A DNA stretch of 64,000 nt from an uncultured Actinomycetota bacterium (lineage in GTDB: Bacteria > Actinomycetota > Actinomycetes > Propionibacteriales > Nocardioidaceae). Shown here piece after piece: positions 1 through 64,000 of the stretch (position 1 is its first letter; every line of letters starts with the position of its first letter). The position numbers were made by a program, and so were the translations under genes. The stretch is from assembly GCA_963839565.1 (NCBI GenBank), contig CAWIVR010000027.1, positions 196,897 through 260,896 on the forward strand, written 5' to 3'. The notes under the pieces were generated by a model. It searched no databases, had not been told where the DNA came from, and saw nothing but the letters and a program-made list of their open reading frames with translations.

Positions 1-477
1 CACGTGGAGTCCGTGGAACCCGGTGGTGAGGTAGAACATCGAGCCGTACGCGGAGTCCTGGATCGTGATGCCCTCCTGGACCAGCGAGACGTACTCGGTG
101 GCCTGACCGGCGATGAACACCGCCCCCATGACGTAGGTGAGGATGAACCACTCGCGCAGGCCCCACTTGCCGACCTGCAGGAGCGAGCCGGACCGGTTGA
201 CCTGACCGCGCTCGGCCGCGAACACGCCGAGCTGGCAGGTCAGCGACGACAGCACCAGGATCGTGGTGTTGACCGAGGCGAACGGGACGTTGAGCTTCTC
301 GGTGTTCATCGCCCAGAGGTCGGGGCTGACGGCGCGGATGGTGAAGTACGAGGCGAACAGCGCCGCGAAGAACATCAGCTCGCTGGCGAGCCAGATGATC
401 GTGCCGACGCTGACCATGCTCGGCCGGTCGTCGTGTCCGTGCAGCCGAGAGGCCGGGATCGCTTGAGCTGTCGCCAC
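1..477 (-). CDS. ctaE: Cytochrome c oxidase subunit III (3' part outside window)
   Basis: Manual translation from GTG 477: [48 protein letters not shown], the typical actinobacterial CtaE N-terminus; CATAAT -10 element 6 nt upstream of the start. Confidence 0.93.
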
Positions 478-549
478 GGGGTCATTATGTCGGTAGGGCT
501 CCCGTAGGCCACCCCCGACCCCCTGGGAATCGAAGCCTATTCTCGGGTC

Positions 550-1533
550 GTGGACACGGTGCTCATGACGGGGCTCGCGATGGGACCAGGAATCCTGCCC
601 CAGCTCTTTCCCGGGCACGCCTCCGACTACCTCCCCCAGTTCACCCTGGGCCGGGTCTTCACGGCCTGGGAGCTGGCCCCCGTGCTGGCGCTGCTGACGC
701 TCGGCGCGGTCTTCCTGTACGCCATGGCCCTCAACACCCTGCACGGCCGCGGGGACCGCTGGCCCGTCGGCCGGACGCTGGCCTTCGCGGCCGGGATCGG
801 GGCCTTCGTGCTGGCCACGCAGTCCGGCCTGGCGGCGTACGACACCACGCTCCTGAGCGCGCACATGGCCCAGCACATGATCCTGTCGATGGTCGTGCCC
901 CTGGCCATCGCGCTGTCCGCGCCGGTCACGCTCGCCCTCCGCACCCTGCCGTCGCGGCCGCGGCGCTGGCTGCTCGCGGTCCTGCACTCGCGGGTCGCCA
1001 AGGTGCTGACCTTCCCGCCGCTCACCCTGCTGCTCTACATCGTGTCGCCGTGGGCGCTGTACTTCTCCGGCTGGTACGACGCGTCGTTGCAGTCGTCCTT
1101 CGTCCACGAGGCCATGCACGTGCACCTGGTCGTGGTCGGCTGCCTGTTCTTCTGGCCGCTGGTGGGGGTCGACCCGGTGCCGGGTCGGGTGAGCTACCCG
1201 TTCCGGATGCTGCTCGTCCTGCTGACGCTGCCGTTCCACGCCTTCCTGGGCGTGACGATCATGAGCGAGACCACGCTGCTGGGCGGCGACTGGTACCCGT
1301 CCCTGCACGACGGCGAGATGGGGGCGTGGCTCCCGGACCCCGCCGACGACCAGCACCTGGCCGGCGGCCTCCTCTGGAGCTCCGGCGACCTGGTCGGGCT
1401 GGTGCTCTTCGGGGTGATCTTCGTGCAGTGGGTGCGGTCCTCGATGAGGGAGGGCGAGCGCGAGGACCGGCGCCTGGACCTGCTCGAGGCCCGGTCACAG
1501 TCCCGGGCAAGCAAGCAGGCCGAGCCCCGGTAG
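550..1533 (+). CDS. ctaG: Cytochrome c oxidase assembly protein (Caa3_CtaG family)
   Basis: Multi-TM protein with His motifs [16 protein letters not shown] and PFHAF, and [10 protein letters not shown]; divergent from ctaE. Confidence 0.85.
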
Positions 1534-1534
1534 C

Positions 1535-1969
1535 ATGCCGCTCGTGAACCCCGCCCCAGGTTCGGCCAAGCCGTTGAAGGTCCTCGTCTACAGCGACGAC
1601 GTCAACACCCGTCAGCAGGTCATCCTCGCGCTCGGGCGGCGTCCGCACCCCGACCTCCCGGAGCTGACCTACACCGAGGTGGCCACCGAGCCGGTCGTGC
1701 TGCAGCACATGGACGCCGGGGGCGTCGACCTGGCGATCCTCGACGGCGAAGCGGTACCGGCCGGCGGGATGGGCATCGCCAAGCAGCTCAAGGACGAGAT
1801 CTACCAGTGCCCTCCGGTGCTCGTGCTGACCGGCCGCCCGCAGGACGCCTGGCTGGCGACCTGGTCGCGGGCCGAGGCCGCCGTGCCGCACCCGATCGAC
1901 CCGCTGCAGCTCGCCGAGGCCGTGGTGGGGCTGCTGCGCGCGCGCGTGCCGGCCGTCCACGCCGACTGA
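1535..1969 (+). CDS. Stand-alone response-regulator receiver-like protein
   Basis: VLVYSDD...DLAILDGE...VLVLTGR receiver pattern with no output domain; the conserved KP is HP. Confidence 0.75.
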
Positions 1970-1976
1970 CGCACCC

Positions 1977-3002
1977 ATGACCACCTGGCCCGAGGTCCTC
2001 GCGGCCCTGGTCGCGCGCACCGACCTGACGGTCGCGCAGACCACGTGGGCGATGGGGGAGATCCTCGCCGGCGAGGCCACCGAGGCCCAGATCGCCGGCT
2101 TCGCGATCGGCCTCAAGGCCAAGGGCGAGACCGTCGAGGAGGTCTCGGGCCTGGCCGAGGCGATGTACGCCGCCCGCACGCCGATCGCCGTACCTGGCCG
2201 GCTCCTGGACGTCGTGGGCACCGGTGGCGACCGTTCGATGAGCGTGAACATCTCGACCATGGCGGCGATCGTCGCCGCCGGCGCCGGGGCCAAGGTCGTC
2301 AAGCACGGCAACCGCTCTGCCTCCTCGCAGTCGGGCAGCGCCGACGTCCTCGAGGCGCTCGGGATCCGTCTCGACCTGCCGCCCGCCCGGGTCGCCGAGG
2401 TGGCCGAGGAGGCGGGCATCACCTTCTGCTTCGCCGCCGCCTTCAACCCGGCGATGCGGCACACCGCGGCCCCTCGCCGTGAGCTCGGCATCGGGACGAC
2501 CTTCAACATCTTGGGCCCGCTCGCGAACCCCACCCGGCCGGCCGCCCAGGCCGTGGGGTGTGCCGACCCACGGATGGCGCCGGTGATGGCCGGGGTGTTC
2601 GCGGCGCGTGGCGTCGACGCGTGGGTGTTCCGCGGCGACGACGGCCTCGACGAGCTCACCACCACGACGACCTCGTCGGTGTGGACCGTGCACGACGGCG
2701 AGGTCGGCACCACGACGGTCGACCCCGCCACCCTCGGCCTCGCGCCGAGCACGACCGACGCCCTGCGCGGCGGGGACGCGACCCACAACGCCGAGGTCGT
2801 ACGGCGGCTCCTGGCGGGCGAGACGGGTGCCGTGCGTGACGCGGTGCTGCTCAACGCCGGGGCGGCGCTGGCGGTCTACGACGCGCCGGGGGAGCCGGTC
2901 GCGGACGCGCTGGCGGCCGGCCTTGCCCGGGCCACCGAGGCCGTCGACTCCGGGGCCGCGGCCGCGACCCTCGACCGCTGGGTCGCCGCCACCTCCGCCT
3001 GA
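1977..3002 (+). CDS. trpD: Anthranilate phosphoribosyltransferase
   Basis: [34 protein letters not shown] and DGLDE motifs. Confidence 0.97.
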
Positions 3003-3100
3003 GGTCGTCCCTCGCTCACCGGGTCTCGTGACGGGCGCCAGCGCGCCTTCCTCGACCTGCAGGGTGGGCCTGGCGTCGCTGTCCGAGTAACCTTGGACAA

Positions 3101-3691
3101 ATGTTGGACAAAATGCCGAGATCGGGCAACCGGTCGGGGCCGGCGCGCGAAGACTCCTACGTGGACCAGGGACAGGCCATCGGCGCGCGGCTCGCTCGCG
3201 GCGACGACTCTGCGCTCGAGGACGCCTACGCGGAGTACTCCGGCAGCCTGCTCGCCTTCCTCCGCCGCTACGTCGGCGTCGACGAGGCCGAGGACGTGCT
3301 GCAGCGGACCTTCCTGGACGTGTGGCGCAGCGCCGCGAGGTACGACCCCGAGCAGCGGTTCAGCACCTGGCTGTTCACCGTGGCGCACCGCCGCGCGGTC
3401 GACGCGCTGCGGACGCGGCGACACCCGGTGGTCGACGTCGAGTCGCTGCGCGACCTGGTGGGGGAGGACGGCCGGGACACCGTCGACCGGTACGCCGACG
3501 CCGCCGACGTGCGGACTGCCGTCGGCCGCCTCCCGGACCACGAGCGGGAGGTCATCGAGCTGGCCTACTTCGGAGAGCTCACGCAGCGCGAGATCGCGGC
3601 CGCCCTGGACGTGCCCCTCGGCACGGTGAAGGCCCGGGCCGCCCGCGGCACCCGCCGGCTCGGGGGCCTCGTCGCGGCGGTCGCCTCATGA
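3101..3691 (+). CDS. ECF sigma-70 factor, SigK-like
   Basis: Region 2 AEDVLQRTFLDVWRSA/FSTWLFTVAHRRAVD and region 4 TQREIAAALDVPLGTVK; ATGA overlap with the anti-sigma gene. Confidence 0.88.
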   Translation: MLDKMPRSGNRSGPAREDSYVDQGQAIGARLARGDDSALEDAYAEYSGSLLAFLRRYVGVDEAEDVLQRTFLDVWRSAARYDPEQRFSTWLFTVAHRRAVDALRTRRHPVVDVESLRDLVGEDGRDTVDRYADAADVRTAVGRLPDHEREVIELAYFGELTQREIAAALDVPLGTVKARAARGTRRLGGLVAAVAS

Positions 3692-4362
3692 GTGCCTCCC
3701 ACGCCGACCTGACCGGTCTGCTGCGCGCCGAGCTCGGCACCGACGAGGTCTCCGCCGCCGGGGAGCACCTGCGCGGCTGCCCCGTGTGCCGCGACGACCT
3801 GGCCGAGACCGCCGTGGGACACGCTCTGCTCGCCCGGTCCGCACGCACGCTCGGCCCGGACGCCACCGCGGCCACCGGCACCCCACCGTCGGTGGCCGAC
3901 CTCGAGGCGGCGTTCCCGGACGAGCACCCGCCCCGCCGACGGCTCCGGCTGCTGGCCGGGGCGGCGGTCCTGGTCGTGGCTGCGAGCGTGGGCGCCGGCG
4001 CCCAGGCCGTGCTCACGCGCGACCAGTCCCCCCAGCCCCAGCGGTCCGCCCCCCTCCAGGCGGTCGCTGGGGCGGGCGGCGGCACGGTCTCGATGCTCGA
4101 GGCGTCGGGCCGGACCAGCATGACCATCAGCACCCACGACCTCCCGGCCGCACACGACGGGCAGTTCTACTACGCCTGGCTGCTCGACCCGACGACCAAC
4201 AAGATGCTGCCGCTCGGGCAGGTCGGGCCGAGTGGCACGGCCTCGTTCGAGGTCAGCGACCACCTGCTGGCGGCGTACTCCGCCGTGGACGTCTCCCTCG
4301 AGGACGACGACGGAGATCCCCAGCACTCACCGACCTCGGTGCTTCGGGCGACGTACGCCTGA
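3688..4362 (+). CDS. Anti-sigma factor (ZAS N-terminus, one TM helix, RskA-like C-terminus)
   Basis: Starts at ATG 3688; HLRGCPVC (HxxxCxxC), TM LLAGAAVLVVAASVGAG, C-terminal YYAWLL...VDVSLEDDDGDPQHS. Confidence 0.85.
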   Translation: MSASHADLTGLLRAELGTDEVSAAGEHLRGCPVCRDDLAETAVGHALLARSARTLGPDATAATGTPPSVADLEAAFPDEHPPRRRLRLLAGAAVLVVAASVGAGAQAVLTRDQSPQPQRSAPLQAVAGAGGGTVSMLEASGRTSMTISTHDLPAAHDGQFYYAWLLDPTTNKMLPLGQVGPSGTASFEVSDHLLAAYSAVDVSLEDDDGDPQHSPTSVLRATYA

Positions 4363-4406
4363 GCCGCACCGCGGAACAACACACCCCACACCGAAGGAGC
4401 ACCACC

Positions 4407-5049
4407 ATGAGGTTCCGATCGATCCTCGGCTCGGCCACGGCCGGCGCCGTGCTGACCGCCACCGCAATCGTCGCCGCAGGCGCAGCCCCGGCCCAGGCGG
4501 CCCCGGCGCGCGGCCTCGGGACGACCTCCCTGGCCAGCGTGCTCGGCGCCGATGGCGTCAAGTTCGACTCCAACTGGAAGGACTTCGACATCGTCGAGGC
4601 CGCTGTTTACGCCGTGGCAGAAGCCAAGCCGGACAGCCCCGTGCTCGTCCTCGCCGACGGCACCAAGCGCCTGACGGCCTTCGTGCCCACCGGACAAGGC
4701 GTTCCGCAACCTGGTCAAGGACCTGACGGGCAAGTCGTACTCGTCGGAGAAGAAGGTGTTCACCAAGCTCGCCGGCCTGGTCGACATCGACACGATCGAG
4801 ACCGTCCTGCTCTACCACGTCGTCCCGGGTGCCACGATCACCGCGGCCAAGGCCCTCCAGGCCGACGGGGCCAAGCTGACCACGGCCGCCGGCGTGAAGC
4901 TCAAGGTCAAGGTCAAGAACGGCATGGTCACGCTCGTCGACAAGGACCCCGACACCGCGAACGCGACCGTGATCGTGGCCGACATCAACAAGGGCAACAA
5001 GCAGATCGCGCACGGCATCGACGCGGTGCTCCGCCCGGTCGACCTCTGA
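4407..5049 (+). CDS. Secreted fasciclin (FAS1) domain protein, one apparent frameshift near 4692
   Basis: Signal peptide MRFRSILGSATAGAVL; LTAFVP(T)DKAF, VLLYHVVPG and IAHGIDAVLRP FAS1 motifs are split over two frames. Confidence 0.88.
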
Positions 5050-5069
5050 TCTGAGGCACCAGCCCGGAT

Positions 5070-5133
5070 CTCCCGGTGCCTGACCCTGGTCTGCGCGTCA
5101 TCCCTGCGCAAGACTGGACGTGGGCACCGGGAG
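5070..5133. terminator. Long hairpin between convergent genes
   Basis: CTCCCGGTGCC (5070-5080) is the exact reverse complement of GGCACCGGGAG (5123-5133), with further internal pairing. Confidence 0.6.
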
Positions 5134-5216
5134 CCGGGGGGAGCGAGTCTTCCCCCGTGCTCAGGCCTGCGGGCCGCGTCGTCTCACCCCCGAACGGCGC
5201 GGCTCGGCCATGTCCG

Positions 5217-6723
5217 CTACTCGGACGTCGGCCAGCCGGGCGGCGCTTCGAGGAGCACCAGCGTGTCGCTGCGCTCGGTGATCGTCCAGCCCTCGAGCCT
5301 GTCCAGCCCGTAGGCAGGCGCGACCCCGGTCGGAGCAGGGCGTACGTGGCCCCAGTGCCCTTGACGCTCTCGAGCCAGCCGGCGTTGGTCGCGTCCATCT
5401 GGTAGTTCCGGGCGATCTCGTTGTCGGTGAAGATGTCGCCGTAGCCGTTCATCACGAAGTTCGAGCTCGGGGTAGCGCCACATGAGGTAGCCACCCTCGC
5501 CCCAGTCGTTCAGCACCGACGGTGCCGGCCGGCAGCTGCGTCGAGAGTCGGACAGCCAGTCCGGGTACGTCGGCGGGCCGGGCGGCTGGTCAGCCGTCCG
5601 CGGCACGAGAACGGCAAGGACGGCCAGGCACACGCCTGCTGCGCCCGAGCACGGACGCTCGTTCCAGGCGAGACACCGGGGGCCGCTTCCCGCAGCGCCT
5701 CCTGGATGGCCGCGGCGGCGAAGGGAACGATCATCACGGCCGCCACGATGACGGTGCGGTTCGATGTACACGGCCGAACCCGCCCGCGAGCAGCAGGAGG
5801 AGCAGCTCGGTCCACGAGAGGACCGAGGGCCTGCGAGCGAGCCGGATGACGACGACGCCGAACAGGACCAGCAGCGCGATGGCGTTGCCGTCGGTGAAGC
5901 GGGTGGCTGCCACTCCGCGAAGTACTGGCTCCGCGAGCTCACCTCCAGCACCGCCGAGTACAGCGCGCGGGCCCACGGGGGTGAGGGCGGCCGCGATGGC
6001 AGACGACACGGGGATGGCGGCCAGTCGCAGCCACTGGCGCCGCGTCACCGCACGGTCCAGGGCGAGGCCGACCAGCGGCCACGAGCCCGATGATGATGCC
6101 GACGCGGCCACATGCCGTGGACCATCGCCCACACCCACGTGAGCGGCACCAGCCACCAGCGGGCCTTGCCGTCCTGACGAGTCTGGAGCCACGCGGCCGT
6201 CGTCACGGCGATCAGCAGGTAGCTGAGCACCTGAGGACGCATCGACATGCCCCGGGGACGCGGCGATGATGGCCACGGCCGTGACCGGCGCGGCGGCGAT
6301 CGGGCTGGCGTAGCGGCGCGCGATCGTCCAGAGGGTCAGGGCCAGGGCGAGGTACAGGAGACCGGACAGCCAGGCAACACCGGCCAGCCCGAACCAGTCC
6401 TCGATCTGGGCCATCACGACCTGGGGCAGCCACTGGGTCGGCACCCACTCGGCGGTGCCGAACGTGGTCACGCTGCCCGGATCTGTGAGCGACCAGTTGC
6501 CGGTGAGGAACTCGTGGCCGAAGCGGAGGTGGAAGTAGGTGTCGGTGTTGCTGAGCGGGTCCTTGGCGTGGTTCGTGAGGAGCGCGAAGACTCCCACGAC
6601 GATGATGGTCGGGATGACGAACCGGATCAGGTTGAGCACGCTCGGGCCGCTGCCAGCCGAGCGCGAGTGTTCGGTCTCTTCCGGAGCCGTCATCGTCAGG
6701 TTGTCGGTCGCCACGCGCATCAC
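5217..6723 (-). CDS. Polytopic membrane protein, GT-C-fold glycosyltransferase-like; several frameshifts
   Basis: First TM followed by DTYFHLRFG loop, many TM segments, C-terminal VLNDWGEGGYLMWRYP...MNGYGDIF; pieces lie in at least three frames. Confidence 0.6.
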
Positions 6724-7349
6724 ACCGCCAGGACGTACGACGCCCCGTCGCGGCGGAAGCCGACGCGGGCGTAGTACGGGTCGACCGTGAGCGGCGACGT
6801 GACGACCGTGCTGATGCCCAGGTCGCGGAGCATGCCGCTCTCCCGCCAGACGAACTCGCCCGGCGAGAAGTCGCGGAACCGCTTGGTCACGTAGTCGAGC
6901 TCCACGTGGGCCACGTCGCCATCGACGCGGATGATCACCACACCCACGGTCTCGTCACCTTTCAGGATCAGGAACGGATGCCGGTCGTCGCGCGGCACCC
7001 CGTCCCAGTCGAAGTCGGGCTGGTAGCGCAGCACGTCCGCCCGGTGCACCTGCAAGACATACGCGAGGTACGCGTCGTCCGACTTGACCGCCAGCACCCG
7101 GAACGCCGACCCGTCGTGCCGGTCGAGCAGCAGGCGCCGGATGAACCACACGTTGATGGCGCTCGTCGCGAGGTTCATCGCCACCATCGGCCAAACCCCG
7201 ACCAGGGCGTTGAACACCACCAGCATCAAGCCCGCCAGCAGGTTGAGCAGCCGGAACCGCAGCACCCGTGCCTGCAGCAGCGACAAGATGAGCAGGGCCG
7301 AGCCGGCCCACCCGAACAGGTTCAGCCAGTGGTCGGCGAGCCAGGTCAC
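6720..7349 (-). CDS. YgjV-like membrane domain plus soluble C-terminal domain, hypothetical
   Basis: Three short TM helices (FGWAGSALLILSL, RFRLLNL, WPMVAMN), then a soluble domain with ELDYVTKRFRDFSPG; TAGGGT -10 element 6 nt upstream of GTG. Confidence 0.6.
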   Translation of the reverse strand: MTWLADHWLNLFGWAGSALLILSLLQARVLRFRLLNLLAGLMLVVFNALVGVWPMVAMNLATSAINVWFIRRLLLDRHDGSAFRVLAVKSDDAYLAYVLQVHRADVLRYQPDFDWDGVPRDDRHPFLILKGDETVGVVIIRVDGDVAHVELDYVTKRFRDFSPGEFVWRESGMLRDLGISTVVTSPLTVDPYYARVGFRRDGASYVLAV

Positions 7350-7358
7350 GGCGCGACC

Positions 7359-10330
7359 CTACTGCCGCGCCGCGACCCGACCCGATCGTCATCGCACCGA
7401 CGCGGAGATCCGTCCGGACCCTGGCGCTGGTCATCGACTCGACGTTGCTGGGCACCAGGTTGTTGCCGTGGACGTCCTTGATCAGCTTCGTGGAGAAGCG
7501 GATCTGGTAGTCGCCGGCCTTCAGGCGGCCCTTCGGGTCGATGGAGGCTACCTTGCCCTTCTTGAGGGCCTTGATCTTGACCTTGATCTTGACCCACTTC
7601 TTGCCCTTGGCCTTGTACATCTTGATCGACTTGCCCGAGATGCCGCGCACCTTCTCGCTGAACGTCGCCTTGATCGTCGACTTGGCCTTGAGCTCGTCGA
7701 GGTCAGGCGCGAACTTCTTGATGAACGGGGCAGTGGCGTCGACCTTGTACTGGCGCGTCGCGCTGGTCGCCAGCGGGTTGCCGGCACCGTCGTAGGCCGT
7801 CACGCTCCACGCGTAGCTACCCGTGCTCTGGCCGCTGGGCGCGTAGGCCGTGGCCACCGTGGTCACGCTGCTGGCCTTGGTCCCAGTGATGTTGAGCTTG
7901 TAGCTCGCCGCACCCGGCACCTCGGTCCACTCGAACAGGGCACCCGCGTTCTTCAGCCAGATGCCGGCCGCCGGGCTCAGCAGGTTCGGCGCCACGCCCG
8001 ACGAGAAGAACGACTGTGCGCTCGGACCAGGGGCCCGGGTTGCCGGACGCGTCGTTGCGACGGACCCGCCACACGTACGGCGTGCCCGCGGCCGGGATCG
8101 GCGACGGCGGCGCGTACGCCGTCGTCTTCACCGTGGCGCTGAACACCCGGTTCGCCGCGCTGAAGGACTGGTCGTTGTTGCGGTAGACCTCGACCGTGTA
8201 CGACGCGGCGAAGGGCTGCGGCAGCCCAGCGGAACGGCGTGGTGCCGGGCACCTGCACTCCGCCGACCGGCGAGGAGGGCGACGACCGCGGGCTAGGACT
8301 TGGTGAACGTCTGCACCGGGGACCAGGTCAGGCCCTGGTTCTCGACGTCGACGCGCCTGGACCCGCCAGAAGTAGGTGCCCTCGGGGTACAGGTCGTCGT
8401 AGGCGGTGTACGTCGCTTGGTCGACGATCGGCGTGTCGATCGGGGTCGAGAACGACGGGTCGTTGTCGACCTGGAGCCGGTAGGTCTTGGCGCTCTGGTT
8501 GCCCAGCTCGCCGCCACAGGCGACGGCCCGGTTCGTGTCGTAGGTAGTCCTGCCAGGTGAACGTGATCTCGCTGGCGCTGGGGTTGGATGACGACAGGTC
8601 CCGCGATCGGCGGGCGACGCCTTGCGGAACGCGTCGAGTGTCAGGCAGCGTCGCGTGTGACATCGGGGACCGGGCCGACAGTGGTGCAGCCGCTAGGTCA
8701 GGCACGGCTCGGACGTGCCAGTAGTAGGCGCGAGCCCGCCTGGCTCTCCGGCAGCTGCGCCAGGTCGTCGCTCGAGTCGGCAGCTGGAAGACGTGTTGTC
8801 GTGACGGGACGGTCGGCGCATCTCCGTCGTCGTGAAGTTCTCGTCCTGGGCGATAGTAGACGTTGTAGGACGTTGCGCCCGGGCACCGGGTCCCACGCAG
8901 AAGACGGGCGTGCTGGGCACGCCGTCGCAGATGTCGTTCAGTCCGCTGCGGCCGTGCAGCCTGCCGCCGCCGACGCGCCGGTGCCGTCGAGCGCGACCTT
9001 GAGCCCGGTGACCGAGCCGGTCGTCCCAGGTCGACGTCAGCGCCGAGGCGGTGCCGGCGGTGTCCACGTGACCGCCTGCGGCGTCGAGAACAGGCCCGGC
9101 AGACCGTCGTCCGCCGGGTACGGCTCGTCGATCGGCCGCACCTGCCAGTAGCGGTCCCGTCGCGTAGGCCGCAGTCACCGGCGATGCTGCGCGGCGTGTA
9201 GGTCGTGCCGGCCGTCTTGCACGTCTTGGTCGACGGCCGGCGCGAGAAGTTCGCGTTGGTCGAGACTAGAGCTCGTAGTGCTGGCGTGCTGGACCGGCGT
9301 CCACTGGAAGAACGGCTTCGTCCCATGGTGCCGGGCGTGCCCTCGGTGCCCGAGCGGGTAGACCGGCTGCGGGCTGTGTCCGGCCACGCCGCTTGAAGCC
9401 CGAACAGCGACGCGGTCCACGGACGTCGGCTGGCCGGCCAGGTCGACGGCGCGGACCCGCCACCAGAACTGGTCGTTGTTCAGCGTCACCGGCGGGGAGT
9501 AGCGCGTGCTGCGGACGTTGGTGATGGAGTTCGCGATGTTGTTGAAGTCGTGGTCGAGGGCGATCTGCACGTCGTAGTAGGCGGCGCCCGGGCACCGGCG
9601 TCCAGTCGAGGACGACGTCCTCGATCTCGTGCGTTGACGTCGTTCGGCGGGTAGGTGATCTGCGGCTGGGCCAGCGGCGAGATGTCGAAGCGCGCGGTGT
9701 CCGAGGGGAGGCTGACGAGGCCCGTCAGCCCTTGTCGGCGGTGACCCGCCAGTACCAGTCGCCCACGGTCAGGGGATCGGGCACGACCAGCGAGGTGGTC
9801 TTGGTCGTGTAGACCTTCGCGCCGATCAGGTCGGAGTCCGCGTCGACCTCCACCTTGTAGGAGACGGCGCCCTGGCTGCTGCTCCACTGCAGCAACGGCG
9901 GGCTCTGCGGCTGCTGGAGCACGGAGCCGTTCTCGGGAGACAGCGGGATGGGCGTGGTCACCGGGGCCACGGTGAAGCTGCCGTTGACCCAGTCGGACTT
10001 GGTGCTGCCGGAGACGGAGCGCACGCGCCAGAAGTTCTTGCCCGGGATCAGCGCCTTGGTCGGCACCGCCTTGGTGTTGGTCGTCTTGGCGGTGTAGTCC
10101 GGGGAGGAGAAGCTCGACGCGGCGTCGACCTGGAGCTCGTAGCTGGTGGCCTTCTTCACGGCGCCCCACGACAGCACGGCGGTGCTCGAGTTGCGGATGT
10201 CGCTCTTCAGGTCGCCCGGAGCAGCCAGCGCTGAGGCGGGTGCCGTGGTGGCGGCGAGCGTGCCGATGGTCAACGCGGCGGCGAGCGCGCTGATGGTGAG
10301 TGCGCGCAAGGTCGAGTGCTTCTGGGGCAC
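7359..10330 (-). CDS. Large secreted protein (~990 aa) with tandem Fn3-like modules and a Lys-rich C-terminal Ig-like domain; many frameshifts, 3' end approximate
   Basis: Signal peptide MPQKHSTLRALTISALAAALTIG; repeated LxW...Y.L/VQV...(Y/F)WRVR modules; C-terminal APFIKKFAP...ATFSEKV...IKDVHGN. Confidence 0.75.
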
Positions 10331-10369
10331 GGAAGGTCCTCCCGGGAACTGACGGTGTCCGCGCCAGTA

Positions 10370-10406
10370 TCGGTAAAGAACCCGAAAGGGCGTGGTTCTT
10401 TACCGA
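10370..10406. promoter_or_regulatory. 13-bp perfect inverted repeat (operator and/or terminator)
   Basis: TCGGTAAAGAACC-N11-GGTTCTTTACCGA between the Lrp gene stop and the Fn3-protein start; the arms match the motif at 15115, 18211 and 34121. Confidence 0.65.
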
Positions 10407-10440
10407 AATTGGGCCGCTTTTCACCCCGAGGGGCGGCCAG

Positions 10441-10719
10441 TCAGTCCAGGCCGAGCGCGAAAGCGGACTCGAGGTCGTGGCGGGAGTAGGCCCGGAAGGC
10501 GATGTGCGTCTCGGTCGAGGTGACGCCCGGCACCTTGTTGAGCTGGTCGGCCACCACCGCCGCCACGTCCTCGTGGTTGCGGACCCGCACCATCACGATG
10601 AGGTCGACCTGGCCGGTCACCGAGTAGACCTCGCTGATCCCGTCGAGGGCAGCGATGGCCTCGGCGACCTCAGGGATCCGGGCGACGTCGGCCTTGACGA
10701 AGACGATGGCGGTGATCAC
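10441..10719 (-). CDS. Lrp/AsnC ligand-binding-domain protein
   Basis: MITAIVFVK...SEVYSVTGQVDLIVMVR...TETHIAFRAYS. Confidence 0.9.
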   Translation of the reverse strand: MITAIVFVKADVARIPEVAEAIAALDGISEVYSVTGQVDLIVMVRVRNHEDVAAVVADQLNKVPGVTSTETHIAFRAYSRHDLESAFALGLD

Positions 10720-10723
10720 GGGC

Positions 10724-11585
10724 TCAGACTACGGCCGTCGGCATCGAGCTCCGGCTCCCCGTCGTGGCGGACGATCCACCCAGCCCTCGGAGGCGGGGGA
10801 TCGCCGCCAGCATGGCGAAGGTGCCCCAGCCGACGACCGGGCTCGCGAGCACCATCGAGACCGGCACCAGCCACGGCCGGTCCGTCCGGGCGGCCACCAC
10901 GACCACCACGAGGGCCAGCGGGAACCGGACCGCCAGGGGGAAGGGGATGGCCACGGGGGACAGGTAGATCAGCCCGGACGAGTCGCCGGCGCTGGTCCGC
11001 AGGAAGTCGACCCAGTCCAGCCACGCCTGAGGGCTGATGAGCACCGAGACCGTGAGCAGCGCGAGGGCGGTCACGACGAACGTGGCGAGCCGGCGCCACT
11101 CACCCCTCGCCAGGAACCACACGGGACCCACGCAGGGCAGGACCTTGGTGAACGCGGCCACGCACCACGCGCTCGCGTGGGAGAACCCGACGACCGCCAT
11201 CACGGCCAGCAGCCAGAAGATGTTGCCGGAGAGGATCTCGGGCAGGCAGGCGAGCCACCCGCCGACGGCCAGCACGAGGGGCAGCGGGCGCAGCAGCCAG
11301 GCGACTCCGGCGGCTGCCGCCCCCACGAAGCACGGCGCAGAAGACGGCCCACGGCAGCAGCGTCAGCGGCCAGATGACCTGGGCGAACAGCGGGCTGTAG
11401 TTGTAGGCGTCGACCGACCCGGGCAGGGCCTCGTAGAGCCCTCCGGACCACGCCACGTAGTAGGCGTGCGCGTCCCAGCCGATGCCGTACTCCGCGCACA
11501 TCGCGACGGCGTGGATCGCGAGGTAGACCGCCAGCACGAGGAAGGCGTCGCGCAGGAGCCGCCTGCGGACGGACATGCCGGCCAT
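10724..11585 (-). CDS. Glycosyltransferase family 87 (DUF2029) membrane protein, frameshift near 11330
   Basis: WDAHAYY, AYNYSPLF, GNIFWLL and FTKVLP motifs in a hydrophobic protein. Confidence 0.75.
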
Positions 11586-11625
11586 GGTCCGACGGTAGGC
11601 GATGAAGCCCTCGGTCGGGCCGGTT

Positions 11626-13410
11626 TCAGCGGGTCGGTTGGTGCACCGGCGAGACGGCTCGCCGGTCGTCGAACGGCACCAGCGTCAGCCGGCTCTGGTT
11701 GACCGCGTCGTGGAGGGCCAGATGGCGGGTCGCCCCGGCGATCGGGCAGGTCCACTCGCCGTCGACGTCGACCAGGCGGATGCCCGGGGACTCCAGCCAG
11801 CGCAGGATCCGCTCGGTCTCCTCCGCCGTCGCGGCGGGGACAGGGCCGGCGGCGGTGGCCACCGTCTCGGCGGCGGCCCGCAGCTCGGTGACGTACTGCT
11901 GGGCCTCGCTGCCGGCGGGGATGACGCCGGCCGCGGCGAGCCGGCCGTGCCGGACGACGTGGACGGCCCAGCGGCCGTTGTCCTCGCGTCGGGCCGCGAC
12001 CAGCTCGGGCAGGCGGGTCAGGGCGGTCAGCCGCTGGGTGCGGGCGGCCGCTCGCACGAACGCCGCCAGCCGGTCGCGGTGGACGCCTGCCTCCTCGAAC
12101 CGCTCGTCGGTCGCGAGGGTCTCCATCCGCTGGTTGATGGCCTCGACGACCTCGTCGGGCCGCCGGACCAGGCTGTCGCGCAGCTGGCGGACCACGGCGG
12201 CGTACGTCGCCGGGTCGACGCTGCCGTCGCACGGCGAGAGGCAGCGGCCCATCTCCGCGAGCACGCAGGGCGCGCGTGAGGTGCGCGGCCCGATGCGGTC
12301 GGAGCACTGGCGGACGGGGAAGGTGTCGTGCAGCGCGGCCAGGCACTGCTCGGCCGTGCGCCGCGACCTGAACGGCCCGAGGTAGTCGGCACCGTCGTCG
12401 ACCACGCGCTTGACCAGCGACAGCCGCGGCCACGGGTCGGTGGTCAGCTTGATGAACGTGACCTTCTCGGGGAACCGCGAGCGACGGTTGTAGCGAGGCT
12501 TGTGCTCGGCGATCAGGCGCAGCTCGCGCACCTCGGCCTCCAACGGCGTTGCGCACTCGATGCCCGTCACCTCGGTCGCCAGCCCGACCATCTCGCCCAT
12601 CCGGCTGCGGGTCTCCGAGGACGTGAAGTAGGAGCGCACCCGGGCTCGCAGGTCGCGCGACGTGCCGACGTAGAGCACCCGTCGGCTGTCGTCGCGGAAC
12701 AGGTAGACGCCGGGCGCGTGGGGGAGGTGCTCGGCCAGGTGCCGCTTGCGACGCACCATCGGGCTGACCCGCGAGGAGAACGTCTGGAGCTCCTCGACGG
12801 TGTGCACGCCGAGCCCGCCGAGCCGCTCCATCAGCCCGTGCAGCACGTCGACCGTCGCCCGCGCATCGGCCAGGGCCCGGTGGTTGGGGGTCGTCGACGA
12901 CCGGAACACCTTGGCCAGGGACGACAGCTTGCAGTTGGGGGCGTCGTCGCGCGTGATCACCCGTCGCGCCATCAGCGCGGTGTCGAGGACCTCGAACGCC
13001 GGCCACGGACGGCCCTGCACCTCGGCGAAGTGGCGCAGGAAGCCGACGTCGAACGGCGCGTTGTGCGCGACCAGCACGCAGCCGCTCGCGAACTCGAGGA
13101 ACGCCGGCAGCGCCGACTCGATCGGCGGTGCGTCGGCCACCATCGAGTTGGTGATGCCCGTCAGCACGGCGATGAACGGAGGGATCGCCGTGTGCGGGTT
13201 GACCAGGGTCTGGAACTCGCCCAGGACCTCGCCGCCGCGCACCTTGACCGCCCCGATCTCGGTGATCATCGAGCCGGCCGCGGCCGAGCCGCCCGTCGTC
13301 TCGAGGTCGACGACGCAGAACGTCATCTCGCGCAGCGGCCGGCCGAGCTCGTCGAAAGTGCGTTGCGACTCCCATCGCGTCCCGCGATCGTTGACGCCGA
13401 GGAGCCCCAT
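11626..13410 (-). CDS. DEDD 3'-5' exonuclease (DnaQ-like) fused to a GIY-YIG/UvrC-like endonuclease
   Basis: VVDLETTG, VAHNAPFD and HRALADA exonuclease motifs; PGVYLF...LYVGTSRDLRARVRSYF and KPRYN; start placed at ATG 13410 by promoter spacing. Confidence 0.92.
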   Translation of the reverse strand: MGLLGVNDRGTRWESQRTFDELGRPLREMTFCVVDLETTGGSAAAGSMITEIGAVKVRGGEVLGEFQTLVNPHTAIPPFIAVLTGITNSMVADAPPIESALPAFLEFASGCVLVAHNAPFDVGFLRHFAEVQGRPWPAFEVLDTALMARRVITRDDAPNCKLSSLAKVFRSSTTPNHRALADARATVDVLHGLMERLGGLGVHTVEELQTFSSRVSPMVRRKRHLAEHLPHAPGVYLFRDDSRRVLYVGTSRDLRARVRSYFTSSETRSRMGEMVGLATEVTGIECATPLEAEVRELRLIAEHKPRYNRRSRFPEKVTFIKLTTDPWPRLSLVKRVVDDGADYLGPFRSRRTAEQCLAALHDTFPVRQCSDRIGPRTSRAPCVLAEMGRCLSPCDGSVDPATYAAVVRQLRDSLVRRPDEVVEAINQRMETLATDERFEEAGVHRDRLAAFVRAAARTQRLTALTRLPELVAARREDNGRWAVHVVRHGRLAAAGVIPAGSEAQQYVTELRAAAETVATAAGPVPAATAEETERILRWLESPGIRLVDVDGEWTCPIAGATRHLALHDAVNQSRLTLVPFDDRRAVSPVHQPTR

Positions 13411-13417
13411 GTTTCGG

Positions 13418-13440
13418 AAGGTAGACGCGCACGCCGACAT
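13418..13440 (-). promoter_or_regulatory. PafBC/RecA-NDp-type DNA-damage promoter, leaderless
   Basis: Minus strand aTGTCGgcg-N8-TACCTT then 7 nt then ATG; matches tTGTCRgtg-N8-TAnnnT. Confidence 0.75.
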
Positions 13441-13512
13441 TCCTCGGCAGGGCACGCGCAATACGCTGGGGTTACGACATCCCGCCCCAGCGACCCGACG
13501 TCAGGAGCAGCC

Positions 13513-13773
13513 ATGGGCAACCCGGGCAACCTCGCCCTTCCCGGGCCGGACCAGCGCTGGCGGTGTGGCGGCTGCGGCAACCTGACGCGGTTCGACGTCG
13601 CCCGGTCCCGGCGGACCGTGGAGTTCTGGCACGTCGACCTGGCGGGCGATGCGGTGGTCGAGGACACCGAGGTGCGCGGCGAGACGGTCGAAGCCGTCAC
13701 CTGCCGGTGGTGCGGACGTTCCGACGCGATCGAGGTCGTCCCGCGACACGCGCCGCGCGCCGAGGCGGGCTGA
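13513..13773 (+). CDS. Small Zn-ribbon-like hypothetical protein
   Basis: 86 aa; WRCGGCGN...TCRWCG; AGGAG RBS. Confidence 0.7.
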   Translation: MGNPGNLALPGPDQRWRCGGCGNLTRFDVARSRRTVEFWHVDLAGDAVVEDTEVRGETVEAVTCRWCGRSDAIEVVPRHAPRAEAG

Positions 13774-13786
13774 CCCGGAGACCGAC

Positions 13787-15098
13787 ATGGCCACCCAACC
13801 TGTGGGACCCGACGGCGGCGCGTACGACGACCTGTCGGCCCTGCCCGACCCGGTCCGCTCGCGCGTGCTGTCGCTCGCGGCCGACGTGCTGCCCCAGGTG
13901 GCCGGCCTGCCTCCCGCCGTACGACGGGTCGCGGACTTCGCGCCCAACCGGCGGGCGCGCCTGGGGGGAGCCGCGATCACCGGCGCGCTGCAGGACGACG
14001 AGCTCCGGGACCGGGTCGCCGTGCAGGTCGCTGCTCGCCCCGCCCGGGACGACGACCGGGTGGACGCCGCGGCCCGGGCGTGGCTGACGCGGGGGGAGGG
14101 CTGGACCGAGCTCGTGGAGCAGGTGGAGGCCGCCCTGGGGTCCGGTGCACGCGCGGCCGAGCGCGAACCCACCGAGCTGGCGCGGTTGCGCGAACGGCTC
14201 GAGGCGGCCGACCAGTCCCTCCGCGAGGCGCGGGCCAAGGCGCGGGCGCAGGTCGAGGAGTACAAGGCCGAGAACGCCACCCTCCGTCGCAAGCTCGGTG
14301 AGTCCCGCTCGTCCGAACGCCAGGCCCGCGAGACCGCGGAGGAGGCGTTGCAGCTGGCGCAGGAGGCCCGGGCCCGGGCCGCGACTTTGGAGTCGGCCCA
14401 GGACAAGGAGGTGCGCCAGCTGCGTGCCCGTGTCGAGCAGCTCGAGGCGGAGCAGGCCGCTCAGCGCCGCGAGGACCGGCGGACCTCGCGGGCCGATCGC
14501 GACGAGGCGACCATCCGGTCCCGGCTGCTGCTCGACGCCGTCATCGAGGCGGCGTCGGGGTTGCGCCGTGAGCTCGGCCTCTCGCCGGTCGCCGGCGCAC
14601 CGGCCGACCGGCTGGAGGCGGAGCTGTCCGAGCCCGTCGACGACGCCCGGACACCGGGGGCCTCGGGCGTGCTGGGTCCGGGCAGCGTCAGCATCCTCGA
14701 GCAGCTGCTGACCATGCCCCGCGCCCGGCTGCTCGTCGACGGCTACAACGTCAGCAAGGGCGCCTGGGCAGGCTCGTCCCTCGAGGCCCAGCGCCAGCGG
14801 CTGCTGCGCTCGCTCGCCCCGCTCGTCGCCCGGACCGGCGTCGAGACGACGGTGGTCTTCGACGCGGCGAACCTGACCAGCCGCCCCGTGGTCGCCGCCC
14901 CCCGCGGCGTGAAGGTGCTGTTCAGCCCGCCCGGCGTGATCGCCGACGACGTGATCCGCGACCTGGTCGCCGCCGAGCCCCCGGGCGGACCGTCGTCGTC
15001 GCGGGTCCGACGACCAGGAGGTCGTCCGGGACGCCCGGGCCGGCGGCGCCCGGGTGGCCTCTGCCTCCGCGCTGGTCGCGCTGCTCGACCGCGGCTGA
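13787..15098 (+). CDS. NYN (YacP-like PIN) domain protein with coiled coil; frameshift near 14990
   Basis: Long coiled coil, then LLVDGYNV...TVVFDA...ADDVI; the corrected frame ends ALVALLDRG-TGA at 15098. Confidence 0.82.
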
Positions 15099-15114
15099 CG
15101 CACCGTGGTCGCGG

Positions 15115-16122
15115 CGGTTTCTTTACCAAAGCGCGCGTTTGCGGGACTGGTGGGTCTGCTGGCTGTGAGACTTGCGGGGTTCCCTGTGAAGGAGTCCTGT
15201 CGTGATCTGGGTGATCGTCCCGGCCTTGAACGAGGCTGAGAACCTGCAGGTGCTGGTGCCGCGCATCGTGAAGACCCTGGAGTCGATGGGTGAGGGTGGC
15301 CGGGTGCTGGTGGTCGACGACGGTTCGACCGATGACACCGGTGAGGTGATGGCGGAGCTGGCCTCGACGTGGCCGGGGATCGAGCTGGAGACGTTGCGGC
15401 ACAACCAGGGCAAGGCGGCTGCGTTGCAGCGTGGTTTCGGCCGTGCGTTGGAGGGTGGCGCCGAGGTCGTGGTGATGATGGATGCCGACGGTCAGGACGA
15501 CCCGGACGAGCTGCCGAAGCTGGTGGCGCGGTTGGAGGCCGGCGCCGACCTGGTGACCGGGGCGCGGTTGATGCGGCAGGACCGGTTCGTGAAGCGGAAC
15601 ACCTCGAAGGTCTACAACCGGGTGACGGGGGTGTTGTCGGGTGCTCCGGGTCGGGACTTCAACTCCGGCTACAAGGTGATGACCGCCGACGTGGCTCGCG
15701 ATGTGACGCCGATGATGTACGGGGAGATGCACCGGTACCTGACGGTGATCGCGCACGACCTGGGTTACCAGGTGGTCGAGGAGGCGGTCCAGCACCATCC
15801 GCGGATGAGTGGTGAGAGCAAGTACGGGTTGGCGCGGTTCTGGCGGGGTTTCTCCGACCTGGTCACGGTGCGGTTCCTGTTGTCGTATGAGAACCGGCCC
15901 TCGCACCTGTTCGGTGGGGTGGGGGCGTTCTTGTTCTTCCTCGGCGTGGTGACGCTGGGTTACCTGACGGTGGACAAGATCACCGGTGAGCCCATCGGTG
16001 ACCGGCCGTTGTTGATGGCCGGGGTGCTGCTGACCCTGGTCGGGCTCCAGCTCGCGTTGTTCGGGTTGTTGGCCGAGCTGATCGTGCACGCCCGCAACCG
16101 CGACCGCGCCGCCCGGCCGTGA
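15115..16122 (+). repeat. Copy 1 of a ~1-kb near-identical direct repeat (leader plus GT2 gene); copy 2 is 18211-19221
   Basis: Homology starts at CGGTTTCTTTACCAAAG in both copies; the proteins are identical except the last residue. Confidence 0.95.
15202..16122 (+). CDS. Glycosyltransferase family 2, polyprenol-phosphate glycosyltransferase (GtrB/ArnC/DPM-synthase-like), copy 1
   Basis: VIVPALNE, VVDDGSTD, MDADGQDDP, DFNSGYK, GEMHRY and SKYG motifs; two C-terminal TM helices. Confidence 0.92.
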   Translation: MIWVIVPALNEAENLQVLVPRIVKTLESMGEGGRVLVVDDGSTDDTGEVMAELASTWPGIELETLRHNQGKAAALQRGFGRALEGGAEVVVMMDADGQDDPDELPKLVARLEAGADLVTGARLMRQDRFVKRNTSKVYNRVTGVLSGAPGRDFNSGYKVMTADVARDVTPMMYGEMHRYLTVIAHDLGYQVVEEAVQHHPRMSGESKYGLARFWRGFSDLVTVRFLLSYENRPSHLFGGVGAFLFFLGVVTLGYLTVDKITGEPIGDRPLLMAGVLLTLVGLQLALFGLLAELIVHARNRDRAARP

Positions 16123-18189
16123 CCGACGGGCCGCCCGGCGCGTTCACTGGCACGGGCACCGCCCCTCGAGTCCGTCGTGTGGGCCGCCCTCGCGGTCTGC
16201 GTCGGCGGGCGCGCTCATGGTGCTGCTCGGGAGCCTGGCGGATCGGGCATCTGGACCGACGAGCCGGCGCATGTGCTGCGCTACGAGAATCTGCAGGAGC
16301 ACGGCTGGTACCTGCTCGACGACGACTTCGACGGTGACGAGCCGGGGTCGTGGGTGACCGACCAGTACGTCTACGCGCCGGTCTTCACCCAGGTGATGCA
16401 CGTGGTCAACCGGGTGGTCGGCCTGGACCCGCCGGGTGCGCTGGGCACCTCGGTCGAGGCGTACGCCGCTCGGCACCTGGTCGTCGGCGCTGTGCGGCCT
16501 GCTGGGTGTCTTCGCGGTGGCCGCGATCGGGCGCCGGCTCCTCGGCTCCTGGGCCTGGGGACTGGTGGCGGCCGCGACCCTGATGGCGATCCCGATGTGG
16601 CCGGGACTCTCGATGTTCGACATCAAGGACGTCCCCGCGGCCACCGGCTACACCCTGGTCACCTGGGCCCTGGTCGAGCTCCTCTTCCAACAACCACCAC
16701 GATGGCGCACCGCCTGGGGGCGTATCGCCATCCTCACCAGCCGGCCTGATCCTCGCCATCGGCTCCCGACCCGGACTCTGGCCCGGACTCGCCGCCAGCC
16801 TCGGGGTCGCGGCGCTCCTGGCGTGGAAGCGTCCAGGAATCGATGGGAGCTCCTCGAAGCGTCTGATGTTCCTCTCGGGCTTCGTCGCGGTCGCCGGTGC
16901 ACTCGCCTACCTGGTGCTGTGGATCTCCTACCCGGCCGTGTTCTCCCGTCCACACGAATGGCTGCTCGGCTCCGTGGTCGGCTCGGCCGACTACACCGGC
17001 ACGGCGACGGGGAGCTATGACTCGTCTTGGGCCTACCTCCCGGGACGCGTCGCGGTCGTGATGCCCCCACTCCTGCTGCTCATCGGCGCAGTGGGGATGC
17101 TGACCCTGGTGCCCAAGCGGCTGCCGAGGGTGACGCCCGAGGTGTGCGGCTGGCTCCTCGTCGCCTCTCAAGCCCTCCTGTTGCCCGTCCTGGCGATCGT
17201 CCGGCAGTCGTTGCTGTACGACGATCTGCGGCAGCTGCTCTTCGCCTGCCCGGCGGTCGCGCTGTTGCTGACCGCGGGCTGGAAGAAGTTCGTCGCTGAT
17301 CTCGGACGGGAGTCCACGACAACTCGTTCGGTCCTCGGCCTGGTGTGGTCACTGGCCCTGCTCGCACCCATGGCCGTCCAGATCCAGTTGTTCCCGTATG
17401 GCTACTCCTACGCGGCTCCCCAGGCCGTGGCGGCCGCGAGCTGCGATCGAGAACGACTGGGGCCGCGTATCGCTTCGTGAGCTCCTGCCGCAGGTTCCGG
17501 ACGGAGAGTTCGTGATCTGCCATCCGTTCCTGTCAGCGCATGGGGAGACGCTGCGCTCTCTCCCTCCGACCGGCCGGCCTGCCGCGGAGGCGAGCTCGGA
17601 CTGCCGCACCGACCCGATGAGCACCCTGACGCCGTACGGACTGGCCGACGAGGACCCGAACAGATCACGTCGTTGACGACACGTTCTTGGCGCTGTTCTC
17701 TCGGGGACGCCCACCCGGCCGCAACTGTGAGGTGCTGGGGTCGGTCGAGCGGTGGCGGTACTTGGCTCGGGTGGTGATGAGCACGGCCGCTCGTTGTGAT
17801 CTGGTCCTGAACGCGTATCCGGTGATGCGGTGTGACGTTCGGACCGGATGGTTCGGGGGCGGAGTTCTTGTTGGGTGGTTGGACGTCTCACCCGTCCGAG
17901 CCTGGTGTACGGCTCCGAGAGCCGTTTGGAAGCTTCGGTTTCGAGTTGCCCGAGAGCTGGGCGGGCGGCTGGGCTGCGGCTGCGGTTGGAGGGCCTGGCG
18001 TCGGAGGTGCCGGAGGTGTGGGTGAACAACGAGCTCGTCGCTGGTGACGTCCACGGAGCTCGGGGTGGGTGGTGGAGGTGCCTGCCGAGGTGGTGGCGGC
18101 GATGGGGGAGCGGCGGCTGGTGGTGACGGTGGCGCAGCCGGCCGGGGACGCCGTTGGTGCTGACGGGGGTCTCGGTCGAGCCGAGCTGA
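16119..18189 (+). CDS. GT-C/PMT-like membrane glycosyltransferase, copy 1; multiple frameshifts, end approximate
   Basis: TDEPAH after the first TM, MFDIKDVPAATGY, LLYDDLRQLLF, LFPYGY; extracellular C-terminal domain. Confidence 0.6.
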
Positions 18190-18210
18190 GGGTCGGTCGT
18201 CGGCCGGGAC

Positions 18211-19221
18211 CGGTTTCTTTACCAAAGGGCGCGTTTTCGGGACTGGTCGGTGCTGCTGGCTGTGAGACTTGCCGGGTTCCCTTTGTGAAGGAGTCCTGTC
18301 GTGATCTGGGTGATCGTCCCGGCCTTGAACGAGGCTGAGAACCTGCAGGTGCTGGTGCCGCGCATCGTGAAGACCTTGGAGTCGATGGGCGAGGGTGGCC
18401 GGGTGCTGGTGGTCGACGACGGTTCGACCGATGACACCGGTGAGGTGATGGCGGAGCTGGCCTCGACGTGGCCGGGGATCGAGCTGGAGACGTTGCGGCA
18501 CAACCAGGGCAAGGCGGCTGCGTTGCAGCGTGGTTTCGGCCGTGCTTTGGAGGGTGGCGCCGAGGTCGTGGTGATGATGGATGCCGACGGTCAGGACGAC
18601 CCGGACGAGCTGCCGAAGCTGGTGGCGCGGTTGGAGGCCGGCGCCGACCTGGTGACCGGGGCGCGGTTGATGCGGCAGGACCGGTTCGTGAAGCGGAACA
18701 CCTCGAAGGTCTACAACCGGGTGACGGGGGTGTTGTCGGGTGCTCCGGGTCGGGACTTCAACTCCGGCTACAAGGTGATGACCGCCGACGTGGCTCGCGA
18801 TGTGACGCCGATGATGTACGGGGAGATGCACCGGTACCTGACGGTGATCGCGCACGACCTGGGTTACCAGGTGGTCGAGGAGGCGGTCCAGCACCATCCG
18901 CGGATGAGTGGTGAGAGCAAGTACGGGTTGGCGCGGTTCTGGCGGGGTTTCTCCGACCTGGTCACGGTGCGGTTCCTGTTGTCGTATGAGAACCGGCCCT
19001 CGCACCTGTTCGGTGGGGTGGGGGCGTTCTTGTTCTTCCTCGGCGTGGTGACGCTGGGCTACCTGACGGTGGACAAGATCACCGGTGAGCCCATCGGTGA
19101 CCGGCCGTTGTTGATGGCCGGGGTGCTGTTGACCCTGGTCGGGCTCCAGCTCGCGTTGTTCGGGTTGTTGGCCGAGCTGATCGTGCACGCCCGCAACCGC
19201 GACCGCGCCGCCCGGATGTGA
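18211..19221 (+). repeat. Copy 2 of the near-identical leader plus GT2 repeat
   Basis: Direct comparison with 15115-16122. Confidence 0.95.
18301..19221 (+). CDS. Glycosyltransferase family 2, copy 2
   Basis: Same protein as 15202-16122 except the last residue (P to M). Confidence 0.92.
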   Translation: MIWVIVPALNEAENLQVLVPRIVKTLESMGEGGRVLVVDDGSTDDTGEVMAELASTWPGIELETLRHNQGKAAALQRGFGRALEGGAEVVVMMDADGQDDPDELPKLVARLEAGADLVTGARLMRQDRFVKRNTSKVYNRVTGVLSGAPGRDFNSGYKVMTADVARDVTPMMYGEMHRYLTVIAHDLGYQVVEEAVQHHPRMSGESKYGLARFWRGFSDLVTVRFLLSYENRPSHLFGGVGAFLFFLGVVTLGYLTVDKITGEPIGDRPLLMAGVLLTLVGLQLALFGLLAELIVHARNRDRAARM

Positions 19222-21280
19222 CCGAAGGCCCTGGGGCGGTCACGTCGCCAGGCGGCTCGCCACCCCGAGTCCTCGTCTGGACGGCCCTGGCCGTCTGCGT
19301 GGCCGGGGTCGTGATGGTGCTGCTGGGTGCCTGGCGTGTCGGGATCTCGACCGACGAGCCCATCCACGTGCTGCAGGTACGACGAACCTGCAGGAGCACG
19401 GCTGGTACCTGCTGGACGACGACTTCGACGGTGACGAACCGGGGTCGTGGGTCACCGACCAGTACGTCTACGGGCCGGTCTTCACCCAGGTGATGCACGT
19501 GGCCAACCGGGTGGTGGGCCTGGACCCGCCGGGTGCTCTGGGCACCTCGGTCGAGGCGTACGCCGCCCGGCACCTGGTCGTCGCGCTGTGCGGCCTGCTG
19601 GGGGTCGTTCGCGGTGGCCGCGATCGGCCGCCGTCTCCTCGGCTCCTGGGCCTGGGGCCTGGTCGCGGCCGCGACCTTGATGGCGATCCCGATGTGGCCG
19701 GGGCTCTCGATGTTCGACATCAAGGACGTCCCCGCGGCCACCGGCTACACCCTGGTCACCTGGGGACTGGTCGAGCTGCTCTTCCGTGAACGTCCGGGCT
19801 GGCGTGGCAGCTTCGGTCCTCTCGTTGCTCTGACCGCCGGCCTCGTCCTGGGGATCGGCTCCCGACCCGGTCTGTGGCCGGGTCTGGCAGCGAGCCTCGG
19901 GATCGTCGGACTGCTGGCGCTCGGTCGCACGGGCGCGGTCCGCGTCGGCGGTCGGGTCACGCCGTTGGCCCAGATGGCTGCTTGCGTGCGTCCTGGCGTA
20001 CGTGGTGCTCTGGATCGCCTACCCGGCGTACTACTCCCGACCCGACGAGTGGCTGCTCGGTTCGGTGCTCGACTCCACCGACTACGTCGCCGGCCCCAGC
20101 GGGGACGGCGGGTGGGTCGTGGACCTACCTGCCGACCAGGGTCGTCGCGCTGATGCCGCCCGTCCTGCTGCTCGTCGGGGTCCTGGGTTGTCGTCACCGC
20201 GCTGCCGCGCCGGATGGCCGAAGCTGACCCCCGCGGCAGGTGGGTGGCTCGTTGGTGGCCTCCCAGGCGCTCCTGCTCCCCGGCCTGGCGGTCGTGGGTC
20301 AGTCGCTGCTGTACGACGGCCTGCGTCAGGTCCTCTTCGCCTGCCCCGCGGTCGCGCTCCTGCTGACGCTGGGCTGGCGTTCGTTCGTCACCGACCTGAG
20401 CCGGGACCACCGGCTCATGCAGCGCGTGCTGCCGCTCGTGTGGTCGGCCGCCCTGCTCGTCCCGGTCGCCGTGCAGGTCCAGCTCTTTCCCTACACCTAC
20501 TCCTACGCCGCTCCCTACGCGACGCGCCGCTCGGCTCGAGAACGACTACTGGCGGGTCTCCTACCGCGAGCTGCTCCCGCAGGTGCCGCGCGGTGACTTC
20601 GTGGCCTGCTATCCCCAACCTCTCACGACGACGGGGAGACGATGCGATACCTCCCGCCGAGCGGACGGCCTCTGGCGGAGAACGCCTCGGACTGCCGGAC
20701 CCACCCGTCCAGCACGCTCACGCCGTTCGACCTCGCGGCCTCGGACGACGACCGGTTCAGCGTCCAGGACACCTTCATCGCCCTCTTCAACCGAGGGCAG
20801 CTGCTGGGCAGCAACTGTCGTGAGCTGGGTTCGGTCGAGCGGCGGCTCTACTTCCAGCGTGTCGTGATGAGCCAGGTCGCCCGCTGCGAGCTCGTCCTCG
20901 AGCCCTATCCCGAGCAGGGAGCGGACGCTCGGGCCGGACGGGTCGGGAGCCCAGTACCTGCTCGGGGGCTGGACCTCGCACCCGAAGCAACCCGGCGTCC
21001 AGCTGGTCGAACCGTTCGGCAGTCTCGGCTTCGAGCTTCCCGAGGGCTGGGCGGCGAGCCGATCTGCAGCGTCCGGCTGGAGGGCATCGGTGCCGGGACG
21101 CCCGAGCTGCGCGTCAACAACGAGCGTGTCAGCGTCGCGCCGGACGGCGACGGCTGGGTGGCGGAGGTTCCCGCCGACATCGTCGGTGCAGATGGGTGAG
21201 GGGCGGCTCGTGGTCACCGTGGCCCCGCGGCGGCGGGCGGCGCCCTCAGCCTCACCCACGTGAGCGCTCGAGCCCGCTCT
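19218..21280 (+). CDS. GT-C/PMT-like membrane glycosyltransferase, copy 2 (diverged paralog); multiple frameshifts, end approximate
   Basis: ISTDEPIH, MFDIKDVPAATGY, LLYDGLRQVLF, LFPYTY; colinear with copy 1 but clearly diverged. Confidence 0.6.
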
Positions 21281-21298
21281 GACGACGATCGCGCAGCG

Positions 21299-21321
21299 TT
21301 GTCGGTGGTCCCTGTCAGAGT
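21299..21321 (+). promoter_or_regulatory. PafBC/RecA-NDp-type promoter, leaderless
   Basis: TTGTCGGTG-N8-CAGAGT then 7 nt then ATG 21329; exact -35 match, -10 has C instead of T at position 1. Confidence 0.65.
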
Positions 21322-21328
21322 TCGGGAC

Positions 21329-21535
21329 ATGACGACGAGGATCGATTGCGACACCTGCGTGGTGCGGGGGTTGGCCTGCGGAGACTGCGTGGTGACGGTG
21401 CTGCTCGGTCCTCCCCCCGAGCTGACCTTCGACGACGACGCGTGCCGCGCGCTCGACGTCCTGGCCCAGGGCGGCCTGGTGCCCCCGTTGCGGCTGGTGC
21501 AACCCGTGGCCTCGCCGGAGATCGAGTCCGCCTGA
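21329..21535 (+). CDS. 68-aa Cys4 microprotein (C-x2-C-x6-C-x2-C)
   Basis: MTTRIDCDTCVVRGLACGDCVVTVLLG...LVPPLRL; host-like codon usage; start fits the promoter spacing. Confidence 0.8.
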   Translation: MTTRIDCDTCVVRGLACGDCVVTVLLGPPPELTFDDDACRALDVLAQGGLVPPLRLVQPVASPEIESA

Positions 21536-21597
21536 GCGTCGGCGACGAGCCTGGCTCGGGTGATGTGTGACATATCCACGACAGGCGGTTCCGAAGT

Positions 21598-21627
21598 TTG
21601 GACGCTCGGTCAGCGCCGGACTAGTGT
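21598..21627 (+). promoter_or_regulatory. Putative housekeeping-sigma promoter for the riboswitch/NlpC transcript
   Basis: TTGGAC-N18-TAGTGT about 50 nt upstream of the riboswitch. Confidence 0.5.
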
Positions 21628-21677
21628 GTGGCGCTGAGGTACTCGTGGAAGTGGACCACCAGGGTCCGCGCGGGTGC

Positions 21678-21851
21678 CGCGTCGAGTTCGGCCCCTCTCA
21701 GCCACGGCTGAGGAGGTCCGGAGCCGGGGAACCAACCCACCTGGGGTGAATCCCCTCCGAGAATGGCGGCCAGGAATCGGGGCCGGGTCCGCCACGGAAG
21801 AGGGGTAAGGCCAATGTCGTGCCCGAACCCGTCAGCTCACCCGGTAGGCGT
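21678..21851 (+). ncRNA. c-di-AMP (ydaO/yuaA) riboswitch
   Basis: Conserved blocks GGAGCCGGGGAACC, CTGGGGTGAATCC and CCCGAACCCGTCAGCTCACCCGGTAGGCG in the leader of a cell-wall hydrolase, the typical actinobacterial context. Confidence 0.9.
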
Positions 21852-21876
21852 ACGACACCAAGGAGACCGCCCGCTC

Positions 21877-22866
21877 GTGCTGAACGGTCGGAGGCGCTCG
21901 AGCGCCGCCATCACTGCAGTCCTCCTCGCCCTCGTGATCGGCTCCGTGCCGAGCTCGCCGGCGCAGGCCGAACCCACCATCGACGACGTCCAGACCCGCG
22001 TCGACAGGCTCTACCACCAGGCCGAGCAGGCCCAGGAGCGCTATCACGACGCCAAGGTGGAGCTCGACGAGCTCCGCAAGGACGTCGGCTCGCTCCAGGC
22101 CGACCAGGACCGCCAGGACGACCGCCTCACCACGGTCCGTGAGCAGGTCCAGGACTCCATCGTCAGCCAGTACGAGGGCACCAGCCTCTCGGCCGTCGGC
22201 CAGGCCGTCGTGTCGGAGGACCCGAGCCAGTTCCTCTCGCAGCTGACCACGATCGCCGCCTACAACGACATCCAGTCGCAGCTGTTCGCCGACTACAGCA
22301 CCGAGCTCAAGGCCCTCGACATCCGCAGCGCCGCTACCGACGACCGCCGGGCCCGGATGGCCGCGCTCGAGAAGCAGCTCGCCAAGGAGCAGGCCGCGGT
22401 GCAGGACAAGCTGGCCGAGGCCAAGGACCAGCTCGACACGCTCAAGGACGAGGAGCGCGCCGAGCTGCTCGCCTCCCGCAGCGGTGACGTCCGGATCCCG
22501 TCCAACGTGCCGGCCTCCGGGCGGGCCGCGATCGCCGTGGGTGCCGCACTCGCCCAGGTCGGCGACGCCTACGTCTACGGCGCCTCCGGTCCCGACGCGT
22601 ACGACTGCTCCGGCCTGACGAGCATGGCCTGGGCGCAGGCGGGCGTCGGCCTGCCGCACTCCTCGAGCGCGCAGTTCGGAGCCGGACCGCACATCTCCTC
22701 CAGCGCCCTGCAGCCGGGCGACCTGGTCTTCTACTACAGCCCGATCAGCCATGTCGGCATGTACATCGGCAACGGCCTGATCGTGCACGCCGCCAACCCC
22801 GGGACAGGCGTCCTGGTGGCCGGCCTGTTCTCGATGCCGTACTCCGGCGCGGTCCGCCCTGGCTGA
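21877..22866 (+). CDS. Secreted NlpC/P60 (C40) peptidoglycan endopeptidase with coiled coil
   Basis: AAGGAG RBS, GTG 21877, signal peptide, coiled coil, YVYGASGPDAYDCSGL...HVGMYIG...HA catalytic motifs. Confidence 0.93.
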   Translation: MLNGRRRSSAAITAVLLALVIGSVPSSPAQAEPTIDDVQTRVDRLYHQAEQAQERYHDAKVELDELRKDVGSLQADQDRQDDRLTTVREQVQDSIVSQYEGTSLSAVGQAVVSEDPSQFLSQLTTIAAYNDIQSQLFADYSTELKALDIRSAATDDRRARMAALEKQLAKEQAAVQDKLAEAKDQLDTLKDEERAELLASRSGDVRIPSNVPASGRAAIAVGAALAQVGDAYVYGASGPDAYDCSGLTSMAWAQAGVGLPHSSSAQFGAGPHISSSALQPGDLVFYYSPISHVGMYIGNGLIVHAANPGTGVLVAGLFSMPYSGAVRPG

Positions 22867-22885
22867 TCCCCGCCCGCACACCGAT

Positions 22886-24148
22886 GTGAGCACCGCAGGC
22901 CGGTCATCCAGCAGACGCTGGTTGGTCGGCCTCGTTGCCGTGGCGGCCCTGGCCGCCGGGGGCATCACGTGGGCGGCGCGGGACGACGCGCCGTACGTCG
23001 CCCCCTCACCCGAGCAGTCCGCGCCGCGACCGCGGCCCGCCGAGGCGAGTGCAGCGCTGCAGGACCTGGAGACCGCGCTCGGCGACGGTGACGAGGACGC
23101 CGCCGCGGCCCTGGCGCCCGCGGGCGACCCCGAGTCCGCGGAACTGCTGCGCGCCGTCGCGGCCAACGCCCGGTCGCTCGGTCTCGTGCTGGACCTCCGC
23201 TACGTGGACGAGGCGGGCAGCGTCGACGCCTCCGGCCGGTGGGCGGGCGCCGTGGCCGCCACGTGGCGCTTCCGCGGCGACGCCGGGAGCGACCCGTCCC
23301 GCGCGGAGCTGGACGTCCAGTTCGTCCCCGCCGGTGCCGACAGGGTGGCCATCGCCGGGTTCGGCCAGCCCGACACGGGCCGGGTGCCCGGCTGGCTCGC
23401 GGGTCCGGTGGTGGTCCGACGGGCGCCGCGCGTGCTGGTCGTGGTCGCGGGTGCGGGCAGCCTGGGGCGCAGTGAGGCCGAGCGCTACGAGAGGTTGGCG
23501 TCCACCTCGGTGGGAGACGTCAATCGGGTGCTTCCGGACTGGCGCGGCCGCCTGGTGGTCGAGGTGCCGGCCACGAGCGCGGCGCTCGACCGGGCCCTGG
23601 ACGCCGAACCCGGCCACACGGCCGGCATCGCGGCCGTCACCGCTCCGGCCGACGGCTCGACCGACACCGACTCGCCCGTGCACGTGTTCGTCAACCCCGA
23701 GGTGTTCGACCGGCTCCAGCCCACCGGTGCGCAGGTGGTCCTCAGCCACGAGGCCGTTCACGTCGCCACCGACGCCGCCAGGAGCGACGTCGCCCCCTGG
23801 CTCCTCGAGGGGTTCGCCGACTACGTCGCCCTCCGCGACGTCGACCTGCCGCTGAGCACCACGGCCGGGCAGATCATCCGCCAGGTACGCCGGGACGGCG
23901 TGCCGGACCACCTGCCCGGACCAGACGAGTTCGCGACCGGCGCGACGCACCTCGGGGCGACGTACGAGAGTGCCTGGCTGGCCTGCGTGCTGCTGGCCGA
24001 GAGCGGGGGAGAGCAGGCCCTGGTCGATCTCTACGCCGACGTCGCCGACGGTCGCTCCCTGGAGGCCGCGCTCGGGCAGCGCTTCGGCATCACCGAGGCC
24101 GGTTTGACGCGTCGCTGGCAGCAGCGGTTGGCGGACTTGGCGGGCTGA
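22886..24148 (+). CDS. Membrane-anchored zinc metallopeptidase-like protein (gluzincin/Peptidase_MA-like)
   Basis: N-terminal TM; SHEAVH...WLLEGFADY. Confidence 0.7.
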   Translation: MSTAGRSSSRRWLVGLVAVAALAAGGITWAARDDAPYVAPSPEQSAPRPRPAEASAALQDLETALGDGDEDAAAALAPAGDPESAELLRAVAANARSLGLVLDLRYVDEAGSVDASGRWAGAVAATWRFRGDAGSDPSRAELDVQFVPAGADRVAIAGFGQPDTGRVPGWLAGPVVVRRAPRVLVVVAGAGSLGRSEAERYERLASTSVGDVNRVLPDWRGRLVVEVPATSAALDRALDAEPGHTAGIAAVTAPADGSTDTDSPVHVFVNPEVFDRLQPTGAQVVLSHEAVHVATDAARSDVAPWLLEGFADYVALRDVDLPLSTTAGQIIRQVRRDGVPDHLPGPDEFATGATHLGATYESAWLACVLLAESGGEQALVDLYADVADGRSLEAALGQRFGITEAGLTRRWQQRLADLAG

Positions 24149-24160
24149 GAGACTGGCGCG

Positions 24161-25423
24161 GTGACGCGTCCGGTGGCCAGCGTGCGGACGGTCGCCGCGG
24201 CCGTGGCTGTCGTCGGGGCCGTCTGTTTCGTCACCCTGGCAGTCGTGCTCGTCCCGTGGCACCCGGTCCCCGGTGGCGGGCCCTCCACCTTGCCGGCCCC
24301 CGACACCGTGCTCTCAGCGGAGCAGCTCGCCCGGGCTGAGGCGTACGCCGGCCCCGCCCGCTGGCTGGGCTGGTCCTCGCTCCTCGTGTCCCTGGTGGTC
24401 GTGTGCTGGCTGGGCTTCACCGAGGCGGGCGCGCGGCTGGTCGGCCGGCTGCGGGGCTGGTGGTGGGTGCGGGTGGTGCTCGGGGTCGCCCTCGTGTCGC
24501 TGGTCGGCAGGCTGGCCACGCTGCCCTTCGCCATCGTCGCCTACCGCCGCCGCGTCTCCTACGGTCTCTCCACCCAGGCCTGGCCCGACTGGCTGCGCGA
24601 CGTCGCCGTCTCGTGGGCGGTCAACGTGGTGGCGAGCAGCCTGGTGCTGCTCGTCATCGTCGGCACCGCGCGGCGCTGGCGGACCTGGTGGCCGGCGATC
24701 GCGGCGGGGATCGCCGCCACCCTCGTGATGCTGGGCTCGTTCGTCTACCCCGTGCTGGTCGAGCCGCTGTTCAGCTCCTTCACCCCGCTGCCCGACGGGC
24801 CCCTGCGCACGGGGGTGCTCGAGCTGGCCGAGGCCGAGGGCGTGCACGTCGACGACGTGCTGGAGGCGGACGCCTCGCGCCGGACCACGACGCTCAACGC
24901 CTACGTGTCGGGCTTCGGCAGCACGCGGCGGGTGGTGCTCTACGACAACCTCGTCCGCGACGTCCCGGAGGACCAGGTGCTCTCGGTCGTCGCCCATGAG
25001 CTGTCGCACGCGCGGCACGACGACGTGCTCACCGGGTCGCTGCTCGGCGCGGCCGGGTCCGTGCTGGGCATCGGCTTGCTCGGCCTGGTGATCGAGCGAC
25101 GGCGGAAGCGGGCACACGGGCCCGAAATGCAGAGAACCGCCGGAGATCCGGCGGTGGTGCCACTGGTCCTGGCCCTGGTGGCGGTGGCGGGGCTGCTGGC
25201 CAGTCCGATCCAGAACGGGATCAGCCGGCGGATCGAGACCCGAGCGGATGTCGACGCCCTGCTCGCGACGCACGACCCGCAGGCGTTCATCGAGGTCCAA
25301 CGGCAGCTGGCGATCCGATCACTGGCGGATCTGACCGGGCCGGCCTGGTCGCAGTTCTGGTTCGGCAGCCACCCGACGACGCGTGAGAGGATCGCGATCG
25401 CCGGGTGGCTGTCGGACCGGTAG
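24161..25423 (+). CDS. M48 (Ste24/HtpX) membrane metalloprotease
   Basis: NAYVSGFG, AHELSH, ETRAD and SHPTTRERI motifs with TM helices. Confidence 0.92.
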   Translation: MTRPVASVRTVAAAVAVVGAVCFVTLAVVLVPWHPVPGGGPSTLPAPDTVLSAEQLARAEAYAGPARWLGWSSLLVSLVVVCWLGFTEAGARLVGRLRGWWWVRVVLGVALVSLVGRLATLPFAIVAYRRRVSYGLSTQAWPDWLRDVAVSWAVNVVASSLVLLVIVGTARRWRTWWPAIAAGIAATLVMLGSFVYPVLVEPLFSSFTPLPDGPLRTGVLELAEAEGVHVDDVLEADASRRTTTLNAYVSGFGSTRRVVLYDNLVRDVPEDQVLSVVAHELSHARHDDVLTGSLLGAAGSVLGIGLLGLVIERRRKRAHGPEMQRTAGDPAVVPLVLALVAVAGLLASPIQNGISRRIETRADVDALLATHDPQAFIEVQRQLAIRSLADLTGPAWSQFWFGSHPTTRERIAIAGWLSDR

Positions 25424-25431
25424 GTCGAGGA

Positions 25432-25664
25432 TCAGCAGTGGCTGCCCATGTTCTGGCTGATCGAGTTGCAGGTCTCCTGTGAAGAGGTTCGAGGAAGATG
25501 CCTTGGCCGAAGGCGAAGACGGCCGCGAGGATGACGGCGGCGATGCCGGCGACGAGCAGGCCGTACTCCACGGCAGAGGCGCCGCGCTCGTCCTGGTCGC
25601 CCCGAGCCGGGGCGCCGTGACGCGGAGCAGCAGGCTGCAGCAGCTGGGGGGCGAGGACATGCAT
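25432..25664 (-). CDS. flp: Flp family type IVb pilin 2 (indels near both ends)
   Basis: AGGAG RBS; DERG|ASAVEYGLLVAGIAAVIL; the corrected C-terminus ends CNSISQNMGSHC. Confidence 0.8.
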
Positions 25665-25683
25665 GGTGGCTCCTAGTGAGGCC

Positions 25684-25722
25684 GTGGCCGTGGGCCTGGG
25701 CGAGACCCAGGCCCACGGCCAC
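25684..25722. terminator. 17-bp perfect intercistronic hairpin between the two flp genes
   Basis: GTGGCCGTGGGCCTGGG-CGAGA-CCCAGGCCCACGGCCAC. Confidence 0.75.
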
Positions 25723-25746
25723 GTCGAGCTGACACGAGCTGAGCGA

Positions 25747-25941
25747 TCAGTTGGCAGCCGGTGCGATCGAGTCGTTGGTGTTCTGGAAGACACCGCTCAG
25801 GGTGCCACCGAGCAGGAAGACGATGCCGACGATGACGGCGGCGATGCCGGCGACGAGCAGGCCGTACTCAACGGCGGAGGCGCCGCGCTCGTCCATCTTG
25901 GCGAGGCGGGCGTTGAGCATGATGCGGAGGTAGTCCAGCAT
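25747..25941 (-). CDS. flp: Flp family type IVb pilin 1 (likely major pilin)
   Basis: MLDYLRIMLNARLAKMDERG|ASAVEYGLLVAGIAAVIVGIVFLLG; AGGAG RBS. Confidence 0.93.
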   Translation of the reverse strand: MLDYLRIMLNARLAKMDERGASAVEYGLLVAGIAAVIVGIVFLLGGTLSGVFQNTNDSIAPAAN

Positions 25942-26014
25942 TTCTTTGTCTCCTGTTTGGAAAGGGATGTGAGTTCCAAGAAGGCCGGGGGCCTCCGGGG
26001 AAAAGTCTTCCCGA

Positions 26015-26041
26015 ATCGGCCGCTCCACCTCATCGGGTGAA
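26015..26041 (-). promoter_or_regulatory. FliA/WhiG-like promoter upstream of flp
   Basis: TTCA-N17-GCCGAT on the minus strand. Confidence 0.5.
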
Positions 26042-26055
26042 CGTTCGATGTCGAG

Positions 26056-26071
26056 TAGTCCTTTCGGACTA
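26056..26071. promoter_or_regulatory. Palindrome TAGTCC-N4-GGACTA, candidate NarL/LuxR-family operator
   Basis: Perfect 6-bp arms, 14 nt upstream of the putative -35 element of flp. Confidence 0.5.
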
Positions 26072-26149
26072 TGGTTCCCTGGCCTGATCTGGCCCGCAGG
26101 AGAATGCAGAAACTCGCACAGGGCCCTGCGACTGCCGACCGAGGTACTT

Positions 26150-26821
26150 CTAGTCGCGGAGGTCGCGGCTGGGCAGGCTCGAGAGCAGCCCGATCCGCAT
26201 CGCCGTCACCAGTGCCTGGGCCCGGTTGCTCGCGCCGAGCTTCTGGTAGATGCGGGCGATGTGGGACTTGGCCGTGGACTCGCTGAGGTAGAGCTGCTGG
26301 GCGATCTGGCCGGCGCCCAGGCCGTCGGCCAGCAGCACCAGCACCTGGTGCTCCCGGTCGGAGAGCCGCGTCGACTCCGCCGACGCACGACGCATCATGG
26401 CGCCGACCAGGCCGGCGCAGAGGAACGACCGAGGAGACACCACGGCGTGCTTGGCCGCCTTGACGACCTCGGCGCTCGGCGCGTCCTTGCCGACGAAGGC
26501 GGACGCGCCGGCCTCCATGGCCGCGAAGATCTGGTCGTCGCCCGAGTGCATGGTGACCACGACCAGGCCCGCCTGCTGGTTGTCGCGGCGGATCGCCCGG
26601 ATGATGTCGAGTCCGGTGCCGTCGGGCAGCTGGAGGTCGGTGACGACGACCTGGGGTTCCTGCCCCTCGTAGACCTTCAGCGCCTCGGTCACCGTGGCGG
26701 CTTCGCCGACGACGGTCATCCCGGGCTCGCGGCCGAAGGCGCCGACCAGGCCCTGTCGGATGAGCTCGTGGTCGTCGACGACCAGGACCGTGGTGTCGCC
26801 TTCGGGGGTGTGGAGGCTCAT
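26150..26821 (-). CDS. NarL/LuxR-family response regulator
   Basis: VLVVDDH, VVTDLQLPDG, LSDREHQVL...STAKSHIARIYQKLG. Confidence 0.93.
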   Translation of the reverse strand: MSLHTPEGDTTVLVVDDHELIRQGLVGAFGREPGMTVVGEAATVTEALKVYEGQEPQVVVTDLQLPDGTGLDIIRAIRRDNQQAGLVVVTMHSGDDQIFAAMEAGASAFVGKDAPSAEVVKAAKHAVVSPRSFLCAGLVGAMMRRASAESTRLSDREHQVLVLLADGLGAGQIAQQLYLSESTAKSHIARIYQKLGASNRAQALVTAMRIGLLSSLPSRDLRD

Positions 26822-26849
26822 GGTCGCCAGCCTTCCTGGTGGGTGCTGG

Positions 26850-28481
26850 TCACGGCTGCAGGACACGCCCCGAACCGGCAGGGTTGCTGCTGGGAGACGG
26901 GCTCTCAGCCGATCGGAGCACGGTGTGACGGCTCGACGGTGAGCCCTCGAGGACGACGGAGATGATGGTTCCTCGAGGCTCGCGTCGCTGGACGGTGAAG
27001 CGCGCCTCGACGAGCCGGGCGCGCTCGGCCATGATCTCCAGCCCGTGCGAGTCCTCGCGACGGCCCAGGATGCCCCGGCCGTCGTCGGCGATGGTGATCT
27101 CGGCCAGGGGAGGCGCCACGGTGCACTGGACCTCGATCAGGGTGGCCTCGGAGTGCCGGACCGCGTTGTTCATCGCCTCCTGGGTGATCCGCAGGAGCTC
27201 CGCCTCGACGTCGGGGCGCAGGCGTTGCGTGCTCTCGTCGAGGGTGACCTGGATCGGGACGCCCGAGCCGCCGCTGAGATGGCGTGCCAGCGACCCGATG
27301 GCGGTGCCGAGGCTCTCGTTCTCGCCGACGCTGGTGCGCAGCGTGCGCACGGACGCGCGGACCTCGCCGACCACGCTGCTGAGCCGTTCGCGCAGGACCT
27401 GGAGGCGCATCGTCAGCTCGGGCGAGTCGCTCTCGGCCATCAGGTCGTCGACGAGATAGCCCAGCGAGGCCATCTCCTGGGCCACCCCGTCGTGCATCTC
27501 GCGGGCCAGGCGTCGCCGTTCCTCGACGGTCGCGGCGTCGCGGAACGCGGCGAAGAGGAGCGCCGTGTCGAGGTGCACGATGTCGGGCTCGAGGCGGGTG
27601 GCCAGGTTGGTGAGGGTGGTGTGCAGGCCCAGGGCGGCGGGGTCGAGACCGGGGGAGAGGAACCCCGTGACGACCGCGACGGTGCCGGCGCCGCTGCCCA
27701 GCGGCAGCGCGAAGGCGTGCGCGTCGACGAGGATCGTCTGGTGCCGGAACGCACGGTCGGCCAGCTCCTCGGCCTCCTGCACCTCGTCGCCCGTCCCGGT
27801 GTGGTCGTTGATGATGGGGGTGAGCTGCTCGCCGCGAGGCACGTGCACGACCAGCCCGCGCACCGGCAGCTCGTCGTGCACCGCGCTGGCGATCATGGCG
27901 GCGAGGGTGACCGGCTCCAGGCCGCGGTGCAGCTCGTCGGAGAGCCCGATGAGCTCGCGGATCAGCGCCTGGGCGTTGCGGTAGGAGTCGAGCGGGTCGA
28001 CGGGCTCGCGGTAGGTCGCGTGGATGAACGTCCCGATGAGCGCCAGCCCGAGGCTGAAGATCGTCCAGGTCACCAGGCTCGTCGACCGCCGGGATCGAGA
28101 TCCCGCCGGTGACCGTCACGATCGTGACGCCGAAGGCCGACGAGCTCGATCACCAGCGACGCGAGGGCGCCGACCGCTCCGCGTCGCAGGGCGGCGGTGA
28201 AGGGCGGGAAGGCCAGGACGGTGAGGACCTGGTAGCTCTCGGTCGAGCGCGAGGGCGCTGGCCATCCCGATCAGGGCGGCCTCGCCCGCGATGGTGACGA
28301 CGGCCGGCACGTCCATGCGCTCGGCCGCCGTCGCCGCCAACCAGATGCAGCCGATGGCGAGCACGGCCAGGACGGCGGTGCTGTCGTTCGCCAGCACGCT
28401 CGCCACCGCGAGCGCGACGAGCGCGAAGCCTCGCGTCGTCACGGACAGGAAGCCGTACTGACGCGGAGACCGCTCGGTCAT
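26850..28481 (-). CDS. Membrane sensor histidine kinase (HisKA_3), frameshifts near 28080-28200
   Basis: N-terminal TM array; REMHDGVAQ, EAMNNAVRH, DDGRG and HGLEIM; start overlaps the tadC stop (TGATG). Confidence 0.85.
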
Positions 28482-29411
28482 CAGTCGATTCCGGCGAACT
28501 GGTCCATGATCTGGATCACGGCCGGGCCCATGATGACGATGAACAGCGACGGCAGGATGCAGAAGATCAGCGGGATCGTCATCTTGACCGGCACCTGCTG
28601 GGCCTTCTCCTCCGCCCGCTGACGGCGCTTCACCCGCATCTCGGACGACTGCACGCGCAGCACGTTGGCGATCGGGATGCCGAACGCGTCGGCCTGGACC
28701 ATCGAGCTGACGAACGACCGCAGCTCCGCCAGGTTGGTGCGGTCGGCGAGCGCGCGCAGCGCCTCGGAGCGCGAGGACCCGATCTGCATCTCGCGGAGCA
28801 CCCGCGAGAACTCGTCGGCCAGCGGACCCTCGGTGTTGTGCGCGACCTGCTGCAGCGCGGCGTCGAAGCCGAGACCGGACTCCACCGAGATGGTGAGGAG
28901 GTCGATGGCGTCGGGGAGCTCGCGCTGGATGCGGTTCGAGCGGTCGTAGGTGCGCTGGTAGAGGTACATCGCCGGGGCGAAGAAGCCGGCCACGGTGACG
29001 CCGACGACCACCAGGATCTTCGTCATCGGGCTGCCGAGCATGAACGAGAACAGCAGGCCACCGGCGAAGCCGGCCATGGCTCCGACGACCTTGCCGCTCA
29101 TCACCCGGTCGACGGTCCAGCCGGGCGGGTTGCCGGCGAGGTCGAGCTTGCGCCGGATCCGCTCGGAGCTGTCAGCCCCGGAGAGCCGGCGGCCGAGGCC
29201 GGCGAAGCGGTTCTGCAGCGGGATCAGCACCCGCTCGCCGAACGGACTTGTCGAGGTCGGCCTTGAGCTCGCTCGGCGCCGTGGTCATGGCCTCGATCAG
29301 CTCGAGCGACCGGGCGACGCCCGTGCTCGGAGCTGCGTTGCGCGCCGCGGAGGCCGCGAGAGCGAGCGCGGTGAACACCAGCAGCACGCCCATGATGCCC
29401 AGCATGGTCAT
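28481..29411 (-). CDS. tadC: Tad pilus platform protein TadC (frameshift near 29235)
   Basis: ELPDAIDLLTISVESGLGFD...AEEKAQQVPVKMTIPLIFCILP. Confidence 0.88.
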
Positions 29412-30422
29412 GGGTCAGACCTCCACCTTGACGATGCGCGACATCCAGAAGGCGCCGACGCCGAGGATGCAGCACGCTGCCGGCCAGCATGAGGTAGCCC
29501 AGCGGGCGCGACCACAGGACCGAGACGTAGTCGTACTTCGTGAAGCAGCAGGTAGATGAAGAACAGCGGCGGCAGGCCACCGAGCACGAACGCGGACAGC
29601 TTGCCCTCCGCGGCGAGGGCCGCGACCTGGCGGCGCATGTACTCGCGCTCACGGATCGTGGCGGCCACGGTGTCGAGCAGCTCGGCCAGGTTGCCACCGA
29701 CGCGGCGCTGGATGTTGATGGCCATCACCACCCAGGCGAAGTCCTTGCTGTCGAACCGCTCGGCCACGCCCTCGAGCGCGGTCTCGAGGCTGACTCCGAG
29801 GCGGGTCTCGACCAGCACCCGGCGGAACTCCGACGAGATCGGGTCGACTGCCCTCGTTGACGATGGTGTCGATCGACTGCGCCAGGGACAGACCCGCGGT
29901 CAGCGACCCGGCCATCAGCTGGAGGGTGTCGGGCAGGGCCTTGCTGAACCTGTTGCGGCGGCGGCTGCGCTTGAAGCCGAGGCACATCCACGGCAGCAGC
30001 GACCCCGCCAGCGAGGAAGAGCAGCCCGATGAACAGGCTGCCGCCACCGATGACGGTGCCGACGAACCCGGCCACGATCACGATGCCGACGTGCAGCAGC
30101 AGCCACTCGGAGGCGTTCAGCTGGCTGCCGGCCGCCTCGAGACGCGCGTTGATCCGCATCTCGACGCTCTTGTTGCGGCGGAGCAGCTCCGCGGCCGCGG
30201 ACTTGGCCGTCGCCAGCTGGTCCTGCTGCTGGGGCGCGGCGTGGTGGCCGGTGCCCGTGCGCCCGGACGTGTACATCTCGACGGTTTCCTCGGCGGTCAT
30301 CTCCCGCGGTTGCGGGATCGCCATGGTGAGGACTCCGAGGAGGCCGATGCCGAGGGCGACGAGACCGGCGTAGAGGGCCCAGGGTGGCAGGTCGGTCAGT
30401 GCCAGGACGACGACAAGCGGGC

Positions 30423-30426
<4 letters not shown>
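29408..30426 (-). CDS. tadB: Tad pilus platform protein TadB (several frameshifts)
   Basis: [34 protein letters not shown] and AEGKLSA across frames. Confidence 0.85.
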
Positions 30427-31976
<1,550 letters not shown>

Positions 31977-31981
31977 GGCGA

Positions 31982-33169
31982 CTACCTCCGGATCCTGAAC
32001 ATGCGGGAGCGCCGCTCACCGTCTACTTCTGCATGACGGCCGGGCTCCTGGTCTGAGTTGGGGACGGCGTCCCCGGTGAACATCGCCGCCAGGTTGCGGA
32101 TGGCCGCGCTGGACGGGTGGTTGGGCGTCGACGTGAGGATGGGCACCCCTGAGTTGGTGGACGCCGCGATGTCGATGGACGTGGTGATCTGGGTCGAGAT
32201 GTCCATGCCCAGGATCGACTCGACCTTCTGGGCGTCGATCCCGACCGCGTCGTCCGCCCGGTTGAGCAGCAGGTGCCGGTGGCCGCGGCCGATGTTCAGC
32301 ATCTCGAGGGTGTCCAGGGCGACCTTGACGTTCTTGAGGGTGGGCACGTCGAGCGTCGCGATGATCACGCACTCGTCGGCGTCCTCGAGCGTGGTCAACG
32401 TCTGCTCGTCGAAGGCGGGCGCCGTGTCGACGACGACGTAGTCGAACATGGTGCGCAACGTCGTCAAGGTCTGGCTGATGAGCGTGGGCGAGATCCGTTC
32501 GCGGACGTCGGGGTGGCTCGGCGCGGGCAGCACCTTCAAGGAGTCCTGGTAGCGCGCCAGCAGGGACTCGAGCAGGGCCACGTCGACGTTGCCCTCCGAC
32601 CCGATCGCGTGCTCGATCGTGTGCGTCGGGAAGAGCTGGAGCGTGATCGCCACGTCGCCGAACGCCAGGTCGAAGTCGACCAGGCAGACCTGCCGGCTGC
32701 CCTTGTCGGTCAGCGCCAGGGCGAGGTTGACCGCGATCGTGGTCTTGCCGACGCCACCCTTGGGGGAGAACACGGCAATCACGCTGCCCTGGTGCGCGGC
32801 CTGTCCCGGACCCCGCAGCGCCACCGAGAACTGGTGGGCGCGCGTCACGGCGCCCGCGATGCTGTCGAGGTCGTTGATGGCGACCACCTCGCGGGCCCCG
32901 GCCTGCATGGCGCGGGCCAGGGTCTGCGTGTCGAAGCTCTCGCGGACCAGGACCACGCCCATCATCGGGCGACTGACACGGAGCCCTTCGCAGACGGTGA
33001 CGGCGTCGTCGAACCGGACGTTCGGTCCCAGCACGATGACGTACTCATCGGAGTGCTGCGACAACCACGGGAGCAGTCGTTCGATCGAGTCGACCGACTG
33101 ACATCCCGGCGGCAGGGCGCCGAGGAGCCGGCGAACGCTGCCACTGTCGGGATCGACGATGACGGGCAT
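31982..33169 (-). CDS. cpaE: CpaE/TadZ (receiver-like plus MinD/ParA ATPase)
   Basis: SPKGGVGKTT deviant Walker A, LVDFDLAFGD, VVDTAP. Confidence 0.9.
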   Translation of the reverse strand: MPVIVDPDSGSVRRLLGALPPGCQSVDSIERLLPWLSQHSDEYVIVLGPNVRFDDAVTVCEGLRVSRPMMGVVLVRESFDTQTLARAMQAGAREVVAINDLDSIAGAVTRAHQFSVALRGPGQAAHQGSVIAVFSPKGGVGKTTIAVNLALALTDKGSRQVCLVDFDLAFGDVAITLQLFPTHTIEHAIGSEGNVDVALLESLLARYQDSLKVLPAPSHPDVRERISPTLISQTLTTLRTMFDYVVVDTAPAFDEQTLTTLEDADECVIIATLDVPTLKNVKVALDTLEMLNIGRGHRHLLLNRADDAVGIDAQKVESILGMDISTQITTSIDIAASTNSGVPILTSTPNHPSSAAIRNLAAMFTGDAVPNSDQEPGRHAEVDGERRSRMFRIRR

Positions 33170-33195
33170 GGCCTACCTTCCGGTCACGAGCGGGG

Positions 33196-33954
33196 TCAGG
33201 GCAGGACGTCGGTGTTGGTGGTGGCAGGAGAGTCGGCCTCCACGGTGCTGTCCTTGGTGAGCAGCGCGAAGGTGACGTCGAGCGTCTTCGACGCCAGGAT
33301 CACCTTCTGCGCGTCCTGCTGCGACAGGGCGAGCGTCAGCAGGGTGCGCGGCAGCTGCTCGGTCTGCTGGGTGCCGTCCTCGGCAGTGGTCGTCGTCGTG
33401 ACCGGCGTCGTGCTACCGACTCCGAGCACGGTCACGCGATCCAACAGCACGTTGGTGGCGGGTCCGGCAGCTCCGCCGGCGGCGACGTCGCCTCCCTCGG
33501 TGGTCGTGACGAAGATCGCCACTTCCGAACCCGGGTTGACGAAGCCGGCGACCCGGTCGGGGTCGGTCAGGTTGACCGAGATGGCCATCTTGCCCTCGGG
33601 GATGCCGAGCGGCGAGACCGCCTCCGCGACGTTGTTGCCGAACTTGTCGGCCACGACCTGCTCACCGACGAACAGGTTCTGCAGGGCAACGGTGCCCTTC
33701 AGGGCGTCGGGGCTGGTCTGCACGTTGGCGAGGAGCTGGCTGCGAGCCACTGCGGAGGCAGCGATCTTGCCGGCGGCCAGGGCGTCGTCGTAGCTCTCGC
33801 CCGCGGTGATGGGCTGGCTGACCGTGAGGACCTGGACGGCGTCGACGCTCTCCTGAGCACGAGCGTCGGCGTTCCGGACGTAGAGGAAGACGAGGAGTGT
33901 GCCGAGTGCGGCGACTACGGCGGCGATGATGAGGAGGATCCTGCGGCGATCCAT
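33196..33954 (-). CDS. cpaB: Flp pilus assembly protein CpaB/RcpC (SAF domain)
   Basis: MDRRRILLIIAAVVAALG, GKMAISV, VAGFVNPGSEV, TLLTLAL. Confidence 0.9.
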   Translation of the reverse strand: MDRRRILLIIAAVVAALGTLLVFLYVRNADARAQESVDAVQVLTVSQPITAGESYDDALAAGKIAASAVARSQLLANVQTSPDALKGTVALQNLFVGEQVVADKFGNNVAEAVSPLGIPEGKMAISVNLTDPDRVAGFVNPGSEVAIFVTTTEGGDVAAGGAAGPATNVLLDRVTVLGVGSTTPVTTTTTAEDGTQQTEQLPRTLLTLALSQQDAQKVILASKTLDVTFALLTKDSTVEADSPATTNTDVLP

Positions 33955-33981
33955 CGGCGGTGACCCTTTCGGTGCCTGGAG

Positions 33982-34051
33982 GTCGACCCAGCACCCCCCA
34001 GCGCTGAGCTTGGTCTGCGGTGATTTCTGCGGACGACGATGTGGTCTTGAG
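33982..34051 (-). promoter_or_regulatory. Two tandem FliA/WhiG-like promoters upstream of cpaB
   Basis: CTCA-N17-GCAGAA (34051-34025) and CTCA-N17-GTCGAC (34008-33982). Confidence 0.5.
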
Positions 34052-34087
34052 CAATGTGGCGGGCCTTGGGCGGCTCGCCTCACGAAT

Positions 34088-34130
34088 CGTAAAGGCGCCC
34101 TCGGAGGCGTGGGGGCTTTTCGTAAAGAAA
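34088..34130 (-). promoter_or_regulatory. CTTTACG direct repeat, 33-bp period
   Basis: TTTCTTTACGAAAA (at 34130) and CCTTTACGATT (core at 34094) on the minus strand; same core as 10370-10406, 15115 and 18211. Confidence 0.5.
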
Positions 34131-34152
34131 TGGATGGTGGGAAGTCGCGGGG

Positions 34153-35970
34153 TCAAGCGCCGTAGAGATCGGCGACGTCCCCGCGGTGCGCCCGCATCAC
34201 GGCATCCCGCTTGAGCTTGAGGCTGGGAGTGAGCTCGCCACCCTCCTCGGTCCAGGCCACCGGCAGCACGGCGTACCTCCGGATCGCCTCCGCCTGGGAG
34301 ACGGCCTTGTTGGCCTCCTCCACCGCCTCGTCGAGCTCCGCGCGCAGGTCCGCGTCGTCCAGCAGGCCGGTCAGGGCGGTCGGCTTGCCACGGTGCTCGG
34401 CCCACGCGGTCACCGACTCGGGGTCGAGGGTGATCAGCGCGGCGATGAACGGGCGGCCGTCGCCGACGACCATGCACTGGTCCACGAGAGGGTGGGCGCG
34501 GAGCCGGTCCTCCAGCACGGCGGGTGCGACGTTCTTGCCGCCCGCGGTCACCAGGATCTCCCTCTTGCGACCCGTGATCCGCACGAAGCCCTCGTCGTCG
34601 ATCTCGCCGAGGTCGCCGGTGTGGAACCAGCCGTCACGTTCCAGCACCTCGGCGGTGGCCGGCTCGTCGTCCCAGTAGCCGGCGAACACCTGGCCGCCCC
34701 GGAAGAGCAGCTCGCCGTCGTCGGCCACGCGCACGGTCGTACCGGGGATCGGCCGGCCGACCGTGCCGATCTTGACCGCATCCGGGGTGTTCACGGTGAG
34801 CGCGGCCGTCGTCTCGGTCAGGCCGTAGCCCTCGAGCACGACCAGCCCGATGCCGCGGTAGAAGTGGCCGAGCCGCTCGCCGAGCGGCGCACCGGCGGAG
34901 ACGGCGTACGCGCACCGGCCGCCGAGCGCCGCGCGCAGCTTGCCGTAGACGAGGCGCGAGAACACCGCGTGCTGGGCGCGTACCGCGACCGACTGCTTGC
35001 CGCGGTCGAGCCCGCGGGACCAGGCGATGGCCACCTCCGCCGCCCGGTCGAAGAGCTTGCCGCGTCCCTCGGCCGTGGCGTTCTGGGACGCCGTGTTGAA
35101 GATCCTCTCGAACACTCGGGGCACGGCCAGCACGAACGTGGGGCGGAACTGGCCGAGGTCACGCAGGAGGAACTGGGGTTCGGAGCTGTGGCCCAGCCGG
35201 ACCCGGGCCTTCACCGCGCCGAGCTGGATGACCCGGGCGAACACGTGCGCGAGCGGCAGGAAGAGAAGGGTCGCGGCCCCGTCAGCACCGTCAGGGGCGA
35301 ACAGCTCGTCGAGCTCGTCGATCGCGACGCCCAGCTCGGTCATGAAGTTGCCGTGCGTGAGCATGCAGCCCTTGGGTGAGCCCGTCGTGCCGGAGGTGTA
35401 GATGATGGTGGCGAGGTCGAGGGGCGTGGCCGTCGTACGCCGCGCCTCGAGGTCGTCGTCGGAGATGTCGGCGCCGAGTCGGGTGAGCACGTCCACGGCG
35501 TTGCCGTCGATGGACCACACGTGCCGCAGCTCCTCGAGGTCCCCGCGGACCTCGGCGACCCGGCTGAGGTGCGCGGGACCCTCGGCCACGACCGCACAGG
35601 CGCCCGAGTCGCGGAGGATGTGACCGACCTGGTCGGCCGATGACGTCTCGTAGATGGGGACGCCGACCGCGCCGGCGAACCAGGTGGCGTAGTCGAACAG
35701 CGTCCACTCGTAGCGGGTCTTCGAGATCAGGGCCACCCGGTCGCCGGTCTCGACGCCGGCCGCGACCAGGCCCTTGGCCACTCCGCGCACCTGGTCGAGG
35801 AACTCCTCGACGGTGACGTCCGTCCATTCCTCCGAGCCCGGCAGGCGCCGCCCGAATGCGATCCCTTCGGGCGCCTCGGCGGCGTTCCGGACCAGGTCGT
35901 CGGTGAGGTTGCCGGTCGCCGGTATCCCGGCGGACAGGAGGCCGGACATGGGGGTGGAGAACTCGCGCAC
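34153..35970 (-). CDS. fadD: Long-chain acyl-CoA synthetase (AMP-binding, FadD15-like)
   Basis: IIYTSGTTGSPKG, EGYGLTET, WFHTGDLG, TGRKREIL; AGGAG RBS before GTG 35970. Confidence 0.93.
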   Translation of the reverse strand: MREFSTPMSGLLSAGIPATGNLTDDLVRNAAEAPEGIAFGRRLPGSEEWTDVTVEEFLDQVRGVAKGLVAAGVETGDRVALISKTRYEWTLFDYATWFAGAVGVPIYETSSADQVGHILRDSGACAVVAEGPAHLSRVAEVRGDLEELRHVWSIDGNAVDVLTRLGADISDDDLEARRTTATPLDLATIIYTSGTTGSPKGCMLTHGNFMTELGVAIDELDELFAPDGADGAATLLFLPLAHVFARVIQLGAVKARVRLGHSSEPQFLLRDLGQFRPTFVLAVPRVFERIFNTASQNATAEGRGKLFDRAAEVAIAWSRGLDRGKQSVAVRAQHAVFSRLVYGKLRAALGGRCAYAVSAGAPLGERLGHFYRGIGLVVLEGYGLTETTAALTVNTPDAVKIGTVGRPIPGTTVRVADDGELLFRGGQVFAGYWDDEPATAEVLERDGWFHTGDLGEIDDEGFVRITGRKREILVTAGGKNVAPAVLEDRLRAHPLVDQCMVVGDGRPFIAALITLDPESVTAWAEHRGKPTALTGLLDDADLRAELDEAVEEANKAVSQAEAIRRYAVLPVAWTEEGGELTPSLKLKRDAVMRAHRGDVADLYGA

Positions 35971-36060
35971 GCCCTCTCCTGGGGACCTCGGTGGCGGGGT
36001 TCGATCGGGGGCGAGGCTACCGTCCGGCCGCGGTGGCCCGATTGCTAGGCTCCGTGGGTC

Positions 36061-36502
36061 ATGGCTGAGCAGACCTCCTCGTCGATCGTCATCGACGCCC
36101 CGCCCGCGGCGGTGATGGACGTGATCGCCGACTTCGCGGCCTACCCGGACTGGGCGAAGGGCGTGAAGCAGGCGACGGTCCGCGCCGAGGGGGCGGCGGG
36201 CCGGGCCAAGGAGGTCTTCTTCGCCCTGGACGTAGCGCCGATCAAGGACGAGTACACGCTCGCCTACACCTGGAACGGCGACCGCGACGTCGACCTGGAC
36301 CCTCGCCGAGGGCAAGATGCTGCGCGCCCTCGACGGTGCGTACGTCCTGCGCGACCGCGGCGACGGCACGACCGAGGTCACCTACCGCCTCGCGCTCGAC
36401 GTCTCCATCCCGCTGATCGGGATGATCAAGCGCAAGGGCGAGAAGATCCTGATCGACACAGCGCTGAAGGGTCTCAAGCAGCGCGTCGAGTCGCTGGTCT
36501 AA
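36061..36502 (+). CDS. SRPBCC/polyketide-cyclase-fold protein (frameshift near 36295)
   Basis: VMDVIADFAAYPDWAKGV...GSY/GAY...VTYRLALD...KILIDTALKGLK. Confidence 0.85.
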
Positions 36503-36508
36503 GTCCCC

Positions 36509-37717
36509 TTGCGGATCCTCCTCTTCACCGGCAAGGGCGGCGTCGGCAAGTCGACGCTCGCCGCTGGTACAGCTGCTCTGGCGGCCGCGGCGGGCGAGCG
36601 GACGCTGGTGCTCTCGACCGACGCCGCGCACTCGCTCGCCGACGCGCTCGGGGTGGCGGCGGGCGGCTTCCCCAGTCCGTTGCTCGGCGAGCCGGTGGAG
36701 GTCGAAAGGAATCTGTGGGTGCAGCAGGTCGACGCCCAGCTGCGGTTCGAGCAGTCGTGGGCGGACATCCAGGGCTACCTCATGTCGGTGCTGGCGGCTG
36801 CAGGTCTCGACCCGGTGGCGGCCGAGGAGCTGACCGTGGTGCCCGGCGCCGAGGAGGTGCTGGCCCTGCTCGAGCTGCGGCTGCACGCGGCGTCCGGACG
36901 CTGGGACGTCGTGGTCGTCGACTGTGCGCCCACCGCGGAGACGTTGCGGCTGCTGGCGCTCCCCGAAGCGCTGGGCTGGTACATCGACCGGATCCTCCCC
37001 GTGGAGCGGCGTGTGGTGAAGGCGCTGCGGCCGGTGCTGACCCGCGCGGCGGGGGTGCCGATGCCGGGCGACGCGGTGTTCGACGCGGTCGTCCGGCTGC
37101 ACGCCGAGCTCGACGAGGTGCGCGAGCTGCTCACCGGCCCCGACGCCAGCGTGCGCATCGTGCTCACCCCCGAGTCGGTGGTGCTCGCCGAGGCCCGCCG
37201 GTCGTGGACGACGCTCTCCCTCTACGGCTACCGCGTCGACGGTGTGGTGGCCAACCGGGTCTTCCCGGCCGAGGGGGCCGACGACTGGCGGGCCGGCTGG
37301 GTGCTCGCGCAGGACGAGGTCCTGGCCGAGGTCGAGGAGTCCTTCGCCGGCCTGCCGCTGTGGCGCTCGGAGTACCGGCCGGGCGAGCCGGTCGGGGTGA
37401 CGGCGCTGCGTGACCTCGCGGCGGAGACGTACGACGGCGCCGACCCGCTCGCCGTACCCGAGGGCGACGGGCCGTTCCGGATGACCAGCCACGCCAGCGG
37501 GACGGTGCTGCACCTCGCCCTGCCGCTGGCCGACCGGGCCGACGTGGATCTCGCCCGCAACGGCGACGACCTGGTCGTGACCGTCGGGTCGTATCGTCGT
37601 CTCCTCACCGTGCCCGCCGGGCTGTCCCGGCATCGGGTGGCCGGCGCTCGGGTGGAGGACGGGGAGCTGCAGGTGCGGTTCGTCGAGGAGCACAGCGAGA
37701 GGGCCGAGGCGACATGA
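36509..37717 (+). CDS. ArsA/Get3-like ATPase with HSP20-like C-terminus
   Basis: TGKGGVGKST, STDAAHSL, DCAPT; C-terminal beta-sandwich (DLARNGDDLVVTVG). Confidence 0.9.
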   Translation: MRILLFTGKGGVGKSTLAAGTAALAAAAGERTLVLSTDAAHSLADALGVAAGGFPSPLLGEPVEVERNLWVQQVDAQLRFEQSWADIQGYLMSVLAAAGLDPVAAEELTVVPGAEEVLALLELRLHAASGRWDVVVVDCAPTAETLRLLALPEALGWYIDRILPVERRVVKALRPVLTRAAGVPMPGDAVFDAVVRLHAELDEVRELLTGPDASVRIVLTPESVVLAEARRSWTTLSLYGYRVDGVVANRVFPAEGADDWRAGWVLAQDEVLAEVEESFAGLPLWRSEYRPGEPVGVTALRDLAAETYDGADPLAVPEGDGPFRMTSHASGTVLHLALPLADRADVDLARNGDDLVVTVGSYRRLLTVPAGLSRHRVAGARVEDGELQVRFVEEHSERAEAT

Positions 37718-38100
37718 CGGACGCGCACGACCCGGTCGGCTCCGCCGCCGAGGAGGCCGCCAAGCTGCTCGGCGCCGTCTCGGAGTGGGCTCGGGAGCAC
37801 GGTTCTGACGTCGGTACGGCGTTCGGGGGCCTCGCCGACCAGGTCTCGGCCGCCGCGCACGACGTTGACGCGCACCTCGCGACCGGCGAGGACTGCAGGT
37901 ACTGCCCGCTGTGCCGGGCCGTCCAGGTGTACCGATCCGCGTCGCCGGAGGTCCGCGAGCACCTCGCCACTGCTGTCACGTCGTTGGCCCAGGCCGCCAC
38001 GGCGATGCTCGCCACCGCCGTGCCACAGCAGCGCGGAACCGGCGTCGAGCGCATCGACCTGACCGACGACTGGCCCGACGACGGCGAGGACCAGGAGTGA
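37714..38100 (+). CDS. Conserved hypothetical protein upstream of glucokinase (DUF5304/SCO2127-like)
   Basis: EEAAKLL...CRYCPLC...VERIDL; translationally coupled on both sides. Confidence 0.7.
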   Translation: MTDAHDPVGSAAEEAAKLLGAVSEWAREHGSDVGTAFGGLADQVSAAAHDVDAHLATGEDCRYCPLCRAVQVYRSASPEVREHLATAVTSLAQAATAMLATAVPQQRGTGVERIDLTDDWPDDGEDQE

Positions 38101-39041
38101 GCCTCACCTGCGGCGTCGACGTGGGAGGTACCAAGATCCTGGGCGGCGTGGTGGACGAGGACGGCACCGTCGTCGAGGAGCTCCGGGTCATCTCGCCGGC
38201 GACCGACGTCGCCGCGATCGAGGACGCGATCACCAGCGTCATCACCCAGCTGAGCGCCCGTCACCAGGTGGCGGCCGTCGGCATCGGCGCGGCCGGCTAC
38301 ATCGACAAGTCGCGCTCGGTGGTGATGTTCGCCCCCAACCTGGCCTGGCGCGACCTGGACCTCCGCGCCGAGATCGAGGCCCGCGTCGCCCTGCCGGTGG
38401 TCGTGGAGAACGACGCCAACGCAGCCGCGTGGGGCGAGTTCCGCTTCGGCGCGGGCGAGGACGTCGACGACCTGCTGCTCATCACGGTCGGCACCGGAGT
38501 CGGCGGTGGCGTGGTGCTCGACGGCCGGTTGCACCGTGGAGGCTTCGGGGTGGGCGGCGAGGTCGGGCACATGCGCGTGGTGCCCGACGGCGCCCTGTGC
38601 GGCTGCGGCAACCACGGCTGCCTCGAGGCCTACGGCAGCGGCACCGCCCTCGTCCGTGAGGCGCGGGCGGCGGCCGCTGGTGGCTCCCTGTTGGCGCGTA
38701 CGGTCCTCGACCGCGCCGGCGGCGACCCCGCCCTCATCACCGGCCCGATGATCACCGAGTGCGCGCAGGCCGGTGACCCGTTCGCGACCGAGCAGCTCGC
38801 CGACCTGGGCCGGTGGCTCGGCGAGGGCGTCGCCTCGCTGGCCGCGGTGCTCGACCCGGCCGTGGTGGTCGTCGGTGGCGGAGTGAGTGCCGCGGGAGAC
38901 CTGCTGCTCGAGCCGATCCGCGCGGCCTTCGCCCGCGAGCTCACCGGTCGCGGCCACCGTCCGCTCGCCGAGGTGCGCCTCGCCCGCCTGGGCAACCGCG
39001 CGGGCCTGATCGGGGCGGCCGACCTGGCCCGCCACCCCTGA
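38097..39041 (+). CDS. glkA: ROK-family glucokinase
   Basis: GVDVGGTK, ENDANAAAWGE, GTGVGGG, GEVGH, CGCGNHGCLE. Confidence 0.92.
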   Translation: MSLTCGVDVGGTKILGGVVDEDGTVVEELRVISPATDVAAIEDAITSVITQLSARHQVAAVGIGAAGYIDKSRSVVMFAPNLAWRDLDLRAEIEARVALPVVVENDANAAAWGEFRFGAGEDVDDLLLITVGTGVGGGVVLDGRLHRGGFGVGGEVGHMRVVPDGALCGCGNHGCLEAYGSGTALVREARAAAAGGSLLARTVLDRAGGDPALITGPMITECAQAGDPFATEQLADLGRWLGEGVASLAAVLDPAVVVVGGGVSAAGDLLLEPIRAAFARELTGRGHRPLAEVRLARLGNRAGLIGAADLARHP

Positions 39042-39050
39042 GGAGCCGGC

Positions 39051-40019
39051 ATGTTCGTGGGCGTGGACATCGGCGGGACCAAGGTGCTCGCGGGCGAGGT
39101 CGACGCCCACGGCAAGGTCGTGCGCACGGCCCGACGCGACACCCCTGGTCGCCGCGTCCCCGCGGCGCTGATCGAGGCGGCGCTCGGTGAGGCGGTGCAC
39201 GAGGTGGCCGGCGGCCGCCGGATCGAGGCCGTCGGGCTGGCCGCGGCCGGCTTCGTGGACGCCACGCGCACCCGCGTGCTCTTCGCCCCGCACCTGCCGT
39301 GGCACGGCGAGGACGTCGTGGCGCGGCTGACGGCGGCGTGGAACGTGCCGGTGATCATGGACAACGACGCCAACTGCACCGCGCTGGCCGAGACGGCGTA
39401 CGGCGCCGCTCGCGAGGCCTCCTCGACGGTCCTCGTCACGCTGGGCACCGGCATCGGCGGTGCCGTCATGCTCGGCGGCGAGCTCTGGCGCGGGGCCGGT
39501 GGCATGGCCGGGGAGTTCGGCCACCAGCAGGTCGTGCCAGGCGGGCTCCCCTGTCAGTGCGGACGTACGGGTTGCTGGGAGCAGTACTGCAGCGGCAACG
39601 CGCTGGTCCGGCACGCTCGTGCGCGCCTGGGTGCCTCGGCTGTCCTGAACGCCGTGACGGGGGACGACCCCGGCGCGCTGACCGGGGCCATGGTGACCGA
39701 GGCGGCCAGCCAGGGCGACCCCGTCGCGCTCGCGGCGTTCGCCGAGGTGGGGGACTGGCTCGGCGTCGGGCTGGCCAACCTCGTCGCCGCGCTCGACCCG
39801 GCCCTGCTCGTCGTGGGTGGCGGCGTCTCGGCGGCGGGCCGCCTGCTGCTCGATCCGGCCAGGGCCGCCCTCGCCCGCTCGCTGGTCGGCGCCGCCGACC
39901 GCGTCGTCCCCTCGATCGCCCCCGCCGCGCTCGGCCCCGAGGCCGGGATGATCGGCGCCGCCTGGCTGGCGAGGACGTTGGTCGAGGAGGGCCGTCAGGC
40001 CCGTCACGAGACCCCGTGA
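39051..40019 (+). CDS. Second ROK-family sugar kinase
   Basis: GVDIGGTK, DNDANC, GTGIGG, GEFGH, CQCGRTGCWE. Confidence 0.9.
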   Translation: MFVGVDIGGTKVLAGEVDAHGKVVRTARRDTPGRRVPAALIEAALGEAVHEVAGGRRIEAVGLAAAGFVDATRTRVLFAPHLPWHGEDVVARLTAAWNVPVIMDNDANCTALAETAYGAAREASSTVLVTLGTGIGGAVMLGGELWRGAGGMAGEFGHQQVVPGGLPCQCGRTGCWEQYCSGNALVRHARARLGASAVLNAVTGDDPGALTGAMVTEAASQGDPVALAAFAEVGDWLGVGLANLVAALDPALLVVGGGVSAAGRLLLDPARAALARSLVGAADRVVPSIAPAALGPEAGMIGAAWLARTLVEEGRQARHETP

Positions 40020-40020
40020 C

Positions 40021-40440
40021 CTAAAGCCGGGCGCCGTCGTCGAAGGGATCCCTCGGACCGCGGGGCATCTGGGCGACCAGGTAGCCGAACCCGCCCAGGA
40101 AGCCGCCGATGAGCAGCCAGGCCACCGGAGTGGGCAGGGAGATGCGGAACACCGTCGCGAGCAGCAGGATCACGGGGGAGACGAAGACGCCGAGCCAGGC
40201 CGCGAGCCGGTCCCTCGGCGGGCGGGGGAGGGGTGGCGGCGGGGGCGGGACGAACCGCTCCTCAGGAGCGACGTCCGCCGGCTGCGGGAGCGGAGCGAGC
40301 TCGGGCGGACGCGGCTCCGGCTCCGTCTGCTGCTCGGTGACGCGGGCGTCGTCCTCCGGGCCGAGGACGCGCTCGCCGTAGTTGGCGACGATCTCGCGCC
40401 AGGTGGCGTCGTCGCTGGGCTTGTCGGTGGGCCCGGTCAC
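40021..40440 (-). CDS. Small membrane protein, hypothetical
   Basis: Pro-rich N-terminus, two TM helices, C-terminal DDGARL. Confidence 0.75.
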   Translation of the reverse strand: MTGPTDKPSDDATWREIVANYGERVLGPEDDARVTEQQTEPEPRPPELAPLPQPADVAPEERFVPPPPPPLPRPPRDRLAAWLGVFVSPVILLLATVFRISLPTPVAWLLIGGFLGGFGYLVAQMPRGPRDPFDDGARL

Positions 40441-40458
40441 GGACCTACCGTACGTCGG

Positions 40459-41256
40459 TCAGTGAGCGGGTGCATCGGCGGCGACGCGAGCGACGAACGC
40501 CGCCGACTCCTCGAAGATCGTCGGCGCGTCGTTGTCGAGGGTGGCTACGTGGTAGCTGTCCTCGAGCAGGCGCTCGGTCACGTCGCGGCTCGAGACCCGG
40601 CTGGTGATGATCGGCACCGACGACGAGTCGACGACGTGGTCCTCCACCGAGCGGAAGATCAGCAGCGGCTGGGTGATGCTCGGCAGGTCCGCGATGAGGG
40701 GTTTCCACTGCTGCACGAACGTGTGCAGCGCCTTGAGCGGCGTCTTCGGGTAGGGGTACTCCTCGCCGCCCGGCTTCTTGATGTCGTTGCCGAGTGCGGG
40801 CCAGCCCGGGACCAGGTGCTTGAGGACCGGGAGCGCCTTCGCGTCGAGCCGTCGCGTGGCGACGGCCGGGTTGACCACGGCGATGCCCGCGACCTGGTCA
40901 CCGCGGTCGGCCGCCAACCTCAGCGCGAGGGACGCGCCCATCGACAAGCCGCCGACCACCACCACGTCGACGTCGGACCGCAGCCCGTCGAAGACGCGCT
41001 GCACCTCTCCGTACCAGTCGGTGTAGGTCGTGGTGTTGGCGTCCTCCCACGTGGTGCCGTGGCCGGGCAGCAGGGGTACCTCGACGGCGTACCCCTGCTC
41101 GGCCAGGTAGCTCCCCCACGGGTTCATGGAGACGGGGTTGCCCGTGATGCCGTGCACGAGCAGGACACCGATGCGTCGGCCGCCCGTCAGCTCGGGTCGG
41201 GCGGGGGCCGAGAGTGTCTCGGAGGCCACCGGGGGCAGCGGGGTGGACGGCGTCAT
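40459..41256 (-). CDS. Alpha/beta-hydrolase (carboxylesterase/monoacylglycerol lipase-like)
   Basis: VHGITG, GLSMG, EDHVV, SYHV. Confidence 0.9.
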   Translation of the reverse strand: MTPSTPLPPVASETLSAPARPELTGGRRIGVLLVHGITGNPVSMNPWGSYLAEQGYAVEVPLLPGHGTTWEDANTTTYTDWYGEVQRVFDGLRSDVDVVVVGGLSMGASLALRLAADRGDQVAGIAVVNPAVATRRLDAKALPVLKHLVPGWPALGNDIKKPGGEEYPYPKTPLKALHTFVQQWKPLIADLPSITQPLLIFRSVEDHVVDSSSVPIITSRVSSRDVTERLLEDSYHVATLDNDAPTIFEESAAFVARVAADAPAH

Positions 41257-41325
41257 GGGCCGCATTGTGCCGCAACGGGGCTAGGCTGACTCGCGGCGCT
41301 CAGGTCGGGTCGGGAGGAGGCAAGG

Positions 41326-42099
41326 TTGTTCTACTGGTTCCTCAAGTGGATCGCCCTCGGGCCGCTCCTCCGGGTCATCTTCCGGCCCGTCATCGAGGGA
41401 GCCGAGAACGTCCCCGACGAGGGCCCGGCGATCCTCGCCAGCAACCACCTCTCGTACGCCGACTGGCTCTTCATGCCGCTGACGCTGCCGCGTCGCGTCA
41501 CCTTCGTCGCGAAGGCCGAGTACTTCACCACGCCGGGCATCAAGGGGTGGTTCCAGAAGAAGTTCTTCTCCGGGGCCGGCCAGGTGCCGATCGACCGTGC
41601 CTCCGGATCGGCCGCCGAGGGTGCGCTGTCGTCCGCGCGTCGCATCCTCGAGGAGGGCGACCTGTTCGGCATCTACCCCGAGGGCACCCGCTCCCACGAC
41701 GGGCGGCTCTACCGCGGCAAGACCGGGGTGGCGCGACTGGCGCTGGAGACCGCCGTCCCGGTCATCCCCGTCGCCGTCGTCGGCACCAACGTCGTCGCCC
41801 CGCCCGGCAAGAAGTTCGGCCGGATGACGCGCCCGCTCGTGCGCTTCGGCAAGCCGCTCGACTTCAGCCGTTACGAGGGCATGGAGAACGACCGCTACAT
41901 CCTCCGCTCGGTGACCGACGAGATCATGTACGAGATCATGCGGTTGTCCGGCCAGGAGTACGTCGACGTGTACGCCCCCAAGGCCAAGGAGCTCGCCGCC
42001 AAGGCCAAGAAGGACGCAGCCGAGCTCCCGGTCGTCGACCCCGGGCCGGACGCCGGGACTGACGGGGCCGACGGGACCGAGCAGAAGAAGGCGTCCTGA
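41326..42099 (+). CDS. plsC: 1-acyl-sn-glycerol-3-phosphate acyltransferase family protein
   Basis: NHLSYAD, FVAK, YPEGTRS motifs. Confidence 0.92.
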   Translation: MFYWFLKWIALGPLLRVIFRPVIEGAENVPDEGPAILASNHLSYADWLFMPLTLPRRVTFVAKAEYFTTPGIKGWFQKKFFSGAGQVPIDRASGSAAEGALSSARRILEEGDLFGIYPEGTRSHDGRLYRGKTGVARLALETAVPVIPVAVVGTNVVAPPGKKFGRMTRPLVRFGKPLDFSRYEGMENDRYILRSVTDEIMYEIMRLSGQEYVDVYAPKAKELAAKAKKDAAELPVVDPGPDAGTDGADGTEQKKAS

Positions 42100-42158
42100 G
42101 GACCCCTCCGTCGTCGACGGGGCTCTTCGCGTCGTACGACGACCCCGCGGCCCAGGCG

Positions 42159-43262
42159 GTGCAGGATCGGCTGTTCCGAGCCCTGGCCATCCTGCGCGTG
42201 GTGCTGCTCGCCAACACCATCGGCCTCAACCTCCTGCGCCACGAGAACTTCGAGCACCCGACCGCGGGCCTCCTGGTCGTGCTCGGCCTGTCCGTGTGGA
42301 CCGGCGTCGCCATCTGGGCGTACGCCGACCCCGCTCGGCGCACGCCCCCGCTGCTGGTCACCGACCTGCTGGTGGCCGTGGCCGGCCTGGCCGTGACCCC
42401 ATGGGTGAAGGGGCCGGACTTCAACGCGACGGTCGCGGGTTTCTGGGTGATGGGCGCCATGTTCGCCTGGGCGATCCAGTGGAGGTGGGCCGGAGGTCTG
42501 ACGGCCGCGGTCGTGCTGTGCGCCGCCGACCTGGCGATCCGCGACAGCTTCACCCAGAGCAACTACGGCAACCTGTTCCTGCTGATGATCGGCGGCCCGA
42601 TCATCGGCTACGTGTGTGAGTCCCTGCAGCGGTCGGCGATGGCCGTCGCCGCGGCCGAGCGCACCGCAGCAACCGAGGCGGAGCGCGCCCGCCTGGCGCG
42701 GGCCGTGCACGACGGTGTGCTGCAGGTGCTGGCCCTCGTGCAGCGGCGCGGCGGCGAGCTCGGCGGCGAGGCCGGCGAGCTGGGCCGGCTGGCCGGCGAG
42801 CAGGAGATCCGGCTGCGGGCGCTGATCCGCGCCCAGGACTCCGTGGTCCCTCCCGCCTTCGGCGACGCCGACGGTCGTGTCGACCTCGCCATGGAGCTCG
42901 CCCGCTTCGAGGAGCACGGGTCGGTGACCGTCTCGCTGCCCGGCCCGGCGGTGCCGCTCCCGGCCCGGACCGTGGACGAGGTCGTGGCCGCGGTCGCCGC
43001 CTGCCTGGACAACGTGCTCCTGCACGTCGGCCGGAGCGCCCCGGCCTGGGTGCTCCTGGAGGCCTTCCCCGACCGCGTCGTGGTGTCGGTGCGCGACGAG
43101 GGTCCGGGCATCCCGGCCGGCCGCCTCGAGGCGGCCCAGGGCGACGGTCGCCTCGGGGTCGTCGACTCGATCCGCGGCCGGATCGTCGAGCTGGGTGGGA
43201 CGGCCGAGCTGACGACCGGGACCTACGGGACCGAGTGGGAGCTGACGGTGCCGCGCTCGTGA
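42159..43262 (+). CDS. macS: MacS-like sensor histidine kinase (DUF5931 sensor); start may be further upstream
   Basis: Six TM helices, AVHDGVLQVL, VRDEGPG, LGVVDSIRGR; sits next to plsC as in Streptomyces. Confidence 0.85.
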   Translation: MQDRLFRALAILRVVLLANTIGLNLLRHENFEHPTAGLLVVLGLSVWTGVAIWAYADPARRTPPLLVTDLLVAVAGLAVTPWVKGPDFNATVAGFWVMGAMFAWAIQWRWAGGLTAAVVLCAADLAIRDSFTQSNYGNLFLLMIGGPIIGYVCESLQRSAMAVAAAERTAATEAERARLARAVHDGVLQVLALVQRRGGELGGEAGELGRLAGEQEIRLRALIRAQDSVVPPAFGDADGRVDLAMELARFEEHGSVTVSLPGPAVPLPARTVDEVVAAVAACLDNVLLHVGRSAPAWVLLEAFPDRVVVSVRDEGPGIPAGRLEAAQGDGRLGVVDSIRGRIVELGGTAELTTGTYGTEWELTVPRS

Positions 43263-44200
43263 CGCCTCAGGGCTCGCGGTCCCGCGTGTGGTCGTGGGTG
43301 GTCCTCGTGGTGGTCGTCCTCGTGGCGGCCTACTTCGTGCAACGCAACGCAACGGTGATCGCCGACACCTACGCGGCGATGGGCTGGCAGACCGTGCTGG
43401 GGGCGGGCCTGCTCGGGCTTGCGGGGACGCTGGCGATCGGACTGGTCTGGCTCACGCTGATGCTGGGGATGGACCGCGCGAACCTGCCAGCGGTCGACGG
43501 GCTGAGCACGTTCTACGTCGCCCAGCTGGGGAAGTACGTTCCGGGTGCCGTCTGGCCGATCCTCGCCCAGGTGGCATCCGCCAGACGGTGGGGCTATCGG
43601 CGCGCGACGGTGGTGACGGCCAACCTGCAGATGATGATGCTGCTCGCCGTCACCGGCGTGCTGCTGGGCGTGGTGCTCCTGCCCTGGGTGGCCGAGTTCG
43701 AGCGGCCCTGGCTCGCCTGGGCAGTCATCCTCGTTCCCCTTCTTGTGTGGCTGCTTCTGCCCGGGTCGGCGGCCACGCTGCTGCGCTGGCTCCCGCTCCC
43801 CGACAAGTGGCGGCTCGACGTCCCGGTGACCAGGCGCGCCTCGCTGGCTGCCGTGTGGTGGAGCCTGGTGACCTGGGGGCTGATGGGCGCCCAGCTGTGG
43901 GTGCTCCTGCACGCCGCCGGTGGCCGCGGACCGGGGACCGTCGCGGCCGCCGTGGGTGGCGCCGGGCTGGCGTACGCCGTCGGCCTGGTCGTGGTCTTCG
44001 CCCCGGCGGGCGCCGGAGCCCGCGAGGCCGTCCTGGTGGCGGTGTGCGCCCCGATCGTCGGGACCGGGGCCGCACTGGCCGTCGCCCTGGCGGCGCGGCT
44101 GCTGCTGACGCTCGCGGACGTGCTGCTGGCCTGCGCCGGAGCGGTGCAGCGGGCCGTGCGGGGCGGCGACGCGTCAGCCGCGACCGCGGTAGAGCAGTGA
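43259..44200 (+). CDS. Lysylphosphatidylglycerol-synthase-TM (flippase-like) membrane protein
   Basis: AQLGKYVPGAVW, APAGAGARE motifs. Confidence 0.82.
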   Translation: MTPQGSRSRVWSWVVLVVVVLVAAYFVQRNATVIADTYAAMGWQTVLGAGLLGLAGTLAIGLVWLTLMLGMDRANLPAVDGLSTFYVAQLGKYVPGAVWPILAQVASARRWGYRRATVVTANLQMMMLLAVTGVLLGVVLLPWVAEFERPWLAWAVILVPLLVWLLLPGSAATLLRWLPLPDKWRLDVPVTRRASLAAVWWSLVTWGLMGAQLWVLLHAAGGRGPGTVAAAVGGAGLAYAVGLVVVFAPAGAGAREAVLVAVCAPIVGTGAALAVALAARLLLTLADVLLACAGAVQRAVRGGDASAATAVEQ

Positions 44201-44898
44201 GGTCTGCTCGGAGTACGGCAGGGTCGGCGTCAGGCCGGTGAGCACCTGCTCCTGCAGTCCCGAACGCTCGATGGCCTCGCGGTAGCGCCGGCGACGGCTG
44301 TTGTCGAAGACGACCAGCCCGCCGGGCGCGAGCCGGGGGACCGCCCGGTCGAGGCACGCCTCGCGGGCGCGTCCGTCGATCACGACCAGGTCGAAGTCGC
44401 CGTCGACGACGTCGATGGTCGAGACGTACGCCGTGAAGTCGAGGCCGGCGTAGTCCTCCTTCGCCGAGGGCGTCTGCGGGTTCGGGGACGCCACCGGCGG
44501 CTCGACGTGCAGCACGACGTTGGGGAACGGGCTGAGCAGCGGGCCGATCGAGGCCGCGAACTCCGCGTGGTGCTCGACCGAGTGCACCTCGCCGCTGCGC
44601 TGGGCCAGCCAGGCGGTGCTCGCCCCGGAGCCGAACTCGAAGACCCGGGCGGGGACGGTCCGCGAACCGAGCCAGGTCTCGACGACGTCGATGGCCCGGT
44701 AGGTCCACCACGGCACGTCGATGCGCGCCAGGGCGGAGGAGTCGTAGACGTGCGTGAGCGTGTACAGCCAGTGCCGCGTCCGGTGCCCGCGCTGCGGGGC
44801 CTCGGCCGGCATCAGCGGGTGGCCTCCAGGGCCTTGCCGGACCCGCGCGCGACGCCGACGTACGCCCCCTTGGCGGTGGACACCCACGACCGTGACAT
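44174..44898 (-). CDS. Class I SAM-dependent methyltransferase-like protein (probable frameshift near 44815)
   Basis: PWWTYRAI, VFEFGSGAST, SVEH, LVVIDGRAR, VFDNS; RBS GAGGAAGG before ATG 44898. Confidence 0.75.
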
Positions 44899-45003
44899 CG
44901 GCAGCCTTCCTCGCGACGGCCACTCGTTCCGAGCAGCAGGTCGAGACTATGCGGCGGCGGCCTTGCAAAGCGGACAAACGGGCTCGGCGCCTAGGCTCGC
45001 CGC

Positions 45004-45522
45004 GTGACCATCCACACCGAGCATCCCTTCCTCGAGCCCGAGCGGGACCCGGTGCGGCAGCTCCGCGGTCGGCTGGGTGGCGTGGTCACGTTGTGGACGG
45101 CGGGACAGGGGGAGCGTCCCCTGGACCGGGCCGGGTTGACCGTGACCTCGGCGCTGGTCGCCAACGGCGAGCCGCCGCGGTTGCTGGCGCTGCTCGACCC
45201 CGACAGCGACCTGGCGGACCTGCTCACCGAGACCGGGCTGGCGGTGGTCAGCGTGCTGTCGTGGGAGGACCGCGACCTCGCCGAGGCCTTCGGCGGTACG
45301 GCGCCCGCCCCGGGCGGTGCCTTCCGTCAGGCGGAGTTCGTGCCGACGCCGTGGGGACCGCGACTGGCGAGCGCGACGACCTGGGCCGGCGTACGGCTGG
45401 AGAGCACCGCCGAGGTCGGCTGGTCCATCCTGGTGACGTGCGTGCTCGAGGAGGTGAGCGTCGGCGACGACGACCCGCTCGTGCACCGGCGTGGTCGCTA
45501 CCAGCGGCCCGCGGAGGCGTGA
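45004..45522 (+). CDS. Flavin reductase-like (FMN split barrel) protein
   Basis: RGRLGGVVTLWTAG, GLTVTS, PLVHRRGRY. Confidence 0.82.
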   Translation: MTIHTEHPFLEPERDPVRQLRGRLGGVVTLWTAGQGERPLDRAGLTVTSALVANGEPPRLLALLDPDSDLADLLTETGLAVVSVLSWEDRDLAEAFGGTAPAPGGAFRQAEFVPTPWGPRLASATTWAGVRLESTAEVGWSILVTCVLEEVSVGDDDPLVHRRGRYQRPAEA

Positions 45523-45541
45523 CGGCGTTAGGGTCACCGCC

Positions 45542-46225
45542 ATGACCGAGCAGCCCGAGGGCCCGACGCGCACCCGCGTGATGGTCGTCGACGACCACCC
45601 GATGTGGCGCGACGCCGTCGAGCGCGACCTGGCCGCCGCCGGCTTCGACGTGGTGGCGGTGGCCGCCGACGGGAACCAGGCGCTGGCCCGCTTCCCCGCG
45701 GCGCGTCCGCAGGTCGTGGTCCTCGACCTCCAGATCCCCGGGCCCAACGGCGTCGAGGTGACCCGGACGGTGCTCGAGCAGGACCCGTCGGCGCGGGTGC
45801 TGATCCTCTCGGCCTCCGGTGAGCAGGAGGACGTGCTGGAGGCCGTCAAGGCGGGTGCCACCGGCTACCTGGTGAAGTCGGCGCACAGCCGCGAGCTGGT
45901 CGAGGCGGTGCGCGGCGTCGCGGCGGGCGGCACCGTGTTCACCCCCGGGCTGGCCGGCCTGGTGCTGGGCGAGTTCCGCCGGATGGCCGACCCCGCGAGC
46001 GCCGAGGCCCCGGGCACGCCCGAGCTGACCGAGCGCGAGACCGAGGTGCTCAAGATGGTCGCCAAGGGGATGTCCTACAAGCAGATCGCCGAGCGCCTGG
46101 TGATCTCGCACCGCACCGTCCAGAACCACGTCCAGAACACGCTGCGCAAGCTCCAGATGCACAACCGCGTGGAGCTGACCCGCTACGCGATCGAGCGAGG
46201 ACTCGACGGTGACGACGACGAGTGA
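45542..46225 (+). CDS. macR: MacR-like NarL/LuxR response regulator
   Basis: VMVVDDHPMWRDAV, LTERETEVL...RTVQNHVQNTLRKLQMHNRVEL; own TAGGGT -10 element 7 nt upstream. Confidence 0.88.
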   Translation: MTEQPEGPTRTRVMVVDDHPMWRDAVERDLAAAGFDVVAVAADGNQALARFPAARPQVVVLDLQIPGPNGVEVTRTVLEQDPSARVLILSASGEQEDVLEAVKAGATGYLVKSAHSRELVEAVRGVAAGGTVFTPGLAGLVLGEFRRMADPASAEAPGTPELTERETEVLKMVAKGMSYKQIAERLVISHRTVQNHVQNTLRKLQMHNRVELTRYAIERGLDGDDDE

Positions 46226-47078
46226 GCTCGTGCCGGACCTCGTGGACGGGTACCTCACGTTCCTGGGGTACGCCGACCGGCCGGCGCCCACGGTCGCGTC
46301 GCTGGTCGAGCTCCACCAGCGGCACCTGGCGCGGGTGCCCTACGAGAACCTCGAGATCATGCTCGGCCGGCCGCCGTCGGTCGCGCCGCTCGACTCGCTG
46401 GCCCGCGTCGGGCGGGTCGGCCGGGCGGGCTACTGCTTCCACCAGAACGGCGCCCTCGAGGTGGCGCTGCGCGAGCTGGGGTTCGCCGTCGAGCGCCGGC
46501 ACGGGCACGTGTGGACCAGCGAGGACGACCGTCACACCGGCGTGCTGAACCACCTGGTCCTGGTCGTCACCGGGCTGCCGACCGACGACAACCCGGGCGG
46601 TGAGTGGTGGCCGGACGTCGGGCTGGGCGACGCCCTCGGAGACCCCCTGCCGCTGGTCGTGGGCGAGTACGAGCAGGGCGGGTTCGACTACGCGCTGACC
46701 GAGGTACGCGACGACGGTTGGTCGTTCCTCGCCGACAGGACGGGCTCGTTCACCGGCGTCGAGGTGTCCGGCGTCCCGACCGACGCCGAGATCGCCGAAC
46801 GGCACGCCTCGCTCTCCACGCCCCCCGACGGACGGTTCGCCACGGTGCTGGTCGTGCAGCGCCGGATGCCCGAGCACGTCGACGTGGTGCGCGGCTGCCT
46901 GTCCCACCGGATCACCCCGGGCGGACAGACCGAGGTGGAGCTGACGTCGTACGACGCCTGGCGCAGCGCGATCGAGGACGGCTGCGGGCTGTCGCTGGCC
47001 GGGGTCGACGACGCCGAGCTGACGGCGCTGTTCGACCGGCAGCTGGCCGCCCACCGCACCTACATGGAGACGCGATGA
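46209..47078 (+). CDS. Arylamine N-acetyltransferase family protein
   Basis: VPYENL, RAGYCFHQN (Cys), NHLVL (His), PDVGLG (Asp) triad. Confidence 0.88.
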   Translation: MTTTSELVPDLVDGYLTFLGYADRPAPTVASLVELHQRHLARVPYENLEIMLGRPPSVAPLDSLARVGRVGRAGYCFHQNGALEVALRELGFAVERRHGHVWTSEDDRHTGVLNHLVLVVTGLPTDDNPGGEWWPDVGLGDALGDPLPLVVGEYEQGGFDYALTEVRDDGWSFLADRTGSFTGVEVSGVPTDAEIAERHASLSTPPDGRFATVLVVQRRMPEHVDVVRGCLSHRITPGGQTEVELTSYDAWRSAIEDGCGLSLAGVDDAELTALFDRQLAAHRTYMETR

Positions 47079-47978
47079 GCGACGACCTGCTGGACATCGC
47101 CGACGAGCTCTACGGGCTGCCGCTGGCCGACTTCACGCCGGCCCGCGACGCGAAGGCCAAGGAGCTCAAGGGCACCGACCTCGCAGCACCGGTGAAGGCC
47201 CTGAAGAAGCCGACCATGGCGGCCTGGGTCGTCAACATGCTCGTCCGCCACGAGACCGAGCAGGTCGACCAGGTGCTGGCGGTGGGCGCGGCGCTCCGCG
47301 ACGCGGCCCAGTCGCTCGACGGCAAGGAGCTCCGCGAGCTCACCAAGCAGCGGCGTCAGCTGACCGCGGCCGTCACCACCCGGGCTCGCGGGGTGGCCGG
47401 GTCGCTCGGCACCAAGGTCACCCAGGCGGTCGCCGACCAGGTCGAGTCGACCCTGACGGCGGCCATGCTCGACCCCGACTGTGCCCGGGGGCTGCGCAGC
47501 GGCCTCCTGGTCACGCACCTGACGAGCACGGGCCTCGGGGAGTCCGCGGCCGGTGCGGCCGTCGCCCTGCCCGAGGCGCTGGGCTTCGCCGCGTCCTCGG
47601 CACCAGCACCGGCCGAGCAACCCGTCGGACGGCCGGACCTCAAGGTCGTGCCCGACCCGGACGCGGAGGCCAAGAAGCTCGCCGCGGCCCAGGCCGCGAT
47701 GGAGGCGGCCGAGGCCGTCGAGGAGTCGGCCCGGGCGACGTACGACGAGGCGGAGCGTGCGGTGACCGAGCTCGAGGCCCGTTCGCTCCAGGTCCAGGGC
47801 GAGATCGAGGAGCGCCGGCGGCAGATCGCCGAGCTCGAGGAGACGGCCGAGGAGGTCGAGGAGGAGCTCGACGAGGCCGAGGACGCGCGGACCGAGGCGA
47901 GGACCTCGCTTGCGCAAGGCCGAGCAGGCCCGCGAGCAGGCGGAGACCGCGTTGGACCGGCTGCGCAAGAAGCGTTAG
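47075..47978 (+). CDS. Hypothetical coiled-coil protein (frameshift near 47910)
   Basis: DELYGLPLADFTPARD...KKPTMAAWVVNML, acidic coiled-coil tail; ATGA overlap with the NAT gene. Confidence 0.7.
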
Positions 47979-48338
47979 CTAGCGAGGCATCCGGCAGACG
48001 GGGGTGCCGCCGGGGAGCCGGTGGCGGTAGCGCGCGACCACCCGGTAGACCGCGTCGGCCAGCGGTCGCATCGCGGGCACCAGCAGCACTCGCCCCGCCC
48101 AGGACCACGGTGTCCCGCGCAGGAGGAGGGCGCGGCCGATGGCCCGCGACGAGTGCTCCACGGGCCGGTCGTCGACCAGCCACCACACCGACGTCGAGAC
48201 CTGGTCGACGGTGAGCCCGACCGACTCGAGGTCGAGGAACTGCCACGGCACCGTCTCGACGCGATCGTCGCGCGCCAGCCAGTTGGCCGACGTGGTGCAG
48301 AAGCCGCAGTCGCCGTCGAAGACCAGGCGCTCGCTCAC
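47979..48338 (-). CDS. DUF393/DCC1-like thiol-disulfide oxidoreductase
   Basis: LVFDGDCGFC (DxxCxxC), YRVVARYRHRLPG; own CAGACT -10 element. Confidence 0.9.
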   Translation of the reverse strand: MSERLVFDGDCGFCTTSANWLARDDRVETVPWQFLDLESVGLTVDQVSTSVWWLVDDRPVEHSSRAIGRALLLRGTPWSWAGRVLLVPAMRPLADAVYRVVARYRHRLPGGTPVCRMPR

Positions 48339-48358
48339 ACGTCCAGTCTGGCAGGGCG

Positions 48359-49730
48359 TCAGCGGGCCGGCAGCCAATTGGCCTGGCACCGCGGCGGGTC
48401 CTGGGTGTCCACGGCCCGGAACAGCTGGAACTTCTCGACCAGGAGGGGCAGCCGCACGCCGTCGCCGCCGTCCAGGGTGCGCTCGCCGTCCTCGTCGCTG
48501 ACGACGACCGAGGTGGACGGGTGCCGAGCCAGGTAGTCCAGGAGGTTGCGCTCCGGGATGAGGTAGCCGTCCTCGGCGTACTTGCCGAGCTCCTCGTCGT
48601 CGGTCTGGACCACGGTCAGCAGGTGCTCCTGGACGTCGGTCAACGGGAGCGTCTTGCGGACGACCAGGTGGTTGGACTCGCCGTCGACGGTGACGAGGTT
48701 GGCGTACATGTTGAAGCCGTAGGCCGTCTTGAGCTCGAGGTACGGCGTCAGCCCGTTGGCGACGACGCCGGCCACCAGGACGAACGCCAGGGCTCCCGGC
48801 ATCCGCATCGGGACGTGGGAGGGGCCGAGCCCGCCCGCGGGCCACGCTCACGATCAGCCACCCGGCGAACGGGACCCAGGCCACGAACGGCAGCACGTCG
48901 AGGATCGCCGAGGTGAGCACGACCTGCGGGAGGACGGCGGCGACCACGAGCAGGAGGCTGATCGCGAGGCCGACGGCCACGATCCTGGGCCGTCGCGCCG
49001 CGCCGGCCTCGAGCGCGGCCAAGGTGGGTTCGGGCAGGAACAGGCAGAGCAGCATCACCAGGGCGGCGGTGAAGTCGTAGAAGTGCTGGTCGAGGTCCAG
49101 CGAGATGACCGTGTGGAAGGTGAGCGCGACGAGCACGCCGATCCGTCGGGTCCGGCTGAACGCCAGCAGGAGCGGGACCGAGAGCTCGGTCAGCATCGGA
49201 CCCGCGATGGTCAGCCAGGCGATCGGGCTGTCGGTCGGGAAGGTCGGCAGCCCGAAGGACCCCAGCGACTGGTTCGCGTAGAAGACGCCGCAGGAGGCGA
49301 CGGGGTCGAGGAAGCCGGTGTTGAGCTTCGCGAAGGCGGCGAACGAGTAGAACGCCAGCAGGATCCAGCGCCCGGTGACGGAGAACCAGGCCCACGGGTC
49401 GCGAAGGAACAAGGAGACGACGACGGCCGCGGCCACGAACCCGACGAGCAGCCAGTGGTTGCTCAGGAACGGCGCCTCGAGCCACACCGAGAGCAGCACC
49501 AGCGCGGCCGTGGCGCCGAGCGTCCGGCGTTCCGGCCGGGCGACGAGCAGGACCGCGAGCAGCCCCAGCACCGTCGAGACCACGATCAGCGCGGTGGACC
49601 CGGCGAAGTCGCCCGAGCGCGCGGACGGCGGGTTGCCGGCCAGGTGCGCGATGACGGCGACGCCGAACGTCCGGGCGAACCACCGCCACGGGTCCGGCAT
49701 CGCGTCGGTGCTCCGCGACGAATCGGTCAC
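48359..49730 (-). CDS. HTTM-domain membrane protein (vitamin K-dependent carboxylase-like fold), frameshift near 48815
   Basis: SNHWLL, YSFAAFAKLNTGF, FHTVI, then ELKTAYGFNMYANL soluble C-terminus. Confidence 0.78.
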
Positions 49731-49734
49731 GGAC

Positions 49735-51213
49735 CTACTCTGCCCAGCCGCGCGCTCTCTCGACGGCTTTTAGCCAACGCGCGTGGGAGGCGTCGGCGCG
49801 GGTGCGGTCGTCGGACGGGTCGAAGGAGCGGTCGAGCTGCCAGGTGTCGCGCAGGTCGTCGGTGGAGTCCCAGACGCCGACGCCGAGCCCGGCCAGGAAC
49901 GCCGCGCCCAGGCCCGTGGTCTCCACGATCCTGGGTCGTTCGACGACCCGGCCGACCTGGTCGGCCTGCAGCTGGCAGAGCAGGTCGTTGGCCGACGCCC
50001 CGCCGTCCACGCGCAGCGGTGGGTCGGTGCCGTCGCCCGGCATGGTCTCCAGCACGTCGCGCACCTCGAACGCGATCGCCTCGAGCGTCGCGCGGACGAT
50101 GTGGGCGCGGGTGGTGCCGCGGGTGATGCCGATGATCGTCCCGCGAGCGTGCGGGTCCCAGTGGGGTGCGCCGAGCCCGGTCAGGGCCGGCACGAAGACG
50201 ACGCCGTCGGTGTCGTCGACGGTCGCCGCGACGGCCGCGGTCTCGGCGGCGGAGCCCACGATCTGCAGTCCGTCGCGCAGCCACTGCACGGCGGCGCCCG
50301 TCACGAAGATCGCGCCCTCGAGGGCGTAGGTCAGCTCGCCGTCGGGGGCGCGCCAGGCGGCCGTGGAGAGGAGGCCGGCGTCCGAACGCTCCAGCGTCGT
50401 GCCGGTGTTGGTGAGGATGAACGAGCCGGTGCCGTAGGTGCACTTCGCGTCGCCGACGTCGAAGCACGTCTGCCCGAACAGGGCCGACTGCTGGTCGCCG
50501 GCCAGCCCCGCGATCGGCAGGGAGAGGCCGGCGAACACCGCGGGGTCGGTCGTGGCCACCTCGCCCCAGTTGGGGACCAGGTCGGGCAGCGCGTCGCGGG
50601 GGACCCCGAACAGCGAGCACAGCTCGTCGGACCACTCGCCGGTCGACAGGTCCATGAGCAGCGTGCGGGAGGCGTTCGAGACGTCGGTGACGTGCCAGGT
50701 GCCTCGGGTCATGCGCGCGACGAGGTACGAGTCCACCGTCCCGACGGCGTACCGACCCTCCTCGACGAGCGCCCAGGTCTGGGGCTCGTGCTCGGCCAGC
50801 CACATCAGCTTGGTGCCGGAGAAGTACGGGTCGAGGCGCAGCCCGGTCAGCTCGGTGACCCGCTCCTCGTGGCCATCGGCGCGGAGGCGCTCGCAGATGT
50901 CGGCGGTCCGGCGGTCCTGCCAGACGATGGCGCGACGCGGGGAGCCGAGCGTCTCGCGGTCCCACAGCAGGATCGTCTCGCGCTGGTTGGTGATGCCCAC
51001 GGCCCGCAGCTCGGCGCGGTCGACCTGCGTGAGCACCGCGCGGACGGCCTCCAGGGCGGCCTGCCAGATCTCCTCGGGGGTGTGCTCGACCCAGCCCGGC
51101 CGGGGGAAGTGCTGGGGGAACTCCTGGTAGCCCTTGGCCACCACCGACCCGCGCTCGTCGACGACGAGGGCGGTGACCCCGGTCGTGCCGGCGTCGACGG
51201 CGAGAACGCTCAT
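49735..51213 (-). CDS. glpK: Glycerol kinase
   Basis: AVDAGTTG, GITNQRET, DPYFSGTK, GDQQSALFGQ, KCTYGTGSF. Confidence 0.95.
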   Translation of the reverse strand: MSVLAVDAGTTGVTALVVDERGSVVAKGYQEFPQHFPRPGWVEHTPEEIWQAALEAVRAVLTQVDRAELRAVGITNQRETILLWDRETLGSPRRAIVWQDRRTADICERLRADGHEERVTELTGLRLDPYFSGTKLMWLAEHEPQTWALVEEGRYAVGTVDSYLVARMTRGTWHVTDVSNASRTLLMDLSTGEWSDELCSLFGVPRDALPDLVPNWGEVATTDPAVFAGLSLPIAGLAGDQQSALFGQTCFDVGDAKCTYGTGSFILTNTGTTLERSDAGLLSTAAWRAPDGELTYALEGAIFVTGAAVQWLRDGLQIVGSAAETAAVAATVDDTDGVVFVPALTGLGAPHWDPHARGTIIGITRGTTRAHIVRATLEAIAFEVRDVLETMPGDGTDPPLRVDGGASANDLLCQLQADQVGRVVERPRIVETTGLGAAFLAGLGVGVWDSTDDLRDTWQLDRSFDPSDDRTRADASHARWLKAVERARGWAE

Positions 51214-52034
51214 GAGGCAGACGTGTTGCGGAGGATCTCCAGGATCCGCTCGTCGAGCCACTCGCCGTCGGGGTCGGCGCGCATCTCGTAGTTCTCGGTG
51301 CCGATCCAGGCGTGGAGGTCGGCGAACCCGAGCGCCTTCACCTTCTCGTCGACCTCGCGCTTCTGCTCCTCGGTGAGGAAGATCTTCTCCTCGTCGGTCG
51401 ACGCGGTCAGGTAGAGGTCGTTGAGGTCGAGCAGGCGGGCCAGCTCGGTGACGGGGTCGGCGTGGTCGTCGACCCGCAGGTCGACGGCGATGTCGTCGAG
51501 GCCGCCGTACCCGGCGCCCTCACGGACGACGAGCAGCGCGGCCGACTGGCGCCCGCGGCTGTCACCCCCCGCGTCGTCGCCGGCCGTGAGGGCGGCGAGC
51601 AGGCGGCGGCCGAGCGGGGCGTCGTCGTCGGTGGTCTCCCACGCCGCCTCCATGGCGAGCACGACCTCCTCGCCGGCCAGGATGTTGCCCTGGATGGCGT
51701 AGCCGTCACCGGTCACGCCGCCCGCCCAGTCGAGACAGGCATGGCCCGTGTGGGTGGCCGCGCCGCCCTCGACGTCGACGATGCCGACCTGGCGCGCGTC
51801 GCGGCCCGCGTCGTCCTCGAGCAGCCGTTGCAGGGCGACCGACGCGTTGGCGCCGTCGTCGAGGTGGGCGAGCGCCTGGCCCTTGTAGGCGACGTTGGCG
51901 TCGGCCTGGGTGGCGATCGCGCCGACGCCGGCCACCGCTGCCGGCACGGCCGATCCCACGGCCAGGAACTTGGAGGCAACGGCCACGCCCCACGACTCGC
52001 CGTCGGCGGACCGGGCCACGATCGAGAAGGTCAT
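51210..52034 (-). CDS. DUF1028 (Ntn-hydrolase-like) protein
   Basis: MTFSIVARS...GVAVASKFLAVG, GDSRGRQSAAL, DLRVDDH. Confidence 0.9.
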   Translation of the reverse strand: MTFSIVARSADGESWGVAVASKFLAVGSAVPAAVAGVGAIATQADANVAYKGQALAHLDDGANASVALQRLLEDDAGRDARQVGIVDVEGGAATHTGHACLDWAGGVTGDGYAIQGNILAGEEVVLAMEAAWETTDDDAPLGRRLLAALTAGDDAGGDSRGRQSAALLVVREGAGYGGLDDIAVDLRVDDHADPVTELARLLDLNDLYLTASTDEEKIFLTEEQKREVDEKVKALGFADLHAWIGTENYEMRADPDGEWLDERILEILRNTSAS

Positions 52035-52094
52035 GCCGCGACCCTAGCGATTCTCGGTTGCCTTCAAGTGGGGTGGAGGTTGCACGATGGCCGG

Positions 52095-53418
52095 ATGCTC
52101 CAGCGGCTCGGGTTCCCTCGCGTCGGGGAGCACCGACGGTTCGTGACGGCGATCGGGATCGACGCCGTCGGGTCCGGCGTGTGGATGCCGGTGTCGATGA
52201 TCTTCTTCCTCGCCACCACCGACCTGTCGCTCGTCCAGGTCGGCCTGGCGCTGTCGCTGGCCTCGTTGCTGTCCCTCCCCGTGGCGGTCCTGGTCGGCCA
52301 GCAGGTCGACCGGCACGGGTCGAAGAAGGTGCTGCAGACCGGCAATGCCCTGCAGGCCGTCAGCTTCCTGGCGTACCCGTTCGTCGACCAGGTCTGGTCG
52401 GTGGCGTTCGTCGTCGCGGTCTCGGTCATCGGGCGGACCGCGTTCTGGGGCTCGTACTCGCCCATGGTCACGCTCATCTCGCCACCCGGGGAGCGGGAGC
52501 TGTGGTTCGGGTTCCTCGGGGCGCTGCGCAACGCGGGCTTCGCCATCGGCGGCATCGTCGCCGGGGTGGCGTTGACCCTCGACGCGACCTCGCTCTACTA
52601 CGCCGTCGCGCTGCTGAACGCCGCGTCGTACGTGGTGTCCTTCGTCCTGCTCGCCGGGGTCACGGTCGACGAGTCCGCCGAGCGGGCCCAGCACGGCCAG
52701 CCAGGCGAGGTGGTCGGCGGCTGGGCGACGGTGCTGCACGACCGGGGGTACCGGTGGCTGATCGCCAGCAACCTCGGTTACGCGCTGACGTCGGCCGCGC
52801 TCAACGTCGCCATTCCCGTGTACGTCGTGGAGATGCTCGGCCTGCCCGGATGGGTGTCGGCGGCGGTGTTCGTGATCAACACCCTGATGATCGGCGTGGG
52901 TCAGGGTGTGGTGGTCCAGCGGATGACCGGCGCGGTCCGTGCGCGGATCGTCGCCCTCGGCGCCGTGCTCACAGGAGCGTCGTTCCTCGTCCTCTGGGGT
53001 GCGGAACCGCTGGGCGTCGTGGCGGCGACGTCGGTGGTCCTCGTGGGGGCCGTCGTCTACACGCTGGGCGAGCTGGTCGCCGGCCCGGTGCTGACGACGC
53101 TCGCGGCCGAGTCACCGCCGCCGGCGCTCCGCGGCCGCTACGTCGCGACGTACCAGCTGTCGTGGAACGTCGCGACCGGGGTCGCGCCGCTGCTCTACGC
53201 CTGGCTGCTCGACCGTGGCAGTGGTGCCGCGTGGCTGGGTCTCACGGGCGATCGCGCTGCTCGGTGGCCTGGCCACCGTGCCGATGCGGCGCAGGCTCGC
53301 GCACGCCGGCCGGGTGGTCACCAACCGTGCGGAGGTCGCCGCCCGTGAGCCCGCCCAGCAACGCGTCGAAGGCGGGGGACGAGGGGACGGGCCAGGGTTC
53401 GTGCGAAGGTCGCCGTGA
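52095..53418 (+). CDS. MFS transporter (frameshift near 53250, end uncertain)
   Basis: 12-TM pattern, GQQVDRHGSK motif A. Confidence 0.85.
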
Positions 53419-55447
53419 GGTGCTGGTCGTCCTTGTAGACGACGACGCCGCCCACGGTCGCGTGGCAGAGCAGCTCGGTCGCAGAAGAACCGGTTCATGT
53501 GGATCACGAACGTCGTCAGCTCGGGGTTGGCCGCTGCCACCCGGAGCAGGAGACTCCTCGTCACGACCGACGCCCGCGGGATTGCGCAGGGGTCGTAGGT
53601 CTCCGTCGCCATGGCGATGCACTCGGGAGCTGACTGCGAGGGGTTGCCGGGCGGCGCCTGGACGACGGCCGTCGCGATCCCGGCCCGGTGGAACGTCTGC
53701 AGAGACGTGGCGATGGCCGCCGCTGCCTGGGTCAGTGCCGGACCGCCCGGGTGGCGTCCTGCCCCGTCATGAACGTCGCCGCATCCGCGTGGTCGCTGAA
53801 GATGACAGCACTCAGGTCGTCCATGGCGAGCAGCTGCGACTGCACCTGTGGCCGACCAGACGGGGCACGGGTCGTCCGGTCGACTGGCCGGTGACGGGCC
53901 GTGACGCTCAAGCCCAGGCAGCCCGTCCGGGCCGCAAGCACGATCCGGATGGTTCGGTCGCCGATCCACTGGTTCAGCATCGTGGACGAGCTCGGTCCGG
54001 CGAACGAGTTCCCGACGACGGCGATGGTCCTCGCGTCGGGCTCGTCGTGTGCCGACCACTCGCACCACACGTGGCTCGGCCGGCAGTCGTGATCCCGAGC
54101 TGGCAGCCGCGTGCATGTCCGGGTCGGAGTCGTCCTGTGGCGAAGGCCAGCTTGGCGTCGCCCGGTCGGGCGTACGGCCGTCGCGCACCCTCGGGTCCAC
54201 CGACGCGCGGTGCGCCCACGCATCGCTCGTTGCTCGTGATGCCGGGTGGCCGCGGACGTCGAGGCGTGCCGCTCGAGCTCGCCGACGGTCGCGCCGACGG
54301 TCGTCGTGCTGGCGAGGACCAGGCGACATCCCCGCGGCGGCCAACCCGAAGCTCGGCCACCGCGCCTGCTCGCCGCTGCCAGTCGGCACGGAAGGGGTCC
54401 TCGACGCAGCGCCTTGGTCATCCAGGCCAGGACAAGCGTGGCGCCCAGGATGCCCACGCGCACACCGTTGCCGAGCTCGCCGTGGACGATCCACGGCAGC
54501 AGCGACGAGAGGCGGCCAGTGCCACAGGTAGATCGAGTACGAGTGATCACCGATCCACTGCACGGGTGCCCACCCGAAAAGGCCACCACGGCCGCGAGCA
54601 CGGCTGCCGACCGCGATGACGAGCGCCGCACCGAGCGTCGGGACGAGCGATGAGCCACCCGGGAAATGCGGACGCGTCCGACAGGGCGAGGAATGGCGCC
54701 CAGCACCGCCAGGACACCTGTCGCCACGACCATCCGTGCCACATGAGGCCGGACGGCCAGCGTCGGCAACAGGGCGACCAGGCCGCCGAGCGCGAACTCC
54801 CAGGCCCGCGCCCGGGTGCTGAAGAACGCGACGTTCGGTTCCGGCGGGGCGGACAAGCAGACCACGAGGGAGAACAGACCGACGGCCGAGACGACGACCG
54901 CGACGCGAGTCCGGACGGTGCCGAGTCGACCCAGCGCGCCGGCAGCCACGGCCAGGACGAGCACGATCGGCCAGACGAGGTAGAACTGCTCCTCGAGAGC
55001 CAGGGACCAGTAGTGCTGCACCAGCGTCGGGGGCGTCCGCGGCGCTGCAGATAGTCAGTGCGACCTGCTGGATCGACAGTGCCCAGTTCTGCGCGTAGAG
55101 CCGCCGCGGCTCCGATCTCCACGAGATTGCTGTGCCAGACCACGGGCGGCATGAAGAGGACGAGCACGACCAGCGAGCATGCCGAGCACGAGCAGCGCCG
55201 CGGGCAGCAACCGACGGATGCGGCGCGCGTAGAACGCCAGGAGGTCGACCGACCGGTGGCTTCCAGCTCGCGAACGAGCAGGCCGGTGATCAGGAACCCG
55301 GAGATCACGAAGAACACGTCGACGCCGACGTAGCCGCCCGGGACGAGGCCCGGCCAGAGGTGGTACAGGACGACGGCGGTCACCGCGAGCGCGCGGAGGG
55401 CCTGGATGTCCGGTCGATGCTCTCGTACAGGTGATCTGACGCGTCAC
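53350..55447 (-). CDS. Acyltransferase-3 plus SGNH domain O-acyltransferase (OafA/OatA-like); heavily frameshifted, ends approximate
   Basis: RPDIQALRA, GGYVGVDVFFVISGFLIT, HYWSLALEEQFY, RAWEF, SYSIYLWHWP, GNS and YKDDQH in different frames. Confidence 0.75.
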
Positions 55448-55477
55448 GACGTCCCCGAGGAGTCTTGAGCGGTCGCT

Positions 55478-55801
55478 TCAGGAAGCGGCGAGCTCGAGCT
55501 GGTCGACGTGGGCCTGCGCGTGTGCCTCGTAGACCTCGGAGCCGTCCTCGGCCACGACGCGCAGCAGGCGCAACCGGACCAGGTAGTCGCCGACGCGGGT
55601 GAGGTGCGTGCCGTTGCGGACGGGCGTCTGCGGGTCGCCACCGGACAGCAGCGCGCGGAACGAGACCGAGCCGCCGCGGCGCACGGGCATCACCTTGTCG
55701 AGCCGCAGGCTCGTCGCAGAGAGCCCCGCGATGACGATGACTTCCTGGCCGATCGAGGCCGAGAGCTCGGCGTACGACGGCACGGCGCAGATGAGCGACA
55801 T
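55478..55801 (-). CDS. Hypothetical protein (107 aa)
   Basis: Open frame with host-like codon usage filling the gap; no family recognised. Confidence 0.55.
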   Translation of the reverse strand: MSLICAVPSYAELSASIGQEVIVIAGLSATSLRLDKVMPVRRGGSVSFRALLSGGDPQTPVRNGTHLTRVGDYLVRLRLLRVVAEDGSEVYEAHAQAHVDQLELAAS

Positions 55802-55891
55802 GATCCCCCCAGACCATCCCAAATTCAGACCCCCCCGGGTCTGCGACCAGCCTGACAGGTGGGCGGTCGCCGCGCGGCATTTTCGGGAGAA

Positions 55892-55903
55892 CTGTCTAGA
55901 CAG
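55892..55903. promoter_or_regulatory. Palindrome CTGTCTAGACAG, candidate GntR (HutC/DasR-type) operator
   Basis: Perfect 12-bp palindrome with a GTCTAGAC core in the intergenic region upstream of pfkA. Confidence 0.55.
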
Positions 55904-56010
55904 CGAAGGGGCCGTCCGTCGTACGGCGGGCGCTGGCAGGCCCCGGAGGACTGCTCTAGGCTCGATGGGCCCTGGAACGATCCAACCCTGTCACGAGAGA
56001 TGGGCCCAGC

Positions 56011-57039
56011 ATGAAGGTCGGAGTACTCACCGGAGGCGGGGACTGTCCCGGTCTCAACGCCGTCATCCGCGCCGTCGTCCGCAAGGGCGTGAACGTCCAT
56101 GGCTTCGAGTTCGTGGGGTACCGCGACGGCTGGAAGGGCCCGCTCGAGGGGCTGACGATGAACCTCGGGATCAAGCAGTGCCGCGGCATCCTCCCGCGCG
56201 GCGGGACCATCCTCGGCTCGAGCCGCACCAACCCGTTCAAGATCGACGGCGGGGTCGAGCGGATCCAGGAGAACCTGGCCGCCGAGGGCGTCGACGCGCT
56301 GGTCGCGATCGGCGGCGAGGACACCCTGGGCGTGGCCACCAAGCTGGCCGACCTCGGCGTCAACGTCGTGGGCGTGCCCAAGACCATCGACAACGACCTG
56401 TCGGGCACCGACTTCACCTTCGGCTTCGACACCGCGGTCAACGTCGCGATGGAGGCGATCGACCGCCTGCACACCACCGCCGAGTCCCACCATCGGGTGC
56501 TCGTCGTGGAGGTGATGGGCCGCCACGCCGGCTGGATCGCCCTGCACTCCGGCATCGCCGGTGGCGCGAGCGCCGTGCTGATCCCCGAGCAGCCCTTCGA
56601 CATCGACGCGGTCTGCGAGCACGTCAAGAAGCGGTTCGAGACGCAGTACGCGCCGATCATCGTGGTCTCCGAGGGTGCGGTCCCGAGGGACGGCGGCGGC
56701 ATGACCCTGGTCTCCCTCGAGCGCGACGCCTTCGGGCACGTCCGCCTCGGCGGCATCGGCGACCGGCTCGCCAACGAGATCGAGGAGCGCACCGGCGCCG
56801 AGGCGCGGGCCGTCGTGCTCGGCCACATCCAGCGCGGTGGCACTCCCACGGCGTTCGACCGTTGGCTGGCGACCAGGTTCGGGTTGCACGCGATCGACGC
56901 GGTCGCCGACGGTGACTTCGGCGTGATGGTGGCCCTGCGCGGTGCCAACATCGAGCGGCTCAAGCTGATCGAGGGCACCGGCGCGCTCAAGCTCGTCAAC
57001 ACTGCCGAGTACGCCGAGGCGGAGGTCTTCTTCGGCTGA
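56011..57039 (+). CDS. pfkA: 6-phosphofructokinase
   Basis: GGGDCPGLNA, GGTILGSSR, IGGEDT, PKTIDND, EVMGRHAG. Confidence 0.96.
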   Translation: MKVGVLTGGGDCPGLNAVIRAVVRKGVNVHGFEFVGYRDGWKGPLEGLTMNLGIKQCRGILPRGGTILGSSRTNPFKIDGGVERIQENLAAEGVDALVAIGGEDTLGVATKLADLGVNVVGVPKTIDNDLSGTDFTFGFDTAVNVAMEAIDRLHTTAESHHRVLVVEVMGRHAGWIALHSGIAGGASAVLIPEQPFDIDAVCEHVKKRFETQYAPIIVVSEGAVPRDGGGMTLVSLERDAFGHVRLGGIGDRLANEIEERTGAEARAVVLGHIQRGGTPTAFDRWLATRFGLHAIDAVADGDFGVMVALRGANIERLKLIEGTGALKLVNTAEYAEAEVFFG

Positions 57040-57128
57040 CGAGCCAGGACCCTGGGGGCTTCCTCGCCAATCGGCGTGATCTGGGCCACGATGGCGGGAC
57101 CTGACACCTCGGCAACCAGGGAGCCACC

Positions 57129-58595
57129 TTGAGCACCACCCAGCCCACGGGCAGCTACGACACCAACGCGGACGAGCCCGACCTCCTCCGCGTGATGGGG
57201 CCGAAGCTGCTGCTGCTCTTCATCGTCGGCGACATCCTCGGCACCGGCGTGTACGCCCTCACCGGGTCGGTCGCGGGCGAGGTCGGCGGCGCCGCCTGGG
57301 CGCCGTTCCTCGTGGCGTTCTTCGTGGCCACCGTCACCGCGTTCTCCTACCTCGAGCTCGTCACGAAGTACCCCCAGGCAGCCGGTGCAGCGCTCTACAC
57401 ACACAAGGCGTTCGGGATCCACTTCGTCACCTTCCTGGTGGCCTTCACGGTGATGTGCTCCGGCATCACCAGCGCGTCGACGGCGAGCAATGCGTTCGCG
57501 GGCTTCCTCAACGACGGTTTCGACCTGGGCTTCGAGGTCGGCGGGTTCGCGCTCATGCTGGTCGCGCTCGGGTTCATGGCCCTCGTCGCGGCGGTGAACT
57601 TCCGCGGCGTGGGCGAGAGCGTCAAGGCCAACGTCGTGCTCACCATGGTCGAGCTGTCCGGCCTCCTGCTCATCATCTTCATCGGCCTGTGGGCCGTCAC
57701 CCAGGGCAACGCCGACTTCTCCCGGGTGGTGGTCTTCGAGAGCTCCGACGACCGCAGCGTCTTCTTCGCGGTCACCGCGGCCACGTCACTGGCGTTCTTC
57801 GCCATGGTCGGCTTCGAGGACTCGGTCAACATGGCCGAGGAGTGCAAGGACCCGGTCCGAGACTTCCCGAAGATGATGCTCACGGGCCTCGGCATCACCG
57901 GCACCATCTACGTCCTGGTCTCGATCACGGCGGTGGCCCTGGTCCCCGTGGGAGACCTGACCAACCCCGACAAGGGCCAGGCCCTGACCCAGGTCGTGGC
58001 CGCCGGTGCACCCGACGTGAACTTCGACGCCATCTTCCCGTTCATCGGCATGTTCGCGGTGGCCAACTCCGCACTGATCAACATGCTGATGGCCAGCCGC
58101 CTGCTCTACGGCTTGGCCAACCAGGACGTGCTGCCGCGGAGCCTGGGCAAGGTGCACCCGGTCCGGCGTACGCCCTGGGTGGCGATCCTCTTCACCACCC
58201 TGATCTCCTTCGGACTGATCATCTACGTGGTCCGGGCCAACGCCTCGGAGGGTGGAGCCGCCAACGTGGCCTTGCTGGGAGGCACCACGGCGCTGCTGCT
58301 GCTCTGCGTCTTCACCATCGTCAACATCGCGGTGCTGGTGCTCCGGCGCAGTCCCGTCGACCACGAGCACTTCAGGGCTCCCACGTTCCTGCCGTACATC
58401 GGCGCCGTGGCGTGCTTCTTCCTCGCCGGGCCGTGGGCGCGGACGGCCGAGCAGCGTGAGCAGTACACGATCGCCGGCGGGCTGCTCGTCGTCGGCATCA
58501 TCTTGTGGGCGCTGACCTGGATGACCAACCGCGGCATCCGCGCCAAGAAGACCGGCTTCCGCGACATCGAGCACATGGAGGACATCGACAAGTAG
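57129..58595 (+). CDS. APC-family amino acid permease
   Basis: GDILGTGVYALTG, AMVGFED, 12 TM helices. Confidence 0.92.
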   Translation: MSTTQPTGSYDTNADEPDLLRVMGPKLLLLFIVGDILGTGVYALTGSVAGEVGGAAWAPFLVAFFVATVTAFSYLELVTKYPQAAGAALYTHKAFGIHFVTFLVAFTVMCSGITSASTASNAFAGFLNDGFDLGFEVGGFALMLVALGFMALVAAVNFRGVGESVKANVVLTMVELSGLLLIIFIGLWAVTQGNADFSRVVVFESSDDRSVFFAVTAATSLAFFAMVGFEDSVNMAEECKDPVRDFPKMMLTGLGITGTIYVLVSITAVALVPVGDLTNPDKGQALTQVVAAGAPDVNFDAIFPFIGMFAVANSALINMLMASRLLYGLANQDVLPRSLGKVHPVRRTPWVAILFTTLISFGLIIYVVRANASEGGAANVALLGGTTALLLLCVFTIVNIAVLVLRRSPVDHEHFRAPTFLPYIGAVACFFLAGPWARTAEQREQYTIAGGLLVVGIILWALTWMTNRGIRAKKTGFRDIEHMEDIDK

Positions 58596-58653
58596 GCGTC
58601 CGCCTCCGGCCGTCCCGTACGAACGCGCCGGCATGCCCGCGTACCCTGAGCGC

Positions 58654-59991
58654 GTGAGTCACGTCCCCTCGCTGGAGTCGCTGCACGCCCTCGGCGCGCG
58701 GCAGCAGCCGGCCTACCACGACCAGGCGGCCCGCGAGGCCGCCGTCAGCCGGCTGCGCACGATGCCGCCGCTGGTCTTCGCGGGGGAGTGCGACGAGCTG
58801 AAGGCCAAGCTGGCCGACGTCGCCCGCGGCAAGGCGTTCCTCCTCCAGGGGGGCGACTGCGCCGAGACGTTCGCCGGTGTGACCGCCGACAACGTCCGCA
58901 ACAAGCTCCGGGTGCTGCTGCAGATGGCGGTCGTCCTCACGTACGCCGCCTCGGTCCCGGTCGTGAAGGTCGGCCGGCTCGCCGGGCAGTACGCCAAGCC
59001 CCGGTCCTCCGACCTCGAGACCCGCGACGGGGTGACGCTGCCGGCCTACCGCGGCGACGCGGTCAACGGCTACGAGTTCACCGCCGAGTCGCGTCAGCAC
59101 GACCCGTCCCGGCTGGTGGAGGTCTACCACTCCTCGGCCGCGACGCTGAACCTCGCGCGGGCCTTCGTCACCGGTGGCTACGCCGACCTGCGCCAGGTGC
59201 ACACCTGGAACACCGACTTCGTCAAGGAGTCCAGCGTCGGTCAGCGCTACGAGCGGATGGCCGGTGAGATCGAGCGGGCGCTGACGTTCATGCAGGCCAT
59301 CGGGGCCGACCCCGACGAGTTCCACCGGGTCGACTTCCACACCTGCCACGAGGGTCTGGTGCTCGACTACGAGCACGCGATGACGCGCATCGACTCGCGC
59401 ACGGACATGCCGTACGACGTGTCTGCGCACTTCGTCTGGATCGGCGAACGCACCCGGCAGCTCGACGGCCCGCACGTCGAGCTGTTCCGCCACATCCGCA
59501 ACCCGATCGGCGTCAAGCTCGGCCCGACCACGACGCCGGACGACGCGATCGCTCTGGCCGGTCGGCTCAACCCCGACAACGAAGCGGGTCGGCTGACGTT
59601 CGTGACGCGCTTCGGGTCCGAGCGGATCCGCGACGGCCTGCCCGACCTGGTCGAGAAGGTCACCGCTGCCGGTGTCGACGTGGCGTGGGTGTGCGACCCG
59701 ATGCACGGCAACACCTTCGAGGCGTCCTCGGGCTACAAGACCCGCAGGTTCGACGACGTGATCGCCGAGGTCCAGGGGTTCTTCGACGTGCACCGCTCGC
59801 TCGGCACCTGGCCGGGCGGCATCCACGTGGAGCTCACCGGCGACGACGTCACCGAGTGCATCGGCGGCGGCGAGGAGCTCCTCGAGATCGACCTCGCGCA
59901 CCGCTACGAGTCGGTCTGCGACCCGAGGCTCAACCGGGTGCAGTCCCTCGAGCTCGCCTTCCTCGTGGCGGAGATGCTGCGCACCGTCTGA
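58654..59991 (+). CDS. aroH: Class II 3-deoxy-7-phosphoheptulonate (DAHP) synthase
   Basis: LQGGDCAE, GRLAGQYAKPRS, WIGERTRQ, CDPMHGNT, CDPRLN. Confidence 0.95.
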   Translation: MSHVPSLESLHALGARQQPAYHDQAAREAAVSRLRTMPPLVFAGECDELKAKLADVARGKAFLLQGGDCAETFAGVTADNVRNKLRVLLQMAVVLTYAASVPVVKVGRLAGQYAKPRSSDLETRDGVTLPAYRGDAVNGYEFTAESRQHDPSRLVEVYHSSAATLNLARAFVTGGYADLRQVHTWNTDFVKESSVGQRYERMAGEIERALTFMQAIGADPDEFHRVDFHTCHEGLVLDYEHAMTRIDSRTDMPYDVSAHFVWIGERTRQLDGPHVELFRHIRNPIGVKLGPTTTPDDAIALAGRLNPDNEAGRLTFVTRFGSERIRDGLPDLVEKVTAAGVDVAWVCDPMHGNTFEASSGYKTRRFDDVIAEVQGFFDVHRSLGTWPGGIHVELTGDDVTECIGGGEELLEIDLAHRYESVCDPRLNRVQSLELAFLVAEMLRTV

Positions 59992-60033
59992 GACAGCGTG
60001 AACCCGGCCGTACGCCGCGACGTAAGGCCAGGC

Positions 60034-60606
60034 ATGAGGTCACTGCTCGCCACCCTGGCCGCCCTGGTCCTGCCCTGCGTCGCCGTCGTTCCCGTCCACG
60101 CGCAGGAGCAAGCGGCGGGCGCGACCGTCACCGTCGAGAACATGGCCTTCGGGCCCGCGAAGGTACGCGTCGGGATGGGGGAGACCGTCACCTGGAGCTT
60201 CCAGGACGCGGTCTCGCACACCGCGACGTCGGACGAGGGCTTCTTCGACACGGGCGCGGCCTCGGGGGGTGCCAGCCGAAGCATCCGGTTCGCCTCGGCC
60301 GGCGCGTTCGCCTACCACTGCAACTTCCACTCGATGATGGTCGGGAAGGTGACCGTCCCGATGGCGGCGACCGGATCCGTGAAGGACGGCTGGAAGCTGC
60401 GGTGGCTGGTCGGCGACAACCCGAAGGGCCGCACCTACGACGTCCAGCAACGCCGGACCGGCACCAAGACCTGGTCGCTGTTCCGGAACCAGACGACCAC
60501 CGGATCGGGCCGGTTCGACCCTGGCTCCGGGTCCTGGCAGGTACGGGCGCGCACCATCAAGAAGGAGCGGGCGTCGGGCTGGTCGCCGACCCTGAACCTC
60601 TCCTGA
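60034..60606 (+). CDS. Secreted cupredoxin (plastocyanin-like) with Fn3-like C-terminal domain
   Basis: Signal peptide; type-1 Cu ligands SHTATS...YHCNFHSMM; WKLRW...YDVQQ...WQVRART. Confidence 0.8.
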   Translation: MRSLLATLAALVLPCVAVVPVHAQEQAAGATVTVENMAFGPAKVRVGMGETVTWSFQDAVSHTATSDEGFFDTGAASGGASRSIRFASAGAFAYHCNFHSMMVGKVTVPMAATGSVKDGWKLRWLVGDNPKGRTYDVQQRRTGTKTWSLFRNQTTTGSGRFDPGSGSWQVRARTIKKERASGWSPTLNLS

Positions 60607-60646
60607 GGCCGCCGCCTCCGGCTGCCGGCAAGTCAGGACGAACGAT

Positions 60647-60660
60647 TGTGAACGCTCACA
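60647..60660. promoter_or_regulatory. LacI-family operator 1
   Basis: TGTGAACGCTCACA, one mismatch from the symmetric TGTGAGCGCTCACA. Confidence 0.7.
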
Positions 60661-60752
60661 TACGGATCAAGACGTCGTTGCCGAATCGATTCAGCACGGG
60701 ATGATCGCCCGCGTGGAGCGCATGGAGGGCCAGATCGTCCGGTCCGCCACGG

Positions 60753-60780
60753 TTGACAGCGCGAATGTGAGCGCTAACAT
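60753..60780 (+). promoter_or_regulatory. Sigma-70-type promoter overlapped by LacI-family operator 2
   Basis: TTGACA (60753-60758)-N16-TAACAT; TGTGAGCGCTAACA at 60766-60779. Confidence 0.7.
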
Positions 60781-60836
60781 CGCCGTTCACCAGGACGTGA
60801 CGCCGGTCACGACCCCTCGTGCTCGGGAGGCACCAC

Positions 60837-61244
60837 ATGCTCGTTCGTCCACGACCCCTCATCGGGTCAGCCGCCGCGGCCCTGGCCCTGCTGGCCACCG
60901 GGCTGGTCTCCGGACCGCCATCGGCCAACGCCGACGACCCGTCCGCCGTCACGCCCCAGACGATCGTCGTCGACCCCGCCAGCGGCGGTCGCACCTTCGA
61001 CGGGATGGGCGCGATCAGCGGCGGCGGGGGCACCTCGCGGCTGCTGGTCGACTACCCCGAGCCGCAGCGCAGCCAGGTGCTCGACTACCTCTTCAAGCCG
61101 GGCGTCGGCGCGGAGCTCGACATCTTCAAGGTCGAGATCGGCGGTGACACGAGCTTCGGGTACACCGGCGTGAAGAACATCCTCTGGGGTCCGTACTTCG
61201 GCTCCACGATCCAGACGGTCTACAACACGGCCAGCACGTCCTGA
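60837..61244 (+). pseudogene. Truncated secreted GH59 (galactosylceramidase-like) glycoside hydrolase
   Basis: Signal peptide plus [36 protein letters not shown]...[10 protein letters not shown]59 N-terminus, then 30 residues with no recognisable GH59 continuation and a stop. Confidence 0.75.
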
Positions 61245-61260
61245 TTGCCTGAGCAGGTCT

Positions 61261-61290
61261 CGGCCGCCCCTCGTTCACGAGGGGCGGCCG
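61261..61290. terminator. GC-rich hairpin between convergent genes
   Basis: CGGCCGCCCCTCGT-TC-ACGAGGGGCGGCCG. Confidence 0.75.
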
Positions 61291-61851
61291 TGCCATTCCT
61301 CGGCGAGGAGGGCGTAGGTCAGCCCGTCCACCCAGCCGCGCTCGCGGTGCATCGCGTCCTTGACGGTGTGCGCCTCGCGGCGCATCCCCAGCTTCTCCAT
61401 CAGGTGCCAGGACGCGGTGTTGTCGGCGAAGCAGGTGGCGTACAGCCGGTGGATGCCCAGGTCGTCGAAGCAGACGGCCACCAGCCGCTGCACCGCCTCG
61501 AACGCGAGGCCGCGACCCTGGTGGGTGGGGCTGAGCGCCCAGCCGATCTCGGCCTGGGCATCGACCGTGCGGTCCTGCACCTCTGCCTGGGCCCACGCGT
61601 CGGAGATCGTCGAGGAACAGGTCGCCGACCACCCGGCCGTCCACCTCGATGACCAGCGTCCGCCGGCGGAAGTCCTCGTCGGCGAACCGCTCCACCACCG
61701 CGGCCTCGTCGGTCGAGAGCCTGGGCAGCCACTCCGACACCTCGGGCAGGCGTCGGTACGCGTGGAAGGCCGCCGCGTCGGACGGCACTGACGGGCGGAT
61801 GGACAGGCGCTCGGTCGTCACCGGCCACGACACGCTCTCGATCGAGGTCAC
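61275..61851 (-). CDS. RimJ/RimL-type GNAT acetyltransferase (frameshift near 61610)
   Basis: TERLSIRP, EIGWALSPTHQGRGLA, NTASWHLMEKLGMRRE. Confidence 0.85.
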
Positions 61852-61887
61852 GCCCCGACGCTAGGACACGAACGCCTGCGTGGTCTG

Positions 61888-62892
61888 ATGCTTTTCGTGC
61901 CGATCGACCTCCGCAGCGACACCATCACCCAGCCGACCGACGGGATGCGCGCGGCGATCGCCGCGGCCGAGGTCGGCGACGACGTGTACGGCGAGGACCC
62001 GACCGTCCTCGCGCTGCAGGAACGGGTGGCCGCGCTCTTCGGCCACGAGGCCGCGCTCTTCACGCCGACCGGTTCCCTGGCGAACCTGCTCGCGGTCCGT
62101 TCGCTGGTGGCGCCCGGCCAGGAGGTGCTGTGCGAGTCCTCGGCGCACATCGCCCGGGCCGAGCTGGGCGCGCACGGTGCCGCCGCCGGCGTCACCATGC
62201 GGACCTGGACCTCCGCCCGCGGCCAGGTCGACCTGGCCGCCATCTCGGGCCTGTTCGCCCCGGACATGGGGCCGTTCTTCGTGCGGACCACGGCCGTCTC
62301 GGTCGAGAACACCCACAACTTCGCCGGGGGAGCGGTGCTCCCGATCGCCGACCTCGAGGCGCTGCGGTCCTGGTCAGGCTCGGTCGGCGTGGCCGTGCAC
62401 CTGGACGGCGCGCGGCTCTGGAACGCGCACGTGGCCACGGGCACGCCGTTGGCGACGTACGGCGCCCAGGTCGACGTGCTGACCGTGTGCTTCTCCAAGG
62501 GGCTCGGCGCCCCCGTCGGCTCGATGCTCGTCGGGTCGGAAGCCGCGGTCACCGAGGCGCGGGTCTGGCGCAAGCGGCTCGGGGGCGGGATGCGGCAGGT
62601 GGGCATCCTCGCTGCCGGGGCGGCGTACGCCCTCGACCACCACGTCGACCGGCTCGCCGAGGACCACGCGCACGCCCGGCTGCTGGCGGAGGCCTGTGGC
62701 GTCGACCCGGTGGGCGTCGACACGAACATCGTGGTGCTCGACCGGCCGGACGCAGCGGCGTACGTCGGGGCCGCGCGCGAGGAGGGGGTGCTGGTCTCGG
62801 CGGTCGGGCCGCGGACGGTGCGGCTGGTCACCCACCTCGACGTCAGCGCCGCGGACGCCCAGAAGGCGGCCGAGGTGCTCGCGAAGCTCTAG
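61888..62892 (+). CDS. ltaE: Low-specificity L-threonine aldolase
   Basis: DLRSDTITQP, GDDVYGEDP, HLDGARLWNA, CFSKGLGAPVG. Confidence 0.94.
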   Translation: MLFVPIDLRSDTITQPTDGMRAAIAAAEVGDDVYGEDPTVLALQERVAALFGHEAALFTPTGSLANLLAVRSLVAPGQEVLCESSAHIARAELGAHGAAAGVTMRTWTSARGQVDLAAISGLFAPDMGPFFVRTTAVSVENTHNFAGGAVLPIADLEALRSWSGSVGVAVHLDGARLWNAHVATGTPLATYGAQVDVLTVCFSKGLGAPVGSMLVGSEAAVTEARVWRKRLGGGMRQVGILAAGAAYALDHHVDRLAEDHAHARLLAEACGVDPVGVDTNIVVLDRPDAAAYVGAAREEGVLVSAVGPRTVRLVTHLDVSAADAQKAAEVLAKL

Positions 62893-63056
62893 CCGGCGAA
62901 CGCCGCGACGAGCAGCAGCAGGGCGGCCGTGACCACGGCGACCTGGACCCGACGCCGCCGGTACCACGACCGCTTCGGGGGCCGGTAGGCGAACGCGCCG
63001 ACGGCCGGCGCGGGCGGAGGGACAAGGTGCCAGAGAGCCGAGCCGTGCTTGGTCAT
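62889..63056 (-). CDS. 55-aa small membrane protein (absent from the ORF track)
   Basis: MTKHGSALWHLVPPPAPAVGAFAYRPPKRSWYRRRRVQVAVVTAALLLLVAAFAG; GAGGA RBS; stop overlaps the ltaE stop (CTAG). Confidence 0.6.
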   Translation of the reverse strand: MTKHGSALWHLVPPPAPAVGAFAYRPPKRSWYRRRRVQVAVVTAALLLLVAAFAG

Positions 63057-63163
63057 TCATGTCCTCGAGAGATACCGGGCGGATCCCCGTGAGCCGCCTC
63101 GGCGCGACCTTATGCGTGGGTCCGGGACCGGAGCCGGGCTTCGGTCGGAAATCGTCCGATCGG

Positions 63164-64000
63164 TCAGGCCGCGGGGGTCCCGATGAGCGTGACCTCGCTG
63201 ACGGCCGTGTAGTCCCGGGCGCTGCGGCCGGTCCCCGGACTGCTGACCGCGACCAGGTGCAGCCGGACGACGGTCGTGGTGACCGGGCCGCCCAGGTCGA
63301 TCGTCTGCATCTTCTTCGTCGCCCCCAGCGGCTGGTCGACCGTCGTGCCGTCGTCGAAGACCCACTGCGCGGAGAGCACGCGGCGGTTGCCGACGTACCA
63401 GTTGAGGTTGCGGCCCCCGACGACGGCGTTCTTCGCGTAGCCGTTGATCATCCCCACCCGCGTCATCGTCGTCGGGCCGGCCAGCTGGAAGGTGAGCTCC
63501 ACGCCGGTGCCGTCCCCGGCCATCCGCCAGCAGGTGTCGGCGCGCCCGTCGAGCATGTTGGCCGCGACGTACGTCGTGCGGTTGCCGAACGCGTCCTCGT
63601 TCGGCGGCGCCGCTGCCGGCGCCGTGGCGGTCGCCGAGGCGGCCACGTCGACCGGGTCGCCCGCGGGCACGGTCTCCGACGGTGGTGGGGCCGACGAGCT
63701 CGGCTCCTCGGCCGCCGACGAGGACGGCGGCGCCGGCTCGTCAGTGGTGTCCTGGGAGGCCGAGACCGACGCGGCCGGTGACTCCGTGGCGGAGTCGTCG
63801 TCGTCGGCCGAGAGCAGCAGCCAGATGCCGCCGACGGCGACCAGGAGCAGCAACAGCGCCACGAGCACCCACGGCAGCCAGGCCGGCACCATGCGGCGCT
63901 CGTAGTCGTCGTCGAGGTCCTGGTCGTCCAGGTAGGAGGTCGGGTCCGCTGCAGGGGGTGGTGCCGGCCGCACGTCCGGGTCCACGTGCGCCTCGACGCT
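63164..64000 (-). CDS. Membrane-anchored protein with S/A/P-rich linker and discoidin/NADase-type glycan-binding-like C-terminus (5' end outside window)
   Basis: TM LPWVLVALLLLLVAVGGIWLLL; ANMLDGRADTCW, GMINGYAK, TAVSEV. Confidence 0.65.
   Translation of the reverse strand, partial: SVEAHVDPDVRPAPPPAADPTSYLDDQDLDDDYERRMVPAWLPWVLVALLLLLVAVGGIWLLLSADDDDSATESPAASVSASQDTTDEPAPPSSSAAEEPSSSAPPPSETVPAGDPVDVAASATATAPAAAPPNEDAFGNRTTYVAANMLDGRADTCWRMAGDGTGVELTFQLAGPTTMTRVGMINGYAKNAVVGGRNLNWYVGNRRVLSAQWVFDDGTTVDQPLGATKKMQTIDLGGPVTTTVVRLHLVAVSSPGTGRSARDYTAVSEVTLIGTPAA

Follow-up and report, generated by a model that had tools for sequence, protein, structure and literature searches.

The window, that is, the whole 64-kb stretch analysed here (GC 0.68-0.76; genome GC 71.5%), contains a Tad pilus operon that begins with cpaB and includes genes for a histidine kinase and a LuxR-type regulator, a gene for a large Fn3/Ig-like surface protein, and a tandemly duplicated cassette carrying a glycosyltransferase (GT2) gene (Table 1). 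The Fn3 gene was found by frame scan to be broken into several reading frames in this assembly, and Pfam matches to fn3, SusE and Tissue_fac were located within the first 201 aa of its product, with orthologues having open frames of 1000-1950 aa. It is a neighbour of the Tad locus genus-wide, lying 15-34 kb downstream of cpaB on the same strand in relatives. The gene directly upstream of the Fn3 leader, in a synteny that is also kept genus-wide, encodes a RAM-domain protein with no HTH. The two cassette copies are 99% identical in their 5' part and 72-79% identical in their 3' part, and the relatives L193-L195 carry a single cassette in the same place.

Table 1 Features of the window, with predicted promoter elements (positions in the window)
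Feature	Position	Strand	Remarks
Large Fn3/Ig-like surface-protein gene	7400..10330	-	signal peptide; Pfam, frame scan
Fn3 proximal element CTTTACCGATAC	10367..10378	-	overlaps putative -10 (GATACT 10366-10371, or TACCGA)
CCACGCC, Fn3 -35 position	10389..10395	-	ACCACG clade-invariant; spacing as in cpaB
Fn3 distal element ATTTCGGTAAAG (gene strand)	10398..10409	-	reverse complement of CTTTACCGAAAT
Stand-alone Lrp/AsnC ligand-binding (RAM) domain protein	10441..10719	-	92 aa; Pfam PF01037, 1e-18
Tandem duplication, ~3.1 kb	15115..21308	+	GT2 gene and frame-broken membrane-protein gene
GT2 cassette 1 element CTTTACCAAAG	15121..15131	+	CTTT-N3-AAAG; single copy, 16 nt upstream of -35
GT2 cassette 1 -35 GGGACT	15143-15148	+	
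GT2 cassette 1 extended -10 TGTGAGACT	15164-15172	+	
GT2 cassette 1 RBS	15188-15194	+	GTG at 15202
GT2 cassette 2 element	18217..18227	+	copy of cassette 1 element made by the duplication
GT2 cassette 2 promoter	-35 18239-18244, -10 18264-18269	+	GTG 18301
LuxR-type regulator, within Tad operon	26150-26821	-	Pfam
Histidine kinase, within Tad operon	26850-28073	-	Pfam
tadC, Tad operon	28481-29230	-	Pfam
tadB, Tad operon	29408-30426	-	Pfam
tadA, Tad operon	about 30423-31980	-	Pfam
tadZ, Tad operon	31982-33169	-	Pfam
cpaB (RcpC/CpaB), first Tad-operon gene	33196..33954	-	Pfam
cpaB 5' leader block, 48 nt	33961..34008	-	adjoins ribosome-binding site; invariant in clade
cpaB proximal element CCTTTACGATTC	34084..34095	-	12-mer invariant in 7 clade leaders
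CCACGCC, cpaB -35 position	34106..34112	-	common to Fn3 promoter; kept in 5/7 clade cpaB leaders
cpaB distal element CTTTACGAAAAG	34116..34127	-	12-bp quasi-palindrome CTTT-N4-AAAG; sequence

The first-pass annotation had proposed that a rare AT-rich word links the leaders of these genes, and all the sites it named were recovered in a sequence scan of the window. TTCTTTACS occurs five times, at 10372-10380 (-), 10396-10404 (+), 15119-15127 (+), 18215-18223 (+) and 34121-34129 (-), against 0.06 expected, and none of 100 shuffles reached five. The shorter CTTTAC occurs six times, every time within motif sites, including 34089-34094 (-). The sites are arranged as follows: a perfect 13-bp inverted repeat (10370-10382 and 10394-10406, 11-nt spacer) is located 38-76 nt upstream of the Fn3 start codon (GTG at 10330), the GT2 copies are located 75-83 nt upstream of their GTGs at the left edge of the duplication, and CTTTAC recurs with a 33-bp period in the cpaB leader. 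These sites amount to three independent events, not five: the palindrome, the leader present twice through the duplication, and the cpaB leader. Two more copies lie outside the window: the whole 4.46-Mb genome has seven copies of TTCTTTACS, and those at C23:49536, within a terminator-like hairpin after dapC, and at C9:130740, close to an HNH gene, have no adjoining surface gene. As a look-elsewhere control, 194 overlapping 64-kb windows of the same genome were examined; 8 of them (4%), representing about four distinct places, had an AT-rich 8-mer in at least three independent noncoding places. Because of this rate the raw clustering is weak when taken alone, being only modestly unusual after the correction, and it is the comparative data that decide the case for the motif.

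The likeness among the sites reaches past the 9-mer. The 12-mer TTCTTTACSRAA occurs exactly four times, all inside the window; in a genome scan allowing one mismatch it was found only in the other palindrome arm and in the C23 copy, and the two-mismatch matches looked random, leaving a gap between them and the exact copies. The coding scores at all motif copies (-0.32 to -0.59) rank among the lowest in the genome (5th percentile -0.31, 10th -0.12), and every copy lies 21-46 nt past a stop codon.

Comparison of the cpaB and Fn3 promoters reveals a common layout. Each has a 12-bp quasi-palindrome, CTTTACSRAAAK, centred ~42-44 bp upstream of the predicted transcription start (~42 bp in cpaB, ~44 bp in Fn3), and a second copy that overlaps the putative -10 hexamer 31-33 bp, or three helical turns, downstream (33 bp in cpaB, 31 bp in Fn3). 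The word originally noted in the cpaB leader, TTCTTTACG (34121-34129), overlaps the distal element, and the distal and proximal elements of Fn3 form part of the right and left arms of the inverted repeat, respectively. Both cpaB copies had been placed upstream of the promoter, which needs correction: the proximal one includes the likely -10 hexamer TACGAT (34086-34091), which aligns with TAGAGT, TACAGT and TAGCGT, -10-like hexamers that genus-level cpaB leaders have at an equal distance (24-25 nt) from the A-tract. In the Fn3 leader GATACT is 41 nt from CCAATT, and TACCGT is found at equal distance in G019. The two promoters align over ~45 nt, with AAAG, 2-3 nt, CCACGCC and then 20 nt to the end of GAT. 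Noncoding matches in the genome number three for the pattern CCACG-N10-20-TTTAC and four for CCACG-N12-20-TAC(N0-1)GAT; no loci other than the cpaB and Fn3 leaders match both.

To describe conservation we took as the window's own clade, a small group within Nocardioides, the genomes whose CpaB shows 80% identity or more; N. islandensis is one of them. In cpaB leaders from seven genomes (CpaB 80-100% identical, N. islandensis among them), TTTACGAAAA and CCTTTACGATTC were retained exactly 33 bp apart while the flanks diverged, with 17 of 18 motif columns invariant versus 24 of 126 (19%) in the remaining upstream leader. In Fn3 leaders the corresponding figures were 18/20 and 31/90 (34%); the block AWTTTCGGTAAAGRACCACG was kept in 11 near relatives, the P0020 MAG and N. 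islandensis, and CTTTACCGATACTGGCGCGGACA of the proximal element was invariant in the clade except for one change in L082. The Fn3 inverted repeat did not survive as such in this comparison, since it resolved into two blocks conserved in sequence whose pairing is not kept up in relatives (three mismatches in L082, only 9 bp pairable in N. islandensis). The footprint in the GT2 leaders is the weakest of the three: 7/9 motif columns were invariant in the three single-cassette relatives versus 31/94 (33%) elsewhere, with the distance from motif to -35 constant at 16 nt, and TCTTTACC, GGAC and TGTGA.ACT were invariant with fixed spacing in five leaders (GT2 87-100% identical). The noncoding CTTTACSRA matches in N. 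islandensis are the two at Fn3, that of the cpaB leader and a single site in the rbpA leader, and none of the nine N. islandensis matches is a terminator-hairpin copy like that of C23, which occupies an ordinary terminator hairpin. The clade genomes are close, and part of this conservation may reflect shared ancestry, though the flanks diverge.

The near-invariance in orthologous leaders is confined to the clade. Orthologous leaders in 40 Nocardioides genomes at genus level and in 78 other species lack it, so it is not a regulon signal of the whole genus. Distant Nocardioides have other conserved T-tract/A-tract palindromes at the same promoter positions, such as GTTTCGTGAAAC and ATTTGCACAAAAT in cpaB leaders, and this suggests an old regulator site whose sequence has turned over by lineage.

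As the motif has stayed unchanged in the clade while the surrounding DNA drifted, a lineage-specific regulator-binding site is its most likely reading. We hold with moderate confidence, from the sequence comparisons, that it is a cis-regulatory element and acts in three promoters as the operator for a single sequence-specific DNA-binding protein. The co-regulon idea stands in part, as a selected promoter-associated element that is common to the cpaB, Fn3 and GT2 leaders. The sites, their spacing and their selective retention in the clade are observed; we infer that a protein binds the element, that the three promoters answer to one factor, and in which direction control would run. The cpaB and Fn3 promoters appear to have no recognisable -35 hexamer, and their two copies would lie on one helix face. 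The distal copy, CTTTAC(C/G)RAAA(G/T), would occupy the place of a class II activator site, the half-palindromic proximal copy, CTTTAC(C)GAT, that of a repressor site; the opposite orientation of the distal sites in cpaB and Fn3 would be immaterial because the site is nearly palindromic. A multimer bridging both sites might gate access of RNA polymerase at cpaB and Fn3, which is a guess, and an Lrp/AsnC-type assembly is one candidate binder. At GT2, the single copy would be centred near -53, upstream of a promoter that appears self-sufficient.

The overlap of the proximal copies with the -10 hexamers means that their invariance could be a core-promoter constraint. A reading built on this takes CTTTAC(C)GAT and CCACGCC as the -10 and -35 of an alternative sigma factor (ECF-type, for example), and the distal block as an AT-rich UP-like element (-52 to -37) with which RNA polymerase itself would make contact. 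It gains from the coincidence of the proximal copies with aligned -10 hexamers, from CCACGCC with identical spacing to GAT in cpaB and Fn3, from the position of the distal blocks in the classical UP-element zone, no other stretch of the leaders being as AT-rich, and from an ECF sigma/anti-sigma pair of the SigK/RskA type at 3161-4362. We regard it as unlikely. The sigK leader has neither CTTTAC nor CCACG...GAT; CCACG is lost in N. islandensis cpaB leaders and altered in P0020, whereas the CTTTAC blocks are invariant; by our own reading of the sequences the copies do not match TAAA-N15-GCCGATAA; the invariant 10-12 nt exceed what a -10 hexamer or UP element usually needs; and GT2 has the distal block yet a different core promoter. 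Lower still we rate the view that the copies function separately, with no common factor, as convergent AT-rich promoter pieces that stand out in a GC-rich genome. The look-elsewhere rate speaks for such convergence, as do the nine genome-wide CTTTACSRA matches, which are all noncoding and include a tRNA gene and a terminator, and the absence of enrichment across the genus (summed counts of 103 matches versus 126 for the reversed control). It has to contend with the 12-nt identity at four sites with nothing at intermediate mismatch, with the ~45-nt match of the cpaB and Fn3 promoters at equal spacings, and with N. islandensis having the motif in the same two leaders.

The position of all copies behind stop codons recalls intrinsic (rho-independent) or bidirectional terminators, and the copies might be arms or U-tracts belonging either to such terminators or to REP-like hairpins, where transcription of the co-oriented gene ahead of them would stop. 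The Fn3 copy forms a perfect 13-bp stem; hairpins of -24.5 and -18.4 kcal/mol precede the GT2 copies, which themselves provide a TTTCTTT tract, and the combination scores as terminator-like; the A-tract and T-tract of the C23 copy lie on either side of a GC hairpin; and T-tracts are scarce in the genome (~100 in noncoding DNA). Such a structural role is nevertheless very improbable, as sequence and promoter spacing are conserved while pairing is not and its changes are uncompensated. Unlike TCTTTACC and its spacing from the -35, the hairpins upstream of GT2 are not conserved; no hairpin precedes the cpaB distal copy (-3.5 kcal/mol); the Fn3 stem has an 11-nt loop and no U-tract after it; and the copy number is too low for a REP family. 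The first-pass annotation had offered a recombination or amplification site as its alternative, and the cassette homology does begin within 4 nt of the motif. This origin of the tandem GT2 duplication is largely refuted and hardly credible: single-cassette relatives already carry the motif in the yacP-GT2 spacer at the same locus, cassette 2 has no third copy where it ends distally, neither the cpaB nor the Fn3 copies are at rearrangement borders, and no recombinase gene is nearby.

The regulator-binding reading has partial parallels in known systems. [quoted passage not shown] There, type IVb Flp/Tad pili, the very large surface adhesin BapA and another fimbrial system are under the joint control of a single regulator, which recognises a short AT-rich word, the putative site GGCTAATAC, in a GC-rich genome (PMC3510237, PMC6821963). 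Our locus likewise has a histidine kinase and a LuxR-type regulator inside the Tad operon and the large Fn3 gene as a conserved neighbour, but phylum and word differ, and the third member is a glycosyltransferase cassette instead of a chaperone-usher fimbria. The embedded regulator, which had been proposed for binding assays, could not be tied to the motif; it may not bind it, because the adjoining flp pilin leader has a different palindrome, TAGTCC-N4-GGACTA, and not CTTTAC.

Lrp/AsnC (feast/famine) proteins use multi-site operators, an example being the pap pilus promoter of E. coli, which Lrp binds. Such operators consist of AT-rich, imperfect palindromes (~12-15 bp each); several of these follow one another at intervals of about three helical turns and span the promoter of a pilus operon. 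The Lrp consensus is YAGHAWATTWTDCTR. The spacing of the two copies and the RAM-domain gene upstream of the Fn3 leader are reminiscent of this arrangement, and the genome has five AsnC-domain loci. The likeness is a resemblance in geometry only: no full-length Lrp/AsnC gene is adjacent here, the RAM-only protein has no DNA-binding domain, GATC methylation sites are absent, and the consensus is unlike that of Lrp. The distal palindrome at about -42 to -44 in promoters without a -35 hexamer would also suit a class II activator or UP-element position, in contrast to the second copy over the -10, which is typical of repression, and to the GT2 copy at about -53, all counted from predicted starts.

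A regulon of three independent promoters is thin, and glycosylation of Flp or the Fn3 protein is pure inference. If the proposed operator is real, one regulator would switch the Tad pilus, the Fn3 surface protein and the glycosyltransferase genes together.

The AT-rich word TTCTTTACS, with the core CTTTAC, was found five times in the window, at 10372(-), 10396(+), 15119(+), 18215(+) and 34121(-), against 0.06 occurrences expected, and none of the shuffled sequences reached five. The rarity claimed for the motif in the first-pass annotation was thereby borne out, and its sites and sequences were as written there. All six occurrences of CTTTAC in the window lie at motif sites, and the sixth, at 34089(-), gives the leader of the Tad pilus gene cpaB a 33-bp period. 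In the window's own genome (4.46 Mb, 27 contigs, 71.5% GC), where the window spans C27:196897-260896, the 9-mer occurs seven times, five of them in the window. These represent three independent events: the pair at 10.37-10.41 kb forms a single perfect 13-bp inverted repeat in the leader of a large Fn3 surface-protein gene, those at 15119 and 18215 are GT2 leader copies within a 3.1-kb tandem duplication (copy identity 99% in the 5' part, falling to 72-79% beyond it), and the third is in the cpaB leader. Noncoding status, for the motif copies and for the look-elsewhere control, was taken from a codon model over the genome, in which all copies scored between -0.32 and -0.59 and fell in the least coding-like fraction (5th percentile -0.31, 10th percentile -0.12).

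In the look-elsewhere control, 8 of 194 overlapping 64-kb windows (about four distinct loci) held some AT-rich 8-mer at three or more independent noncoding places, so motif clustering alone has a p of about 0.04 per window, and the clustering statistic taken alone is weak given the large scan. Extended identity beyond the 9-mer adds weight. The sequence TTCTTTACSRAA has four exact matches genome-wide, all within the window; the only one-mismatch matches are the other palindrome arm and C23:49533 on another contig, and the two-mismatch matches look random. A one-mismatch scan with the 9-mer was swamped by coding TTCTTCACC and TTCTTGACC and was uninformative. The strongest other match of the look-elsewhere scan was a pair of 8-mers on contig C21 (~48.5-83 kb), ATTTCGTA and AAATGGTT; over a 35-kb stretch they co-recur at three to four distinct noncoding sites, and they may represent a further local motif.

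Features of the window and related sites in the same genome
Feature	Position	Strand	Source
SigK-type ECF sigma factor, RskA anti-sigma factor, fasciclin protein	3161-5049	+	
Large Fn3/Ig-like gene with signal peptide, split across several frames	~7.4-10.33 kb	-	
Fn3 promoter, proximal motif copy over inferred -10	10367-10378		
Fn3 promoter, distal 12-mer CTTTACCGAAAT, near-palindrome CTTT-N4-AAAG	10398-10409	read on +	
92-aa Lrp/AsnC RAM-domain-only protein	10441-10719	-	
GT87	10724-11326	-	
RNase T / GIY-YIG / UVR nuclease	11626-13410	-	
YacP-like NYN protein, frameshifted near its end	13802-15098	+	
GT2 genes, with a frame-broken membrane-protein gene after each	15202-16122, 18301-19221	+	
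c-di-AMP riboswitch (RF00379, 52.5 bits), ahead of the NlpC/P60 hydrolase gene (21877-22866)	21696-21865	+	Rfam
M48 peptidase	24173-25423	+	
Two flp pilin genes	~25500-25941	-	
LuxR-type response regulator	26150-26821	-	
Histidine kinase	26850-28073	-	
tadC, tadB, tadA, tadZ, cpaB	28481-33954	-	
cpaB promoter, proximal motif copy over inferred -10	34084-34095		
cpaB promoter, distal 12-mer CTTTACGAAAAG, near-palindrome CTTT-N4-AAAG	34116-34127		
AMP-binding ligase	34153-36381	-	
flp-like palindromes elsewhere in the genome, often followed by TGG	C12:20166, C17:16773, C7:82654, C10:262066, C21:150708, C27:54108, C7:204673, C5:13300		

By its protein names the genome belongs to Nocardioides. Exact proteins of the window were found again on soil-metagenome contigs, which identifies a MAG lineage. 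The reading frame changes over short distances at 14950-15100 (yacP), 29400-30430 (tadB), 31200-31990 (tadA), 7400-10330 (Fn3) and 16140-18190; both membrane-glycosyltransferase genes are also frame-broken, and related metagenome contigs have similarly fragmented gene calls. These frame changes are probably assembly indel errors rather than pseudogenes. Contig C10 contains an extended low-complexity region rich in T and C (~245.1-246.0 kb) that stands well apart from the 71.5% GC background; it may be of foreign origin or have arisen in assembly. The ECF sigma factor, RskA-type anti-sigma factor and fasciclin-domain secreted protein stand in a row, with a tandem TTGGACAAA repeat in the leader, and we take this trio to be the same as the mycobacterial SigK-RskA-MPT70/83 locus. 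The Rfam search returned the c-di-AMP riboswitch as its sole match in the window and no RNA family at any motif site.

All promoter positions given here are counted from inferred -10 hexamers. Aligned with each other, the window's cpaB and Fn3 promoters share AAAG, a gap of 2-3 nt, CCACGCC and a GAT that ends 20 nt further on. Two composite patterns taken from this alignment had three and four noncoding matches in the genome, and both patterns occurred together only at these two leaders. The centres of the distal and proximal motif copies are 33 bp apart in cpaB and 31 bp apart in Fn3, about three helical turns, and the distal centres would lie at about -42 and -44, respectively, if transcription starts 6-7 nt past the inferred -10. 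Because the distal element is near-palindromic, it tolerates the opposite orientations seen in the two leaders. The GT2 promoter possesses a -35 of its own, and its element, CTTTACCAAAG (CTTT-N3-AAAG), is centred at about -53. The motif was thus found at a fixed core-promoter position in three independent promoters, as placed by their inferred -10s. A sigma-70 consensus scan gave promoter-like matches at no motif site.

Among 40 genus-level genomes the 9-mer was counted 103 times in total, against 126 for the reversed control, or about 2.6 per genome on average, and no local clusters were detected. CTTTAC was absent from the homologous positions of the orthologous leaders in these genomes, and CTTTACS was seen near cpaB only twice, in G014, where it encodes Leu-Tyr in the terminal part of the ligase gene, and in G006, as a lone copy. 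Only 1 of 80 loci of further Nocardioides species, retrieved through the RAM protein, contained the motif. GT2 cassette orthologues were present in 2 of the 40 genomes, with leaders unrelated to those of the window, and a DNA-level search for the GT2 leader in the 40 relatives returned coding-region matches only, the species being too diverged. A REP- or MITE-like dispersed repeat was rejected on the seven 9-mer copies in 4.46 Mb, a homology that ends after ~12 nt, and a genus average not above the reversed control.

We initially doubted that the motif is functional because the exact 9-mer was not enriched in the 40 genomes; this was overturned by relatives at intermediate distance, a clade with CpaB at least 80% identical that includes N. 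islandensis and the P0020 MAG. For the Fn3 leader we compared ten contigs with an identical RAM protein but differing leaders, together with the P0020 MAG and N. islandensis. AWTTTCGGTAAAGRACCACG and CTTTACCGATACTGGCGCGGACA were retained, and the 9-11 nt between these blocks, the 30 nt past the stop codon and the signal-peptide codons had all diverged. Pairing of the arms was not kept: the near-relative leader L082 has three uncompensated mismatches, and in N. islandensis only 9 bp are able to pair, the unpaired AACCACG nonetheless being retained. An RNA or DNA hairpin reading of the Fn3 palindrome was therefore rejected. The cpaB leaders came from genomes with CpaB 93, 89, 85, 85, 81 and 80% identical, contigs encoding identical CpaB having leaders too similar to inform; TTTACGAAAA and CCTTTACGATTC were invariant and 33 bp apart throughout, with variable spacer and flanks. 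In GT2 leaders of the clade, TCTTTACC was invariant, the -35 (GGAC) followed at a fixed 16 nt (five leaders), and the extended -10 TGTGA(G/C)ACT was conserved. Footprinting of orthologous leaders, as suggested earlier, thus revealed near-invariant motif columns relative to the flanks, with invariant columns making up 17/18 of the motif versus 24/126 elsewhere in the upstream part of the cpaB leader, 18/20 versus 31/90 in the Fn3 leader and 7/9 versus 31/94 in the GT2 leader. Judged from these alignments, the motif is under selection within the clade.

N. islandensis has nine copies of CTTTACSRA against two in the control. From the flanking sequence, the noncoding ones belong to the Fn3 pair, the cpaB leader and, once, the rbpA leader, and the remainder are tRNA gene-like or coding-like; the GT2 cassette is absent from this species. 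At its locus L189 (C7:79556), five or six units of GTGCTTTACCGG give CTTTACC a 12-nt period; this array has no link to the motif sites and may encode a Gly-Lys-Ala repeat on the opposite strand. Separately, 48 nt of the cpaB 5' leader beside the ribosome-binding site (CTCAGCGCTGGGGGGTGCTGGGTCGACCTCCAGGCACCGAAAGGGTCA; 33961-34008, minus strand) are invariant in all clade leaders, with CpaB down to 80% identity, and may act as an RNA element or in the control of translation.

Gene order is shared far more widely. The AMP ligase gene is located ahead of cpaB in most relatives, and in ~18 genomes with both genes on one contig the Fn3 gene (open frames of ~1000-1950 aa) shares the cpaB strand and is found 15-34 kb downstream. 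The RAM-only gene ahead of the Fn3 gene is in conserved synteny among relatives, directly upstream in most genus-level genomes examined. Its 92-aa product is 83-95% identical over at least 80 Nocardioides and Marmoricola species (loci L104-L183), which is unusually strong conservation for a protein this small. Promoter architecture is also kept in the genus, with a -10-like TANNNT (TAGAGT or TACAGT in cpaB, TAGCGT in Fn3) and, 20-25 nt upstream, T-tract/A-tract palindromes or GTTTCGCC-like boxes; farther upstream, many Nocardioides species have a palindrome resembling TAGTCC-N4-GGACTA. The window's proximal cpaB copy aligns onto the -10 (TACGAT), 24-25 nt from the A-tract, the same distance as in relatives, and in its Fn3 leader the 41 nt that separate GATACT from CCAATT match exactly the distance of TACCGT in the genus-level genome G019. 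A phylogenetic footprint of the kind expected for an operator was observed within the clade and not at genus level.

We consider it somewhat probable that the motif is the operator of one regulator; this reading agrees with the footprints and the fixed spacing, with the palindromic character and two-site layout of the elements, and with both promoters having changed in parallel within one clade. The overlap with the -10 and the common CCACGCC could instead reflect a core promoter, recognized by an alternative sigma factor with a UP-like element. We regard this as unlikely, since N. islandensis cpaB has lost CCACG while CTTTAC stays invariant, the GT2 core promoter is different, and the sigK leader has no such elements. 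Absence of the motif from the sigK leader also led us to reject a SigK/ECF promoter. The sigma-28 (FliA/WhiG) promoter has the geometry TAAA-N15-GCCGATAA; ACCGATAC in the Fn3 leader is -10-like, but TAAA lies 24 nt upstream, and cpaB has CGAT only. None of the consensus sequences compared by eye (sigma-28, SigF, SigD, NarL heptamer, DosR, GntR (GGT-N5-ACC) and RcsB box) fits every copy.

With only three promoters to judge from, convergence without a common factor is conceivable, and we hold it to be improbable. A terminator or hairpin, which seems very improbable, would agree with the hairpins that precede the GT2 copies, where a stem-loop with U-tract is marginally present, and with the C23 copy, an ordinary terminator hairpin; the terminator scan matched the GT2 sites, cpaB on the wrong strand, and nothing otherwise. 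Against it, the hairpin upstream of the cpaB distal copy reaches just -3.5 kcal/mol, the Fn3 stem closes an 11-nt loop and lacks a following U-tract, its pairing is lost in relatives, and the GT2 upstream hairpins differ between relatives. The alternative offered by the first-pass annotation, a recombination or amplification site at cassette boundaries, is scarcely credible: it fails because relatives with single cassettes already carry the motif and because two cassettes come with two copies, a third being absent from the window. Relatives with GT2 92, 88 and 87% identical have one cassette each, located between yacP and NlpC/P60 in the two with identifiable upstream genes.

Under the operator reading, the element is best described as a new, lineage-restricted member of an ordinary class, an operator common to a few surface-structure promoters. 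The regulon of Tad pilus, Fn3 protein and glycosylation genes proposed in the first-pass annotation is partly supported, because within one clade the motif connects cpaB with Fn3 and, with less certainty, with GT2; its anatomy, its breadth and its proposed regulator need revision, and the signal upstream of tad, Fn3 and GT genes does not extend genus-wide, given 103 copies versus 126 in the control and leaders without the motif. The kinase and LuxR-type regulator inside the Tad operon are the obvious candidate binders, a guess made by analogy with PprAB. The flp leader beside the LuxR-type regulator lacks the motif and has a perfect TAGTCC-TTTC-GGACTA palindrome (26056-26071). Similar palindromes, TAGTC(C/A)-N4-GGACTA-like, precede Fn3 and cpaB in many other Nocardioides and occur at about eight other noncoding sites of the window's genome, so that a widely conserved regulator would more naturally bind this palindrome, which probably serves the Tad/Fn3 neighbourhood as a second operator throughout the genus. 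An Lrp/AsnC-type assembly is another candidate for the CTTTAC element, guessed from general properties of the family and suggested by phasing over three helical turns, by imperfect palindromes rich in AT and by the RAM-only gene conserved beside the Fn3 leader. At an Lrp/AsnC multi-site operator a full-length regulator would bind phased AT-rich imperfect palindromes; observed here were the 31-33-bp phasing and an adjacent gene that is RAM-only. The genome has five AsnC-domain loci, none of them adjacent.

The closest functional precedent, by analogy, is the PprAB regulon of P. aeruginosa, which controls Flp pili, the giant adhesin BapA and CupE fimbriae; mapping work has assigned it a putative AT-rich site of 9 bp, GGCTAATAC (PMC3510237, PMC6821963). 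The gene arrangement here is analogous, with two-component genes embedded in the Tad operon and a large neighbouring protein gene. In a PprB-type regulon a Tad-adjacent two-component regulator would bind the flp/tad and large-adhesin promoters; the flp leader here is without the motif.

A joint reading, which we offer tentatively and consider doubtful as a whole, is that one clade would have exchanged, in parallel, the whole upstream control module of the Tad operon and Fn3 gene promoters, 23 kb apart, for a new operator with two sites, CTTTACSRAAAK and, three turns from it, a copy that overlaps the -10. The GT2/membrane-glycosyltransferase cassette, accessory and horizontally patchy, would then have been captured into the circuit through one acquired copy, and the regulator might be an Lrp/AsnC-type assembly modulated by the conserved neighbouring RAM-only protein. 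If the parallel replacement is true, the Fn3 protein would be a dedicated partner of the Tad pilus, as an adhesin or a glycosylated substrate, and the locus would provide a clean case, from nature, of operators turning over in a co-ordinated way.

The finding is unsurprising in kind and concerns three target promoters in uncultured or little-studied organisms; to our knowledge, little is known about the regulation of Tad/Flp pili in Actinobacteria. In soil Nocardioides, a compact, conserved and easily mutable element links the Tad operon, a conserved neighbouring Fn3 protein of at least ~1000 aa and a glycosylation cassette of polyprenol type. The element is a concrete bait for the regulator and predicts joint expression of the three units. 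More broadly, cis-elements turn over between lineages while promoter architecture and gene neighbourhood persist, which bears on the prediction of regulons by motif transfer.

What the first reader, a model, noticed from the sequence alone, without database searches (positions are those of the whole stretch)
21299..21535. 68-aa Cys4 microprotein behind a near-perfect PafBC DNA-damage promoter
Seen: TTGTCGGTG-N8-CAGAGT-N7-ATG with the same geometry as the promoter of the repair nuclease at 13418. The product has C-x2-C-x6-C-x2-C (Zn or Fe-S ligand pattern) and a conserved-looking LVPPLRL tail. It lies directly upstream of the c-di-AMP-controlled wall hydrolase. Inference: an uncharacterised damage-inducible metal-binding microprotein, possibly coupling DNA damage to cell-wall or division control.
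Basis: partly seen in the sequence, partly recalled or inferred. Interest (0 to 1): 0.62.

Follow-up and report, generated by a model that had tools for sequence, protein, structure and literature searches.

The report
Unnamed Cys4 protein of the damage regulon
A 68-residue, four-cysteine protein with no family name sits behind a textbook PafBC (LexA-independent DNA-damage) promoter in this Nocardioides genome; the gene and its promoter motif are kept together across much of the phylum Actinomycetota, so it is probably a core but unstudied member of the actinobacterial DNA-damage response.

Summary
TTGTCGGTG (21299-21307)-N8-CAGAGT (21316-21321)-N7-ATG (21329) is present. It is the only exact match in the window, against 0.02 expected by chance.

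The 68-codon ORF (21329-21535) is a real gene under purifying selection. It belongs to a large family with no Pfam, NCBIfam, PDB or phage relative. The family is single-copy in about a third of sampled Actinomycetota genomes. Four Cys and a GL-x-P motif are invariant.

The evidence for damage control is comparative:
- 76 of 79 Nocardioides orthologs keep TGTC-N12-nAnnnT 6-8 nt before the ATG.
- 43 of 49 orthologs drawn evenly across the phylum have TGTC-N12-TAnnnT upstream, against 0.16% of shuffles.
- 12 of these also carry a LexA box.
- This genome encodes pafA-pafB-pafC. It has 23 such leaderless promoters, in front of uvrB, radA, an lhr-type helicase gene, a DNA ligase gene, ada/alkA and others.

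No expression data could be obtained. The protein's function and metal content are inferred, not shown.

The proposed link to the cell-wall hydrolase is weak. That synteny was seen only in Nocardioides and Mycobacterium loci, and the hydrolase has its own riboswitch and, in relatives, its own repeat element. A YacP-like NYN ribonuclease gene is the more widely conserved neighbour.

The parts
21299..21307 (+). PafBC -26 element (TTGTCGGTG)
   Evidence: This is the most conserved upstream block in 79 Nocardioides orthologs (positions -29 to -21, up to 1.8 bits). TGTC is kept phylum-wide. It matches the published PafBC consensus tGTCgg(N10)tA(N3)T (PMC8635444).
21313..21321 (+). Extended -10 (TG-t-CAGAGT)
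   Evidence: T, G, A2 and T6 are conserved at 0.80-0.85 in the Nocardioides orthologs. CAnnnT hexamers occur in 7 of the 23 leaderless PafBC-type promoters of this genome.
21329..21535 (+). 68-aa Cys4 microprotein gene, probably leaderless (ATG 7 nt after the -10)
   Evidence: GC3 is 0.91. Mean pairwise difference at codon positions 1/2/3 is 0.108/0.083/0.37. There are more than 4000 homologous 90% clusters and at least 1000 50% clusters. C7, C10, C17, C20 and P52 are invariant.
21560..21571 (+). Decayed copy (GTGATgtGTGAC) of the 9-nt GTGACnnGT direct-repeat element found in relatives
   Evidence: In 41 of 80 Nocardioides loci this spacer holds two or more GTGAC, with successive copies mostly 9 nt apart.
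21696..21865 (+). c-di-AMP riboswitch (ydaO type)
   Evidence: Rfam RF00379, 52.5 bits against a gathering score of 38.
21877..22866 (+). Secreted coiled-coil NlpC/P60 (RipC-like) peptidoglycan hydrolase
   Evidence: Pfam NLPC_P60 at 1.5e-20 and a partial NCBIfam RipC match. The start was set from the SD and GTG.
13418..13439 (-). PafBC-type promoter of the nuclease gene
   Evidence: TGTCGGCG-N8-TACCTT-N7-ATG.
11626..13410 (-). DnaQ-like exonuclease protein (Rv2191-like), leaderless
   Evidence: Pfam RNase_T at 4.9e-31. The divergent partner of the microprotein in the Mycobacterium loci has the DnaQ-like N-terminus and the GIY-YIG/UvrC-like part read by eye from the translation; PMC11348249 describes the same architecture for Rv2191.
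13649..15098 (+). YacP-like NYN-domain gene; ancestral immediate upstream neighbour of the microprotein; frameshifted near 14975-15000 in this assembly
   Evidence: Pfam NYN_YacP.
15099..21295 (.). 6.2-kb insertion (tandem GT2 plus GT-C-like cassettes) between the NYN stop and the PafBC box
   Evidence: Locus L001 (95% identical) is collinear with 12169-15098 and 21296-24499, and has 25 nt in place of this stretch. GT2 Pfam match.

Best explanation
The ORF 21329-21535 encodes a cytoplasmic 68-residue protein of an unnamed family confined to Actinomycetota. It is transcribed as a leaderless mRNA from a PafBC-dependent promoter. Under the published mechanism, PafBC bound to single-stranded DNA contacts the TGTCGG element at about -26 and adapts the SigA holoenzyme to a promoter that has a -10 but no -35. 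The protein should therefore be made mainly after DNA damage, together with uvrB, radA, the lhr-type helicase gene, the ligase gene, ada/alkA and the neighbouring DnaQ-like nuclease gene. Inferred steps: the four invariant cysteines (C-x2-C-x6/7-C-x-D-C) hold a metal, most likely Zn, that stabilises the small N-terminal part. The confident helix (residues 36-47) and the invariant G-L-x-P-x-L-[RK] motif form a surface for a partner protein. The protein would then act stoichiometrically as a small damage-induced modulator, as DinI or SulA do in E. coli, and not as an enzyme. The partner is unknown. Shown here: the gene is real and under purifying selection, the promoter motif is conserved phylum-wide, and the genome encodes PafBC. 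Not shown: induction, metal content, partner.
For: Motif and geometry.
Conservation in Nocardioides: 76 of 79 orthologs keep TGTC-N12-nAnnnT-N6-8-ATG, and information peaks only at the -26 element, the TG, and A2/T6 of the -10.
Conservation in Mycobacterium: orthologs have TTGTCGGTG-N8-TAgCGT followed by a short SD leader.
Conservation across the phylum: in an evenly drawn sample, 43 of 49 orthologs have TGTC-N12-TAnnnT within 160 nt upstream, against 4 of 2450 shuffles and 4 of 142 control stretches. Twelve also carry GAACnnnnGTTC, in most of them starting 2 nt after the -10. Most of the 20 orthologs my regular expression missed carry the motif too.
Own genome: dop, pafA and two adjacent WYL genes are present. 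Of 103 relaxed motif hits, 23 are followed by a start codon 6-7 nt after the -10. Ten of these that I scanned are AlkZ-like, DEAD-box helicase (Lhr-type), RadA, a WYL regulator, UvrB, PD-(D/E)XK nuclease, ATP-dependent ligase, RmuC, Ada/AlkA and a DnaQ-like exonuclease.
Co-occurrence: 85 of 86 genomes with the family also have the Pup-ligase family, the marker of the locus that carries pafBC.
Insertion test: a 6.2-kb insertion replaced all DNA upstream of position -33 relative to the ATG and left the promoter intact, as expected for a promoter that needs nothing upstream of the -26 element.
Protein: purifying selection; invariant C7, C10, C17, C20 and P52, near-invariant D19, G49 and L50; pLDDT about 90 for residues 31-50.
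Published consensus and mechanism: PMC8635444 and PMC8223512.
Against: There are no expression data for this gene in any organism. I could not find the mycobacterial ortholog in the text or held supplements of the PafBC papers. The first base of the -10 is C, not T. Co-occurrence with the Pup system is confounded by phylogeny, and 76 genomes with the Pup ligase lack the family, including all 9 genomes of a large-genome genus of the same class. Metal binding rests only on the Cys pattern: AlphaFold gives pLDDT about 60 for the Cys region, and there is no structural or profile match to any Zn or Fe-S family. The partner-binding role is inference.
Confidence: 0.7

Rival explanations
1. The microprotein couples DNA damage to cell-wall or division control. 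It would do so either by read-through from the PafBC promoter into the riboswitch-gated NlpC/P60 hydrolase gene, or by acting on the machinery that activates that hydrolase.
For: The hydrolase follows on the same strand in 80 of 80 Nocardioides loci and 75 of 80 Mycobacterium loci. No terminator-like site lies between the two genes. The 70 nt around the stop codon fold no better than shuffles in the 80 Nocardioides loci (median z about 0).
Against: Among the 29 phylum-wide loci with 1.5-kb flanks, the hydrolase follows only in the Mycobacterium-type loci. The damage promoter, in contrast, is kept everywhere. The riboswitch is present in the Nocardioides-type loci and absent from the mycobacterial ones scanned. 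The spacer carries a separate 9-nt direct-repeat element in relatives, which points to an independent regulatory region. The microprotein has no signal peptide, whereas the hydrolase is secreted.
Confidence: 0.15
2. The microprotein works with the YacP-like NYN ribonuclease encoded immediately upstream, for example as its damage-induced activator, inhibitor or specificity factor. It would then act on RNA or ribosomes and not on DNA.
For: The NYN_YacP gene lies directly upstream on the same strand in at least 42 of 80 Nocardioides loci. It does so in at least 14 of 69 phylum-wide loci, from the largest sampled family (f9) and several other families, with the PafBC promoter filling the 64-131 nt gap. 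In the closest relative, L001, the NYN stop lies 28 nt before the PafBC box. This adjacency spans more lineages than the one with the hydrolase.
Against: No NYN gene was found in the 80 Mycobacterium loci. In this window the pair is split by 6.2 kb, and the NYN gene appears frameshifted, yet the microprotein is intact. Adjacency without shared regulation is weak evidence.
Confidence: 0.15
3. The four cysteines bind an Fe-S cluster or form a thiol switch. The protein would then be a redox-sensing regulator in the manner of WhiB-like proteins, which bind SigA domain 4, and not a Zn-stabilised adaptor.
For: It is small, has four invariant Cys and is confined to Actinomycetota. PafBC also acts at SigA domain 4 (PMC8635444), and its regulon includes oxidative-stress genes (PMC8223512).
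Against: The Cys spacing (C-x2-C-x6/7-C-x2-C) is not the Wbl spacing as I recall it. No member matches the Whib Pfam model or any Fe-S family at E<=1. There is no G[VI]WGG turn.
Confidence: 0.12
4. The motif is an ordinary SigA promoter that resembles the PafBC consensus, and the gene is expressed constitutively.
For: The -10 with its TG extension could work on its own. No induction data exist.
Against: The TGTCGG block at -26 is the most conserved upstream feature over very large distances, where flanking bases are randomised. In one lineage the same promoter is overlapped by a LexA box, a second and independent mark of damage control. In this genome the same motif precedes known repair genes.
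Confidence: 0.06
5. The ORF is a cis-acting leader peptide, like the polycysteine leaderless short ORFs of mycobacteria that sense cysteine supply, and has no function as a protein.
For: It is leaderless, rich in Cys, and upstream of another gene.
Against: The protein sequence is conserved across classes whatever gene lies downstream. The cysteines are spaced, not consecutive. Purifying selection acts along the whole length.
Confidence: 0.02

Closest known systems
[quoted passage not shown]
   Same: The -26 element TGTCGG, the 10-nt distance to a tAnnnT-type -10, and the lack of a -35. pafB and pafC are encoded next to pafA. The same motif precedes repair genes in this genome, and some orthologs have dual control with a LexA box, as at mycobacterial recA.
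   Different: This is a Nocardioides, not a Mycobacterium. The -10 starts with C and is helped by a TG extension. The transcript is predicted to be leaderless. Induction and PafBC binding were not tested.
Small damage-induced modulators (E. coli DinI and SulA, B. subtilis YneA, mycobacterial ChiZ/Rv2719c, Corynebacterium DivS), named from memory
   Same: A short protein, with no recognisable catalytic domain, made from a damage-controlled promoter. This is the working analogy for how it acts.
   Different: No sequence or fold relationship to any of them. It is cytoplasmic with four invariant Cys, whereas YneA, ChiZ and DivS are membrane or wall-associated. Its target is unknown.
WhiB-like (Wbl) proteins
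   Same: Small proteins with four invariant cysteines, restricted to Actinomycetota.
   Different: Different Cys spacing, no match to the Whib Pfam model, and a different C-terminal motif (GL-x-P-x-L-R instead of the Wbl turn and basic tail).
The mycobacterial copy of the same locus
   Same: The same protein family, a PafBC-type promoter, the divergent Rv2191-like nuclease and a RipC-like gene downstream. I re-checked this on loci L083-L089 and L111-L190.
   Different: In Mycobacterium the two promoters are back to back and the microprotein mRNA has an SD leader. Here the nuclease is 7.9 kb away, an NYN gene and a 6.2-kb insertion lie between, the mRNA is leaderless, and a c-di-AMP riboswitch precedes the hydrolase.

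Membership tests
PafBC (RecA-NDp) promoter class | -26 element tGTCgg with an invariant GTC triplet | tested here: met
   TTGTCGGTG at 21299-21307. TGTC is kept in orthologs phylum-wide. Consensus taken from PMC8635444.
PafBC (RecA-NDp) promoter class | -10 hexamer tA(N3)T placed 10 nt after tGTCgg, with no -35 element | tested here: met
   CAGAGT at the right distance, with A2 and T6 present. The first base is C, as in 7 of 23 such promoters of this genome. No sigma-70 -35/-10 pair was found. The DNA upstream of the box was replaced by an insertion without loss of the motif.
PafBC (RecA-NDp) promoter class | The regulator PafBC is encoded in the genome | tested here: met
   Two Pup-ligase-family genes (dop, pafA) are followed by two adjacent WYL genes on contig 15.
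PafBC (RecA-NDp) promoter class | PafBC-dependent induction by DNA damage, and PafBC occupancy in vivo | not testable with these tools
No ChIP or RNA-seq table naming the ortholog could be found.
LexA (SOS) regulon | SOS box GAAC-N4-GTTC in the promoter region | tested here: not met
   None near 21299; the only match in the window is at 35170. The feature is met in 12 of 49 orthologs of other lineages.
WhiB-like (Wbl) Fe-S proteins | Match to the Whib family model and the Wbl cysteine spacing | tested here: not met
   None of 54 members matches at E<=1. The spacing here is C-x2-C-x6/7-C-x2-C.
Zinc-ribbon or zinc-knuckle small proteins (generic) | Two CxxC knuckles that fold around one Zn, recognisable by profile or fold | tested here: inconclusive
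   Two invariant CxxC pairs, but no significant Pfam or PDB profile hit. The model has pLDDT about 60 in that part, and Foldseek found nothing.
Polycysteine leaderless attenuator ORFs of mycobacteria | A very short ORF with consecutive Cys codons and no conservation as a protein | tested here: not met
   68 codons, spaced Cys, and protein conservation across classes.
c-di-AMP riboswitch (RF00379), downstream element | Covariance-model score above Rfam's gathering score | tested here: met
   52.5 bits against 38, full length.

The most novel reading that the evidence does not exclude
This Cys4 protein is a missing core effector of the actinobacterial DNA-damage response, kept under PafBC control (and additionally under LexA control in some lineages) since the early radiation of the phylum. 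It would act on a central machine: for example with the adjacent YacP-like NYN ribonuclease on stalled ribosomes or mRNA, on SigA/PafBC as feedback, or on the division/FtsEX-RipC axis as a checkpoint.
Probability: 0.15. Interest if true: 0.8.

Novelty: new member of a known kind. Interest (0 to 1): 0.58.

Why it matters
The PafBC regulon is the main DNA-damage response of mycobacteria and their relatives, and most attention has gone to its repair enzymes. This is a single-copy gene whose link to the PafBC promoter is as deeply conserved as that of well-known repair genes. In some lineages LexA control is added. Yet the family has no name, no structure and, as far as I could find, no publication. 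It is small, easy to delete and to purify, and present in the genus Mycobacterium (fast-growing Mycolicibacterium species and slow growers such as M. colombiense), so the function should be directly testable in laboratory mycobacteria. Most database entries also start the protein 8 or 10 codons too early, at a GTG or TTG that lies inside the PafBC box itself. That is a useful annotation correction.

Tried and rejected
2. Literature. Rv2737A, a guess from memory, gave no paper. For MSMEG_4256-4259 and Rv2191, only the nuclease is mentioned. Held supplements of four PafBC-related papers do not contain these tags or are not held. A search combining PafBC with small-protein terms gave nothing relevant. 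The 2018 ChIP-seq/regulon paper is not in the searchable library.
3. I could not establish whether M. tuberculosis or M. smegmatis carry the gene. Two scans with mycobacterial queries returned 80 other species each.
4. Naming the lineage that carries the LexA box failed: only one hit, labelled 'Actinomycetes bacterium'.
6. Profile searches against PDB sequences, Pfam, NCBIfam and PHROGs, and tblastn against phages, all gave nothing.
7. A first synteny BLAST used wrong reading frames and was repeated (one search replaced).
8. I looked for a conserved terminator hairpin after the gene and found none.
9. I considered a beta-clamp-binding reading of GLVPPLRL and dropped it for lack of any test.

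Full report
**The observation**

The window is from a Nocardioides; the related loci with identical protein sequence are an uncultured Actinomycetota MAG and N. agariphilus. At 21299-21331 the plus strand reads TTGTCGGTG-gtccctgt-CAGAGT-tcgggac-ATG. The pattern TGTCRGTG-N8-YANNNT occurs once in the 64 kb, against 0.02 expected. A TG lies one base before the hexamer, giving an extended -10. The ORF from ATG 21329 to the stop at 21535 encodes 68 residues, with C7-x2-C10-x6-C17-x2-C20 and GLVPPLRLV. Downstream lie a c-di-AMP riboswitch (21696-21865, RF00379, 52.5 bits) and an NlpC/P60 hydrolase. The hydrolase really starts at GTG 21877, after AAGGAG, and not at the ATG inside the riboswitch. All parts of the observation are confirmed.

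**The gene is real**

- GC3 is 0.91, with GC2 0.51.
- Among 79 Nocardioides orthologs, mean pairwise differences at codon positions 1, 2 and 3 are 0.108, 0.083 and 0.37.
- The family is very large: more than 4000 clusters at 90% identity and at least 1000 clusters at 50% identity with E<=0.001.
- It is single-copy in 100 of 301 evenly drawn Actinomycetota genomes, 86 of them with E below 1e-10.
- No Pfam, NCBIfam, PHROG, PDB-sequence or phage match exists. Every database name is 'hypothetical protein'.
- In an alignment of 148 members, C7, C10, C17, C20 and P52 are invariant. I5, D19, V22, L26, L42, L45, G49 and L50 are nearly so.
- Most members from outside the Nocardioides and Mycobacterium loci have seven residues between the Cys pairs, not six, and two further conserved His at positions 16 and 27.

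**The start codon**

In Nocardioides the ATG is fixed. The box-to-ATG distance varies by one base in some species, and conservation upstream follows promoter positions, not codons. Most database entries are 76 or 78 residues long. That corresponds to starting at the in-frame GTG (21305) or TTG (21299), both inside the PafBC box. This is an annotation artefact.

**Is the promoter a PafBC promoter?**

The published in-vivo consensus is tGTCgg(N10)tA(N3)T. It has a strictly conserved GTC triplet read by PafB at -23 to -28, a SigA-type -10, and no -35 (PMC8635444; background in PMC8223512). I tested four things.

1. Conservation in Nocardioides. Of 79 orthologs, 76 have TGTC-N12-nAnnnT 6-8 nt before the ATG, and 63 have the exact geometry. 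Information content peaks only at TGTCGGTGG, the TG, and A2 and T6 of the hexamer.
2. Conservation elsewhere.
   - Mycobacterium orthologs have TTGTCGGTG-N8-TAgCGT followed by a short leader with an SD.
   - In the evenly drawn phylum sample, 43 of 49 orthologs have TGTC-N12-TAnnnT within 160 nt upstream. The control rates are 0.16% of dinucleotide shuffles and 4 of 142 control stretches.
   - Most of the 20 further orthologs that my regular expression missed have it too, some with a CAnnnT hexamer as here.
   - Twelve orthologs carry GAACnnnnGTTC. In most of them it starts 2 nt after the -10, where LexA would block initiation.
   - The gene is therefore marked as damage-controlled in two independent ways.
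3. The genome's own regulon.
   - dop, pafA and two adjacent WYL genes are present.
   - Of 103 relaxed motif hits, 23 are followed by a start codon 6 or 7 nt after the hexamer, far more than at any other spacing.
   - Ten of these 23 were scanned against Pfam. They are AlkZ-like glycosylase, a DEAD-box (Lhr-type) helicase, RadA, a WYL regulator, UvrB, a PD-(D/E)XK nuclease, ATP-dependent ligase, RmuC, Ada/AlkA and the DnaQ-like exonuclease.
   - recA, ssb, dnaB and dnaE (identified by eye from their N-termini) have the motif with longer leaders.
4. Co-occurrence. Of the 86 genomes with the family, 85 have the Pup-ligase family, against 76 of the 215 genomes without it. This is consistent but confounded by phylogeny.

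**A natural experiment**

The closest relative locus (L001, 95% identical DNA) is collinear with window 12169-15098 and 21296-24499. The window has 6.2 kb (15099-21295: GT2 genes plus the larger membrane-protein ORFs that an earlier first-reader note of this scan calls GT-C) where L001 has 25 nt. The insertion ends three bases before TTGTCGGTG. Everything upstream of the box was replaced and the promoter stayed intact. That fits a promoter that needs only the -26 and -10 elements.

**Neighbours**

- In all 80 Nocardioides loci the hydrolase follows on the same strand. In 62 of them the nuclease lies within 3 kb upstream and is divergent. In Mycobacterium the figures are 75 and 80 of 80.
- Among the 29 phylum-wide loci with 1.5-kb flanks, the hydrolase follows only in the Mycobacterium-type loci.
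- The riboswitch was found in the Nocardioides-type loci and not in the mycobacterial or other loci scanned.
- In 41 of 80 Nocardioides loci, the spacer between microprotein and riboswitch carries two to four direct repeats of GTGACnnGT with a 9-nt period. On the other strand this reads GTCACAnnn, like the published MtrA box GTCACAgcg. The window keeps only a decayed copy.
- The hydrolase therefore seems to have its own control region. No terminator was detected between the two genes, so read-through is not excluded.
- The more widely conserved neighbour is a YacP-like NYN-domain gene directly upstream on the same strand. It is present in at least 42 of 80 Nocardioides loci and at least 14 of 69 phylum-wide loci from several families, and in none of the Mycobacterium loci. 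In the window this gene (13649-15098) is separated from the microprotein by the insertion and shows frame changes near 14975-15000.

**What the protein does**

This is not known.

- AlphaFold gives a confident helix at residues 36-47, with pLDDT about 90 for residues 31-50. The Cys region has low confidence, and no fold match was found.
- I commit to the following as most likely. It is a metal-stabilised (probably Zn) small adaptor made after DNA damage. It acts by binding a partner through the helix and the invariant GL-x-P-x-L-[RK] motif.
- An Fe-S or thiol-switch reading is not excluded. It does not fit the Wbl family.

**Novelty and verdict**

The promoter type is known, so this is a new member of a known kind. 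The protein family appears to be unnamed and unstudied. I could not reach the published M. smegmatis regulon tables, where the ortholog may already be listed as a hypothetical protein. The gene, the motif and its phylum-wide conservation are solid. Damage induction is a strong inference. Metal binding and mode of action are hypotheses. The cell-wall link is weak.

Noticed in passing
window 15099-21295: A 6.2-kb block (two GT2 genes plus larger membrane-protein ORFs in several frames) is an insertion relative to the 95%-identical locus L001. It sits exactly between the stop of the NYN gene and the PafBC box. In seven other Nocardioides loci (L014, L050, L053, L056, L062, L068, L071) the NYN gene lies 0.8-2 kb further from the microprotein than usual, so this spacer may be a recurrent insertion site.
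   Followed up: partly
window 13649-15098: The YacP-like NYN-domain gene (long coiled-coil N-terminus, NYN domain at the C-terminus) changes reading frame twice near 14975-15000 compared with L001. This is either a pseudogene or an assembly error. It is the most widely conserved neighbour of the microprotein across classes.
   Followed up: partly
L002, L008, L009, L015, L021, L028 and others, 10-110 nt after the microprotein stop; window 21560-21571: Two to four tandem 9-nt direct repeats GTGACnnGT (GTCACAnnn on the other strand, like the MtrA box GTCACAgcg) lie upstream of the c-di-AMP riboswitch of the NlpC/P60 gene. GTGAC occurs 1.64 times per 160 nt against a background of 0.25. The element is decayed in the window and in L001.
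   Followed up: partly
window 21763-21877: The long ORF of the hydrolase (ATG 21763) overlaps the riboswitch aptamer. The likely start is GTG 21877, 11 nt after AAGGAG, which gives a normal signal peptide (RRRSSAAITAVLLALVIGSVPSSPAQA).
   Followed up: yes
own genome, contig 14 (minus strand, motif at reverse-strand offset 42345): A third HTH_11-WYL-WCX regulator, separate from the pafBC pair next to pafA, itself has a leaderless PafBC-type promoter (TGTCGGCG-N8-TACCGT-N7-ATG). A WYL paralogue may therefore be under PafBC control.
   Followed up: no
L205, L216, L224, L229 (lineage with the LexA box): The gene directly upstream of the microprotein encodes another small Cys4 protein (…YRCTLCGNLTRFDV…VRCRWCG…). 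It was not characterised.
   Followed up: no
alignment A2, positions 16 and 27: Outside the Nocardioides and Mycobacterium loci, most family members have His at two further positions (H-C-x-D-C and LLHPP) and seven residues between the Cys pairs, not six. The metal site may therefore differ between lineages.
   Followed up: no
window 40422-40443: A second near-match to the motif (TGTCGGTGGGCCCGGTCACGGA, last base wrong) lies between two minus-strand ORFs. It is probably chance.
   Followed up: no
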